Positions 1 to 43,315 of a stretch of DNA of 43,315 nucleotides are shown piece after piece. This DNA comes from Candidatus Desantisbacteria bacterium CG1_02_49_89 (GTDB lineage: Bacteria; Desantisbacteria; UBA1551). Each line of letters opens with the position of its first letter. Position 1 is the stretch's first letter. The DNA is taken from positions 1 through 43,315 of the forward strand of contig MNUP01000128.1 of assembly GCA_001871075.1 (NCBI GenBank). The letters are read 5' to 3'. Both the position numbers and the translations under genes were made by a program. The notes below the pieces were generated by a model. It was given only the letters and a program-made list of their open reading frames with translations, had not been told where the DNA came from and searched no databases.

Positions 1-580
1 CCTTTTCTCCCTCTATGCTGATGGATCTGATGTCGCTGACCCTCAGAGCCGTAACACCGCTGCCTGTCTTTAGCGTGACCCATTCTATCCTGGGCTCTAA
101 CAGGACCGGCTGCGGAACAAAATTAGGATAATAGCCATACTGCCCGTAGAAAGCGTTGCGGTCAGTGTTTTCCAGCCTTTCAGCCGGTTGCTGATAATAC
201 TGGAATCCTACCAATGTCCCTTTCAACTCCTGCTTGTCAGATGCCTGGATAGTTGCTTTTTCACCCGTATTACTTTTTATAAGGTCTTCTATTTTTACGA
301 TGGTCTCCTGCTGGAAGACCTCGGTCTTCTGCGCCTTTATGGACTTAAGCGGCACGCCCTCCGTAAGACTTGCCCCCCAGAAAGCGCCAAGGCTCGCGTC
401 AGGTATCTCGTCTAGGATCACCTGACCGTTTACCGGAACCGCCTTCCCCTCGCACCTCAGGTACGCGAACCCGTTCTTGAATATCACCGCCTCTTTTACT
501 TCCGGGAACTGCGCCGTGTCAGTCGCGTTTGCAGTTGCCGTAAGCAACATCAACAGCAAAACCAATATCATCTTTTTCAT
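1..580 (-). CDS. Exported protein, DUF4139/DUF4140-like N-terminus (partial, runs off the window edge)
   Basis: Not in the ORF track; translated by hand. ATG at 580 with GGAGG RBS; MKKMILVLLLMLLTATANA signal peptide, then VKEAVIFKNGFAYL; frame stays open to base 1. Family call is from motif resemblance only. Confidence 0.7.
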   Translation of the reverse strand, partial: MKKMILVLLLMLLTATANATDTAQFPEVKEAVIFKNGFAYLRCEGKAVPVNGQVILDEIPDASLGAFWGASLTEGVPLKSIKAQKTEVFQQETIVKIEDLIKSNTGEKATIQASDKQELKGTLVGFQYYQQPAERLENTDRNAFYGQYGYYPNFVPQPVLLEPRIEWVTLKTGSGVTALRVSDIRSISIEGEK

Positions 581-712
581 TATACCTCCAATTATAAACA
601 AAAATCAATAGTGAAATGTCAAGACCTGACCCCAGCTTATTCTTTTTTCATAATCACTTAAAAATCACTGTAATCATCTTTTAAAGAAAAATAGAACCGT
701 CCCCCTTTTTCC

Positions 713-997
713 CTATTTCTTATAAACCTTGCCGCGGTCGTCAGCCGCTGTCATGAACACTATTTTCTTGTCTTTGTCGATTTCATAAAAAAACCGCCAT
801 TCCCCTATGCGGTATCTCCACGTATCGTGCTCCTGACCGGTAAGTTTTACTATTTGCGAGCCGAAGTAAGGCTGCTTCCTTAATTTGGGATAGGCATAGT
901 TTTTGAGCTTTGCCTTTATTTTTTCCTGCCTTCCCCTGAAATCTTTTTCCAGGTCCTCCAGAAAACCTTCGGTCTCGAATATCCTGTACCCGTTCAT
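713..997 (-). CDS. Type II TA toxin, RelE/ParE family
   Basis: 94 aa, basic, with WRYRIGEWRFFYEID motif; start overlaps the antitoxin stop (ATGA). Confidence 0.88.
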   Translation of the reverse strand: MNGYRIFETEGFLEDLEKDFRGRQEKIKAKLKNYAYPKLRKQPYFGSQIVKLTGQEHDTWRYRIGEWRFFYEIDKDKKIVFMTAADDRGKVYKK

Positions 998-1233
998 ACA
1001 AATTTGCCTTTAAGAGCTTTCGCCTGGCTATGCCCTCTTTCCAGTTTCTTCATAAGGCTTTTATTGGCTTTTATCTCGGCCATCTCGGCCGGGTCGATCA
1101 GGCTGGATTCCTCGATGTGCCTTAGCGCCATTGTTTCGATAAAATTAGATATCGGCCGGTTATCCAGTTTAGCCCCTGCGGCAAATTCTTCATAAGCTTC
1201 TTCCGAAAGCCTTAAAGTGATCGTTTTTGGCAT
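994..1233 (-). CDS. Type II TA antitoxin, CopG/ribbon-helix-helix type
   Basis: MPKTITLRLSEEAYEEF...ISNFI RHH pattern; GGAGGT RBS upstream of ATG 1233; lies upstream of the toxin. Confidence 0.82.
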   Translation of the reverse strand: MPKTITLRLSEEAYEEFAAGAKLDNRPISNFIETMALRHIEESSLIDPAEMAEIKANKSLMKKLERGHSQAKALKGKFV

Positions 1234-1266
1234 AATAAACACCTCCTTTTCATCTGCTTCATATAT

Positions 1267-1295
1267 ATTCTATCATACTCTAATGTATTTGTCAA
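1267..1295 (-). promoter_or_regulatory. Sigma70 promoter of the RelE TA operon
   Basis: Minus strand TTGACA-17 nt-TAGAAT with TG extended -10, about 35 nt before the ATG. Confidence 0.7.
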
Positions 1296-1478
1296 GAAAA
1301 AAGAGATTAAAAAAACTTGGGTGTCAGGTCACTTATCACCTACATACCCGGGCCAGGCACGCTTTCCCTGCAAATTCTTTTGCGAGATTCCTGAGACTCT
1401 CATTCTTACTGCATTTTTCCGCTCCACCTTCCATCCCGGAACCTCTATTTTGCTTCCTTAAACTTTCAGCTTTCAGCT

Positions 1479-1506
1479 AAAAAGCGGGTATAATCCCACT
1501 TTTTTT
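1479..1506. terminator. Possible bidirectional intrinsic terminator
   Basis: AAAAAGCGGG-TATAAT-CCCACTTTTTTT hairpin with T-tracts on both strands. Confidence 0.4.
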
Positions 1507-1569
1507 ACTCCTCAACTCCCGGACCTTGACCGCAGAGCGGGCGGGGCAACTCCAGGACTTGCTGTTTTT

Positions 1570-1637
1570 CCGAAGAACCATCCACACAGCTCTGGCTCGA
1601 AGGTCCCTGCGTTGAGCGCCGGAGGCGCTGCAGGGAC
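1570..1637 (-). repeat. Two-hairpin mini-element family 1, copy A
   Basis: Minus strand GTCCCTGCA-GCGCC..GGCGC-TCAAC-GCAGGGAC-CTTC-GAGCCA-12nt-TGGTTC-TTCGG; homologous to 2477, 7198, 12517 and 29805. Confidence 0.7.
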
Positions 1638-1848
1638 AAAATACCATTAATCCATTAATCAAACTGTTTCTAATGTCAAGACCTGACACCTTTTTTATTT
1701 AAGAAAAATTTCAAATGTAAAGATCTGTTAGAGACACCACACTAGATAACGAACTGCGGGGGTTGCCTCATTTCCGGTTTCATCGGAACTACAGGGATCG
1801 CTAAATAACCTGAATTGTTCAATTATTTAAAGGGAATAAAAAATGGTG

Positions 1849-1924
1849 CCGTGCCAGCCGAAGCATTTGCGATCTATCTGCGAAATGCAGATGCCCAGAT
1901 TGCAAAGTATTTGCGTAGGCGTGG
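1849..1924 (-). repeat. Long-hairpin mini-element family 2 (CCTACG...CTWCGG)
   Basis: 76-nt insert relative to the uninterrupted copy of the same flank at 2661-2680; homologous to 9484-9635 and 19580-19654. Confidence 0.65.
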
Positions 1925-1936
1925 GCTGTCCCTAAT

Positions 1937-2443
1937 TTATAAGAAAAACACCAGGATAGGAACCACATTGGCAGCTCCCAGGATAATAAGAAGCCAGAAA
2001 GGCAGGCTCCTGCCCCTCTGCCCTGCTTTGTCTTCAAGCTTCCCCGCGATAAACACCGCCATTGACAGCATAACGATAAAAGCCCAGACCGGCGGCGCGA
2101 GCTTTGGCTGCCATCCTGTGACCAGATATAGACCGAAAACAAACCACCCCTCTATCATTGCCAGGATACCTGTGCTTGAGTAAATATTAAGTTTTCCGGA
2201 CTGCTGGCCGCCGGGTTTGTTTTCATACTTGATCCTGCTGTATATCTCCGCGGCGATAGAAGCGGAAACTAAAATTGATACCAGGCAGAATAAAACCAGG
2301 CACAATGAATAATGGCGGGTATGCCCGTAAAAAAGCAGCAGGGCTAAAAATATGAACGAAACGATCGCCGAAGAAAAAATTAAAAATCCCGTTATCTTTT
2401 CTAACCTTTTCCCACCATTCCCGGATCCCTCGTTTTCCATCAT
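1937..2443 (-). CDS. Hypothetical membrane protein (about 5 TM segments)
   Basis: 168 aa with several hydrophobic stretches; GGAGG RBS upstream. Confidence 0.7.
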   Translation of the reverse strand: MMENEGSGNGGKRLEKITGFLIFSSAIVSFIFLALLLFYGHTRHYSLCLVLFCLVSILVSASIAAEIYSRIKYENKPGGQQSGKLNIYSSTGILAMIEGWFVFGLYLVTGWQPKLAPPVWAFIVMLSMAVFIAGKLEDKAGQRGRSLPFWLLIILGAANVVPILVFFL

Positions 2444-2476
2444 GCCGGCCTCCGTTCAGTAAACATAGTTGTTTTT

Positions 2477-2555
2477 TCGAAGAGTCATCCACTCAGTCCT
2501 GACTCGCAGACCCCCGCGTTTTGTCCCGATTCTTTTTATCGGGACTGCAGGGGGC
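2477..2555 (-). repeat. Two-hairpin mini-element family 1, copy B
   Basis: CCCCCTGCA-GTCCCGAT..ATCGGGAC-AAAAC-GCGGGGGT-CTGC-GAGTCA-12nt-TGACTC-TTCGA. Confidence 0.7.
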
Positions 2556-2973
2556 ATTGAACCTTGGAACCATTGATCCTTTTATCTATTAATCTATTAA
2601 TCAAATAAGGAGCCATCCACTAGCTTTTAACCTGAATTGTTCAATTATTTAAAGGGAATAAAAAATGGTCGCTGTCCCTATTTTTCACACATTGAGTGGG
2701 TTTGGTTGTTCTATTTTAGTCGATAGTGAAATGTCAAGACCTGACCCCAGCTACTTAATTTTATAACGTTCGACTTACGACGTTCGACGGTATTTAAAGA
2801 ATTAAGTAATGTGTCCCCGGAATCAATATGACCCCAGCTTTTCACTTGCCGATGTACGATGCACGACCCGCTAGGGCGATGCACGGTATTTAGCTAATGA
2901 AGACCTGACACCTTTTTTTTGCGCATTTATGACCCCTTAATATCCCCTTGACTAATCGTGCACTAATCGTGCA

Positions 2974-4365
2974 CTAATCGTGCACTCGATATCTCGTACT
3001 CCGCCCCATCCCAATCTGAACGATAACTTTCTTTTGTAAAAGATCGTTTAAGTCTTTATTTGCCTGTCTTAATGAAACTCCGGATATTTCGGCGTATTTT
3101 TTCCGCGAGATTTCACCTTTCGCTTTAAGGTATTCTATCGCCTTCTTTTGGCGATCATTCAGATCCAACTTATGAAGTTTTTGATCTTCGATTGCCTTGG
3201 CAAACGCCTTTCCGGGCCCCCTCAACGTAACGTTGAACCCTCCAGACAATTCTTCGAATATTGGATCGGCCAGTTTCTCCGCCCGCATGGCCTCGACTAC
3301 GCGATTCGTTCCCTTCCCCCAATGCTCGATGTATTTAATGTAGAACAGGCGTTCGGCGAGGAATCTGTTACGCGGTATCGAGAGATGCTTGCGCTTAAGC
3401 ATTGCAGGGGTAAGCGGTTTGGGCAACTCTCCCGGATTCCAAACTTCGATACGGCCGTCGTAAATCGACAAATGAGTGTCCGCATTCGACCAATAGTCCC
3501 TGTGTGCAAGTGCGTTGTTCAGAATCTCTTCCAGCGCTCTGAATGGGTATTCCCATTTATCGAACCGTTGATTGGCATCGAAGAAAACCGCGTGCTTGGT
3601 ATGTTCCGCGATGAAAGCCAGGGCTTTTTCGCGGAGATCAGGGATAGTTCCTTCCAGCACTTTCATGTCGAGATAATCGTTCCCTTCGCTACCCTTGAAC
3701 CTGGCGACACGAATCTTCGCTTGCACGAAGAATTTCTGCGGCTGTTTTCCAAAAAGTAAAATAGCCGTATTGTTCGGCTTACTGCCTTTAAGCAAGTTTA
3801 ATCGCGCAAGCGCATCTTTCACGCTCGTTTTTGCCGGTACGATCAAGCGTTTTTCATCCTTGGCTTTATCCAGAAACCATGATACCTTGGCCGCGTCGAT
3901 GTCTTTTAGCGAAGCGCCCTTGCATACCGCCTCATCAAATTGAAGTTTATCTTTATGTTTTTCGAAGATTAACCGCTCGTATTCGTCTTTGGTCATCTTG
4001 ACCGTCGAACGCCCCGCGCGCTTATATGGCCGCCCGAACGCAAGCACCAGGCGATCGTGCGATTCTTTGACCTCTATGACAACCACTTCCTTGCCGTGAA
4101 TATTCTTAACGGTTACCTTTGGGTAAAGTTTCGGATCCGTGTGCTGGGCGATTTGGTTGACCAATTTCTCGATCGTGCCCTTGCCGATTTGAACTCCGAC
4201 AACCTTGCCTTCCGGAGAGACACCGATAAATATCCGGCCGCCTTCTGTATTCGCGAAAGCGACCGCCGTCTCTACGATTGCGTCCATCTCGGATAAAGAC
4301 TGCTTCCGCTCAACCGTCGTTGATTCAGCAGAACCAATCATCTTTGATAAATTCTTCGTCTTCAT
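2974..4365 (-). CDS. AlbA_2/Schlafen DNA-binding domain + HATPase_c_4 (RecG C-terminal-like) + wHTH protein
   Basis: ESTTVERK..AFANTEGGRIFIGV (AlbA_2); EILNNALAHRDY..IEVWNPG..PRNRFLA..IEHWGKG; C-terminal HTH. Confidence 0.88.
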   Translation of the reverse strand: MKTKNLSKMIGSAESTTVERKQSLSEMDAIVETAVAFANTEGGRIFIGVSPEGKVVGVQIGKGTIEKLVNQIAQHTDPKLYPKVTVKNIHGKEVVVIEVKESHDRLVLAFGRPYKRAGRSTVKMTKDEYERLIFEKHKDKLQFDEAVCKGASLKDIDAAKVSWFLDKAKDEKRLIVPAKTSVKDALARLNLLKGSKPNNTAILLFGKQPQKFFVQAKIRVARFKGSEGNDYLDMKVLEGTIPDLREKALAFIAEHTKHAVFFDANQRFDKWEYPFRALEEILNNALAHRDYWSNADTHLSIYDGRIEVWNPGELPKPLTPAMLKRKHLSIPRNRFLAERLFYIKYIEHWGKGTNRVVEAMRAEKLADPIFEELSGGFNVTLRGPGKAFAKAIEDQKLHKLDLNDRQKKAIEYLKAKGEISRKKYAEISGVSLRQANKDLNDLLQKKVIVQIGMGRSTRYRVHD

Positions 4366-4588
4366 ATTCTTCTCAAATAGAATCCTTGATCGCCCGGCGC
4401 TCTTCTTTTAACTCTTTTTGAATTCCGCCCTTAATTTAAAGACCTTTCCGCCACTGTATTTAACCTCGGTAATTTCATGTCCTCCAGTTATCCAAAATAA
4501 ACCAGCCTGTCCCCTTTTACATTCGGTATTGACCTAATTCCGGGGACATAATACTTAATTCTTTAAATACCGTCGAGCGTCGAACGTC

Positions 4589-4705
4589 CCGCCCAACAAG
4601 ATTTCCTCCCTAAAGATTTCCACCTTTAAGATTTGCGCCCTAAATATTGGCGCATCCGCCAATTCTTAAGGCGGAGACGGACAAGGGCGGACAAGGGCGG
4701 ACAAG
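4589..4705 (+). repeat. Self-nested palindromic mini-element stack
   Basis: Three left halves CCnCC..AAGATTT, a central double hairpin, then three right halves GRCGGACAAG. Confidence 0.7.
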
Positions 4706-4891
4706 CTGTGCATCGCAAAATGCAGTCATGGTTTAAAAACTTGTCAACGTATCAGCGTGTCAACGCAACTGCAAGGTTTTTTTATTTGAAACAGTGTTAA
4801 CTCTGAGATACAGTCATTTGTTAAAAACTACTACTGGTTCCGTGGTTCTGGGTTTAAAAGTTAAACAGATTGAATAAATAGAAACAACGAA

Positions 4892-5881
4892 CTATTTTTT
4901 TAGTAGGTTTAAAACCACTTTTATCATTATATCCTTTTCCGTAAGTTTACTAGCGGCAATCATCAACGTCAAGGTAATCAACGTGTTTTCGTCTATGCGC
5001 TTACTGCCATCGAGGCACAATAAAATGTCATTCCGCTGTAAGAAATATACAAATAAAGTCGCGGCGATACGTTTATTACCATCCACAAAGCTGTGGTTCT
5101 TTGTTACAAAATATAAAAGGTGCGCGGCTTTCTCTTCGATTGTCGAATAGACATCTTTCTTGCCGAAAGTTTGGTAAATAGCCCCTATGGAGCTTTTAAA
5201 ACCGCTGTCTTTTTCCTGCCCGACAAGCGGGGAATCTTTAAACCTTACCTTTATCTCGCTTATAATGTTTTTAGCCTCTTCATACGTCAATTCATATTTT
5301 ACTTTTTGAGTTCCTGCCGGCGTCGCAAGCCTCTGATGGTCGAAATCATCTAAAATATTCAGCGCTCGTGAGTATTCTTCAATAATTCGAATAATTCCTT
5401 TAGACTCATCCGGCACATCCTCCAACGATGCAATGTTGCCCAATAAGCGCACCGCTTCCCGCAAATTGCAAATTTTTTCTGATTGCACCCGGAGCTTTTT
5501 TTCATTGAGCGTGTAACCATCCAATAGATACCGGCGCAGAACATTTGTGGCCCAAATACGAAATTGTGTTCCTTGTTTAGAATTCACGCGATAACCGACA
5601 GAAATAATCGCATCCAGACTGAAATATTCTACTTGATAGATTTTTCCGTCCGTACCAGTTGTTGCAAATTTTGCAACAACTGAATTTCTTTTTAACTCAC
5701 TTTCTTTAAATATATTATGTAAATGCCTCGATATAACGGATTTATCCCGTTCAAACAGGTCTGACATCTGGTTAAGACTTAACCAAACGGTATCCTTGAC
5801 CAGCCGCACCTCCAATCTGTTTTTGTATAAAACAACTTGTCCTCGGGAATCTTCTATCTTCATTAGCTTTTTAGGCGCCAT
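4892..5881 (-). CDS. Virulence protein RhuM / Fic-Doc fusion family protein
   Basis: RhuM motifs DTVWLSLNQMSDLF and LDAIISVGYRVNS..TQFRIWAT, plus Doc-like Fic motif HSFVDGNKRIA. Start uncertain (5893 TTG, 5881 ATG or 5863 ATG). Confidence 0.88.
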   Translation of the reverse strand: MAPKKLMKIEDSRGQVVLYKNRLEVRLVKDTVWLSLNQMSDLFERDKSVISRHLHNIFKESELKRNSVVAKFATTGTDGKIYQVEYFSLDAIISVGYRVNSKQGTQFRIWATNVLRRYLLDGYTLNEKKLRVQSEKICNLREAVRLLGNIASLEDVPDESKGIIRIIEEYSRALNILDDFDHQRLATPAGTQKVKYELTYEEAKNIISEIKVRFKDSPLVGQEKDSGFKSSIGAIYQTFGKKDVYSTIEEKAAHLLYFVTKNHSFVDGNKRIAATLFVYFLQRNDILLCLDGSKRIDENTLITLTLMIAASKLTEKDIMIKVVLNLLKK

Positions 5882-6432
5882 TTTACCCCGCAAGCTGATA
5901 ATTTTTTATTAAATAATGGGGACGGGTTCATTTGTTTATTAAAGATGATTACGGTGATTATTAAATACTGATTACAGTGATTATCAGAAGAAGATTACGG
6001 TGATTATTAAAAGATGATCTTTGCTACGCCGATCAGGTCCAGCGAGACAACATTCTTTGTGGGCCATGTCGATAAACGACGAATTCCGGTGATTACAAAA
6101 TGTCCCGATAAATCGGGACCGCTACACAACAGATTGCCGCGCCCTGCGGGCTCGCAATGACCCACCTACGCCATCCTACTTCGCTAAAGCTTCGAAGGAC
6201 AAGTTTGAGGGTTCTCCTGCAAGTACGACCAGCTCCCGCCTACGTGAATACTCAGCAAACTTATAATTTTCCTATCCTACTACGCCAAGGCTTCCGCCTG
6301 CGTTAAACCAAATGAGTCCAAGATTTTCCTATTCGGAAAGGACTCATTTGAACTCCGGCGGACAAGTCGCTCAGGTACAGGGCAGGCACCTAAACCAATT
6401 CGTCGGAATTACAGACACACTGCCTTTTCCTG

Positions 6433-6753
6433 TTATTTATCTCTTTCTTGCTTTTTCAGATACTCAATGCCTTTTTTAGTCAAACGATATTTTTGCAGAC
6501 GACTGTTTGGTTTGTCTGGGATCGTGTATTCGATCAGATCCTGCTTTAACGCCGATTTCAAGTATCGCTCTTTAAAATTTGCCCGTCCTTTTAAGCTAAT
6601 TTTTTTCTGCAATTCCTGCCGCGTCATTTTACCATGGATAATCTTCAATAAACGTATTATCTCTTCATTGACTTGGCCCGCGACTTGACCCGCGACTTGG
6701 CCTGTGGTTTGAATAGGAGCCTTTTTCGCCGAGGGTTGTTTTCGCCATATCAT
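6433..6753 (-). pseudogene. C-terminal fragment of a Fic/ATP-binding-type protein (GQVA repeats + wHTH)
   Basis: GQVAGQVAGQV linker and PDKPNSRLQKYRLT C-terminal motif; no N-terminal catalytic domain; the 5' end abuts repeat DNA. Confidence 0.6.
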
Positions 6754-6824
6754 CAGAATAAAAAATCCGTTTTCTAACCGAAACTCCGGCGGACACAGCG
6801 GGTTCAGGGCAAGCTTACGAGAAC

Positions 6825-8201
6825 TTATTTTTCGATCACTTCCCAGTGACCGCCTTTATCCGGGCCGATACGGCGAAGCAGACCTTTTTCTTTTAATTTC
6901 TTTAAGTTCCACTCAACGCCCCTGCGAGTTAATTTTGCCTTTTGCATAATTTCATTTTGAATTATTCCGGGATCTGCTTTAATTAAAGCAAGGATTTTCT
7001 CCACAGTTTTCTTTAAGAGACCTTCTTCACCTTTTCCTTTCCTCTTGAAGGTCACGATGAAATGAGTTCCTATTTCCCTGAAGTCCGCATCGGGTTCCCG
7101 CGAAAGTATGAGATTTATGCCCCTCCCCCACTTTTCGATGAAATGCACTCTGTGGAACAGCTCAGCGATAAGTTCGTTTCGGCGTGTGGATGTATTGTCC
7201 CTGTAGCCCCTTCGGGGCTTAACACAGGGATCTGCGAGCCAGAACGGGGCTGATGGCTCTTCGGAAACCATTTTTGTTTTTATGTCGGTTATAGTCAAAC
7301 CGCCGTAAAGAAGCCCCGGGTTTCTGATCTCAAGACGGTTCTTAAAGATCGCAATATTCACGGAGTCATATTCCCTGTAATCCCTGTGACAGAAGGCGTT
7401 GATTACTGCTTCCCTGAACGCTTCCCTGTCTATTTCAGGAACATCTATTCTGCGTAAACCATCGAGCTTCATTCCGATATGAATATTTTTCAGTATGTAT
7501 TCCTGCGCCTTTTCGATAAGAAAGAACGGGTCACCCTCATAATCCTGCATATCCACGGGAATCGCCGTGTCATTAGTCGCGAAAACCGCGCACCTGAGCT
7601 TTGCGTTAGGGAAGAACTGCCGCGGATCCCTGGCAAAAAGCATTACGGCCGCGTTGCGGATCTTGCCATCAGAACAAAGCCCCAGTTTTTGCAGGGAACT
7701 TTTAATATCGTCATACTTCAAACCTGCTATCTTTAAAAATGACCTTAACTTTTTCGAGCTGATATGAGAATATTTTGCCTTTTCGCAAACCAGCGTATCC
7801 CAGTTCAGCTTGTCCTTATTTTTCGCCAGAAACATCTTTTCTAATTCTCTTGCGCTTAGCTGCTTGTTTTCATCGCTAACCCTCATATATGCTTTGCCAA
7901 AAGCCAGGTAAGGTATTTCTGTCCCTTCAAATTCTATGACCGCACATCTCTTTCCGTTTATTTTTTCAGCCGCGATTTTAGGATAAATCCTGGGCTCTAC
8001 GTTGCTCGAAACCGCCTGAGAAATATCCCTGATCGTTTTTCCGCCGATTTCCTGGCCGACCACGGTGCCGTCATTCTTTATGCCGAAATATACCTTTCCT
8101 TTGGCGTGTTTATTGAGAATGGCTGAAATCGCGATGACCGCTTCTTTCAGCTCGGAAGTTGATTTCTTGAATTCCACGTTTTCGGATTCCTTTAATTGCA
8201 T
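6825..8201 (-). CDS. Second AlbA_2/Schlafen + HATPase_c_4 + wHTH protein, carrying a 25-aa in-frame insertion
   Basis: MQLKESENVEFKKS..SAILNKHAKGKVYFGI; REAVINAFCHRDY..EIRNPG..RRNELIA..IEKWGRG. Start placed at ATG 8201 because the ORF-track extension to 8477 translates repeat DNA. Confidence 0.85.
   Translation of the reverse strand: MQLKESENVEFKKSTSELKEAVIAISAILNKHAKGKVYFGIKNDGTVVGQEIGGKTIRDISQAVSSNVEPRIYPKIAAEKINGKRCAVIEFEGTEIPYLAFGKAYMRVSDENKQLSARELEKMFLAKNKDKLNWDTLVCEKAKYSHISSKKLRSFLKIAGLKYDDIKSSLQKLGLCSDGKIRNAAVMLFARDPRQFFPNAKLRCAVFATNDTAIPVDMQDYEGDPFFLIEKAQEYILKNIHIGMKLDGLRRIDVPEIDREAFREAVINAFCHRDYREYDSVNIAIFKNRLEIRNPGLLYGGLTITDIKTKMVSEEPSAPFWLADPCVKPRRGYRDNTSTRRNELIAELFHRVHFIEKWGRGINLILSREPDADFREIGTHFIVTFKRKGKGEEGLLKKTVEKILALIKADPGIIQNEIMQKAKLTRRGVEWNLKKLKEKGLLRRIGPDKGGHWEVIEK
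7198..7264 (+). repeat. Two-hairpin mini-element family 1, copy D (inside a CDS, antisense to it)
   Basis: TCCCTGTA-GCCCC-TTCG-GGGC-TTAAC-ACAGGGAT-CTGC-GAGCCA-12nt-TGGCTC-TTCGG. Confidence 0.75.
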
Positions 8202-8265
8202 ACCCGGTCCTTTTATAACCATTTTGTTGACATCAACGAAATGGTCCGCGATGCTCTGCCAAATT

Positions 8266-8342
8266 TTACGGGGCTCCCTCCTTAAAGATCGGCAGCTTGC
8301 CCGCCAACGCTTGCTGGGCGGGGGTCTTCGAAAAGGCTTGCC
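8266..8342 (+). repeat. 77-bp composite REP/mini-element, identical to 12354-12430
   Basis: Identical by visual alignment: TTACGGGGCTCCCTCCTTAAAGATC...CTTCGAAAAGGCTTGCC. Confidence 0.8.
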
Positions 8343-8499
8343 ATATCCACCCCGATGGACATCGGGGCGAGACCTCGCCCTAAAGGGGCGGGCGAAAACA
8401 AATATTACGGGGCTGAAGCCCCTACTCCGTGAAAACCAGAGGCAACTTTCTTGTTCCACCCCAGCTTGATGTGCCAAAATGGCACTTCAAAATTTGCCC

Positions 8500-8913
8500 C
8501 CTGCAGCTGCTCCGTTTTTTTAACCAGCCTTTTCCGGTTCAGCGTATAACCCTTGATCAAATGCTCTTTCAGCGTCCTGGTCGCCCAGATTCTAAATTGA
8601 GTTGCCCTGCTTGAATTAACTCTGTAACCAATTGAAATAATAGCATCGAGGTTGAAGAACTTAGTATTATAAATTTTCCCATCTTTTGCAGTATGTTCCA
8701 AAATGGAACTAACTGAATTTTCACTTAATTCTCTGCTTGCAAAAATATTCCTAAGATGTTTTGTAATGGCCGGCTTTGGGTACCGAATAGTTGAGATATT
8801 TGCTGCTGCGTAAGCCAGACAGTCTCTTCACGCAACCTGACTTCAAGGTTTGGCCCTTTTGAAGTTTTATAGATTATTATCTCGCCCTTGTTAATGGGGT
8901 CAGGTCTTGACAT
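8500..8913 (-). pseudogene. Frameshifted, truncated RhuM-family gene
   Basis: ORFs 8725-8946 (GEIIIY..ETVWLTQQQISQLFG) and 8405-8701 (NLDAIISIGYRVNS..TQFRIWAT) join by a 1-nt frameshift near 8773; the C-terminus is lost. Confidence 0.8.
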
Positions 8914-8934
8914 TTCACTCTTCCTTTTACTGAT

Positions 8935-8967
8935 AAAAAAACCCACTTGGGTTTTAAAGTGGGTATT
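8935..8967 (-). terminator. Possible intrinsic terminator
   Basis: ACCCACTT-8nt-AAGTGGGT stem followed by a T-tract on the minus strand. Confidence 0.4.
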
Positions 8968-9046
8968 TATTACATAATAAAAACCTTGCCCAGGATACCA
9001 TTAGCTTCTAATCTATAGTCTGCGTAAAACATTTCAGACCTCATTT

Positions 9047-9813
9047 AACCACGAATTATTTTACAGGGAACCCTCCACCAAAATCGGCGGGCAGGCTTAC
9101 GAGAACTTAAACTTCACCACGGAGACACAGAGTAATCTTTGGCTCATATTAAAAACCAAAGGCTACTTTTAACCACGAATTAACACGAATTTGCACGAAT
9201 TAATCTTCTGCTTGATTCTTGATACTATACAATAAAGTCTAAGAAATAAATAGTTCTATATTAATATGCGGGAATATACAATATTATATATATAAATGGC
9301 TAAATGTCAATAGAAACCACACGATTGCACACGATTTCCACAAGATAAACCACAGAGGCACGGAGAAATATTTTTGTCATATTAAAGGCCAAGAACTACT
9401 TTTAACCACGAATTAACACGAATTTGCACGAATTACAAACTGTGTAAACTTGTAAACTTTATAAACTACTTTTTTACAGGGAACCCGCCTACGCAGATAC
9501 TCCGCCAACATTAGCTTCCCGCTATTCGCGTGAATGTTGCGGATGCTTCCACCTTCGCAGTAACTCAGCAAATCCATAATTCTCCTGTTCGGAGAGGATT
9601 CGCTGATGCTACGGCGGACAAGCCGGCGGGCAGGCCCACCCCTACGCGAACCATAAATGTGCGATGAATCCGACCGCCACAAAACGCAACTTGAAGGTTG
9701 CGGCTATCCGCAAGCCTGAAGGCTTGCCCTGCGAAAACAAATAATTGGACGATTAGACGATTAAACAATCAGGGCTGAAGCCCTGAGTTACGCAAACCTA
9801 AAGGTTTGCCCTA
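9047..9813. repeat. Mosaic intergenic repeat stack (10-mer CACGAATT arrays, 9-mer GTAAACT arrays, family-2 elements, GTAG REPs)
   Basis: TTAACCACGAATTAACACGAATTTGCACGAATT at 9170 and 9402; REP hairpins at 9683-9732 and 9770-9813. Confidence 0.75.
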
Positions 9814-11907
9814 CTTAATCCACGGACTATCGGGGTAGGCGACTTTAAGCTGAGTAGAAACTGAATCAGCAGAGGTAAAATCACCGAGACCGAGAAAGGA
9901 CTGACGCTGATAATACAGGATTTCGGGGAGAAGGACTTTGATGACAGTGCTGAGCTTAATTGCCATGTCAAGATGGAAAAGAGCGTCCTTGTATTTCTTG
10001 GACTGGTAAAAATACCGGCCTTTAAGGAGCCAATAATACGGTTCAAGCTTTTTCCAGGGAATGGATTCATCCCACTCGGCAAGGGAGTTTTTGGCGCCGT
10101 CCAGCTCTTTTGTCTGCAGATACGCGTCCACCTGCTGTGCAAGGCTGCCTTCAAGCGCTATCTCCTGCTCGTAGGTATATTCTTTTTCCTTGTAAACCTT
10201 GTTGTAATACTCTTTCGCCTTGCCGGGATCGCCTTTGAGAAGCCAGGCATCCCCTATTCCGGTGTAGATCTGCAGGTTCTCTGAATAGGATATCTTGTAG
10301 TCGAGCAGGCGGGAATATTCCTCTATCGCGGCATCATAATCCCTGAGTTTTTCAAGATGCAGGTCTGCAAGTTTAAGGCTCGCGTCTATGAGGGGCCTGC
10401 GCACTTCCCTTTTTTCCCTGTCATCGTAAACCTCGTTGATCAGTTCCTTGTAGATGTCCTTTGCAAGCTCGTTGGAAAGCGGGTCATCCCCTGTCAGGGA
10501 TTCTGCTATACGGTTGGAAAGCTTTAGGACATTGAGGTTTGAGCGCCAGCCACGCAGAGCGGTGAAAAGGAACGGAAGCATTTTCTTGCCCAAGCGCAGC
10601 AGTAGTTCAGCGTCCTGCAGATTCTTCGCGCAGTCCCAGATAAGAAGGAGCTGGGGCAGCTGTAACTTATCAAATGAATACTCCCGCATAACCCTGACAT
10701 AGCTTTTAAGCCTGGCGTTATAGTTGTAATCAGTAAGCTTAGGCTCGCACACGGTGCTGACTGTAACGGAGAGAACATCCTCTACCCCATCCTCCCCGGA
10801 TTCCCGCAGGGTCACCCGGTATTTGCCGGAAGAAAGGAAAATGTGTTCTGTCTGCGCGCCTTCAGCTTTTTCGCCGTCACCGAAATCCCACTCGTAGATA
10901 TGGCCTTCCCTTTCAACAGCTTCAAACGCGTAGAAAAGCATAAAACCGAAATCAGATGGAAGAAAAGAGGTCTGCCGGAAAACGAAATCAGCGCACCAGG
11001 TCTTGTTGTAGGCTTCAAGAGCCTGCGGCTCTGCTTTCCAGGCATCCAGGAACTGTTCTCTTGGGATGGGCTGGTAGTAGTTGTATTTCCTGGCGGGGTT
11101 TTTCCAGTCTGTAAGGGAAGAAACAGCAAGCTTCTGCGCGTCCATCCCCCACAGCGCCTGCCAGTAGAGCTCGAACTTGTGCAGGCCTTTTTCAAGATCA
11201 GCCACAGTATAATGGTCACCCTGCCAGGACGCGTTGTGGCCTCCGGGCCACTGCACGATCATAAGGCCGTCTATGAGCAGGAACGAGGGGCCGTCTGAGG
11301 ACGCGGCAAGCTTGAATTTTCCGGGTTTGTTTATTATAAGGTAGCCTTCGTAAAGGCTGAGGTGGGGAACGGTGTAGTTGTACGGGGAATAGCTGTCAAA
11401 GATGTTCCTGCGCAGGCCGGCGCCGATCACTTTTCCCTTATTGGCGAACATATTCTGCATATCCTCCCAGGAATTGACTATGCCCCGCGTAGCTTCCCAC
11501 TCCCGCAGGATAAGCCCGCCTTTGGGCTCCCATTCTTCAGCAGGCTCCTGGGAAGGAACAAGGACATTGCATCCGAAATAGAAGGTGTAAGGCTCGTATT
11601 TCTCGTCAGCCTTGAAAGCGACGAAGCTGACCCCATACGGACTACAGAAGAGCATCTTGTACGGGGTTACGACCCCGCGGTTGTCATATATGCGCAGGTC
11701 AAAGCCGTCTGCCTGAAGGCTGCCCCCTGTGACAAGCTCAGCGTAGGCGGTATTGCCTATCTGGCGGCCCTGGGTGGAATAGACGGAGAACTTGCGGCGG
11801 AACTGCCAGGCGGAGTCGCGCCAGTCAGGCTGGGCGAAAGACCAGGCAGAACCACAGACAAGAAGCAACCAGAGAGGGATAAAAACAAATAATACTATTT
11901 TTTTCAT
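9811..11907 (-). CDS. Exported protein with PA14-like, PKD and TPR domains
   Basis: Signal peptide; W..SAWQFRR N-terminus; YEGYLII..G.FKLAASSDGPSFLLIDG (PA14-like); YEWDFGDG..HIF..G.Y.VTL (PKD); C-terminal TPR helices. Confidence 0.78.
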   Translation of the reverse strand: MKKIVLFVFIPLWLLLVCGSAWSFAQPDWRDSAWQFRRKFSVYSTQGRQIGNTAYAELVTGGSLQADGFDLRIYDNRGVVTPYKMLFCSPYGVSFVAFKADEKYEPYTFYFGCNVLVPSQEPAEEWEPKGGLILREWEATRGIVNSWEDMQNMFANKGKVIGAGLRRNIFDSYSPYNYTVPHLSLYEGYLIINKPGKFKLAASSDGPSFLLIDGLMIVQWPGGHNASWQGDHYTVADLEKGLHKFELYWQALWGMDAQKLAVSSLTDWKNPARKYNYYQPIPREQFLDAWKAEPQALEAYNKTWCADFVFRQTSFLPSDFGFMLFYAFEAVEREGHIYEWDFGDGEKAEGAQTEHIFLSSGKYRVTLRESGEDGVEDVLSVTVSTVCEPKLTDYNYNARLKSYVRVMREYSFDKLQLPQLLLIWDCAKNLQDAELLLRLGKKMLPFLFTALRGWRSNLNVLKLSNRIAESLTGDDPLSNELAKDIYKELINEVYDDREKREVRRPLIDASLKLADLHLEKLRDYDAAIEEYSRLLDYKISYSENLQIYTGIGDAWLLKGDPGKAKEYYNKVYKEKEYTYEQEIALEGSLAQQVDAYLQTKELDGAKNSLAEWDESIPWKKLEPYYWLLKGRYFYQSKKYKDALFHLDMAIKLSTVIKVLLPEILYYQRQSFLGLGDFTSADSVSTQLKVAYPDSPWIK

Positions 11908-12007
11908 ATTAAAAGCCAGAGGCTACTTTTAACCACGAATTAATACGGATTTCCACGAATTACAAACTATATAACTTTGTAAACTGCTCCAAAGACTACC
12001 ACGGAAG

Positions 12008-12080
12008 CCCTCTGCTGCTCCGAATAACCCGGAGCAAAACGCGAGGACCTTCGCCCGCCAATAATCGTGGCGGGCTACGG
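12008..12080 (+). repeat. Two-hairpin mini-element family 1 variant (copy G)
   Basis: 73-nt insert relative to the empty site at 42211-42263; same stem-hairpin-AAAAC-stem-CTTC-hairpin-TACGG layout. Confidence 0.62.
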
Positions 12081-12241
12081 CACGGAAGGATGGAAGCACG
12101 GAATAATATTTGGCTTTTGCAAATGACAAATGACTGCCTTTGCAACCACACGATTACACACGATTTCCACAAGATTTTCTTCTACTTGACACTTGATACT
12201 TGACTCTTGACACTAAATTAACCACAGGTGAACACTGTTTT

Positions 12242-12484
12242 GTAGCTCAAACCTTCAGGTTTGATATCAGGGCTCCCACCTTAAAAATTGGCGGGTCTTC
12301 GAAAAGCCCTGAGTTACTCGCAAGCCTTAAGGCTTGCCCTACGAAAACAAATATTACGGGGCTCCCTCCTTAAAGATCGGCAGCTTGCCCGCCAACGCTT
12401 GCTGGGCGGGGGTCTTCGAAAAGGCTTGCCCTACGAAATCTACACCTAAGAGACCATAAATAGCAGAGCAAGCTCTGCCACTAC
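12242..12484. repeat. Cluster of GTAG/GTAA-tagged REP palindromes with nested inserts
   Basis: GTAGCTCAAACCTTCAGGTTTGA; reverse complements of GTAGGGCAAGCCTTAAGGCTTGCG and GTAGTGGCAGAGCTTGCTCTGCTA. Confidence 0.75.
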
Positions 12485-12516
12485 TTCGAAACCCCGGAAC
12501 CCGTATTAAACGATTT

Positions 12517-12590
12517 CCGGAGAGTCATTCACCCTGTTCTGACTCGTAGGTCCCTGTGTTAAGCTCCAGTTTCATCGGAGCTACAGGGAT
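12517..12590 (-). repeat. Two-hairpin mini-element family 1, copy C
   Basis: ATCCCTGTA-GCTCC..GGAGC-TTAAC-ACAGGGAC-CTAC-GAGTCA-12nt-TGACTC-TCCGG, 8 nt after the stop of the upstream CDS. Confidence 0.7.
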
Positions 12591-12598
12591 AACGTTTC

Positions 12599-15500
12599 TC
12601 AACGAAGTTCATTAGATAACACTTCAAAGTATTCTTTGACAAGCTGCTCGTAGCGGTCGGGGTATTTTTCCTTGAGGGCGTCAACGATCTTGGAGCGTAT
12701 GTTACGGTCCATGCGAAGCGCGGGCTCGCGGCGCAGCTCAACCTCCTCATCAACGGATTCTTTCAGCGCGCCCAGCTGTTCGGAAAGCATTTTCCTCTTG
12801 TCCAGAAGGCTCTTGTACCTGCCTTCGTTCATATCCTTTTCAATGTCTTCCATAGTGGTTATTGCCTGGCGCAGGCTGCTTGTGACGTTCAGGTAAGGGT
12901 TCAGGCCCTGCTTCACTTCCGTGGCCTTTGCGCGGATCTCAGCCTCGCGCAGGGCAAGCCGGCGCAGTTCTTCCTTGATCTGCGGGGGCACGTTATCCGT
13001 AAGCCCCTCTGCTCCCCACCCGCCTATCTTGCCCCCGCCTGTTGACCCGGGTGTGGGTTTGTGCTTTTCTTCCTTGACAACTCCCTTTTGCATGCGCTCG
13101 TCGCTGAGCCGCGGGGGGATCTTGCGGCCGTCAAGCCCTTTATACTTGCCTTCCACGAACTGGCCTGAGGATTTGCCTGTCCTGCCCTCGCCTGACCTGC
13201 CTGACAGCTCCTGGTTACCCGGAAGCATGTTGCCTGTTTTGCCTTTCGCGCTCCAGTTGGATATGGGGCCGTCCATAATCCCCCATCCTGCCTGGGACAT
13301 GTTGTCCACCCAGCCCCCGGTTATATTGTTGTCCATAGCGTCATCCATCTCATCCTCTGTCTGGATAAGGTCCGCGATGTAATCCTGCAGATCAAGGGGG
13401 ATGTCAGGCATAGGCACGTCGTATTCCTCGAAAGGATTGGCAACGTTCCACTGGATGATGTCAGGCTTGTTCATCAGCCACATTTCCAGGTCCTGGCGCA
13501 GCTGCTTCCCGAGCTCTATCCACTTCCACATCTCCTGGGTGTCAAGCGTGAGTGTCACTTTCTTGAACTCGCCTTCCGCGCGTTTCACAAAACCTATTAT
13601 CTCCTCAAGGGTGTTCACAACAACGCTCGCTCCAAGGTCCTTTTCCGTGACGTTCTTGAAATCGTTAGTGCCTTTGGAAAGGTCTTTGCGCACCCCCTCC
13701 TCAACCTCTCCCAGTTTCTGCAAGGCCTTGATGTCCTCGGGGGTGTAGTCCTCAGCCGGCTTTTTGGAAATCCTTTCAAGCACTGAAATAACATCCTTCT
13801 GGCTTCCCATAAACCTGTCCAGCTCCCTTATAAGCTCCCTGGCGGCTTTTTCCTTCGCGGCGAAATTCTTTGACATCCAGGAGCGGTTAAGGTCCGCCAT
13901 TGACTTCAGTATCAGCTCAAGCTTGTCTATTATCTCGTCTTCCTTGCCCTGTGCTATGAATATAACGTTGTCCTGGATGTATTTCACCGCCTCTGACATA
14001 AGGTTCGGAATTTTGAGCTCATCCATCTGGCTGGCGTACTTGGTGCACGCCTGCACGACCTCGTAGAACCCTTTTGCCTTCGCGGCAAGCAGGAGAAGGT
14101 TATCGCGGCACTCAATGGTGCGCACCCGCAGTTCCTGCTCCCTGATCGCGAGGTTGCGGCGTTCATAGACCGGAAGCTTGTCAACAGTGCCTTTCCTGAT
14201 CTCTTTCTGGACCCGCAGGACCTCTTTAAGGGCAGCGGAAAGGTCTGAGAACACACCTTTGAGCTGTTCAGGAGAAAGGCTGTCAGCAGAGGCAAGCCGG
14301 CGCATAGACTCCTGAAGCTTGACGAACGGGTCAACAAGCCGTATTGTGAGGAACGTTGAAACGCTTTTACCCGGGCCTGTGATGTTGTTGGCGTCCTCAG
14401 CCTCTATCCAGTAAACAAGCACGTCATCAGAGCTGAGGGTCATTGCCTGAGGCGATATCCAGGTCTGCAAAGTCGCCGCGTGCGCTGTGCCGCCGAAATC
14501 AGAGGATTTCAGGACTTTTTCCTTCTCTTTCTCATCCCCTGACCTGAATTTTATCGCGGCTTTCTTAACGCCGTAGTCGTCCCTGACGTTTATAAGAATG
14601 GGGATGCGCTCGAACTTACCGATTATGATGTTCTGCCCGGGAAGCACGACCTGGATGGTCGGGGGCTTGTCCGAGACCGCTTTCACAGAACCGATCTGCT
14701 TTCCGTCACTGACATAGCCATCCATGTCAATCAGGCGCAGAGAATAAGCAAGGTCCTTATTAATTGAAAGGTTCGGGCCTTTCACCTTTTTACCGGATAT
14801 GGAAAACGGGTATTCCTGCTTTGCTATGAGAAGCTTTGCTTCAGCCATCTGGTTATTGGTTGTACCTGATATCTCAACCCCGGTGCCGTACAGGACCTCT
14901 ATGTCACCGGTTTTCTGCACTATCTTCCTTTCAGAAAGACGGGTGTATTCCGGATATTTGCAACCGAACTCAAACGTTTCAATGGCAGGCGGACTTATTA
15001 CCGCTGCCTCATATCTTGGAGAAGCCCCGTCACCCGCTTTCACGAAGTAGCGCACGGATTTGTCCAGAGCAGCGATCTGAAAGGAGAATGATTCTCCAGT
15101 TCCGTTCATTCTGCCGGTCTTCCAGCCCTTACCTTGTAGTTTGTACCGAACAATAGCGTCCTTCGGCAGTTCTCCGGCCATTACAGCAGTAATGTCCAGG
15201 CCTGAACCGCGCAGAACCCTGGTGTTTCCGGGTGAAACCGAGATCTTTGTCTTGCTGATAAAGGATATTTCGGACGGCGGGGAGAAAACGCGCAGGAAAG
15301 CGTTCGAGAAATACGAAGGGAAGAAAATACCGTAGATAAGGAACGCGGCGAGGACAGCAACAGCGGCGATCCCGAGCTTTCTGACTATATCCCATTTTAT
15401 AACGCTCTTAACGTCAAAGGAACGCAGGCGGGAAAAGCTCTCTTCCACAAGCGCGTCCACGAATCCCTTTGCCTTTTCCTGCCTGCCAAGCAAAAGTGCG

Positions 15501-15817
15501 TTGATGACCGCGTTGTCAAGCTGGGGGAACTCTTTTTCTATACGGCGGGCGAACCACTCGTCAGAATGGCGCTTCATCGCGGGGCTGACAAGTTCTTTAA
15601 TAAGGATAAAGGCGGAAGGAACAATGATAGCGCATAAACTCGCCCACCTGGCAGCTGTGCTGAAGTGCAGGAGGTTGTCCAGAAGGAAAAGAAGGATAGA
15701 AAGGCCCAGGAGCACGCAAATAAGCAGAGCAGAGCCGCGCAGAAGGGAAAAACGGCGCTGGCGCTTCCGGATTTCGTCTAAGATCGCTACCAGGTTTCCA
15801 TAGGTTCCGCTGGACAT
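12599..15817 (-). CDS. Large membrane-anchored Ig-like/coiled-coil protein (DUF4175-like) of the MoxR/vWA cluster
   Basis: 3 N-terminal TM helices, ARRIEKEFPQL motif, D.PP.I..DDYGV motif, long coiled coil, C-terminal YP..YEQLVKEYF; AAGGAG RBS before ATG 15817. Confidence 0.8.
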   Translation of the reverse strand: MSSGTYGNLVAILDEIRKRQRRFSLLRGSALLICVLLGLSILLFLLDNLLHFSTAARWASLCAIIVPSAFILIKELVSPAMKRHSDEWFARRIEKEFPQLDNAVINALLLGRQEKAKGFVDALVEESFSRLRSFDVKSVIKWDIVRKLGIAAVAVLAAFLIYGIFFPSYFSNAFLRVFSPPSEISFISKTKISVSPGNTRVLRGSGLDITAVMAGELPKDAIVRYKLQGKGWKTGRMNGTGESFSFQIAALDKSVRYFVKAGDGASPRYEAAVISPPAIETFEFGCKYPEYTRLSERKIVQKTGDIEVLYGTGVEISGTTNNQMAEAKLLIAKQEYPFSISGKKVKGPNLSINKDLAYSLRLIDMDGYVSDGKQIGSVKAVSDKPPTIQVVLPGQNIIIGKFERIPILINVRDDYGVKKAAIKFRSGDEKEKEKVLKSSDFGGTAHAATLQTWISPQAMTLSSDDVLVYWIEAEDANNITGPGKSVSTFLTIRLVDPFVKLQESMRRLASADSLSPEQLKGVFSDLSAALKEVLRVQKEIRKGTVDKLPVYERRNLAIREQELRVRTIECRDNLLLLAAKAKGFYEVVQACTKYASQMDELKIPNLMSEAVKYIQDNVIFIAQGKEDEIIDKLELILKSMADLNRSWMSKNFAAKEKAARELIRELDRFMGSQKDVISVLERISKKPAEDYTPEDIKALQKLGEVEEGVRKDLSKGTNDFKNVTEKDLGASVVVNTLEEIIGFVKRAEGEFKKVTLTLDTQEMWKWIELGKQLRQDLEMWLMNKPDIIQWNVANPFEEYDVPMPDIPLDLQDYIADLIQTEDEMDDAMDNNITGGWVDNMSQAGWGIMDGPISNWSAKGKTGNMLPGNQELSGRSGEGRTGKSSGQFVEGKYKGLDGRKIPPRLSDERMQKGVVKEEKHKPTPGSTGGGKIGGWGAEGLTDNVPPQIKEELRRLALREAEIRAKATEVKQGLNPYLNVTSSLRQAITTMEDIEKDMNEGRYKSLLDKRKMLSEQLGALKESVDEEVELRREPALRMDRNIRSKIVDALKEKYPDRYEQLVKEYFEVLSNELR

Positions 15818-16070
15818 AGGGGCTCCTTTGTTCATTATAGCTGTCATGAGTCATGGTTCATGAGTCATGGGTTGAATCAATTATGAGTTATGTCCCAAAG
15901 GGATCCCTTCGGGAAATTATGAATCAACAGCAAGGTATATATTGCCCGCCCCTTCGGGGCGAGGTCTCGCCCCGATGGACATCGGGGCGGATAACTCAGG
16001 GCTTCAGCCCTGAAATCAAACCTGAAGGTTTGAGTTACAGCAAACTCAGCGAACTCAGCGGCGAGATGCG

Positions 16071-16367
16071 TTAAATTGAATTTATTCGTAAATGCCGGCT
16101 TTTATTCCAATAAAATATATCCTCGTGTTTCCCTACGGCGACAAGGAACGCTTTGTCCTTCTCCTGCCTGTACACGCCCCTGTAATTCATGGTGATGCTG
16201 AACTCCCAGAAGTTGTCCGTCCCGCTGATCTTTTTGTTCCTCAGGGAAGGATGGGAAGGATCTCTAATAAGCATATCAAGTGACCAGTCGAGCTTCTCTC
16301 TGATCTCCAGGGGGAATTTCAGTATCTTCTTTTGCTTCGAAGGGGGGATAACGATCTCTCTGATCAT
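16071..16367 (-). CDS. Type II TA toxin, RelE/ParE-fold mRNA interferase-like
   Basis: DPSHPSLRNKKISG..FWEFSITMNYR..VGKHEDIF; start overlaps the antitoxin stop (ATGA). Confidence 0.78.
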   Translation of the reverse strand: MIREIVIPPSKQKKILKFPLEIREKLDWSLDMLIRDPSHPSLRNKKISGTDNFWEFSITMNYRGVYRQEKDKAFLVAVGKHEDIFYWNKSRHLRINSI

Positions 16368-16639
16368 TTCTCAAAGTCCTTTCTCAACTCTGCCCTGCCG
16401 CGGTAAACCTTATATTTTCCTTTTTTTATCTCCGCCTCCGACTCCCTGATCTCGTTCTGCCATTTAGGGCTCCAGAAATATGCCTGGTCCTTTTTGACCA
16501 CATTAACCGGTATCATGATGATCTCCCCGTCCCTTTCCTCGAAACTGATAAGGTCCCCTTCTTTCAGGTTCGATCTCGTTCTTATTTCCCGGGGAATAAC
16601 GACCTGGTAATGCCTTGCTATTTTGGCTATTGCTGCCAT
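16364..16639 (-). CDS. AbrB/MazE/SpoVT-family antitoxin
   Basis: KIARHYQVVIPREIR..LKEGD AbrB motif, then DQAYFWSPKWQ; GGAGG RBS before ATG 16639. Confidence 0.88.
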   Translation of the reverse strand: MAAIAKIARHYQVVIPREIRTRSNLKEGDLISFEERDGEIIMIPVNVVKKDQAYFWSPKWQNEIRESEAEIKKGKYKVYRGRAELRKDFEK

Positions 16640-16670
16640 TTCAGCACCTCCTTCATAATTTACTAATATC

Positions 16671-16699
16671 ATAATATCATAAAATAGTAATTTTGTCAA
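16671..16699 (-). promoter_or_regulatory. Sigma70 promoter of the AbrB-RelE operon with an overlapping palindrome
   Basis: TTGACA-17 nt-TATTAT with TG extension; TTACTA...TAGTAA inverted repeat across it (candidate operator). Confidence 0.65.
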
Positions 16700-17182
16700 G
16701 AAAATCCGTAAAAATACAACTTATATGTTGTATTTATTCCAATTTTGTCATTTGGACTCCCATATGCATTCTGCATATAAATATATGCGATTTGAATATA
16801 GAAATTAATATCCACAAATGCGCGATAAATCGCCCTCCTAACTGACTGGCGGGCAGGAACCGCTACAAAATAACGCAAGCCTAAAGGCTTGCCCTACGAA
16901 ACAGATTGTTTCGCTCCGCTCGCAATGACAAAATTATTACAATAATGTTCCGTGTTGTTGCGTTGACACGCTGTCCGATGACTCCGTATGAGTCGATACG
17001 TAGTATCGGACTCCATCGGAGATACGCTGACGCACTTTTATCCCCTCATCCCAACCTTCTCCCTCATTAACACCCTCATCTCAATCTTCCCCCACACATC
17101 CACCCTCACCTTATTCCTCCCCCGTCAAGGGGGAGGAAAATAAGGAATAAACTCATTTCAGGGGGGGAAGAAGATTAAGGAT

Positions 17183-19444
17183 TCAGAATAAATCTTTCTT
17201 CTTCCTAAGGAGCCATTCGGCGGAGATCGCGCCGATAAAACCGAACAGATAGACCATGTCATGCAGGCGCTTTTCAACGTCTATCTGCGCAACAATGCTC
17301 GCACCTCCGCCTGCGGCTTCGGCAGGCAGAGAAGCCAGGGTCTCAGGCGTGTAATACTTTCCGCCTGAACCCGCGGCGATACCGGTAAGCATAGACTCGT
17401 CCATTCCTTCTCTTGCCATCTCGATATCTTCCTCTGTGACAGTGAAACGCGCTTCTCTCTGCTCAAGAGTAACGTTCCCCGCCCTTCCTTTCGCGGATAT
17501 TTTGTAAGAGCCGGGAGAAGCGGGGAAATAATCCGAATACCACTCGCGCTCAGCCATGGCAACAGGCTTAAGCGTAAGGTTTATGTCCTCGTTATCAGGG
17601 GTTGTAAGGGTTGCCTGGACCTGCGGGCTTTGCTGCTGCTCAGCCTCCGGCGCGCCTTCGGCGGAAACGATCTTCGGCGCCTGGATCATAATGCGCACAG
17701 GTTCTCCCGATGAGAACCGGTCCTTGTCAAGGCTTATCTGGATTTCGGGTTTCGCGTCAGTTCCGGGTTCCCTGCGCACAAGCCACCTGAAAACCTGGCC
17801 CCAGAATTTCTGGTAAGCGTCTTCCTGGCCTTTGAACTGGGAAGGATTTACCTTCCACTTCCAGGTGGTGTCAGCTCCCCACACAGCGGTTTTTCCTTTG
17901 CCGAAGTTCTGAACAGCCATAAGCACCGGAATTATGTTCGGGGACGAAACATTGGGGTTCACGGCAAGCACTGTCGCGCCGATCTTAACGGCGCGCGCCG
18001 GCACGCAGCCTGAAAGCACAGGAAGGGTTGACCAGAATTTCCTGTTCGCCTCGGGATCTTCGAGATAATTGAATATCGGGTGCAAAGCGCCTTCTTTTGT
18101 CAGGTTGATGTAGAAATCCCCGGTGATCCAGGAGGATTCGGGAGTGCCGGCTACTATGGGCAATGCCTGGGCTATGGGAGAGCGCTCAAAGGTGCCGCTT
18201 CCGAAAACCTTTGTGCCAAGGAACAAAACTCCCTGCCCGCCCTCGGAAACGCAGGTTGAAAGGTTCGCAAGGAAATCATCCCCCAGGAAATTCCTTTCAA
18301 CGTCCCCTATTATCACTATCTGGTATTTTGAAAGCTCGTCTATGGTTGTGGGGAAAGGCCTTTTCCTCTGGTCAGCAGCGCTGTCCACCTGAAGGAACTT
18401 TGTCTTGCCCATCCTCAGGAAACAGGTAAGGTCTATGTTGCGGTCAGCCTCAAGCGCCCTTTTTAAGAATTTGAATTCCCAGCGCGGGGTGCCTTCTATA
18501 TAAAGAAGAGTTAAGTGCGGGCTTGCCACGTAAACGGAGAAACCGTTCTCAGCAGGCGCAACCCCTGCCTGAGGGGAAACGATGACTTTGAACTGGCGGC
18601 TTCCGATCTCCTGCGGTATCCACTGGATCGTCAGATTCTGGACCGGCTTTGACATATCGAGCAGGACCTGTTTCTTGTAAACGGTTTTTTGCCCGTCTTT
18701 CAGCTCAAGGTCAGCTTTCTGGTTCTGGAAACCCTCGCTCTTAACAGTGACCTCGATCTGGGCGATGTTATCAGCCATAAGACGGCGGTTGAACTGAACG
18801 CCGGCAATGGAAACTTTCCGCGCGATGACTTTAGAGCCTGCGCCTCCTGTGCCGACGGCAAAAACCGGGACACCCAGGTTCTGGGCGGCGAAAACCGGGT
18901 CAGAACCATAGTTGGAAGCTCCGTCGCTTATCAGAACGCAGGCAGAGACCTTATCCCTGCCGAATTTTTCCTCGATGTAATTGAACGCCTGGCTTATGTC
19001 CGTGTACCTGCCTTCAGGGGCCTTTATAAGGGAAAGGTCCTGGCCTGAAAGCTCAAGGGTTCCCTGGGAGAACTGGAAATAGCGGACCTTGAATTTCTTT
19101 TTGAGCTCCTGGAATTCAGAAGAGTTTATGATCTGCAGAGCGTTCTCTGCCCGCGTAGCCCCGGAAGAACCCGGGAAACCCATGCTCCTGGACCCGTCCA
19201 CCAGCACGCACAAGCCGGTTTTTTCCTTTCCTTTCTGCTGCCAGGAAAGCACGGGGTCAAGGAAAAGAAGGACGATAAAAAAGACCGCCAGGTACTTGAG
19301 GGCAAGCAGGAAATACGCGAACCTGCCTGTGCCGGCGCGGGCAAGGCGGCGGTAGGAAAAGAAAACAAAAACACAGACCGCAGCTATTACAAGCCAGAAG
19401 GCGAGGACGGGCACCCGGGAAATAACTACCTTAAAGTTTTCCAT
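17183..19444 (-). CDS. Membrane protein with vWA and glutamine-amidotransferase-like domains
   Basis: MIDAS-like VLVDGSRSM, LISDG, LYIEGTPRWEFKFL; N- and C-terminal TM segments ending EWLLRK. Confidence 0.82.
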   Translation of the reverse strand: MENFKVVISRVPVLAFWLVIAAVCVFVFFSYRRLARAGTGRFAYFLLALKYLAVFFIVLLFLDPVLSWQQKGKEKTGLCVLVDGSRSMGFPGSSGATRAENALQIINSSEFQELKKKFKVRYFQFSQGTLELSGQDLSLIKAPEGRYTDISQAFNYIEEKFGRDKVSACVLISDGASNYGSDPVFAAQNLGVPVFAVGTGGAGSKVIARKVSIAGVQFNRRLMADNIAQIEVTVKSEGFQNQKADLELKDGQKTVYKKQVLLDMSKPVQNLTIQWIPQEIGSRQFKVIVSPQAGVAPAENGFSVYVASPHLTLLYIEGTPRWEFKFLKRALEADRNIDLTCFLRMGKTKFLQVDSAADQRKRPFPTTIDELSKYQIVIIGDVERNFLGDDFLANLSTCVSEGGQGVLFLGTKVFGSGTFERSPIAQALPIVAGTPESSWITGDFYINLTKEGALHPIFNYLEDPEANRKFWSTLPVLSGCVPARAVKIGATVLAVNPNVSSPNIIPVLMAVQNFGKGKTAVWGADTTWKWKVNPSQFKGQEDAYQKFWGQVFRWLVRREPGTDAKPEIQISLDKDRFSSGEPVRIMIQAPKIVSAEGAPEAEQQQSPQVQATLTTPDNEDINLTLKPVAMAEREWYSDYFPASPGSYKISAKGRAGNVTLEQREARFTVTEEDIEMAREGMDESMLTGIAAGSGGKYYTPETLASLPAEAAGGGASIVAQIDVEKRLHDMVYLFGFIGAISAEWLLRKKKDLF

Positions 19445-19579
19445 AGAAAATTACCACGAAAGCACGAAATTTGGAGTAGAGCATTTAGGAGTAGACCCTT
19501 TAGGGTCGTAAAACAACGGGGCTAAAGCCCCTACTCCCAAAACTACGATAAAAATCCTTGTTGTTGCATTGACACGTTG

Positions 19580-19654
19580 CCTGCCCGCCGTAGTATTAGC
19601 AAACCTTCTTCGGATAGAAGAGTTTTAGGTTTGCTAAGTCTTTACGTAGGCGGG
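19580..19654 (-). repeat. Long-hairpin mini-element family 2
   Basis: 75-nt insert; deleting it restores the 8-mer array TTGACACG-TTGATACG-TTGACACG. Confidence 0.7.
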
Positions 19655-19683
19655 ATACGTTGACACGTTGACACGATTTTAAA

Positions 19684-21621
19684 CTAAGATTCCTGACTGC
19701 TCCTGGAAACCAGCCAGTTAGAAAGTATTGACTCCGCTACCAGTAAACCTAAAAGGAGCCAGGCAAGAGGGACGCGAAGGGATATGCCCTGGCGGCGCAG
19801 CGCTATTTCCTCAAGAAGCCGCGGGTCCTTGGCATCCAGGATCGCCGGCGAAAGCCCTTTGAAATAAGAATTTACCTTGTCTTTTGAAACCGGGGTAAGG
19901 TCGGATTCAGCCGGGTCAGGATTATCCTCAGATCCCAGTCCCTGCCTCGGCAGAAGATAGCGCATGATCTCGTGAACGAACGCGACGAAGACCGGCTTCA
20001 CGTAAAAATCGTTCCATCCCACGGATGGAAGGCCGGCGAAAGCAAGCACCTTTCCCCTGCCAAAGCTTTTTTCAAGCAGGAACGGGTAGGAGTTGTCAAA
20101 CGAGGCAAGGATGCCTGTGCCTGAATCAGCCGAAGCCCTTAGAGACCAGAACTTGAAAAAGTGCGCTGAGCCCAGGTCACCCTGGCCCGGAGCCTGGAAA
20201 GCGGCGAAAATAGGATGCCTCCAGTCCACAAGGGAGATGCTTGAGAATCCTTTTCCTTTTGAAACGTCAATAAGATCCCCAACTTCCGCGGGGAAGAAAG
20301 AAGCGCCGGAAGCGCCAAGCTCGTTATTATAATACGCCTTATCAATACTGTCACCCAGGAAGAAGATCGCGCTGCCCCCGTCTTTCACGAACGAAGACAG
20401 GCGCTGGAGATCCGGGTCTGCCATCCGCCTCACGTCCATAAGCACCACTGACGCGCAGTTGCTGAGGTCAGCCCCTTCCAGCTGGGACGCCGAGATGAAC
20501 TGGACTGAGAACGGAGACGATATTTTGCCTGCCTGGGGGTTGAGAGCGGCGGCGAGGAACACTGCCTGCCGCAATGAGGCGTCTGAAAGGTCGTTAAGCG
20601 CGAAAATAACGTCCAGCTTCTGCCTTACTTCAATGACAAAGTCCCGCCTGTCATCCGCGGCAAGAGAATCCGGCTCTATTTCAACGAACCCGGAGTGGAC
20701 ACCGGGCTCAGGCGATTCTTCCATAAAGCTGACTGACGCGGAGCTGTTGCCCGCGACCTGCGCTATGCGGCTTGTTTTTTTAACCCCGTTTATGTAAAGG
20801 GCGGCTGAAACAGACCTGTCAGCGAAGGAAAAATTGGAAAGCACGGCGCGGACCTCGAATTTCTGGCCGCGGACGCTTACCCCGGGAAAAACGTTGACGC
20901 CTGTCACAGCCGCGTTAATGAAATCGTAGGACCCGAAATTGATAATGTTAAGCCTGGTCCTTTCCTTCATATTATCGCTTATCCTCACGGATCCGGGGCC
21001 TTCCATGACAGCGCGCTGCATGTCGGTCAGGAAAAATATTTCTTTGTTAAGCTCGGGAGCGGGATTGAGAAGCTGGAACGCCCTGGACAGCGCGGGATTA
21101 AGGTCTCCGCCCTTCCTGGAAATACCCGCGGCCTTAATGCCGTCGCGCACTGAAGCAAGGCTGTAGTTAAGGGCTGAAGGATTTGGCTGGCTGTCGTCAT
21201 CCAGCAGCACAAGCGCCGCGCCGCCGTCCGATATCCCGCCCAGGATCTTTGCCGCTATTTCCTTTGCTTTTTCAAAGCGCGTAGCGCCTTCCTCAGAATA
21301 ATCCATGCTTACCGTGTTGTCAAGCACGAAAACCGCGTCTGTGCTGGCACCCGGATTGGAAAAAAGCCTGCCCGCGTATTTCATAACAGGACGGGCAAGG
21401 AGTATTGCGAGTATCGCCAGGCAGGCAATGCGGACAATGAGCAGGATAAGCTGGAATATCTAGACCCTGCGCACGGTTTTTTTCTGCATCTCAATGAGGA
21501 ACTTTAAACTCGGAAAAAAGACGGTTTTCTTCCTGCGCCTGCCGATAAAGTGCAGGATGATGGGGATGGAGACTGCGGAAAGGCCGAAGAGTAACCAGGG
21601 AGTGAGGAAAGAGAGACCCAC
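19684..21621 (-). CDS. BatA-domain + vWA membrane protein with an in-frame TAG at 21460-21462 (possible pseudogene)
   Basis: AAGGAG RBS and GTG at 21621; MGLSFLTPWLLFGL..IPIILHF..FPSLKFL..*..LLARP is a BatA N-terminus in frame with ORF 19684-21384 (VLDNTVSM, LTDMQ). Confidence 0.8.
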
Positions 21622-21650
21622 TAAAAACTCCTTATTTTAAATTGCAAATG

Positions 21651-22411
21651 AAAAAAGGGGACGGGTTCATTTATTTTCCTCTTTGAACGGCCTGCCTCTT
21701 CTTCTTATCTGCATTTTTCTGCCTAAAATATTTTCTATCTTTTCTTTGAATACATCATTCCCAAAGGCTACTCCCTTATTTACTGACTCTGTAATAAGTT
21801 TCCATTCAAAATCAGGTATGCTTTCTTTAAACCATTTCTCATATTTTTTTTGCCTTTCATCTTCATTGCTACCCAAAGATAAAAACCAGGAATCAAAATC
21901 AAGAAGCGGATCTGCTTTAAAACCGATCTTGCCATTATAGCTACTCCATTTATAATCTCCGGGCAACCGCGTGATCCCCGCTCTTGCCGGATTCATTTCT
22001 ATGTATCTGGAACAAGCAAGCAGATAATTATCCATGGAAACCGGGGAGCTCCTGAATCTCCCCTCCCAAAGCGTACCGGTACGTTTATATTTTTTATTCA
22101 CATACTGAGCATATTTCTGAGCAATGGATTTAATAAATTTAGCAAGATGCTCTTTGACTAGCGGTTCAAGTAAAAAATGAACGTGGTTATTCATCAGAAC
22201 ATATGAATATAAATTCATTTCATATTCTGTTTTCGCGATTTTTATCAACCTTAAGAAATATTGAAAATCGTCATCGCAAAAAAATATGACTTGTTTATTA
22301 TTGCCTCTATGAATAATATGATATGTTACATTCGCAAGAGCACGCCTGGCATATCTTGGCATTATCTTTTTGCCTCTTTATAGTTAAATAAATGAACCCG
22401 TCCCCTTTTTT
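21651..22411. mobile_element. Y1-transposase element with perfect 26-bp terminal inverted repeats (TIRYT/RAYT-like)
   Basis: AAAAAAGGGGACGGGTTCATTTATTT at 21651-21676 and its reverse complement at 22386-22411; interior is AT-rich compared with the flanking genes. Confidence 0.8.
21667..22362 (-). CDS. HUH Y1 tyrosine transposase (IS200-like/REP-associated family)
   Basis: MPRYAR..YHIIHRGNN, YVLMNNHVHFL (HUH), GTLWEGRF, RYIEMNP, Y.WSSY, C-terminal RGRP. Confidence 0.92.
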   Translation of the reverse strand: MPRYARRALANVTYHIIHRGNNKQVIFFCDDDFQYFLRLIKIAKTEYEMNLYSYVLMNNHVHFLLEPLVKEHLAKFIKSIAQKYAQYVNKKYKRTGTLWEGRFRSSPVSMDNYLLACSRYIEMNPARAGITRLPGDYKWSSYNGKIGFKADPLLDFDSWFLSLGSNEDERQKKYEKWFKESIPDFEWKLITESVNKGVAFGNDVFKEKIENILGRKMQIRRRGRPFKEENK

Positions 22412-23297
22412 ATTTCGCCTGTTTCTGGGTCAGGTACGCGGCAAGGACGCGGTCGTACGGGACGGAGGTGTTAATTGGAACGTAATCTATCTGGCTCTCG
22501 GAACAGACTTTTTTATAGTGTTCGACAAAATCTTTCACGCGCCTGCAGTATTCGTCGCGCAGCGCCCGGGGATAGAGGAACATTTTGTCCCCGGATTCCA
22601 GGTCCTGAAGGGTCAGGGACTCGGAAAAGGAAAAATCCAGCTCCATTTTGTCCAGCACGTGGAAAATAATGCACTCGTGCTTGTTGTGCCTGAAGTGTTT
22701 CAGGGCTGACAGCACTTCGTCCTCATTGTCAAGCAGGTCTGAAATAAGTATTATAAGGGCGCGCCTTTTTATTATGTTCGCCAGGTCGTGGCAGGGTTTC
22801 GCGATGGAGCTTTTACCGGAAGACCGCAGGTCCTGCAAAGAGTTCAGTATGACCTGCAGATGGCCCGGGGTGCTGCGCGGAGGAATGATCCTGTCCAGGG
22901 AAGAGGAGAAAGGGGCAAGACCGACGGCATCCTGCTGTTTTATAAGAACGTAGGAAAGAAGCGCGGAAAGGTAACAGCCGTATTCAAGCTTGGTCTGCCC
23001 GTTTGAGGTGTAGCCCATGGACGAGCTGCGGTCCAGCAAGATATAGGCCTTAAGGTTTGTTTCTTCCTCATACTGCTTGATGTAGTAGCGGTCTGACCGG
23101 GCAAAGACCTTCCAGTCAATGCGGCGTATCTCATCACCCCAGGTGTAGGCACGGTGCTCGCTGAACTCAACGCTGGAGCCCTTGTAAGGGCTGCGGTGCA
23201 GGCCCGTGACAGTGCCTTCCACCGCCCCGCGGGGCAGGAAGGAAAGGTTTGTGAACTTGCTGATGATATTTGGGTCAAGATAACGGGAAGCGGGCAA
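22410..23297 (-). CDS. DUF58 domain-containing protein
   Basis: GLHRSPYKGSSVEFSEHRAY..GDEIRRIDWK..YEEET..LLDRSSSM; TTG start with AGGAG RBS. Confidence 0.92.
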   Translation of the reverse strand: MPASRYLDPNIISKFTNLSFLPRGAVEGTVTGLHRSPYKGSSVEFSEHRAYTWGDEIRRIDWKVFARSDRYYIKQYEEETNLKAYILLDRSSSMGYTSNGQTKLEYGCYLSALLSYVLIKQQDAVGLAPFSSSLDRIIPPRSTPGHLQVILNSLQDLRSSGKSSIAKPCHDLANIIKRRALIILISDLLDNEDEVLSALKHFRHNKHECIIFHVLDKMELDFSFSESLTLQDLESGDKMFLYPRALRDEYCRRVKDFVEHYKKVCSESQIDYVPINTSVPYDRVLAAYLTQKQAK

Positions 23298-23425
23298 GGT
23301 AACTCCTTAAAAACGTATCAACGTATCAGCGTATCAACGTGTCAGAGTAACTACAAGGATTTAATAAATAAAATCTCAAAGTTTTAAATAAATTCCTTAT
23401 GCATTTGCGTTGACACGTTGACACG

Positions 23426-24427
23426 CTATTTATATTCAGGTTCCTTTATTGTTTCTAAAAGTTTGTCGATGATGGAATCAGAGGTGATGCCGTCCGCCTC
23501 GGCGTTGAAGTTCGCTATGATGCGGTGCCGCAGGGCCGAGTGGGCGACTGCCTGGACGTCCTTGCAGCTGATATTGCACCTTCCCTCCATGATCGCGCGG
23601 GCTTTCGCCCCGATAACAAGGCACTGCGCCGCCCTTGGGCCGGCTCCCCAGCTTACCCACTTTTTCACGAAATCAGGGCAGTCCGGCTGGTTGGGCCGGG
23701 TTGAACGGGTTATCGCAAGAGTATAGTTGACAACGTGCTCTGAAACGGGAAGCTTGCGCACGAGTTTCTGCATGCGCAATATCTCCTCCCCTTTCATGAC
23801 AACGTCCAGCTCGGTCACGTCCTCGCTTGTGGTAGCGGTTATTATCTTCCTCTCGTCTGCTTCAGACGGGTAATCAATTTTTATGTTGAACATGAACCTG
23901 TCCAGCTGGGCTTCAGGCAGAGGATAGGTGCCTTCCTGCTCAATGGGGTTCTGGGTCGCGAGCACGAAGAACGGCTCCTGGATCGGGTACGTGACGCCGC
24001 CGACAGTGACGCGGTATTCCTGCATAGCCTCAAGAAGCGCTGCCTGGGTTTTCGGCGGGGTCCTGTTTATTTCGTCAGCCAGGAGCACGTTGGCGAAAAC
24101 CGGGCCCTGTATGAAACGGTAACTGCGCTTTCCGGTTGAGCGGTCCTCCTCGATGACCTCTGTGCCGGTTATGTCTGACGGCATCAGGTCAGGAGTGAAC
24201 TGTATGCGGTTGAACTTCAGGTTCATCACCCGCGCTATGGTGCGCACCAGCAGGGTTTTGGCAAGCCCGGGCACCCCGACAACAAGGCAGTGGCCGCGCG
24301 AAAAAAGCCCTATGAGCATCTCCTCAACAACCTCTTTCTGGCCGATGATGACCTTTGAGATCTCCTTCAGCATTTTCTCTTTCGCCTGCTTTACTTCCTC
24401 GACGATCTTTGCCTCGCTGTCAACCAT
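23426..24427 (-). CDS. moxR: MoxR-family AAA+ ATPase
   Basis: GVPGLAKT, RIQFTPDLMPSD, LADEINR, ATQNPIEQEGTYPLPEAQLDRF. Confidence 0.95.
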   Translation of the reverse strand: MVDSEAKIVEEVKQAKEKMLKEISKVIIGQKEVVEEMLIGLFSRGHCLVVGVPGLAKTLLVRTIARVMNLKFNRIQFTPDLMPSDITGTEVIEEDRSTGKRSYRFIQGPVFANVLLADEINRTPPKTQAALLEAMQEYRVTVGGVTYPIQEPFFVLATQNPIEQEGTYPLPEAQLDRFMFNIKIDYPSEADERKIITATTSEDVTELDVVMKGEEILRMQKLVRKLPVSEHVVNYTLAITRSTRPNQPDCPDFVKKWVSWGAGPRAAQCLVIGAKARAIMEGRCNISCKDVQAVAHSALRHRIIANFNAEADGITSDSIIDKLLETIKEPEYK

Positions 24428-24562
24428 TTAACCTCCGAAAATCAATTATGAGTTATGAATTATGAATTATGAGTGAAGGAATCAGGGCTTTTGCCCTGAA
24501 TTGAAATAAAAATCCTTGCTGTTGATTCATAATTCATAAATCATAATTCATAATTATATTTA

Positions 24563-25138
24563 TTATTTAATTTCTAAGGAAATATTGTCGAACCAGACGA
24601 TGCCGGCAGGATAGCAGCCGTACAGAATGACCCGCGCCTCTTTTATGCTCTCCTTGGGTATGGGAAAATCGGTTTCAAAGTGCTTCCACTCTCCCTCTTC
24701 CTCTTTCTTAAACTCGCAGTCAATCTGGAACTGGAACACCAACAGCTTCCCTTTTTCAGGGTCGTCTTTGTAGCCTTTTACGAAAACAAGGACGTATGGG
24801 ATCCTGCCCTTGGTCTTGCCCTCGGCGCGCACGTCAGCTGAAACAATGTATTTTTTGCCGAACTGCACGGGTATGAGGTCGGACTCAAAACCGAAACCTT
24901 CGATGGAGGCTATTGATTCGAATTCCGCGGCCTTCTCGTTCATCAGGAATTTTAAGCTACGGCCGCTCTTTGATATCTTGCTGTCAAATACAACATTCTT
25001 ACCCCATTGCACCTTCCCCTTCACGTCGCCTATGGTATTGACATGCCAGAATGCGGGAGAATCCTTGCCGTCCTCAAAACTACCGTTGGAAAGCAAGCTT
25101 GCCGCCGCAACCAGAATAATAAAGGCATTACCGATCAT
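24563..25138 (-). CDS. Exported protein with a carbohydrate-binding-module-like (CBM4/9-type) beta-sandwich
   Basis: Short N-terminal hydrophobic segment, LLSNGSFE start, G.VWFDNISL end. Confidence 0.68.
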   Translation of the reverse strand: MIGNAFIILVAAASLLSNGSFEDGKDSPAFWHVNTIGDVKGKVQWGKNVVFDSKISKSGRSLKFLMNEKAAEFESIASIEGFGFESDLIPVQFGKKYIVSADVRAEGKTKGRIPYVLVFVKGYKDDPEKGKLLVFQFQIDCEFKKEEEGEWKHFETDFPIPKESIKEARVILYGCYPAGIVWFDNISLEIK

Positions 25139-25383
25139 AGAAGCTCCCGAAAACTAGAATAGCCACTGAGTACCACTGAGTTCACTGAGTTGCTTTGTAA
25201 ACTACGTAAACTATGTAAACTTTATAAACTGTCTTTTGACCACGGAGGCACGGTCGCCCCTACGGCGACCCGCCGATGAGGCGGGAGACTACCTTATTGA
25301 TCTTTGGCTTTAAACTAATGACAAATGACTAATGACTGCCCTTTAACCACGAATTAACACGAATTTCCACGAATTATTAACTA

Positions 25384-25612
25384 GAGCCTGGCAACTAATT
25401 CATATACCGAGGGGAAAACCATAGCAAAACATTCAATTTACCCCCATTTTAAGGCTCTTTTAGGCTGTTTTTGGGGGTAAATCTGAAGTATTAGTTGCCA
25501 CTTACCCCCATAGCCTCTCCGACGAGAACTTTTCATACACATATTTGAACACAATAGCAATTAATATATTACCGTCGGAAGATATTTTGAATTGCTGTTA
25601 GTTGCCACACTC
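25384..25612. mobile_element. 229-bp MITE/IS remnant with 15-bp imperfect TIRs and a 5-bp target duplication
   Basis: GAGCCTGGCAACTAA ... TTAGTTGCCACACTC (13/15 match), flanked by AACTA at 25379-25383 and 25613-25617. Confidence 0.65.
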
Positions 25613-25841
25613 AACTATATAAACTGCGTTAACTTTATAAACTGCATTTTGACCACGAAAACACGAAACCTTCGGTCAGCCACGGATGTTCACGGATAAA
25701 TTTTTGGCTTTAAACTAATGACGAATGATTAATGACAAAAGACTGCTTTGCAACCACGAATTAACACGAATTTCCACGAATTACAAACTTTGTAAACTTG
25801 TAAACTATGTAAACTTTATAAACTTCTTAGTAGGCTGTGGA

Positions 25842-28013
25842 CTATGGACCGTGGACTGTGGACTTCAGTTTATTAAAGTAGGCGCGCTGAAGCAGATTCG
25901 CAACTGTCCGCTCGCCTTCGGACGGGAAATAGAATGTCTTTTCGTTCAGCAATTCTATGGCTTTATCCGGGTCTTTCTTCAGATACCACCTGGCAAGCCG
26001 TTTTCTTATGAATTCGTTGTTCTTCAGGGCGATGGGCACGCTGTTCAGGATCTTCAGAGCAACCTTTCGATCCTTTGTCGTCCTGCAAAGGTCGTCAAAC
26101 TCATCGAACGTCTGAAGCCCCGTTCCGCCGCCGAGGGAAAGAGCCCTGCGATAATATCTTTTGGCTTCGCTCTTGTTCCCCTTCCATCTCCACAGCGCGT
26201 AACCGATGTTGCGTAAAAGCACGGGATCATTGTTTCCCAGTTTCTCCGATGTCTTCCATTCTTTTAGTGCTTCTTCAGGCCTGCCCTTAGAATAAAGAAG
26301 GCTGCCCAGATAATAACGCGCCATGCGGCATTTCGGGCCTGCGGTTTTGCAGGCTTTCCTGAGGATCTCTATCTCTTCTGTCCTGTGCGGGAATACGAAA
26401 TCAGATTTCATTTTCTCAGCCAGTTCATAATAAACAAGAGCGGCGTCTTTGTTGTCGGTTATAGATCCGAGGTAATAATACGCCATCGGGTTAACGCCTA
26501 TTTTTGTCCCGCATTTCATCACATATTCAAGCAGGAGATACCGCGCCATGCTGTATTCTTTCGCGTTCAGGCGCCTTGAAGCGAGCTCAAGATAGAGCTC
26601 GGCAGAGGGATCGATGCCCGGAGCACAGAGATCTTTCGGGTCGTTCCAAAGAAAACGACCTTTAGAGACTTTTTTGACACTGATCTGACACAGATAATGC
26701 TTTGCCTCTTTATTACTTCTATCTTTCTGAAGACAAGCTTTAAACATATTTTTGGCTTTTTTAAACAGCCCCTGCTTAAGATATATAATACCAAGCCACA
26801 GCAGGAGCTGCGCCGGATTCTTGGGGTCCTTCCTCAACGCTTTCCTGAATTTCGCCTCGGCATCCCCGTCACAACCAAGCCTGTAATCCTTCACGCCTTC
26901 CTCAAACAGGTCTATTTTCTTCCGGGCAGGAGGCTTCGGCGCAGGCATTTTCTTCTTTTTCCTGGCGCGCTTCATTGCTTTAATATAATAATTCTGCATT
27001 TCCCTTACAATGGGTTTTGGAGCGCCCCAGAACGGGTACCACTTTTCCTTCCAGGAGATCGTCTGCCCGGGCCGGATAAGCCCGGTTTCGTGCTGGGTCT
27101 CAAACATGCCGCTCTGCATCTCGATGTAAAGGGTGTGGTCTTCGCTGAGCCGGTCCTTCCAGGTGTTATTGTCATCCGACCTGCCCCAGGTGAAGATCTT
27201 CCTGCCCCTGCATTTCCTGCGGTCAGCGACGTTCACGACCCCGGCTTCGCGCTGGTGGTCGTAAACCGCGAACCAGTCCTTCTCTATGCCCAGGGCGTAG
27301 GTATCAGACGGGTGGATGTAGTTCCGTATCCAGCTCATGTCAATGCCGTGGTTAAAGGGAAAATCTATTTTGCCTGCCCAGCCTATACGTATTTTTTTCG
27401 CGGGATAAAAGATCTGGACGTAATCGTTGCACGGAAGAGCGGTGTTGGTCCAGAAATAGCTTGGCGCGGGAAAAGGGGTGGGATTGTTTATCTTTATCTC
27501 TGTTTCAAAGAACGGCTTATTGGGACGCAGGGTTATTTTCGCCTGCCATTCTGTGCGGAAGTTGCGCTCTATGTCGCCAACCGTAACGCTGGCGCCGGCC
27601 GCGGACTTTTCAACGCGCAGGCAGTTAAGAGGGGACATAGTTGTGACCGAATGGCCGATGATCGCGGAGTTGAACTCCACTCCCCCGCATATCCAGGCGC
27701 CGCGTATGGCGATAAGGGCGGGCTTTATGGCGCCTGGGTTGTAGAACATCTCCTCGTTCTTCTTTTTGTCGAAAACCGAGTAGATCCTACCCCCAAGCTG
27801 CGGCAGCATGGTTATTTTCAAATATTTGTTTTCAATAATTAATGCCCTGAATGTTTTTGTTGCTTTTATTCTTGTAAGGTTTCCCTGGTAGGTATAGGGA
27901 TATACACTGCGGTTGTTCAGTCCGTGGCCGCAAAAGGCGGGTTCTTTATAATCCTCCCGCATCTTGTATGCGGGCAAGGTAAGATTTGTCTCGTATAACT
28001 TAACGCTTTCCAT
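25842..28013 (-). CDS. DUF5107 domain + TPR protein
   Basis: VYPY..ENKYLKITMLPQLGGRIYS..IKPALIAIRGAWICGGVEFN; YIEMQSG; C-terminal TPRs. Confidence 0.85.
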   Translation of the reverse strand: MESVKLYETNLTLPAYKMREDYKEPAFCGHGLNNRSVYPYTYQGNLTRIKATKTFRALIIENKYLKITMLPQLGGRIYSVFDKKKNEEMFYNPGAIKPALIAIRGAWICGGVEFNSAIIGHSVTTMSPLNCLRVEKSAAGASVTVGDIERNFRTEWQAKITLRPNKPFFETEIKINNPTPFPAPSYFWTNTALPCNDYVQIFYPAKKIRIGWAGKIDFPFNHGIDMSWIRNYIHPSDTYALGIEKDWFAVYDHQREAGVVNVADRRKCRGRKIFTWGRSDDNNTWKDRLSEDHTLYIEMQSGMFETQHETGLIRPGQTISWKEKWYPFWGAPKPIVREMQNYYIKAMKRARKKKKMPAPKPPARKKIDLFEEGVKDYRLGCDGDAEAKFRKALRKDPKNPAQLLLWLGIIYLKQGLFKKAKNMFKACLQKDRSNKEAKHYLCQISVKKVSKGRFLWNDPKDLCAPGIDPSAELYLELASRRLNAKEYSMARYLLLEYVMKCGTKIGVNPMAYYYLGSITDNKDAALVYYELAEKMKSDFVFPHRTEEIEILRKACKTAGPKCRMARYYLGSLLYSKGRPEEALKEWKTSEKLGNNDPVLLRNIGYALWRWKGNKSEAKRYYRRALSLGGGTGLQTFDEFDDLCRTTKDRKVALKILNSVPIALKNNEFIRKRLARWYLKKDPDKAIELLNEKTFYFPSEGERTVANLLQRAYFNKLKSTVHGP

Positions 28014-28252
28014 GGTTTATTCATCGGCCATTGGCCATTGGTCATTTGTAATTTGTTAAAAACTACTACTCATAAAACAACGGGGCTAAAGCCCCTACTC
28101 CGAAAATCAAAATACGCAAACCTAAAGGTTTGCCCTACGAAATATCAGGGCTGAAGCCCTGAGTTACGATAAAAATCCTTGCTGTTGCGTTGACACTTTA
28201 ATACGCTTTTAAACAAATGACTAATGACAAATGACTAATGACTGCATTTAAA

Positions 28253-29731
28253 TTAATGGGAAAGGGCAAAAACCACGGTGTTGATGCCGAGCCTGAGGCT
28301 GTCTTCGGGCATGACCGCGAGGCTGTAAGGCCGGACCTGCTCGTCCCACACAAGGCCGTAAGGGCTGTAAACAACCGCCGTGCCGCCCTCTATGTCTATG
28401 CCTTCCAGATACGGGGACGAAAAACCGGGACTGGCAAGCTCGACTTTCTGGGTGTAGGCGACCTTTTGTATCGTGTAGAATGAATCGAATATCGAATGGG
28501 ACGTTCCAAGGGCTTTCATTTCAAAGCCGGGAAGCACCCTTTTCATCTCCCGCTTGAAAGCGATGTCAAAATCCGCGCTGCCGCAGCAGGCATTGGCGAA
28601 CAGGAAACCGCCTTTTTTCAGGTAACTGGCAAGGTTGGAGATCTCCTGGGAGGTGAACTTGAAATCGTAATGGCCGGTCATGTAAAGGAACGGGTACGAG
28701 AAAAGGTCCGCGCTGGCAAGGTCAACCTTCACGCGGCGCAGTTTCGCGTCGCTTGAAGTACTTTCCTTCATTTTCTGGATGAACCTGGAAACGGCCCCGG
28801 CGTGGGGGTCCCAGTCACCGCCGTGCATTACCTGCGCGAAAATGAACTCGCCGCCCTTTTCCCTTTCAACGTCCTCGTAAACAGGGGTTTTGGTATACTG
28901 CTGGGCTGCCTGGTGGAACGCGAGGCAGTACGCCATAAGGTTTGTTCCGAGTTTCAGCGCGTCATCCGGCTCGATAAGGAACTCGGCAGTGGGGACTATA
29001 AGCTCGTCCCACCCGGCCGAAATATCCGCTTTGCTCAGGATGACCGCGGTGCGGCAACCCACGTTTATGCCTTCAAAATTGGGAGCTGCCTGGATAGCCG
29101 GAGCATCCGCTGCAGACTGGCCGGGTTCCGGCTTGCGGTAATTCACTTTCTCGATGGTGTAATAGGAGGCGTAGATCGGATGGTCAGGAGGCAGGACCAC
29201 CATAGGCCTGTCAGGAAGTATCTTCTGCATCTCGTCCTTGAAGGACGCGGAGAAAATAACGTTGCCGCAGCAGGCGTTGCCGATTATAGTGCCGCCGTTC
29301 GCGAGGTACTGGCGCATTTTCTCTATCTCGTCCGAGCTGAAACGGAAGCGCTGGTGGCCGGTGAAATACATCACGGGAAGGACTTTGGGATCGAACGAGA
29401 ATTCCTTCAAAGACATTTCGTTGGTCGTGTAGGAAATGTTCAGCCTGGGCGAAGCGTACGCGAGAAGCTGTTTGAGATCGGCTATGGTGCCGCGCCACTG
29501 CTCGCCTGTGCCGTATTTTACCTTGGTCGCCAGTGCCAGGGGCTGGGGCGGGCGTTTCTGCTCTGAGCGCCTCATAGGGACAACGGGAAGAGGCAGAGGG
29601 GGAAATCCCTCAGCCGCGCTGACCCTCTGGGGCTTTGCCGGGGGCGGAAGGCCGTGCACGGTGGGGTTTGCGGCGTACGCCGCAGAAACCACTGAACCGA
29701 ACAGCAAAAAACAAATCACAAAATGCTTCAT
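28253..29731 (-). CDS. Exported protein with two DUF4159-like domains
   Basis: Signal peptide; duplicated P..Y.TGH..F....E...L..YL..GG....NACCG and final ..LG.N motifs; GAGG RBS before ATG 29731. Confidence 0.85.
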   Translation of the reverse strand: MKHFVICFLLFGSVVSAAYAANPTVHGLPPPAKPQRVSAAEGFPPLPLPVVPMRRSEQKRPPQPLALATKVKYGTGEQWRGTIADLKQLLAYASPRLNISYTTNEMSLKEFSFDPKVLPVMYFTGHQRFRFSSDEIEKMRQYLANGGTIIGNACCGNVIFSASFKDEMQKILPDRPMVVLPPDHPIYASYYTIEKVNYRKPEPGQSAADAPAIQAAPNFEGINVGCRTAVILSKADISAGWDELIVPTAEFLIEPDDALKLGTNLMAYCLAFHQAAQQYTKTPVYEDVEREKGGEFIFAQVMHGGDWDPHAGAVSRFIQKMKESTSSDAKLRRVKVDLASADLFSYPFLYMTGHYDFKFTSQEISNLASYLKKGGFLFANACCGSADFDIAFKREMKRVLPGFEMKALGTSHSIFDSFYTIQKVAYTQKVELASPGFSSPYLEGIDIEGGTAVVYSPYGLVWDEQVRPYSLAVMPEDSLRLGINTVVFALSH

Positions 29732-29804
29732 ACTCACCTCTCTTAAACTATGAATTTAAAAATACCGTAACAACAGAGAACACAGAGTTTTAACCACGAA
29801 CTAG

Positions 29805-29873
29805 CCCCTGCGGGTTTCTGCGAAACCATAACGCTGGGGCCTACGAACCAGAACTGGGTCGATGGCTCTCCGG
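29805..29873 (+). repeat. Two-hairpin mini-element family 1, copy F
   Basis: CCCCTGCG-GGTTTC..GAAACC-ATAAC-GCTGGGGC-CTAC-GAACCA-12nt-TGGCTC-TCCGG; deleting it restores a 10-mer array. Confidence 0.72.
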
Positions 29874-29976
29874 CACGGATTAACACGGATTTAAAATGGA
29901 GCTGCCTTAACCTCGCAAACCTAAAGGTTTGCCCTACTAAACCTACCCTCTGTAAACTATGTAAACTTTGTAAACT

Positions 29977-31245
29977 TTAAAGTATGGATTTCGGGTTTTC
30001 AAGAGTTTCCTTTATCTTTTTCAGGAACTGGGCGCCAAGGGCGCCGTCCACTATCCTGTGGTCGCAGGACAAATTAAGCTTTACTATCTGGCGCACTACA
30101 ACCGCGTCGTTGACAACCGCCGGCCTTTTCTTTATCTCGCCGAACGCCAGTATCGTTGCCTGGGGCGGGTTGATTATCGCGTTGAAAACGTCCACTCCCA
30201 TGGTGCCGAGGTTCGAAAGCGTTATAGTGCCCCCTGAAAGCTCAGCGAGGCTGAGCTTGTTGTCGCGCGCCTTCTGGATAAGCTCCTTTGACTCCGGAGC
30301 AATCTGCAGGACGGTTTTCTTGTCGGCGTCCTTCAGCACAGGGACCACGAGCTCGAAAAGCTCTGTCTCAGCCCCGGACGAATCCTTGTACTTCCCGGTC
30401 CTTGAAACCGCGATACCGATATTAACTGCGGGATTAATAAGTATCCTGTCGCCAATGAACGAGCCGTTGACAACCGGCATCGCGCGCAGAGCGTTCGCCG
30501 CGGCCTTGATTATCAGGTCGTTATGCGAAAAAAACTGCTTTTCCTTTTTCATCTGCTCCCTTATCTCGCTGGCAACGGTCATATCCACCTCAACGGTCAG
30601 GTAGAAATGCGGGACCGTGAGCTTGGACTGCAGCATCCTCTCAGCGATTATCTTGCGTATGCCTGTGGCAGGTATCGTGACAGCGCCTTCGGGACCAGAA
30701 ACTTCCTCTTTGATCTTGTCCCGATGTAACATCGGGGCCGCTACAGGGCCTGCGCCCGCGGCACCTGCGACACCTGCGGCAAGCACGTCTTCCTTTTCTA
30801 TCCTTCCGCCCGGACCTGTGCCTTTTATATTCAATAGATTTATGCCTTTTTCCTCAGCAAGCCGCCTGGCAAGAGGTGATGCCTTGATCCTGTCACCTGC
30901 CGAAGGCGGAGCCGAAGGTGTCGAAGGCGTAGCCGCCGAAGGTACCGGGGCAGGAGCGGCCGGAATGGGTGCATCAGGAACTGATGCATCCGGAATAGAT
31001 TCATCCATCGAGGAGGCGATGTAACCTATGGTCTTCGTCACCTGCACCACATCCTCCTCCTTGACAAGCAGTTTCCTTATTATGCCGCTTTCAGGCGCTT
31101 CGACCTCGAAGTTCGCCTTGTCTGTCATGACCTCAAAAAGTATCTCCCCTTTCTCGACCTTCTCGCCTTCTTTCTTACGCCATTTGGAGATCGTTCCCTC
31201 TTCCATTGTTTCGCCCAGCTTGGGCAGCTTTATTTCGGTAACCAT
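29977..31245 (-). CDS. 2-oxoacid dehydrogenase E2, dihydrolipoamide acyltransferase
   Basis: Lipoyl motif EVMTDKA, E3-binding ASPLARRLA..GTGPGGRI, catalytic DHRIVDG; GGAGG RBS before ATG 31245. Confidence 0.93.
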   Translation of the reverse strand: MVTEIKLPKLGETMEEGTISKWRKKEGEKVEKGEILFEVMTDKANFEVEAPESGIIRKLLVKEEDVVQVTKTIGYIASSMDESIPDASVPDAPIPAAPAPVPSAATPSTPSAPPSAGDRIKASPLARRLAEEKGINLLNIKGTGPGGRIEKEDVLAAGVAGAAGAGPVAAPMLHRDKIKEEVSGPEGAVTIPATGIRKIIAERMLQSKLTVPHFYLTVEVDMTVASEIREQMKKEKQFFSHNDLIIKAAANALRAMPVVNGSFIGDRILINPAVNIGIAVSRTGKYKDSSGAETELFELVVPVLKDADKKTVLQIAPESKELIQKARDNKLSLAELSGGTITLSNLGTMGVDVFNAIINPPQATILAFGEIKKRPAVVNDAVVVRQIVKLNLSCDHRIVDGALGAQFLKKIKETLENPKSIL

Positions 31246-31363
31246 GTTTCCCTCCAAAAATTAGGTCAAAACTCAAAGGTCAAATCGCAAATCGCAAATC
31301 TATGGAATTTCAGCTTTGACCTTTGACCTTTGCGCTTTGAGTTTTGAGATATATTTATATTTT

Positions 31364-32338
31364 TTATGCCAGCGCTTCTTTCACTGCCTTGATAATGCTG
31401 TCTTTCGTGGGTATAACGTACTGCTCGAGCACCGGGCTTTTCGGTATGGGAACGTCGATCGCTGCCACCCTTTTAACCGGGCCGTCAAGGTAATCGAACG
31501 CGTTCTCGATTATCTGCATCCCTATCTCGCCGCCGAACCCGCCTGTCTTGCACGCCTCGTGGGCGACGACCGCGCGGTTTGTTTTTTTCACGGAATCCAC
31601 GATAGTCTTTATGTCAAGCGGGGCAAGGGTCCTGACGTCGATGACCTCAACGTCTATCCCCTCAGCTTCAAGGATTTTCGCGGCTTCAAGCGCGACAAGC
31701 ACCGTCCGGGAATACGAAACAACGGTAACGTCCTTCCCCTGCCTTTTCACGTCCGCGACTCCCAGCGGCACAACATGGTCCCCGTCAGGGACAGGGCCTT
31801 TCTCCTTGTAAAGCATCTTGTGCTCTATGAACACGACGGGGTTATCGTCCCGGATGCTCGCCTTGAGCAGGCCTTTCGCGTCCGCGGGCGTAGAAGGCAT
31901 GACCACTTTCAGGCCCGGGATGCCTGTGAACCAGTGCTCCAGGCTCTGCGAATGGTGGGCGCCAAGCGTCCTGCCTGCACCGCCTTCGGTGCGCATTACC
32001 ATCGGAGCCTTGAATTTCCCGCCGAACATGTACCTTATCTTCGCGGCCTGGTTGCACAGCTGGTCCATTGCCTGGCCCATGAAATCAACGTACATTATTT
32101 CCGCGACAGGCCGTTTTCCCATCATCGCGGCGCCGATCGCGGCGCCCGTGATAGCGGATTCCGAGATCGCGGTGTCCATGACCCTTTCAGGCCCGTATTT
32201 TTCAAGCAGGCCCCTTGTGACGCCGTACGCGCCTCCGTACACTCCTATGTCCTCCCCGAGCAGGAACACGTTCGGGTCCCTCTCCATTTCCTCCTGCAAC
32301 GCCTCGTTCAACGCCTGCCAGTAAGCTATCTCGCGCAT
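31364..32338 (-). CDS. 2-oxoacid/acetoin dehydrogenase E1 beta subunit
   Basis: GEDIGVYGG, DTAISE, AEIMYVDF, HHSQSLE, EVIDVRTL.PLD. Confidence 0.93.
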   Translation of the reverse strand: MREIAYWQALNEALQEEMERDPNVFLLGEDIGVYGGAYGVTRGLLEKYGPERVMDTAISESAITGAAIGAAMMGKRPVAEIMYVDFMGQAMDQLCNQAAKIRYMFGGKFKAPMVMRTEGGAGRTLGAHHSQSLEHWFTGIPGLKVVMPSTPADAKGLLKASIRDDNPVVFIEHKMLYKEKGPVPDGDHVVPLGVADVKRQGKDVTVVSYSRTVLVALEAAKILEAEGIDVEVIDVRTLAPLDIKTIVDSVKKTNRAVVAHEACKTGGFGGEIGMQIIENAFDYLDGPVKRVAAIDVPIPKSPVLEQYVIPTKDSIIKAVKEALA

Positions 32339-32389
32339 TTAGCCTCCAATACTTCTACCACGAAGACACGAAAAACTTTTACCCCTTGA

Positions 32390-32494
32390 TTTTAACCACG
32401 AATTCTCACGAATTATCACTAATTACAATATAATGTTTGTGTAAAAAACGATCAGGTTCTATTCGTGGAAATTAGTGTTAATTCGTGGTTAAAA
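32390..32494. mobile_element. 105-bp MITE-like element with TTTTAACCACGAATT TIRs
   Basis: Perfect 15-bp TIR; near-identical copy at 34799-34904. Confidence 0.68.
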
Positions 32495-32541
32495 GACCTC
32501 AGTGGCTGAATCCTGTTTTCGTATTTCGTGGAAATTTTATT

Positions 32542-33510
32542 TTAAGCAAACAGATCTTCGGTGACTTCCTCGGGCTTGGGCCAGGGCGAGTTCATCGCGA
32601 ACCTTACCGCGTCCTCTATCTCCTGTTTCACCTCAGCCCGTATATCATCGCACACGGCTTCGGAAATTATTCCGGCAAGAATTACTTTACTTCTGAATTT
32701 CAGTATAGGGTCTTTAGCCTGCCATTCCTTTTCCTCGTCCTTGGTCCTGTAAGCCCTGGGATCCGAGCGCGAATGGCCGTAATAGCGGTACGTTTTGCAC
32801 TCTATAAGAGAAGGACCTTCTCCCTTGCGCGCCTTTTCGGCGTATTTCATCACTATCTCTTTCACGGCGAGCACGTCCATCCCGTCAACCGCTTCCCCGG
32901 GAACCCCGTAGGCGCTGCTCCTCGTGTAAAGATCGTTGGTCGTGGTGACCCTGTTTACGGCGCCGGACATCCCGTAAAGGTTGTTCTCGCATATAAATAA
33001 GACCGGTAGCTTCCACACCGCCGCCATGTTCATTGACTCGTGGAACACGCCCTGGTTTATCGCGCCGTCCCCGAAATAACAGAGCACAACGTTCTCGCTC
33101 TTGTCTTTCTTGAGCGCGAGCGCCGCTCCTACCGCCACTGGTATGTTAGCCCCGACTATCCCGGTCGCCCCGAGGTTGCGCGTGGCCGGGTCGCATAGGT
33201 GCAGGGAACCGCCCTTACCCTTGCAGCAGCCTGTGACCTTACCGAAGATCTCGGCCATGAGCTCTGATATCACGCCGCCCTTCGCTATGGCGTGGCCGTG
33301 GCCCCTATGGGTGCTGGCTATCCAGTCATCCGGCCGTATCCCCGCGCAGGAACCTACGGCAACAGCCTCCTCGCCCGCGTACAGGTGGGAGCCGCCGTCT
33401 ATCACATTCTGCCCCAGCAGCTCCATTATCTTGTCCTCGAAGAACCTTATCTGGTACATCTGCCTCAGAAGCTTCGCAGCCTCTTCCTTCTTCACGTTCA
33501 CTTCTTCCAT
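32542..33510 (-). CDS. TPP-dependent dehydrogenase E1 alpha subunit (pyruvate/acetoin DH family)
   Basis: HLYAGEEA, STHRGHGH, GKGGS.H, TPP motif GDGA..ENN, TYRYYGHS.SDP. Confidence 0.93.
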   Translation of the reverse strand: MEEVNVKKEEAAKLLRQMYQIRFFEDKIMELLGQNVIDGGSHLYAGEEAVAVGSCAGIRPDDWIASTHRGHGHAIAKGGVISELMAEIFGKVTGCCKGKGGSLHLCDPATRNLGATGIVGANIPVAVGAALALKKDKSENVVLCYFGDGAINQGVFHESMNMAAVWKLPVLFICENNLYGMSGAVNRVTTTNDLYTRSSAYGVPGEAVDGMDVLAVKEIVMKYAEKARKGEGPSLIECKTYRYYGHSRSDPRAYRTKDEEKEWQAKDPILKFRSKVILAGIISEAVCDDIRAEVKQEIEDAVRFAMNSPWPKPEEVTEDLFA

Positions 33511-33724
33511 GCGTTTCTCCTTTCTCCTTAAAATATGATTTCAGCGATAAACTGCCCGATTACAGCGATAATAAATTTACCTCCTGCTCCCAAAACACGC
33601 AAACCTTCCTCCATCAAGATTGGCGGATCTACGAAAAGGTTTGCCCTACACAATAAAAAAACCTTGCTGCTGCGTTGACACGCTTTTAAACAAATGACTA
33701 ATGACAAATGACTAATGACTGTAT

Positions 33725-34765
33725 TTAAGGTTTAATGATCGTTTTGAACCCCTGGGCTTTTTCGACGGTCATTATGCCTTCCAGGATCTTGTCCAGCGGA
33801 AGGATCTTGGTGATGTATTTCTTCGCCTTTATCTTTCCCTCGCTTATAAGGCTGAGCGCTGTCTGGTTGTGCCTGGGCGCGGAGCCGTGCGTGCCGACTA
33901 CGGAAAATTCTTTGTAATGTATCTGGTTTGAGTCAAAATTGATGAACGGCTTGTCCTTCGGCAGACCTCCGAAGAAATTGATCCTGCCGCGTTTCGCCAC
34001 GAGCTGCAGGCTCTGTTCCTGGGCTTTACCCACAGAACAGGCAACAATGACCACATCAGCTCCCCTGCCGCTGCTTTCGTCCATAACGCGCTTTACAAGG
34101 TCCTCGGAAGCGGGATTCACGTAGATGTCAGCCGTGCCAAGCACTTTCGCCGCGTCCAGCCGTTCCTGCGCTGCCTCGGAAAGAATTGTCTTGCTCGCCC
34201 CTTTTGACCTTGCGAGCTCAAGGTGGAAACTTCCTATGGGACCCGAGCCGATGACAACAACTATGTCGCCCAGCTTCACGGGCGAGAGCTCCTGGCCGTT
34301 GATAACGCAGGCAAGCGGCTCCGCGATCGCGGCTTCCTCATAGGAAAGGTTGTCCGGCAGAACGTTAACGCACCCGTTCCTGACCGCGCGCTCAGGCACG
34401 CGCATATACTGCGCGAAACCGCCGTCATAATGGTAGCCTATTGCCGTAAGGTCATCGCACATTCCCTGAAAACCTCTGCGGCAGTAATAGCACTCCCCGC
34501 ACGGGACAGCCGGGGCGATCGCTACCCTCTGGCCTTTCCTGAACGCGGACACGTTCTTCCCAACCTCAATTATTTCGCCTGAAAGCTCATGACCCGTAAC
34601 CCTGGGGAAAACTATGTGCTTGTGCCCGGAATGAAAGACCTTTATGTCGGTCCCGCACACAGCGCACGCCCCTATCTTTATGACCAGCTCCTCCGGGCCC
34701 GGCCTGGGGTCCGGCACATCCTTGATCTGAAAATCCTCGATCTTTTCCAGCACAGCGGCTCTCAT
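33725..34765 (-). CDS. Zinc-dependent (polyol/L-iditol-type) alcohol dehydrogenase
   Basis: CGTD, GHE, CGECYYC..C, G.GPIG; GGAGG RBS before ATG 34765. Confidence 0.9.
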   Translation of the reverse strand: MRAAVLEKIEDFQIKDVPDPRPGPEELVIKIGACAVCGTDIKVFHSGHKHIVFPRVTGHELSGEIIEVGKNVSAFRKGQRVAIAPAVPCGECYYCRRGFQGMCDDLTAIGYHYDGGFAQYMRVPERAVRNGCVNVLPDNLSYEEAAIAEPLACVINGQELSPVKLGDIVVVIGSGPIGSFHLELARSKGASKTILSEAAQERLDAAKVLGTADIYVNPASEDLVKRVMDESSGRGADVVIVACSVGKAQEQSLQLVAKRGRINFFGGLPKDKPFINFDSNQIHYKEFSVVGTHGSAPRHNQTALSLISEGKIKAKKYITKILPLDKILEGIMTVEKAQGFKTIIKP

Positions 34766-34798
34766 ACACCCTCCAATGATTTCCACTTTACCACCTAA

Positions 34799-34904
34799 TT
34801 TTAACCACGAATTTTCACGAATTATCACTAATTACAATATAGTGTTTGTGTAATAAAATTATCAGGTTTAATTCGTGGAAATTAGTGTTAATTCGTGGTT
34901 AAAA
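34799..34904. mobile_element. 106-bp MITE-like element (copy of 32390-32494)
   Basis: Same TIRs and same core CAATAT..TGTTTGTGTAA..ATCAGGTT. Confidence 0.68.
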
Positions 34905-34922
34905 AACTTCAGTGGAAAGTAT

Positions 34923-35567
34923 TTATTTCGGGACTTTTTCCCAGTCCTCAAGGAATTTTTTCACGCCCGCGTCCGTAAGCGGGTGCTTGAACAGGCCCTG
35001 TACCACGCTGAACGGGATCGTTATGACGTGCGCGCCGGCAAGCGCGGCTTCCAGCACGTGCACGGGATTGCGGACGCTTGCGACTATTATCTCGGTTTTG
35101 TACCCGTAGTTCCTGTAGATCGTTACTATCTGCCTGACCAGGTCCATGCCTACGTGGCTTATGTCATCAAGCCTGCCGATGAACGGGCTGACGTAACTGG
35201 CGCCGACCTTGGCCGCGATGAGTGCCTGGTTGGGGCTGAAAACAAGCGTGACGTTGGTCTTTATGCCTTCCTTGCTGAGAACCTTGACCGCCTTCATTCC
35301 CTCGGGGATGAAAGGGACCTTCACGACTATGTTCCTGTGGATCTTTACAAGCTCCCTTGCCTCGGCGATGATCTCGTCCTTCTTTAAACTGACCGCTTCA
35401 GCGCTTATGGGGCCGTCCACTATCGTGGTGATCTCCTTTATCACGTCCAGGAACTTCTTCCCTGTCTTTGAAATGAGCGAGGGGTTCGTTGTGACACCGT
35501 CTATCACGCCCAGCTCAGCCGCTTCCCTGATCTCGTTCACGTCCGCCGTGTCGATGAAGAACTTCAT
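34923..35567 (-). CDS. tal: Transaldolase / fructose-6-phosphate aldolase (TalC/FSA type)
   Basis: [38 protein letters not shown]. Confidence 0.93.
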
Positions 35568-35687
35568 TTAAGCCTCCCGAGTAAGTGTTAATGACAATTA
35601 TGAGTTATGAATTATGAATGAAGGAATTATTTTAATTAAAAAATGCAGGTGGAATTTTAAATAAACTCCATGCAGTTGACTCATAAC

Positions 35688-36842
35688 TCATAACTCATAA
35701 TTCATAATTAAGTTGTATAGTTCTTCGCCGGGGGTGAGGCCGCAGATATCCTGCAGGACCGCGTCAACTCCCTTTGTTTTAAGCAGAGCCTGCAGGCTCT
35801 GCGCATCCTTATCATCCGGGTTGTCGTAAGAAAGCGCTGCCTTTATGCCTTTCACGAAATTAATGGGTTTCAACCCATATTCGAGCGCGAGTTTAGCCCC
35901 GCCGATAAGCCTGTCCGTGGGCTTCAGCTTCCTTACAGGGTCCTTGCCTACCCTCGCGACCGTATCGCCCAGGGAAACGTTTGCAAACCTTTCCAGCAGA
36001 TCGTTAACGTGAGCCTGGTAATCCGCCGGCGCGAACCCGTGCTTCTTTATGAGCGCCTTGCCCGATTCGTCCATTACAGCTCCCAGCACGATCCCGCGTA
36101 TCTCTTTGTCCTTCACAGCCTCGTAGATATACGTGTATCCTTTTTTGTAGCCGAGGTAAGCGGATATCGCGTGGCCCGCGTTGTGCGTGAAAAGCTTCCT
36201 TTCCTCATACGCGTGGAAATTGTCTATGGGTATCACGCCGGTTATTTTGGGGATCTCGCCCCTGAACCCGGGCCTGTCAACAGGCAGTTCCTTGTACGCT
36301 TCCGCGAGAACAAGCAAAGGATCCTTGCGGGAAAGTTCTTCCGGGATAACAGGCACCATGCGGCTCACAACCGCTTCCACGAAACCAAGCTTCGCCTCAA
36401 CTTCTTTCCTGCCCTGGTCTGAAAGATCGTTAAAGACCATATCTTTAAAGATCTTCCTGACATCCATCAGGTTCTCGCAGATTATTATATTGAGGGGAAC
36501 CTTGTTCCCTTCCGCGAGCCTTTTTTCAAAGCCTTTCGCGATAAGCGGGGCTATGAATTTCAGGACGCCTGCGCCTACAGCGGTGGCAAGAAGGTCAGCC
36601 GAGGCGATCTCCGCGGCCACGGCCGCGGCATCCTTTGAATTCACTGCGCGGACGTTTTTAACCGTTATTTCCTGCGGCTTGTTCCCGACTATCCTCAGCG
36701 CGTACTGCCGCTTTTCGTTGAGCAGGGACAGCACTTCCTCTTTGACATCCACAAACACAGTCTCGTACCCGGACTCAAAGAACAGCTGGCCCATGAAACC
36801 GCGGCCTATGTTGCCTGCGCCGAACTGCACCACCTTTTTCAT
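35688..36842 (-). CDS. mtlD: Mannitol-1-phosphate 5-dehydrogenase family protein
   Basis: QFGAGNIGRGF, TAVG, IIICEN, V.RMVP, RKLFTHNAGH, D...RVG.DP.RKL...DRL. Confidence 0.85.
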   Translation of the reverse strand: MKKVVQFGAGNIGRGFMGQLFFESGYETVFVDVKEEVLSLLNEKRQYALRIVGNKPQEITVKNVRAVNSKDAAAVAAEIASADLLATAVGAGVLKFIAPLIAKGFEKRLAEGNKVPLNIIICENLMDVRKIFKDMVFNDLSDQGRKEVEAKLGFVEAVVSRMVPVIPEELSRKDPLLVLAEAYKELPVDRPGFRGEIPKITGVIPIDNFHAYEERKLFTHNAGHAISAYLGYKKGYTYIYEAVKDKEIRGIVLGAVMDESGKALIKKHGFAPADYQAHVNDLLERFANVSLGDTVARVGKDPVRKLKPTDRLIGGAKLALEYGLKPINFVKGIKAALSYDNPDDKDAQSLQALLKTKGVDAVLQDICGLTPGEELYNLIMNYEL

Positions 36843-38542
36843 TTATTGCCTTTCTTTTCCTTCTGCATTTTCAGGATGTCGCCGAGGGTAAACGTATCTT
36901 TTTCCTGGGTGTTTATGAAAGTGCTAACCTCGGCCTTTTCCTGGTCAACCGTGAATCCTTTCAGGCTGAGTTCCACTTTCTTGTCCTTGGGGCTGACCCC
37001 GATAACCTTAACATCAAGTTCCTGGCCCAGAGAAACAACGTCGGAAGGTTTTTCGATGAATTTCGTGCTCAGCTCGGAAACATGGATAAACCCATCTATC
37101 TCCGCTTCAGCGTCCAGCTGGACTACAACCCCGTAAGTGTCTATTTTGGTGACCTTGCCCTTAACGTGCATCCCCCTCCGGAAATCGTCCCACGGGGAAT
37201 GCTCCAGCTGTTTCATGCCCAGCGCTATTTTCTTCGTTTCCCTGTCCACCCGCAGCACGACAGCATCTATGTCCTTGCCTTTTATGAGCAGCTCGGACGG
37301 ATGCTTCAGTTTCTTTGTCCAGGAAATGTCCTTTATCCTCAAAAGCCCATCAACTCCGTTGTCTATCTTGACGAACGCGCCGTACGAGGTAAGTTTCACC
37401 ACCCTGCCTTTCACTTTCGTGCCCGGAGGGTATTTTTCGCTCGCTATCACCCAGGGATCAGGCAGTATCTGCTTCAGGCCCAGGCCCAGCTTTCTCTCTT
37501 CCTTGTTCAGGGTGAGCACCTGGAACTCAACGGTATCCCCTTCTTTGAATATTTCCGAGGGAGATTTCGCCGCGCGGTCCCACGTGAGATCTTCCAGCCT
37601 TGCAAGCCCCTCGATGCCTTCCTCAAGCTCCACGAATGCGCCGAACGGGGCGATCTTCACGACCTTGCCCTTGATCTTCTGGCCGACAGCGTACTTGCCG
37701 GCAATGCCTTCCCACGGGTCGGGCTTCAGCTGTTTCAGGCCCAGCGCTATCTTCCCGGTCCCCTTGTCGAAATCCAGGACGATCGTCTTGACCTTCTGAC
37801 CGACCGTCACGACTTCCTCGGGTTTTTTCCTGCCCCAGCTGAGATCGTTAAGCCGGACCAGGCCGTCTATGCCGCCTATATCCACAAATGCACCAAACGG
37901 CGCAAGGGTCTTGACCGTGCCCTCGCATATCTCGCCGACCCTCAGCGACATGAAAAGCCTTTCCTTCTGCTTTTCCTTACGCTCCTCAAGCAGCACCCTG
38001 CGGGAAAACACAACGTTGTGCGTTTTCTGGTCGATCTCCAAAACCTTGAGCTCTAAGATCTTACCTATGTATTCCCGGGTGTTGGTAACCTTATCGATGT
38101 CAACCGCGGAAAAAGGAAGGAAACCCCTGATGGCGTCCACCTCGACCGTGAAACCCGCCACCTTGCCGTCATTCGTCTTCCTCTCGGAAATGATCTTTCC
38201 CTCGATAACGCTCTTAGCCTGATAAGCATCCTGGATCTTCTTCCAGCCCTGTATTATAAGGGCTTTTTCGTGGGAGAGCAGAAGCCTTCCGGCTTCGTCC
38301 TCCCTGTTCAGAAAAAGCACCTCGATCTCGTCGCCCGGCTTTACGGCAGCCGCGCCCTTCCTTCCTTTCCTTCTGAACTCCGCCAAGGGAAGGACGCCCT
38401 CTGACTTGAAACCGACGTCCACGATCACTTCCTTGGTATCCACATAGACAACCTTGCCCATTATGATGCTGCCTTCTTTGATTGTCTTGACCCTTCCCAG
38501 AGTCTCCTCGTACTCCCTCTTCATGTCTTCCATCTTTTCCAT
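36839..38542 (-). CDS. rpsA: 30S ribosomal protein S1
   Basis: VDVGFKSEG, six S1 repeats (FGAFV..G.DGL), LGLKQL..DPW; follows ispH and cmk. Confidence 0.93.
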   Translation of the reverse strand: MEKMEDMKREYEETLGRVKTIKEGSIIMGKVVYVDTKEVIVDVGFKSEGVLPLAEFRRKGRKGAAAVKPGDEIEVLFLNREDEAGRLLLSHEKALIIQGWKKIQDAYQAKSVIEGKIISERKTNDGKVAGFTVEVDAIRGFLPFSAVDIDKVTNTREYIGKILELKVLEIDQKTHNVVFSRRVLLEERKEKQKERLFMSLRVGEICEGTVKTLAPFGAFVDIGGIDGLVRLNDLSWGRKKPEEVVTVGQKVKTIVLDFDKGTGKIALGLKQLKPDPWEGIAGKYAVGQKIKGKVVKIAPFGAFVELEEGIEGLARLEDLTWDRAAKSPSEIFKEGDTVEFQVLTLNKEERKLGLGLKQILPDPWVIASEKYPPGTKVKGRVVKLTSYGAFVKIDNGVDGLLRIKDISWTKKLKHPSELLIKGKDIDAVVLRVDRETKKIALGMKQLEHSPWDDFRRGMHVKGKVTKIDTYGVVVQLDAEAEIDGFIHVSELSTKFIEKPSDVVSLGQELDVKVIGVSPKDKKVELSLKGFTVDQEKAEVSTFINTQEKDTFTLGDILKMQKEKKGNK

Positions 38543-38615
38543 TTACCTGTCTTCTAAACCTCCCTGGCCGTAAGGCCGTTTCCGTGCCCGCATTCCAAAA
38601 AGCCTGCCGACAAAA

Positions 38616-39539
38616 TTACGCGCATCCCTCGCAGTGCTGCCGCCGGCAACGCGGGTCACGGATCTTCTCCACCAGCTCCCTTATCGAGACGTCCGGCGTA
38701 GAAGTTCCCGAAACAACGCCAACCCCTGACCGTTGATGCGGACCGCAACCCCTGTCCCCGCGCTTAAGGACTTTCCTTAAAGCGCTGAGGACCCTTGTAC
38801 CGCGCCCAAGCTCGCCTGCCGACTCTATGTGGAAAGCAGGGACCTTTTTCCTGCAGAGTTCGAACAGGCGGCGTGTATTGGCGCTGTTGCGCCCGCCCAC
38901 TACTATCATCGCGCACACCTTTCCCGCCAGATCCACAGCTTCCTTCTGGCGGTCCAGGGTGTGAACGCATAGGGTATTGCAGACTTTGAGTTCGGAGCTC
39001 TTCCCGAGCAGGACCGCCACTATGTCCCTGAACCTGGACAGCGACTCCGTTGTCTGGGCGATCACTCCGATCTTTTTCCTGTAAGGCAGGGATCTGCGAA
39101 GGTCCGCGGCACGGTTCACCACCGTGCCGGCCCTGCCGATCCTGCCGATTATTCCCTTTATTTCCGGGTGGAACTTTTCCCCGACGATAATGACGTGGTA
39201 ATTGTCCGCCGCGAGCCCGGACGCTATCTTCTGGCTCCTCAGCACGTAAGGGCAGGTCGCGTCTAAAATTTTCGCGCCCCTTTTACGGGCCGCTCCGACA
39301 ACCGCGGGCGCAAGCCCGTGGGACGGGATCACGAATATGCCCCTGCCCGCGTAAGCCGCGGATGTTATGACCTTCACGCCCCGTTTTTGAAGGTCCCTTA
39401 CCACCGGGGGGTTATGTATAAGGGGACCAAGCGTGTAAATGGTCTTGCCCGGATTCTCCTTAAGCGCCTTAAGAGTAAGCGAGAGAGCCCTTTTCACCCC
39501 GAAACAAAACCCGATATTTTTTGCTAGTTTTATCCTCAT
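38616..39539 (-). CDS. ispH: 4-hydroxy-3-methylbut-2-enyl diphosphate reductase
   Basis: GFCFGV, LIHN, SHG, DATCP, HPE, AQTT, NTLC, GG.NSANT. Confidence 0.93.
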   Translation of the reverse strand: MRIKLAKNIGFCFGVKRALSLTLKALKENPGKTIYTLGPLIHNPPVVRDLQKRGVKVITSAAYAGRGIFVIPSHGLAPAVVGAARKRGAKILDATCPYVLRSQKIASGLAADNYHVIIVGEKFHPEIKGIIGRIGRAGTVVNRAADLRRSLPYRKKIGVIAQTTESLSRFRDIVAVLLGKSSELKVCNTLCVHTLDRQKEAVDLAGKVCAMIVVGGRNSANTRRLFELCRKKVPAFHIESAGELGRGTRVLSALRKVLKRGDRGCGPHQRSGVGVVSGTSTPDVSIRELVEKIRDPRCRRQHCEGCA

Positions 39540-39583
39540 ATGAATGATTACGGTGATTATTAACTAATGATTACGGTGATTAT

Positions 39584-40228
39584 TTAAGTTTCAGCGAATA
39601 GGGAGCGCATGGCTGACTGGACCTCCGCGGTGATCAGGTCGTAGGTCTGCCTGCATCCGGGCATTTTGAAATATTTTTCAAGTTCCGGGGGCCTGCCGAA
39701 CCTTACGGTAATTTTGCGGGGCAGGATCATCTTTGAGCCTTTGGGCATTACCTTTTCAGAGCCCCTTATTACCGCGGGCACTACCCTGACCTTCGCCATG
39801 TATATGATAAACCCGGTGCCGGATTTTATTTCCTGTATATGGCTGCCGTCGCCCCGGGTGCCTTCAGGGAAGAACAGGACCGGCTCACCCTTTTCCAGGA
39901 ACGATATCGCCAGCCTTATCGCGGTCCTGTCAACAGTGCCGCGGTTGAGCGGAAAGGCGCCGAAAAAAACTATAAGCCACCTGAAAAGAACGTTCCTGAA
40001 GAGCTCTCTCTTCGCCATGTAGCGGAATTCGCGGTGGTACGCTAAACCCATGAGCACAGGGTCCATATTGCTATTATGGTTGGCAGCGAATATGAGCGGC
40101 TCGTTCCGTGGTATGTTTTCACTGCCGATCACATCCATATTGAAATATATCCTGCAGATAATCCTTAAGAAAAAATGCAGGATCGTAAATGAAACCCGCC
40201 TTATGTGCGCCTTCTCGGTTCTTATCAT
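39584..40228 (-). CDS. plsC: 1-acyl-sn-glycerol-3-phosphate acyltransferase
   Basis: NH.S.MDP, MAKRELF, FPEGTR. Confidence 0.9.
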   Translation of the reverse strand: MIRTEKAHIRRVSFTILHFFLRIICRIYFNMDVIGSENIPRNEPLIFAANHNSNMDPVLMGLAYHREFRYMAKRELFRNVLFRWLIVFFGAFPLNRGTVDRTAIRLAISFLEKGEPVLFFPEGTRGDGSHIQEIKSGTGFIIYMAKVRVVPAVIRGSEKVMPKGSKMILPRKITVRFGRPPELEKYFKMPGCRQTYDLITAEVQSAMRSLFAET

Positions 40229-40333
40229 ATAATACCGATTACGGTGATTTTTTTAATGATGATTACGGTGATTATTTTAAATTAATTCCTTGCTGTTGAT
40301 TCATAATTCATAACTCATAATTCATAATTGATT

Positions 40334-40993
40334 TTACTCATGGCTCATGACTGCTTCAAGGAGGCGGCGCGCGACTTCCGCGATCTTCATCCTTGTGGTG
40401 TCTACCAGGACCGCGTCGTCCGCTTTTCTGAGCGGGGCTATCTTCCTTGTGCTGTCCATCCTGTCCCTTTCCAGGGTTTCTCTTAAGACCTTGCCGAAGC
40501 TGTCCGGGAAACCTTTTTTCTTCAGCTCTTTGTGCCTGCGCCTGGCGCGCTCTTTGGGAGAAGCAACCAGGAAAAATTTCCTGTCAGCAGAAGGGAATAC
40601 AACGGTGCCTATATCCCTGCCCTCTGCGACGATCCCGCCTTTCCCGCCCATTTTCCTCTGCAGGACCTTCATCCTCGCCCTGACGCCCGGAACAACGGAT
40701 ACGTAGTGAGTATTCCTGCTCACCTCCGGGTCCCTTATCCTGCCGGACACATCCCTGCCGTCAAGGAATACCTTCCTGTCCCTGAGAGAGATCCTGGTCC
40801 TTGCGGCAAGCAAGGCAAGCGCCCTGCCGCTTTTCATATCGGTTCCCTTTTCCATTGCCTTCAGGGTGAGAGCGCGGTACATTGCGCCCGTGTCCAGGTA
40901 AAGGTAACCGAGTCTTGCGGCAACAAGCTTTGCCGCCGTGCTTTTACCCGAGCCCGCGGGGCCGTCGATAGCGATCACTAGTTTTTTTTGCAT
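40334..40993 (-). CDS. cmk: Cytidylate kinase
   Basis: IAIDGPAGSGKST, DTGAMYR, EGRDIGTVVFP. Confidence 0.95.
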   Translation of the reverse strand: MQKKLVIAIDGPAGSGKSTAAKLVAARLGYLYLDTGAMYRALTLKAMEKGTDMKSGRALALLAARTRISLRDRKVFLDGRDVSGRIRDPEVSRNTHYVSVVPGVRARMKVLQRKMGGKGGIVAEGRDIGTVVFPSADRKFFLVASPKERARRRHKELKKKGFPDSFGKVLRETLERDRMDSTRKIAPLRKADDAVLVDTTRMKIAEVARRLLEAVMSHE

Positions 40994-41177
40994 ATGATTA
41001 CGGTGATTATACTAATTAACCACAGAGGACACAGAGACACAGAGAAATATCTGGCTTTGGCAAATAATTAATAACTACCTTTTTAACCACGAATTTACAC
41101 GAATTTACACGAATTTGCACGAATTTCAACTCTGTAAACTTTATAAACTATATAAACTTTGTAAACTGAATTTTGAT

Positions 41178-42035
41178 TTAGGTCTTAAAGACCGCGTCGC
41201 GGGATCTTTTGGCTGAATCGAGTATCCTGGCCAGAGAAGCGCCGTTACCGCTCTTTATGAGGCCTTCTATCCTGAGTATTTCGGACCTGAATTTCTTAAG
41301 GGCTTTCAGCACGCCCGCGCGGTTGGAAACGAATATGTCCCTCCACATCCCGCCTGAGCTGGAAGCGACCCTTGTCGTATCCCTGAACCCGCCCGCAATG
41401 AACCTTTGCGCGCCTTCCGCGCCCAGGGCTGACCGCACAAGCGCCACGGCAACAAGATGCGGCAGGTGGCTTGTAAGCCCCAGGACTTCGTCGTGTTTTG
41501 CGGGGCTTAACAGCTCCACGCTTGCACCCGCGCTCTCCCACATCCTTTTAACCGCGGCAAGCGCCTTACGGTCTGTTCCGGGAACAGGCGTAAGCACGCA
41601 GACCGTTCCGATAAAAAGGTTTGATCTCGCGTTTGCCACGCCGCCAAGCTGAGAACCGGCAAGCGGGTGACCGCCCACGAAACCAATTCCGTTCGGGAAA
41701 CGCGGTTTTATTTTATCTGCGACAAGGGCCTTTTTGGTGCTGCCCGTATCGGTGATCACGCAGCCCTTTTTCAGGAAAGGCAGGATCCTGCTGACGATCC
41801 CCTGTATAACGCCGACAGGCGCGGCTATCACGATGATATCCGCATCCCTTACGCCGGCCCTGAGATCAGTTGTGCAGCTGTCAACCGCGCCAAGCCTCAC
41901 GGCTTTCCTCAGCCTCGCCCTGTTCCTTCCGACGCCGGTAACCCCGGACGCCGCTTTCTTTTTTCTTAGCGCCATTCCAAGGGAACCGCCGATCAGGCCC
42001 ACCCCGATAATACTTATATTTCCGAGTTTTTTCAT
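41178..42035 (-). CDS. tyrA: Prephenate/arogenate dehydrogenase
   Basis: IIGVGLIGGS, TDTGSTK, GGHPLAG, HD...TSHLPH, GFRDTTRVA; start placed at ATG 42035. Confidence 0.9.
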   Translation of the reverse strand: MKKLGNISIIGVGLIGGSLGMALRKKKAASGVTGVGRNRARLRKAVRLGAVDSCTTDLRAGVRDADIIVIAAPVGVIQGIVSRILPFLKKGCVITDTGSTKKALVADKIKPRFPNGIGFVGGHPLAGSQLGGVANARSNLFIGTVCVLTPVPGTDRKALAAVKRMWESAGASVELLSPAKHDEVLGLTSHLPHLVAVALVRSALGAEGAQRFIAGGFRDTTRVASSSGGMWRDIFVSNRAGVLKALKKFRSEILRIEGLIKSGNGASLARILDSAKRSRDAVFKT

Positions 42036-42379
42036 CTTATTAGCCACAGAGGACACAGAGAGATACTATTTTACCACGAAAGCACGAAAAAATACATTTT
42101 TGGCTTTGACAAATGACTAAAGACTGCCTTTTAACCACGAATTTCCACTAATTCCCACGAATTACAGACTATGTAAACTTGTAAACTCTATAAACTATGT
42201 AAACTGCTCCAAAGACTACCACGGAAGCGCGGAAGGACGGAAACACGGAGTAATCTTTGGCTTAGACCCAGAAACCTTTAATCCATTAAACCTTTAAACA
42301 AATACATAACTACTTCATAACCACGAATTTCCACGAATTTAACTTTTAACTTTTAACTTTCAACTTTCAACTTATTTTA

Positions 42380-43075
42380 TCACGCTCCCCTGCGCTTAAG
42401 GATCGCTTCAGCCAGCGTGAAATCCTCGGGATAGGTGATCTTTATGTTTTCCTCGGAACCCGAGACTATCTTCACCTCGTGCGGCAGTCTTTCAACAACG
42501 CTTGAATCGTCGCTCCCGACAAAACCGTCCTTCCTGGCCTTGTCATACGCCTTTATTATCACGGCGCGCTTGAAACACTGCGGGGTCTGCACGGACCAGA
42601 GTTTTGACCTGTCAATGGTCTGCTCTACGAACATTTTCTTGTTACCCAGCTTTACGGTGTCCTTCACAGGCACGGCCGGCACAGCTGCCCCGCACCTGAC
42701 CGCTTCCTCCATGCACAGGCTCACAAGCCCGGCTGTCGCAAGCGGGCGGACGCTGTCGTGTATCAGGATTATGTCTATGTCCTTCGCGGTCTTCAGCAGC
42801 CCGCTGTAAACCGAGTCCTGCCTGAACCTGCCGCCCGGCACAACCGCCTTCACCTTCCCGTATTTATGCCGCTTGGCGATGCTGCGGCAGAAACCCATCC
42901 TGTCATCCGGCGCCACTATCACCACATCCCTTATGCCCGCGAGGTTCTCAAAAAGCTCAAGCGACCAGCATATCACGGGCTTGCCGCCCAGCATCAGGAA
43001 CTGCTTGTAGGAATCCTTCTCATCGGAAAATCTCTTGCCCTTTCCCGCAGCTACGATTATCGCGCACGCTTTCAT
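42380..43075 (-). CDS. ispD: 2-C-methyl-D-erythritol 4-phosphate cytidylyltransferase
   Basis: IIVAAGKGKR, KQFL, GG.FRQDSV, IHDSVRP, QTPQ.F, NIKITYPED; GGGGGTG RBS before ATG 43075. Confidence 0.93.
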   Translation of the reverse strand: MKACAIIVAAGKGKRFSDEKDSYKQFLMLGGKPVICWSLELFENLAGIRDVVIVAPDDRMGFCRSIAKRHKYGKVKAVVPGGRFRQDSVYSGLLKTAKDIDIILIHDSVRPLATAGLVSLCMEEAVRCGAAVPAVPVKDTVKLGNKKMFVEQTIDRSKLWSVQTPQCFKRAVIIKAYDKARKDGFVGSDDSSVVERLPHEVKIVSGSEENIKITYPEDFTLAEAILKRRGA

Positions 43076-43107
43076 ATCACCCCCAAACAGATCCTGGATC
43101 CTGGATA

Positions 43108-43277
43108 CTAGTGTGGTGTCACATAAATCCCTTGACATTTGATTCTGCTTTGAGTTGTCATTGCGAGCGACCAAAGGGAGCGTGGCAATCTCGATTTTTA
43201 GGTCGAGATTGCTTCGTCGTTAACACTCCTCGCAATGACAGCCCAAATGTAAAGATCTGTTAGAGACACTACACTAG
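43108..43277. mobile_element. CTAG-bounded MITE containing a (T/C)GTC-tagged palindrome; a second tandem copy starts at 43274
   Basis: CTAGTGTGGTGTC...GACACTACACTAG ends; internal GTCATTGCGAG..GCAATCTC..GAGATTGC..CTCGCAATGAC; 43108-43149 is repeated at 43274-43315; right end also at 1712-1745. Confidence 0.7.
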
Positions 43278-43315
43278 TGTGGTGTCACATAAATCCCTTG
43301 ACATTTGATTCTGCT

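Follow-up and report, generated by a model that had tools for sequence, protein, structure and literature searches.

Deeply nested REP-type hairpin repeats in the intergenic spacers of an uncultured groundwater bacterium

Repeats in the intergenic spacers

The window analysed here is a stretch of 43,315 nt of contig MNUP01000128.1 from Candidatus Desantisbacteria bacterium CG1_02_49_89, an uncultured groundwater bacterium with a genome of 2.48 Mb. It includes the genes for pdh E1alpha, E1beta and E2 and a Y1 transposase gene, separated by spacers in which nested repeats abound. At least 20 nt of repeat-covered sequence was found in 27 of the 28 window spacers of at least 40 nt, and genome-wide in 1059 of the 1374 spacers of at least 60 nt, in agreement with the initial annotation, which described nearly all spacers as built in layers. 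Over the whole genome, 14-mers with at least five copies cover 115,440 of 362,734 spacer nucleotides (31.8%) and 29,626 nt of ORF sequence (1.4%), with ORF calls that are crude (at least 100 aa, greedy choice). Tandem Repeats Finder produced 86 rows with periods of 6-30 nt in the window, and at least 38 insert families were distinguished in this 2.5-Mb genome.

Layered spacers do occur inside housekeeping operons, as had been proposed: those between the pdh E1alpha, E1beta and E2 genes measure 118-235 nt, versus 27-50 nt in the sister species L032, whose synteny with the window extends over ca. 23 kb (88% amino acid identity for E1beta). Orthologous spacers in L032 are compact, of 27-63 nt and without repeats, whereas those of the window have 118-320 nt. 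Relative to L032, the repeats are a lineage-specific gain. The designation "GTAG REPs" holds for two families, GTAG-GGCAAGCC and GTAG-GGGC, but the commonest family is tagged GTAA. The arrays, REP clusters and palindromic units of the window are the following:

617-2745, + strand: TGTCAAGACCTGAC three times (617, 1674 and 2732); on contig C80, two further copies follow a different Y1 gene on its downstream side
9710-9814, no strand assigned: four clustered REPs of three families
15956-16038, no strand assigned: GGGGCGAGRYCTCGCCCC palindrome and two GTAA-tagged REPs
23312-23425, no strand assigned: palindromic unit whose arms are inverted arrays of 8-mers (AACGTATC / CGTTGACA)
24444-24555, no strand assigned: palindromic unit (dG z = -6.6) in which a small hairpin is enclosed by arms of inverted heptamers (AATTATG / ATTCATA) in arrays; missing from the orthologous 63-nt L032 spacer
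28082-28167, + strand: chain of three empty REPs (GGGGCT..-TACTCC, GCAAACCT..-CCTAC, CAGGGCT..-AGTTAC), enclosed by array arms at 28022-28046 and 28213-28243
31263-31340, no strand assigned: palindromic unit separating pdh E2 from E1beta, its arms made of inverted heptamers (L032 spacer, 27 nt)
32392-32492, no strand assigned: MITE-like unit of ca. 100 nt in the pdh E1beta-E1alpha spacer, terminating in TTAACCACGAATT / AATTCGTGGTTAA
34801-34902, no strand assigned: second copy of the latter unit
35596-35707, no strand assigned: palindromic unit whose arms are arrays of heptamers (AATTATG / ACTCATA)
42131-42373, + strand: stacked 7-10-mer arrays (CCACGAATTC, ACTATGTAA, CACGGAAG, AAACCTTT, TTTAACT), containing the uninterrupted reference for the site at 12006

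Filled and empty sites

Eight sites had been named at which deletion of an insert would restore a sequence present elsewhere. A genome-wide scan for inserts of 15-150 nt whose 12+12 nt flanks adjoin elsewhere found six of them independently, and the remaining two (12006 and 16974) were checked by a local boundary scan with 8+8 junctions. All eight were verified in the genome, with boundaries that lie 0-2 nt from those first given. By chance, a junction was found for 174 of 39,990 random spacer intervals of 20-80 nt (0.44%), and a junction present at least three times elsewhere for 21 of 39,990 (0.05%). Target duplication, put at 0-2 nt in the initial annotation, was measured as 0, with just 1-3 nt of microhomology ambiguity. 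The sites are:

1847-1922, + strand: 76-nt hairpin insert in a TIR-type repeat; three empty sites, with an empty copy at ca. 2630-2680
12006-12078, + strand: structured insert of 73 nt interrupting an array of the 8-mer CACGGAAG; junction 19 times elsewhere, empty version at 42220-42249
12266-12318, + strand: GTAA-tagged REP hairpin (CAGGGCT...AGCCCTG-AGTTAC) with the 28-nt module F13 (12275-12302) in its loop, folding as a single extended stem with DNA parameters; removal of F13 restores a junction present 37 times elsewhere
15893-15914, no strand assigned: 22-nt module F2, made up of two mini-hairpins of 4 bp, within an array of heptamers (AATTATG/AGTTATG); excision junction 51 times elsewhere
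16974-17021, + strand: 48-nt hairpin insert in a ACGCTGAC/ACGTTGAC 8-mer array, with a further 31-nt insert at 16983-17013; junction 7 times elsewhere
19579-19653, + strand: 75-nt insert in a ACGTTGAC array, from the genome-wide scan and bridged by a Logan contig; a CCCGCC...GGCGGG hairpin with another, GTAG-tagged hairpin in its loop
29800-29878, + strand: structured insert of 79 nt within an array of decamers (CACGAA/CACGGA); insert cluster of five members at about four places in the genome
33599-33648, + strand: GTAG-tagged REP (GCAAACCT...AGGTTTGC-CCTAC) with an F13-type 28-nt module (33607-33634) in its loop; empty form at 29915-29937 and 28116-28138

Empty hosts greatly outnumber filled ones, for instance by 37-41 to 1 per junction, and 29 of the 824 strict sites contain a second, independently supported insert. 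Taken by itself, the comparison of filled with empty sites fits insertion and precise deletion alike. Neither population polymorphism nor circle junctions were seen in the de Bruijn contigs of four public runs, all of which are broken inside spacers.

Inner modules and their targets

The proposed layers do exist, with exact insert ends and a fixed position and orientation inside other repeats. All 29 copies of F13 (28 nt) lie in the loop of a REP hairpin, whose stem has at least 5 bp in every case, versus 34% of shuffled flank pairs; no unpaired base is left on the left side in 25 copies, and the left flank ends in CT in 28 of 29. Exact excision of F13 gives an 8+8 junction that is present elsewhere for 22 of the 29 copies, and for two at most at any other boundary shift. 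The corresponding figures for exact excision are 37 of 74 copies for F2, 14 of 23 for F11 and 6 of 10 for F26; in the boundary-shift control the median over all shifts was 0. Where the flanking genes are co-directional, F13 runs opposite to them in 23 of 26 cases; of its 29 copies, 24 lie on the C-rich strand.

All copies of F26 (10/10) and F20 (7/7) sit at ...TT^GG.G.. in the loop of another hairpin, which for F20 is a REP-borne F13 in six of the seven copies. The 42-mer is identical in five of the seven F20 copies. Three layers are therefore reached where 25-nt and 42-nt modules occupy the loop of F13-type hairpins. In the window, these modules are represented by:

4634-4675, + strand: 42-nt two-hairpin F20 within an F13-like hairpin, with ...AAGATT^G... 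as the insertion point
9071-9095, + strand: 25-nt module F11 (CCCTCC...GGCGGGCAGG)
12364-12421, + strand: F13-type module with an inner 29-nt CCCGCC...GGGCGGG hairpin (12383-12411), the three-layer case of the window; second copy of the composite at ca. 8270-8345
16834-16858, + strand: 25-nt F11-like module; two empty sites

Hosts are diverse: at least eight different stems and three different tails for F13; hairpin loops, CGTGTC arrays and the context ACAGGGAA^CTTAAGAG for F11; and at least six kinds of array for F2. F13 subtypes partly track the type of host, CCCACC variants being found mostly in CAGGGCT or CAGGACT hosts, so that some copies have spread as composites.

Unexpectedly, no fewer than 50 assemblies, spread over many phyla, also contain F2, unchanged in its 22 nt, in multiple copies and with a patchy distribution, and its flanks differ across 50 assemblies. 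Within one family it was present in just 3 of the 121 genomes sampled, which fits invasion rather than a conserved function. In other phyla it lies inside NTS-like CGTCATTCCCG...CGGGAAT hairpins. Modules and insertion rules recur in other genomes, one isolate included.

Y1 transposase genes and other candidate enzymes

The genome has ten Y1_Tnp matches, one of them truncated at a contig end. Three genes score 99.7, 94.7 and 99.5 bits with the NCBIfam model of REP-associated tyrosine transposases (cut-off, 80), and these RAYT genes are flanked by arrays of GTAA-tagged REPs, the same REPs that host inserts. The base-layer REPs therefore belong to the known REP/RAYT kind. The Y1 gene of the window is described by a single feature:

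21657-22405, - strand: Y1 (IS200-like) transposase gene (21667-22362) with inverted 12-nt repeats GGGGACGGGTTC (21657-21668 and 22394-22405)

This gene scores 66.6 bits, below the RAYT cut-off, and no micro-elements were found flanking it; the unit has the appearance of a separate insertion flanked by TIRs, and L032 lacks it. The suggested link to Y1/HUH enzymes consequently stands for the base layer, through the three RAYT genes located elsewhere and their matching REPs, and not for the gene in the window. No free-standing F13, F26, F20 or F2 was found flanking any Y1 gene of the genome, nor was a full-length IS200/IS605 parent sharing the ends of the modules. Since the genome is 93.5% complete, a cognate gene for the inner modules may be missing from it. 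Hairpins of the CCNCC...GGCGG type are present on both sides of 4 of 1886 ORFs, one of which is a RAYT gene. There are also seven small GIY-YIG genes, three of them with CCCGCC...GGCGGG hairpins alongside.

Relation to known systems

The earlier statement that this is not a described system was too strong, because related systems are already in print: REP/BIME/REPtrons, TIRtrons, REPs in palindromes (PMC3733652) and the SDR5 repeat of Nostoc. What the published accounts of REPs, BIMEs or REPINs with their RAYT (TnpA-REP), the "REPtrons", describe (PMC3116915, PMC3333891, PMC6006769, PMC8266576) includes high-copy extragenic hairpins of 20-40 nt with a 5' GTAG-type tag, as found here. Mosaic clusters, RAYT genes flanked by their own REPs and an expected lack of target duplication are further likenesses. 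The present case differs in that REPs host smaller hairpins at one fixed loop position in up to three layers, that the commonest tag is GTAA, that the inner modules have no paired RAYT and that a single 2.5-Mb genome has at least 38 insert families.

A tagged hairpin repeat within another palindrome has a parallel in the account of Di Nocera et al. 2013 (PMC3733652), which places GTAG-23 of T. roseum in the palindrome CCGSSCC(n3,4)GGSSCGG, with many empty targets, and mentions GTAG-15 dimers of A. variabilis and CGTC-1 dimers of H. neapolitanus as REPs within small palindromes. The passages that deal with these arrangements are brief, concern one layer and describe no self-insertion. Here, in contrast, exact loop-junction rules, several interacting families and a depth of three were found.

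In 2008, Elhai and colleagues are said to have described Nostoc SDRs inserted in heptamer tandem repeats and in one another. SDR1-8 of Nostoc punctiforme resemble the modules studied here as units of 21-27 nt that are held to be mobile (Elhai et al. 2008, Genome Res 18:1484), and what is recorded of SDR5 places it between bases 3 and 4 of HIP1, with exact positions in other repeats (PMC4390886). They differ in phylum and sequence, and have been reported as confined to Nostocaceae (PMC5861425).

With TIRtrons (TIRYT), as outlined in PMC3733652, the Y1 gene of the window, together with its three paralogues (221-231 aa), shares a location within short inverted repeats (GGGGACGG or GGGACAGS) that are near the published GGGGWSAS motif, with solo copies dispersed; this likeness is limited to the Y1 gene unit and does not extend to the nested micro-modules. 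Abundant TGTC/CGTC-tagged hairpins and small GIY-YIG genes recall the NTS/Ssn system (Chenal et al. 2025, PMC11893778), and the F2-bearing hairpins of other phyla resemble published NTS, but Ssn is a transformation-modulating nuclease and does not constitute an insertion system (PMC11893778). IS200/IS605 elements and the gene-less PATEs share with the modules hairpin ends, duplication-free insertion on the 3' side of a short fixed motif, and strand bias; the differences are the lack of a parent with the same ends and the single hairpin of several modules. To our knowledge, at 22-42 nt the modules are far below the size of any described IS200/IS605 derivative.

Possible origin of the nested spacers

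In the nested spacers, selfish DNA of a known type has taken on a more extreme form. We consider it somewhat better than even (probability of about 0.55) that they represent an unusually dense, deeply nested REP-type landscape whose inner modules are most likely moved by Y1 enzymes. Several dozen hairpin-forming families of 22-80 nt have multiplied in the lineage. The base layer comprises REPs tagged GTAA or GTAG, hairpins tagged TGTC, and arrays of short words that make up the inverted arms of palindromic units, and the inner layer the smaller hairpin modules F13, F11, F26, F20, F2 and F10 together with larger structured ones. These would have been pasted in, and they lie, with ends exact to the base and target duplication lacking, at a single fixed site, which for F13, F26, F20 and F2 inside F2 is immediately 3' of the 5' arm of the host hairpin, with the short motif TTG^CAA as an alternative site of F2. 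The likeliest route would be that HUH Y1 enzymes similar to RAYT or IS200 transposases act in trans, cutting and joining single strands at folded hairpins through a single-stranded intermediate in a process that may still be active; such chemistry leaves no duplication. As it recognises element and target by one and the same structure, landing in own or related hairpins would be expected. Composites, after formation, are copied as units too. What the data show is strict target specificity rather than selection for safety, and "safe landing pads" is an evolutionary gloss.

In published work, RAYTs cut folded single-stranded REPs at CT or CA sites chosen by the 5' tetranucleotide (PMC8266576), and IS200/IS605 enzymes bind subterminal hairpins (PMC6006769). 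Against the Y1 route, the CT^ junction of F13 is on the strand opposite to the 5' GTAA tag, with no simple fit to the published RAYT model, and neither CT nor CA is found at the junctions of F26, F20, F2 and F11. IS608, moreover, has separate left and right ends with guide sequences, for which a module of 22-28 nt is too short.

Duplication, recombination and gene conversion of ready-made composites, with empty forms arising by precise hairpin loss through replication slippage and no element-by-element insertion, would account for the composite found twice in the window, for the partial correspondence between host type and F13 subtype, and for many clustered insert "events" that are shifted copies of one composite. 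It appears unlikely, given that one module core is found in unrelated hosts (F13, F11, F2), that empty hosts are in such excess, that the inserts lack the flanking direct repeats required for slippage deletion, and that F2 flanks vary among assemblies.

It is also improbable that the modules are functional sites under selection, such as RNA terminators or stabilisers or targets of single-strand nucleases like Ssn GIY-YIG, that spread secondarily. The strong orientation bias relative to genes, units placed directly after stop codons within operons, compensatory stem changes (CAGGGCT/AGCCCTG, CAAACCT/AGGTTTG, CAGGACT/AGTCCTG), the GIY-YIG genes with adjoining hairpins, and 195 copies of TGTCATTGCGA, which starts like the published SRM motif HGTCWY, would agree with it. 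Against this, L032 keeps the same operons with none of these repeats, the window has no match to any Rfam family, F2 is rare within one family, and base-exact nesting is left unexplained by function.

Movement of the inner modules by another recombinase, whether a homing-type nuclease of the GIY-YIG class acting together with repair or a REP-targeting enzyme that is RNA-guided or of the DEDD (IS110-like) type, seems quite doubtful: such enzymes normally mobilise their own gene or leave duplications, and no module-bracketed candidate gene was found in a search that did not extend to IS110-type genes, although the inner modules have no paired Y1 gene, small GIY-YIG genes, some next to CCCGCC hairpins, are unusually many, and other IS families are noted as targeting REPs in the account of PMC3733652.

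Finally, stacked spacers produced by collapse or mis-joining at repeats in short-read assembly are very improbable, even if the genome is a metagenome bin of 150 contigs and the de Bruijn contigs break within spacers, since most modules (22-80 nt) are shorter than one read, the same modules, following the same rules, are met with at dozens of loci and also in other genomes, a metagenome contig that is listed separately and has a different length (40,728 nt) matches at 100% identity along 20,972 nt with 14 spacers, and the Logan contig covering 19516-22412 spans the 75-nt insert with 0 differences.

Repeat content of the intergenic spacers

The window belongs to a genome bin of 2.48 Mb in 150 contigs (GC 0.49, 93.5% complete). 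Nearly all of its genes are carried by the minus strand, and they include a MoxR/BatA-type operon and the genes for pyruvate dehydrogenase E1alpha, E1beta and E2, transaldolase and ribosomal protein S1; a search of the window for Rfam families and tRNA genes gave no matches. The following features are discussed below.

12364-12421: composite of three repeat layers
15893-15914: copy of the 22-nt module F2
21667-22362: the only Y1 (IS200-like) transposase gene of the window
21657-21668 and 22394-22405: inverted GGGGACGGGTTC repeats bracketing the Y1 gene
5918-5929: third, solo copy of this GGGGACGGGTTC repeat
25842-28013: DUF5107/TPR gene

Repeat saturation was measured as the coverage of spacers and of ORFs (crude calls of at least 100 aa) by 14-mers with at least five genomic occurrences, k=14 being used because k=11 did not discriminate (43% of ORF bases appeared "covered"). 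Genome-wide, frequent 14-mers covered 31.8% of spacer bases (115,440 of 362,734) versus 1.4% of ORF bases. Of the 28 spacers in the window that reach 40 nt, 27 contain at least 20 such bases, and the same level was reached by 1059 of the 1374 spacers of at least 60 nt in the whole genome, so that the initial claim that nearly all spacers are built of repeats is borne out. Short-period arrays of the window filled 86 rows of Tandem Repeats Finder output; many of the arrays form both inverted arms of palindromic units, with small hairpins enclosed.

The region 600-9800 has a lower GC content and holds two Schlafen/AlbA_2-HATPase_c_4 genes, one RhuM/Fic gene and several pairs of small ORFs, possibly of the toxin-antitoxin type; this make-up suggests a defence or mobile island. 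Another repeat, over 100 nt long and with ATGTCAAGGGATTTATGYGACACCAYACTAG at its end, is located in the window at about 1700-1745 and at 43175-43315. It is present in 46 copies genome-wide, frequently at contig ends, and resembles the terminus of a high-copy insertion sequence responsible for breaks in the assembly.

Filled and empty sites

Repeats with an inner insert (filled) and without it (empty) were sought throughout the genome as pairs of 12-mers that are adjacent somewhere and 15-150 nt apart elsewhere, with tandem-array artefacts dropped and slid boundaries merged. The 7256 raw events were reduced to 824 sites, 125 of them within crude ORFs, whose inserts comprise 38 families with at least three members and 456 singletons. 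As a background, 174 of 39,990 random spacer intervals (0.44%) yielded a junction found elsewhere, and 21 (0.05%) yielded one present at least three times. Six of the eight insert sites named in the initial annotation were recovered by this unguided scan, and the remaining two, 12006-12078 (junction present 19 times elsewhere) and 16974-17021 (seven times), were found by a local boundary scan; a second insert, of 31 nt, lies inside the latter.

All copies of six families of small hairpin modules were then submitted to a boundary test in which both ends were shifted from -6 to +6. Excision of F13 at its exact ends restored a known junction in 22 of 29 copies, compared with at most two at any other shift, and exact excision did so in 37 of 74 copies of F2, 14 of 23 of F11, 16 of 45 of F10 and 6 of 10 of F26, the median number of restored junctions across all boundary shifts being 0. 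For F20 the figure was 4 of 7 at shift (0,0), yet 5 of 7 at (-2,-6). Target duplication, put at 0-2 nt in the initial annotation, was absent from every insert family tested, and the pairing of terminal inverted repeats with target-site duplication that marks classical MITEs, moved by cut-and-paste DDE enzymes, is thus absent. Entry 3' of a fixed short motif without duplication, with best excision at shift (0,0), is shared with PATEs, the gene-less derivatives of IS200/IS605; a full-length IS with the same ends, the expected parent of a PATE, was not found, no gene of this genome being bracketed by F2 halves.

Anatomy and nesting of the modules

The 28-nt F13 module consists of CCCTCC-loop-GGCGGG followed by the tail TCTTCGA. 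Its 29 copies all lie within the loop of a REP-type hairpin, the tagged repeat of the base layer (versus 34% of shuffled flank pairs), 25 of them directly 3' of the last paired base of the host 5' arm. The orientation with respect to the host tail is constant in all copies, and the left flank ends in CT^ in 28 of 29; F13 lies anti to co-directional genes in 23 of 26 cases (C-rich strand, 24 of 29). The modules F26 (25 nt) and F20 (42 nt, with two hairpins) enter at ...TT^GG.G.., at the loop edge of hairpins of the F13 or F11 type (F11 itself being 25 nt long), and in six of the seven F20 copies the host is F13 already inside a REP, giving three layers, as in the window composite. The left junction of F2 (22 nt) has T at -2 in 56 of 74 copies and G at -1 in 54 of 74, and F2 is also located within F2, at CCCAAAGG^GATCC. 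Under a strict 12+12 test, a second independently supported insert was present within 29 of the 824 sites. Folding with DNA parameters rendered the composites as hairpins within hairpins, with the 5' arms of REP and F13 stacking as one stem.

REPs, RAYT genes and other candidate enzymes

Ten Y1_Tnp matches were found in the genome, including one cut short by the end of its contig. Three of these genes, two on contig C23 and one on C111, scored 99.7, 94.7 and 99.5 bits against the model NF047646 (NCBIfam, cut-off 80) for RAYTs, the Y1 (HUH) transposases associated with REPs, and show DHLH or NHYH and YIxNNP motifs, the HUH and Y motifs of a REPtron, i.e. a RAYT with its REPs. The C23 genes have GTAACTCAAACC...GGTTTGA and CAGGGCT..AGCCCTGAGTTAC arrays on either side, within the ca. 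1 kb at which REPs flank a RAYT. These flanking REPs are the GTAA-tagged hosts of F13, and some of them are already filled by it. REPs are described as GC-rich hairpins with the tetranucleotide GT[AG]G at their 5' foot (PMC6006769); here, two REP families carry GTAG and the RAYT-flanking family carries GTAA. Strict patterns gave 81+37+25+20 REP copies, 14 of them in crude ORFs, and REPs are therefore high-copy and mostly extragenic. The base layer falls within the REP/RAYT kind.

The inner modules have no such partner: no cognate Y1 gene flanked by them was found in the genome, none was paired with free F13, F26, F20 or F2, and none had F2 copies beside it. Only four of 1886 ORFs have CCNCC..GGCGG hairpins on both sides, one of which is a RAYT whose hairpins are F13 copies already within REPs. 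The link to Y1 enzymes drawn in the initial annotation holds for the base layer, with REPs flanking three RAYT genes; for the inner one no matching gene was found. The Y1 protein of the window reached 66.6 bits on the RAYT model, below the cut-off of 80. Its gene and those of three paralogues are bracketed by inverted repeats; GGGGACGGGTTC fits 7 of 8 positions of the GGGGWSAS-like motif, and the unit matches the published TIRtron (TIRYT) pattern, a RAYT-like gene between inverted repeats with that motif (PMC3733652). The gene with its 12-nt repeats constitutes an insertion inside the MoxR/BatA operon, where the spacer of L032, the syntenic contig of a sister species, measures 43 nt.

Seven stand-alone GIY-YIG genes of 80-97 aa were found on contigs C122, C74, C81, C142, C55 and C47. 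CCCGCC...GGCGGG hairpins adjoin three of them, and several neighbour tRNA genes with duplicated tRNA pieces. The Ssn-related motif (SRM) has been described as HGTCWY...hairpin...RNCYNB flanking ssnA, a GIY-YIG gene (PMC11893778). The sequence TGTCATTGCGA is present in 195 copies in the genome, whose commonest 10-mer is part of a TGTC-tagged hairpin with an apparent likeness to this motif.

F2 in other phyla

The F2 22-mer, TCCCAAAGGGATCCCTTYGGGA, has 74 copies in this genome with up to three mismatches. In a collection of species genomes the exact string matched at least 117 stretches, ca. 0.14 being expected by chance; the 80 loci among the matches listed (L119-L198) come from at least 50 assemblies, counted as accession prefixes. 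The carriers among these matches are labelled Bacteroidota (including one isolate), Ignavibacteria, Patescibacteria groups, Calditrichota, Marinimicrobia, Gammaproteobacteria, Acidobacteriota, Auribacterota and one Synechococcus bin. F2 was confirmed in all 34 genomes searched again (G031-G064), with up to ca. 80 copies each, forward and reverse counts overlapping, and the reversed control pattern gave 0. F2 had no matches in viral contigs, and the F13 pattern had none among 185,579 species genomes, our own excluded. The F2 string had no match in the text of the papers searched; related hairpins may already figure in the supplementary REP lists of PMC3733652 and PMC6006769.

The flanks of F2 differ throughout, with a consensus TTG^CAA without covariation. 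Of 81 copies from other phyla, 15 are situated in a hairpin loop, versus 4% in the control, some of them in CGTCATTCCCG...CGGGAAT hairpins. The stems, two mini-hairpins of 4 bp, and the GGGATCCC centre are invariant and both triloops vary, which favours the two-mini-hairpin reading. The unrelated uncultured bacterium G039 (loci L127, L128, L146, L160, L188 and L267) has the same architecture as our genome, with heptamer arrays, CCCCGCCC...GGGGCGGGCAGGC hairpins, an inner GGCCTCG..AGAGGCC hairpin and F2 in the loop of the latter; two "empty" copies of a hairpin hosting several F2 copies were found in it, each with one mismatch. F2 was present in only three of 121 sampled genomes of the family of carrier G041, labelled Chitinophagaceae. 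The same sequence thus recurs across distant phyla, yet is patchy within one family, and if F2 is mobile it would be among the smallest mobile elements known. As a simple marker (TCCCNNNGGGATCCCNNNGGGA) it can be used to find its enzyme by association across genomes.

Two Bacteroidota Y1 genes flanked by TCCC-NNN-GGGA mini-hairpins, L251 1150-2050 (G060) and L255 1300-2080 (G041), are possible relatives of the F2 source. The former has 110-nt direct repeats on each side with an F2-like TGCCAAAGGCA-TCCCTTTGGGA doublet, and the latter has inverted TCCC...GGGA hairpins on its flanks. Homologues of the L251 protein were detected in no more than 11 of the 16 genomes examined, and none in the F2 carriers G039, G043, G046 and G054; TCCCNNNGGGA hairpins lie near six of 30 Y1 loci of other genomes (nine sites), not clearly above the background of F2 loci (0.21 per 3.3 kb). 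The idea that F2 is mobilized by this Y1 clade was therefore given up.

Origin of the nested inserts

Exact ends without duplication, a fixed site at the stem-loop junction, fixed orientation and strand bias are expected of HUH Y1 enzymes acting on folded single strands, and such enzymes would, with a probability slightly above one half (ca. 0.55), have made these inserts. RAYTs cut folded REPs at CT or CA sites, the 5' tetranucleotide choosing the site (PMC8266576). Since HUH Y1 enzymes recognise element and target alike by a hairpin, insertion into related hairpins would follow naturally. Three features fit this Y1 mechanism poorly: the CT^ of F13 is found on the strand that lacks the 5' tag, junction bases differ in the other modules, and two separate ends cannot be accommodated in modules this short.

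We tentatively propose, at somewhat less than even odds, that the inner modules are mobile DNA of a class of their own, namely hairpins of 22-42 nt without genes, pasted without duplication at stem-loop junctions, including those of their own kind, so that self-nesting trees would arise, with F2 as the extreme case. As such a class, they would be smaller than all elements whose mechanism is known. F2 is found unchanged in at least eight phylum-level groups, with bursts to ca. 80 copies, and most close relatives of its carriers are without it; for a distinct class, this pattern would require a widespread trans-acting enzyme with horizontal travel.

Alternatively, though less probably, composites may have been copied as units with precise loss of the inner hairpin, the modules could be selected structural sites, or another enzyme class may move the inner modules. 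Assembly error as the maker of the stacked spacers is opposed by a second contig of different length, 100% identical across 20,972 nt, and by a Logan contig that bridges the 19579-19653 insert. The 24 public runs, represented by de Bruijn contigs, seemingly derive from one strain (0-2 differences per listed contig piece); run contigs mostly end at repeats, and the sides of the listed joints reach at most 34 letters, chiefly under 30, which bounds the detection of polymorphism and of circle junctions.

REPs inside small palindromes had been noted previously (PMC3733652), and among the small dispersed repeats (SDRs) of Nostoc, SDR5 is described as entering one exact position of another repeat (PMC4390886); one account has SDRs confined to Nostocaceae (PMC5861425). 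F2 (22 nt), F11 and F26 (25 nt) and F13 (28 nt), located at exact sites in other repeats, resemble the 21-27-nt SDR modules in size and placement. The initial statement that this is not a described system is therefore to be narrowed, as its REP/RAYT base layer and these precedents are published; new are how deep and how regular the nesting is, the rule of entry at stem-loop junctions, the self-insertion, the F2 module shared across phyla, and the number of families that interact in one small genome from a little-known lineage. The pathway of REP dissemination is described as not yet worked out (PMC8266576), and on the question of how REP-like repeats spread this genome offers dozens of natural before/after pairs with base-exact junctions. 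These pairs, together with a clear target rule (the stem-loop junction) and matching RAYT genes, make the proposed chemistry directly testable with oligonucleotides.

Comparison with relatives

The metagenome contig L032 encodes an E1beta protein 88% identical to that of the window and is syntenic with it from ca. 17.8 to 41 kb. Its spacers measure 27-63 nt versus 118-320 nt for their orthologues in the window, and the frequent 14-mers of our genome cover only 14 nt over 18.9 kb of it; both the Y1 gene and the DUF5107/TPR gene of the window are absent. The genomes searched include only one further species of this order, G001, whose own pdh locus (L003 1358-1438) has three GTAA-tagged REPs belonging to the same family, whereas the much closer L032 is without any, and an 82%-identical contig (L034) has heptamer arrays similar to those of the window. 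Compact spacers in L032 and related repeats in L003 and L034 indicate that the repeats are old in the group but patchy and that their expansion is lineage-specific. Between sister species, the spacers inside conserved operons can thus become four to eight times longer by the addition of such repeats alone. At 25139-28252, the DUF5107/TPR gene and two repeat-rich spacers stand in place of a 172-nt spacer of L032; an entire gene was gained or lost there, between stacks of repeats.

What the first reader, a model, noticed from the sequence alone, without database searches (positions are those of the whole stretch)
1570..29873. Family 1: a 67-79 nt two-hairpin element with covarying stems, at least 6 copies in both orientations
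Seen: consensus YCCCTGYR-[variable hairpin]-nnAAC-RCAGGGRY-CTnC-GARYCA-12nt-TGRYTC-TYCGR. Copies at 1570-1637(-), 2477-2555(-), 7198-7264(+), 12517-12590(-) and 29805-29873(+), a variant at 12008-12080(+) and a partial at 1772-1798. The inner stem changes completely (GCGCC, GTCCCGAT, GCCC, GCTCC, GGTTTC) yet always pairs; GAGCCA/TGGCTC versus GAGTCA/TGACTC covary; linker and 12-nt loop lengths are fixed. Removing copy F restores CACGAACTAG-CACGGATTAA-CACGGATTTA; removing copy G restores CACGGAAG-CACGGAAG. Inference: a structured ssDNA/RNA mobile unit. It does not match the ribozymes or riboswitches I know.
Basis: partly seen in the sequence, partly recalled or inferred. Interest (0 to 1): 0.85.

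Follow-up and report, generated by a model that had tools for sequence, protein, structure and literature searches.

The report
Two-hairpin mobile DNA repeat family
A roughly 70-base DNA repeat that folds into two adjacent hairpins occurs about a hundred times in this uncultivated groundwater bacterium, sometimes inside other hairpin loops and once inside a gene, so it looks like a small mobile element related to the known REP-type repeats, although the enzyme that moves it is not identified.

Summary
A fixed pattern finds 5 copies in the window against 0.00 expected. A covariance model finds 109 matches in the 2.48-Mb genome.

The fold is a long bulged hairpin (P1+P2, bulge YAAC) stacked on a second hairpin (2-bp P4, 3x3 loop UNC/UNC, 6-bp P3, 12-nt loop). 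Of 21 pairs, 17 show compensatory changes and 96% of cells pair, beyond all 500 shuffles.

Evidence for mobility:
- Copies sit inside the loops or bulge of other copies. In 4 cases, removing exactly the helix-bounded unit restores a 12-nt host loop.
- One copy adds 25 residues to a conserved protein; 11 of 11 homologs lack them.
- Near-identical copies have unrelated flanks.

There is no target duplication, no terminal inverted repeat and no Rfam hit. No transposase gene lies within 1 kb of a copy.

My best reading is a REP/BIME-like non-autonomous element that acts as folded single-stranded DNA, possibly moved by one of the genome's Y1 (RAYT/TIRYT-like) enzymes. That last step is inferred. 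I rate it a new variant of a known kind.

The parts
1570..1637 (-). Full copy A. P1 TCCCTGC/GCAGGGA, P2 AGCGCC/GGCGCT, P3 GAGCCA/TGGTTC.
   Evidence: R1 80.6 bits. The ssDNA fold gives both hairpins, z -1.98. Sequence read.
2477..2554 (-). Full copy B, with a long P2 (GTCCCGAT/ATCGGGAC) and P4 written TC/GA. It lies 34 nt upstream, on the same strand, of the 168-aa ORF 1937-2443.
   Evidence: R1 70.5 bits. Sequence. ORF list.
7198..7264 (+). Full copy C. It lies antisense inside the AlbA_2/HATPase_c_4/HTH_24 gene (called product 458 aa, inside ORF 6825-8477, minus strand).
   Evidence: R1 82.9 bits. Pfam domains on both sides of it. Translation.
7185..7259 (+). The 75 nt that are extra relative to homologous genes. 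They comprise 13 nt (TGTGGATGTATTG, resembling the loop end plus TG of another copy, followed by TATTG) and copy C without its last five bases. The final TTCGG (7260-7264) coincides with the conserved Ser-Glu codons of the host gene.
   Evidence: A 25-residue insert between MVSE and RRNELIAELF is absent in 11 of 11 aligned homologs. Mapped to codons. The same ...GGATG-TATTG-TCCCTG junction occurs in L087, and a similar one in C135.
12517..12590 (-). Full copy D, starting 9 nt downstream of the stop of the 1082-aa ORF 12599-15847.
   Evidence: R1 82.4 bits. ssDNA fold z -3.25. Sequence.
29805..29873 (+). Full copy E (GGTTTC/GAAACC subfamily). It lies between tandem CACGRAWW words, in the spacer between the DUF4159 gene and the 2-oxoacid dehydrogenase E2 gene.
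   Evidence: R1 69.2 bits. ssDNA fold z -3.85. Sequence. Pfam.
12008..12080 (+). Variant copy. The first domain and the YC-TNC...TNC-GR frame are the same, but P3 is replaced by the hairpin CCCGCC-N9-GGCGGG.
   Evidence: R1 35 bits. First-domain model R2 41.2 bits. ssDNA fold z -4.80.
1771..1798 (-). Truncated copy holding only the P1 5' strand and a complete P2 hairpin.
   Evidence: Read directly. Not reported by R1 or R2.

Best explanation
Family 1 is a non-autonomous, structure-defined mobile DNA repeat of the REP/BIME kind.

**The unit.** It is 67-79 nt and runs exactly from the foot of one helix to the foot of another.
- A long hairpin (7-bp P1, a variable P2 stacked on it, and a conserved 4-nt bulge YAAC) directly abuts a second hairpin.
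- The second hairpin has a 2-bp P4, a 3x3 internal loop with invariant U and C, a 6-bp P3 closed by invariant C-G and A-U, and a 12-nt loop GARCNRRGYNRA.
- In the folded single strand the two ends of the unit therefore lie side by side.

**Proposed mechanism.**
- Shown: copies have spread to about 100 places in the genome.
- Shown: only variants that keep the fold have been propagated.
- Shown: copies land without target duplication, often in the unpaired loops or bulge of other folded repeats, at the apex of palindromes, or between units of short tandem repeats.
- Inferred: the active form is the folded single strand of DNA exposed at the replication fork.
- Inferred: a single-strand-specific nuclease/ligase, most plausibly one of the genome's Y1 HUH enzymes (RAYT/TIRYT-like), cuts at the helix feet and rejoins.
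- Inferred: the conserved unpaired bases are that enzyme's recognition marks.
For: **Copy number and fold.**
- 109 R1 matches at E <= 0.001 in the 2.48-Mb genome.
- 17 of 21 pairs show compensatory changes and 96% of cells pair.
- Median pairwise identity is only 0.67, yet the fold is kept.

**Unit boundaries.**
- For 4 nested copies (C71 twice, in a duplicated locus; C84; C119), removing exactly the P1-foot to P4-foot unit restores a host second domain with a 12-nt loop.
- Two copies abut head to tail with no spacer at C135.

**Targets are unpaired or apical.**
- Inserts lie in P3 loops, P2 loops and the bulge of host copies.
- 9 of 76 copies have 5 or more Watson-Crick pairs directly flanking them, against 1.7% in a shuffled-partner control.
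- 25 of 76 share a 6-mer across the element, against 12.5% at random non-ORF sites.

**Gene insertion.** 11 of 11 homologs lack the 25 residues.

**Dispersal rather than segmental duplication.** Pairs at 96-99% identity have flank identities near 0.4-0.6.

**Strand.** The sense strand lies on the G-rich strand in 51 of 76 copies (p 0.004). After merging copies less than 500 nt apart the count is 44 of 67 loci (p 0.014). This is the direction expected if the sense strand folds on the lagging-strand template.

**REP-like marks.**
- On the minus strand both hairpins are preceded by GNAG, with G, A and G nearly invariant (GTAG in 35 and 38 of 96). CT dinucleotides flank P3.
- TnpA-REP cuts at CT beside a REP and uses GTAG, chiefly its last two bases, like a guide (PMC8266576, passages read).

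**Candidate enzymes.**
- The genome has 10 Y1_Tnp matches, about 8 of them RAYT/TIRYT-like.
- A 71-nt hairpin element derived from the IS200-type copy is present in this genome but absent in a near-identical strain, so single-strand transposition has occurred recently in this population.
Against: - No enzyme is linked to the family. 0 of 10 Y1 matches has an R1 or R2 hit within 1 kb. Each RAYT/TIRYT-like gene is flanked by its own, different inverted repeats or REP arrays.
- No presence/absence allele of family 1 was found. The 5 indels among strains that are at least 97% identical are all other things. The laid contigs show no listed joint that skips a copy.
- The orientation bias is modest (about 2:1). 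It cannot be separated from co-orientation with genes (33 same, 18 opposite, p 0.049).
- G-T and A-C mismatches are balanced: 28 against 21 once the terminal pair is set aside. This gives no strand information.
- The tag is GNAG rather than GTAG, and part of it is paired.
- The gene insertion is not a clean unit. It is 8 nt longer than the copy, carries a fragment of another copy, and shares TTCGG with the target. This fits template switching or repair as well as it fits transposition.
- Detection of nested copies favours insertions that leave the host recognisable.
Confidence: 0.6

Rival explanations
1. The copies spread without a dedicated transposase. Hairpin-rich DNA stalls replication or is nicked in extruded loops. 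Repair or template switching at microhomologies then copies a folded repeat from elsewhere into the break. Structure is kept because only folded donors and acceptors take part.
For: - The gene insertion has a 5-nt overlap (TTCGG) with the target at one junction and carries 13 nt of a neighbouring copy at the other.
- Hairpin modules are swapped between families. CCCGCC-N9-GGCGGG replaces P3 in the variant, P2 in some copies, and the whole first domain in L063, L092 and L098.
- Insertion points within host loops vary: after loop position 3-4, after position 8, or inside the stem.
- No linked enzyme was found.
Against: - In 4 nested copies the inserted length equals the helix-bounded unit exactly. 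An end-defining enzyme explains this more simply.
- Unpaired bases (UNC/UNC, YAAC, loop positions 1, 2, 4, 8 and 12) are near invariant across copies that are otherwise about 67% identical. This points to sequence-specific recognition.
Confidence: 0.15
2. The element is a functional RNA made from one strand, for example a cis-acting stability or processing element, or an undescribed self-cleaving ribozyme. It has been multiplied because it is useful, or because it rides on an RNA-based mobile process.
For: - Strong covariation, together with conserved internal loop, bulge and apical loop, recalls catalytic or protein-binding RNAs.
- There is a slight excess of copies co-oriented with the flanking genes: 33 against 18.
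- Copy B sits just upstream of an ORF and copy D just downstream of one.
Against: - There is no Rfam 15 match. The window scan at gathering scores gave 0. The scan of 1400-2700, which holds two copies, gave nothing on them at E up to 10.
- Both orientations occur relative to genes, and the spread over intergenic classes equals the background.
- G-U is not favoured over A-C: 28 against 21.
- There is no covariation within the 12-nt loop or between the loops.
- Copies nest inside one another and inside a coding gene antisense to it.
- The genome has only one RVT_1 match.
Confidence: 0.1
3. It is a gene-less derivative (PATE/MITE) of an IS200/IS605 insertion sequence and is moved by that element's TnpA.
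For: - The genome holds one classical 151-aa IS200-type TnpA (C83, E 5.9e-40), flanked by hairpins.
- Family 1 has no target duplication.
- It shows an orientation bias with respect to GC skew.
Against: - The hairpins of the C83 element (CCCCGCGG-CTTG-CCGCGGGG) are unrelated to P1/P2 or P3.
- That element's real miniature derivative is a different 71-nt element.
- The bases 5' of family 1 are not a constant tetra- or pentanucleotide.
- The two end hairpins differ from each other.
- No copy with a gene between the two domains was found.
Confidence: 0.07
4. It is a recognition repeat (SRM/NTS-like) of one of the genome's small GIY-YIG single-strand nucleases (Ssn family).
For: - There are 7 stand-alone GIY-YIG genes of 82-115 aa in the genome.
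- Ssn enzymes act on hairpin repeats present in hundreds of copies (PMC11893778; abstract and sections 6, 7 and 17 read).
Against: - 0 of 96 unique copies, taken with 10-nt flanks, match the published SRM search sequence on either strand.
- None of the 7 genes is flanked by family 1. At least three of the seven have tRNA-like sequence in their flanks.
Confidence: 0.04

Closest known systems
GTAG-tagged REPs and their dimers (BIMEs), with RAYT/TnpA-REP Y1 enzymes. Sources: Di Nocera et al. 2013, PMC3733652 (abstract and sections 5 and 16 read); Corneloup et al. 2021, PMC8266576 (passages read).
   Same: - High-copy, mostly extragenic hairpin repeats in both orientations, occurring singly, in pairs and in clusters.
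- Subfamilies with complementary stem changes.
- Occasional copies inside genes.
- A G-N-A-G motif 5' of the hairpins on one strand, with CT dinucleotides beside them.
- Several families and several Y1 genes coexist in one genome. Some Y1 genes are flanked by unrelated TIRs, as described for TIRYTs.
   Different: - The unit is a fixed composite of two unlike hairpins in tandem, with a bulge, a 3x3 internal loop and a conserved 12-nt loop. It is not a 20-40-bp palindrome or an inverted pair.
- The tag is GNAG (GTAG in only about 37-40% of copies) and is partly base-paired.
- No Y1 gene is flanked by it.
- It nests in loops of other repeats.
REPINs (Bertels and Rainey 2011, PMC3116915; abstract and passages read).
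   Same: - About 70-100-nt non-autonomous units predicted to fold in ssDNA.
- Compensatory changes keep the hairpin.
- The replicative unit is larger than a single palindrome.
   Different: - A REPIN is two inverted copies of one REP forming a single long hairpin, and it lies next to its RAYT.
- Family 1 has two different hairpins in direct order and no adjacent RAYT.
IS200/IS605 elements and their miniature derivatives (single-strand transposition by Y1 TnpA). As summarised in PMC8266576 (passages read); the rest is from my own knowledge.
   Same: - Folded subterminal hairpins.
- No target duplication.
- Strand bias relative to replication.
- Ends brought together for excision.
   Different: - Those elements insert 3' of a fixed 4-5-nt target that pairs with a guide.
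- Their two end hairpins are alike.
- Here the flanks vary and the hairpins differ.
Small dispersed repeats SDR4-6 of Nostoc (Elhai et al. 2008) and double-hairpin elements of fungal mitochondria. Both are recalled from memory and named in earlier notes of this scan. The Elhai paper is not held in the library.
   Same: - Very small repeats that nest in one another, in hairpin contexts and among short tandem repeats.
- Double-hairpin elements also occur inside genes.
   Different: - The sequences are unrelated and the host lineages differ.
- I could not read these papers, so the comparison is a lead and not a test.

Membership tests
GTAG-tagged REP / BIME (REPtron) | Small (20-40 bp) palindromic unit in high copy number, mostly extragenic. 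| tested here: inconclusive
   High copy number and extragenic location are met. There are 109 matches, and only 1 of 76 parsed copies lies in a real gene. The conserved unit, however, is a 67-79-nt composite of two unlike hairpins.
GTAG-tagged REP / BIME (REPtron) | Unpaired GTAG tag (or a mild variant) at one end of the hairpin. | tested here: inconclusive
   Minus strand: GNAG lies before both hairpins, reading GTAG in 35 of 96 and 38 of 96, and otherwise mostly GAAG, GCAG or GGAG. Plus strand: GCAG or GTAG lies before P2 in 50 of 96. Part of each tag is base-paired.
GTAG-tagged REP / BIME (REPtron) | A RAYT gene flanked by the same repeats. | tested here: not met
   0 of 10 Y1_Tnp matches has an R1 or R2 hit within 1 kb; the nearest is 2.0 kb away. 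Their flanks are other inverted repeats or REP arrays.
GTAG-tagged REP / BIME (REPtron) | Cleavage of the single-stranded repeat at CT by the cognate Y1 enzyme. | not testable with these tools
   Needs protein and oligonucleotide assays (CST assay of PMC8266576).
REPIN | Two inverted copies of one REP that together form one long hairpin. | tested here: not met
   The two domains are unlike and in direct order. The consensus fold is two adjacent hairpins.
IS200/IS605-derived miniature element | End hairpins like those of a resident IS, and a constant 4-5-nt target 5' of the left end. | tested here: not met
   The hairpins of the C83 IS are unrelated. The 5' flanks vary...CCGA, TTAA, TTTC, TTTG, GTTA, GAGT and others.
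IS200/IS605-derived miniature element | No target-site duplication, and orientation tied to replication direction. | tested here: inconclusive
   There is no duplication. The bias is 51:25, or 44:23 by locus, much weaker than I recall for IS608 or ISDra2.
Classical MITE (DDE transposon derivative) | Terminal inverted repeats and a target-site duplication. | tested here: not met
   The ends (YCCCTG... and ...CTNCGG) are not inverted repeats of each other. No duplication is seen in 76 copies.
Ssn-related motif (SRM/NTS) | Match to the SRM search sequence HGTCWY...RNCYNB, and an ssn gene flanked by the repeats. | tested here: not met
   0 of 96 copies match. The 7 small GIY-YIG genes are not flanked by family 1.
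Any Rfam 15 RNA family (including known self-cleaving ribozymes) | Covariance-model match. | tested here: not met
   0 matches at gathering scores in the window. In 1400-2700, which holds two copies, the 4 matches at E up to 10 all lie off the copies.

The most novel reading that the evidence does not exclude
Family 1 may exemplify an undescribed class of structure-addressed single-strand mobile elements. The ends of such an element would be set by two coaxially stacked helix feet, not by sequence repeats. It would integrate, without duplication, into whatever nucleotides are unpaired in other folded DNA: hairpin loops, bulges and slipped tandem repeats. It would be moved by an enzyme that reads shape plus a few unpaired bases. 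This would also explain the Russian-doll repeat nests and the hairpin insertions in tRNA-like loops noted elsewhere in this genome and in other groundwater bacteria.
Probability: 0.22. Interest if true: 0.75.

Novelty: new variant of a known kind. Interest (0 to 1): 0.5.

Why it matters
How REP-type repeats spread is still unsettled. Most known families are simple palindromes that give little purchase on the question.

This family offers three things:
- a precisely bounded, richly covarying unit;
- conserved unpaired bases that can be mutated;
- natural nested insertions that mark where it lands.

It lies in a genome with many candidate single-strand enzymes (about 9 Y1 and 7 small GIY-YIG genes). 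That gives a concrete substrate set for pairing repeats with enzymes.

It also matters for annotation. The element fragments assemblies: contigs of public runs end inside copies. It adds 25 residues to a conserved protein. It could also be mistaken for an RNA gene.

Tried and rejected
**Searches that found nothing**
- Rfam at gathering scores on the window, and at E up to 10 on 1400-2700: nothing on the copies.
- blastn of copy D against plasmids and phages: no match.
- Pattern scan of viral contigs: 0.
- Pattern scan of 185,579 species genomes: 1 hit, in a Lysobacterales MAG, inside GC-rich sequence without the first domain. About 4 such hits are expected by chance by my own estimate.

**Distribution in relatives**
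- R1 on 40 further held genomes (the tool's 'relatives' sample: 1 in the same order, 39 sharing only the domain): only one weak match, 32 bits, in the single genome of the same order.
- The first-domain model R2 finds 3 weak matches there, one of which was in the seed.

**Empty sites**
- In 80-93% related metagenomic species the intergenic DNA does not align, so there are no clean empty sites.
- Among strains at least 97% identical, the 5 indels are other elements, a tandem duplication and a coding repeat.

**Sequencing runs**
- No RNA holder is listed.
- Contigs of 4 DNA runs were laid on 1400-13000. No listed joint skips a copy, and contigs break inside copies. 86 further joints were not shown.

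**Tests on the element itself**
- Autonomous version: no first domain followed 150-5000 nt later by a lone second domain with a gene between them. The 5 candidates are variant copies or chance.
- Pseudoknot or loop pairing: mutual information shows only the four helices. Loop positions 3 and 9 vary independently.
- Target duplication: none.
- Short-tandem-repeat context: 22 of 76 against 29% at random non-ORF sites, so not enriched.
- G-U versus A-C asymmetry: none in the structure-blind alignment. My regex parse gave 57 against 31 but is biased, and I discard it.

**Genes and papers**
- TnpB (PF07282): 0 matches. RVT_1: 1 match.
- Y1 homologs in the 80 metagenome loci: only the two same-strain copies.
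- Elhai 2008 could not be fetched by DOI, and the title search listed only papers that cite it.
- A library search for 'Desantisbacteria' listed the first 10 of 27 papers. None of these deals with repeats, judging by title and abstract.
- Supplementary files of the REP papers were not opened. They may list further tagged families.


Full report
**1. Is it there?**

Yes. Reading the window at the stated places shows the five full copies, the variant and the partial. A 37-nt IUPAC pattern for the second half of the element hits exactly those five copies, and 100 dinucleotide shuffles gave none.

A profile built from the five copies finds 136 hits at E < 1 in the window's own genome. That genome is 2.48 Mb in 150 contigs, with 48.9% G+C. 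Of these hits, 76 are near full length. A covariance model built from 45 diverse copies (R1) reports 109 matches at E <= 0.001; 150 of 769 first-look candidates were scored. Six of these matches lie in the window, and there is no seventh.

**2. Anatomy**

On 45 copies RNAalifold and my own pair count agree on four helices.
- **P1.** Seven pairs, YCCCTGY with RCAGGGR.
- **P2.** Stacked directly on P1. It is variable in sequence and length, and all six counted pairs show changes on both sides.
- **Bulge.** A 4-nt bulge YAAC lies on the 3' side between P2 and P1.
- **P4.** It follows with no linker. It has two pairs (YC with GR). Its outer pair reads CG 36, UA 7, UG 2, and one copy changes both pairs to TT/AA.
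- **Internal loop.** A 3x3 internal loop T-N-C / T-N-C, in which both T's and the 3' C are invariant and the 5' C is at least 90% conserved in the 45 copies.
- **P3.** Six pairs. Its second pair alone reads AU 24, GC 16, CG 5. The last two pairs, C-G and A-U, are invariant.
- **Apical loop.** 12 nt in 94 of 96 unique copies, with consensus G-A-R-C-N-R-R-G-Y-N-R-A.

Overall, 96.0% of 945 cells pair, 17 of 21 pairs have compensatory changes (139 cells), and 0 of 500 shuffles reach these values. Sliding the partners by 1-3 columns drops pairing to 31-51%.

Mutual information over 96 unique copies shows the helices and nothing else. There is no pairing inside the 12-nt loop and none between loop, bulge and flanks. 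Each window copy, folded alone as ssDNA, gives z-scores from -1.98 to -4.80. Most give the two-hairpin fold as the minimum-energy structure.

One consequence of the fold is that the first and last nucleotides of the unit sit side by side at the junction of P1 and P4.

**3. Distribution**

The lineage is poorly sampled. Of the 40 other held genomes the tool returned as relatives, only one is in the same order. It has one weak R1 match and three weak matches to a first-domain model, one of which I had put in the seed.
- The pattern is absent from viral contigs.
- Among 185,579 species genomes it gives a single hit that lacks the first domain.
R1 finds 123 matches in the 80 loci returned.

By megablast, most of those loci are the same organism at 99-100% identity. 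Eight loci have no megablast match. About a dozen others match at only 80-94%, or match only over short repeats. They carry bona fide copies with further compensatory variants, for example P4 written CT/AG or TC/GA. The family therefore belongs to a small clade of related groundwater bacteria (habitat). I did not check that label.

**4. Signs of mobility**

(a) *Nesting.* Several copies sit inside other copies, always in the same orientation as the host.
- For four of them (C71 twice, in a duplicated locus; C84; C119), deleting exactly the unit from the P1 foot to the P4 foot restores a host second domain with a 12-nt loop.
- A fifth needs five more bases at its 5' side.
- Other inserts lie in P2 loops (C83, C19) and, in a related species, in the bulge of a host copy inside a three-level nest (L087).

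(b) *Palindrome apices.* 9 of 76 copies are directly flanked by 5 or more Watson-Crick pairs, typically ...CCGA^ ^TCGG.... A control that pairs flanks from different copies gives 1.7%.

(c) *Repeat units on both sides.* In 25 of 76 copies the two flanks share a 6-mer, against 12.5% at random non-ORF sites. The copy thus often sits between units of the short tandem repeats that fill this genome's spacers. Such repeats are no commoner next to copies (22 of 76) than elsewhere (29%).

(d) *A gene insertion.* Copy C lies antisense in a gene for an AlbA_2/HATPase_c_4/HTH protein. Aligned with 11 homologs of 61-69% identity, the protein has 25 extra residues between the invariant MVSE and RRNELIAELF. 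None of the 11 has them.

At the DNA level the extra 75 nt are 7185-7259:
- 13 nt that look like the loop end plus TG of another copy, followed by TATTG;
- then copy C up to its P3.

The copy's last five bases, TTCGG, coincide with the conserved Ser-Glu codons. The same ...GGATG-TATTG-TCCCTG junction occurs in a nest in L087, and a similar one in C135. The donor was therefore probably a nested copy, and the event was not a clean unit insertion.

(e) *Dispersal.* Median pairwise identity of the 76 parsed copies is 0.67, and the median to the nearest neighbour is 0.89. Only 18 of 2850 pairs reach 95%. Several of these have unrelated flanks, for example 97% identity with flank identities of 0.44. 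The family is old and diverse, and it spread copy by copy rather than by segmental duplication.

(f) *Tandem copies.* At C135, two complete copies abut head to tail with no spacer. A third is cut by an assembly gap.

**5. What argues for DNA rather than RNA**
- Copies are spread over tandem, convergent and divergent spacers in the same proportions as the spacer DNA itself (51, 9 and 6, against 227, 27 and 24 kb).
- In tandem spacers, 33 point with the genes and 18 against.
- In the structure-blind alignment of 74 unique own copies, G-T and A-C mismatches number 29 and 42. They number 28 and 21 once the often unpaired terminal pair is set aside. A working RNA would be expected to favour G-U.
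- No Rfam family matches.
- There is a strand signal of another kind. GC skew is strong in this genome (median absolute skew 0.109 per 10 kb). The sense strand of the element lies on the G-rich strand in 51 of 76 copies (p 0.004), or in 44 of 67 loci after merging neighbours (p 0.014).
- That is the direction expected if the sense strand folds while it is the single-stranded lagging-strand template. It is confounded with gene orientation.

**6. Who moves it?**

This is unknown.
- The genome has 10 Y1_Tnp matches. One is a classical 151-aa IS200-type TnpA with its own end hairpins. About eight are longer RAYT/TIRYT-like genes.
- Each of these is flanked by its own repeats: arrays of GTAACTCAAACC-type REPs at C23, another array at C111, and inverted repeats containing GGGGAC or GGGACAG at C100, C13, C38 and C114. 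This is the arrangement described for REPtrons and TIRtrons (PMC3733652, section 16).
- None has a family 1 match within 1 kb.
- The only hint is a first-domain-like hairpin with the same P1 (TCCCTGC/GCAGGGA) between the inverted repeat and the start codon of the C13 gene.
- Seven small GIY-YIG genes exist. At least three of them have tRNA-like sequence in their flanks and none is flanked by family 1. No copy matches the published Ssn motif (0 of 96).
- There is one RVT_1 match and no TnpB match.
- A search for a long version with a gene between the two domains found none.
- Single-strand transposition is nevertheless live in this population. A 71-nt element carrying the IS200-type hairpin is present in this genome and absent in a 99.9% identical metagenomic contig. 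A different 61-nt two-hairpin element shows the reverse.

**7. Comparison with what is known**

Read on the minus strand, both hairpins are preceded by G-N-A-G. It reads GTAG in 35 and 38 of 96 copies, with G, A and G nearly fixed. On the plus strand, P2 is preceded by GCAG or GTAG in 50 of 96, and CT dinucleotides flank P3.

In the REP systems studied, the Y1 enzyme cuts single-stranded REPs at CT beside the hairpin. It uses GTAG, above all its last two bases, in the manner of an IS200/IS605 guide. Bulges or loop bases can be essential (PMC8266576, passages read). Family 1 therefore works like a REP dimer in outline.

It fails the membership tests that I could run:
- no cognate RAYT next to it;
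- not an inverted pair (REPIN);
- the tag is degenerate and partly paired;
- no constant target (IS200/IS605);
- no terminal inverted repeats or duplication (classical MITE);
- no SRM match (Ssn).

The hairpins are also modular. The hairpin CCCGCC-N9-GGCGGG matches 232 times when both strands are counted, so roughly half that many sites. It replaces P3 in the variant at 12008-12080, P2 in other copies, and the whole first domain in three metagenomic loci. The frame YC-TNC...TNC-GR stays in every case.

**8. Verdict**

This is a real, strongly structured, lineage-specific repeat family. It is best read as a non-autonomous mobile DNA element of the REP/BIME kind that acts as folded single-stranded DNA. 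I give that reading a confidence of 0.6.
- The link to a Y1 enzyme is inference.
- Transposase-free copying by template switching or loop repair (0.15) and an RNA function (0.1) are not excluded.
- It is a new variant of a known kind.
- The exact helix-bounded unit and the preference for unpaired targets are the unusual features worth testing.
From their spacing, these are probably my variant matches on C47. That note reached a similar reading.

Noticed in passing
window 21667-22362 (-), with inverted repeats at about 21651-21675 and 22386-22413: A 231-aa Y1 HUH gene (PF01797, E 1.6e-15) is bracketed by perfect inverted repeats of about 25 nt containing GGGGACGGGTTC. This is the 'TIRYT' arrangement of Di Nocera 2013. 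The relaxed word GGGGACGG[GT]T[CT] occurs 31 times in the genome.
   Followed up: partly
window 12230-12480: At least two other hairpin repeat families are packed between genes. One includes GTAGCTCAAACCTTCAGGTTTGA, which resembles the REPs that flank the two RAYT genes on contig C23. Another is CCCGCC...GGCGGG followed by GGTCTTCGAAAAG.
   Followed up: partly
window 11930-12200 and 29780-29980, and many spacers genome-wide: Spacers are filled with degenerate 7-10-nt tandem words such as CACGRATT, TTGACAC and TGTAAAC. 29% of random non-ORF sites have such a repeat within 30 nt.
   Followed up: partly
G000:C123:19867-19937 compared with L136: A 71-nt element carrying the hairpin of the genome's IS200-type insertion sequence is present here and absent in a near-identical metagenomic contig. 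This is a recent single-strand-type insertion after ...TATTTAG.
   Followed up: partly
L133:4771-4831 compared with G000:C124 at about 2860: A different 61-nt two-hairpin element is present in the metagenomic strain and absent here. It is inserted among GTTGAAAGTT tandem words.
   Followed up: no
G000:C135:45089-45260: A head-to-tail array of family 1 copies with no spacer runs into a stretch of N. The assembly probably collapsed further tandem copies.
   Followed up: no
G000 contigs C122, C81, C55, C47, C74, C142: There are seven stand-alone GIY-YIG genes of 82-115 aa. In at least three cases tRNA-like sequence lies in the flanks.
   Followed up: partly
G000:C13, about 50-90 nt upstream of the Y1 gene 6573-7283 (-): A solitary hairpin has the same P1 as family 1 (TCCCTGC/GCAGGGA) and a bulge AGAC. 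It lies between the gene's inverted repeat and its start codon. It is the only physical hint of a link between a Y1 gene and this family.
   Followed up: no
G000:C71:17660-17740 compared with L113: A 74-nt unit made of a long palindrome (GACCCCTGCTA...TAAGCTGCTGGGGTC) is tandemly duplicated here and single in a near-identical strain. The same palindrome hosts family 1 copies at its apex at other loci.
   Followed up: no
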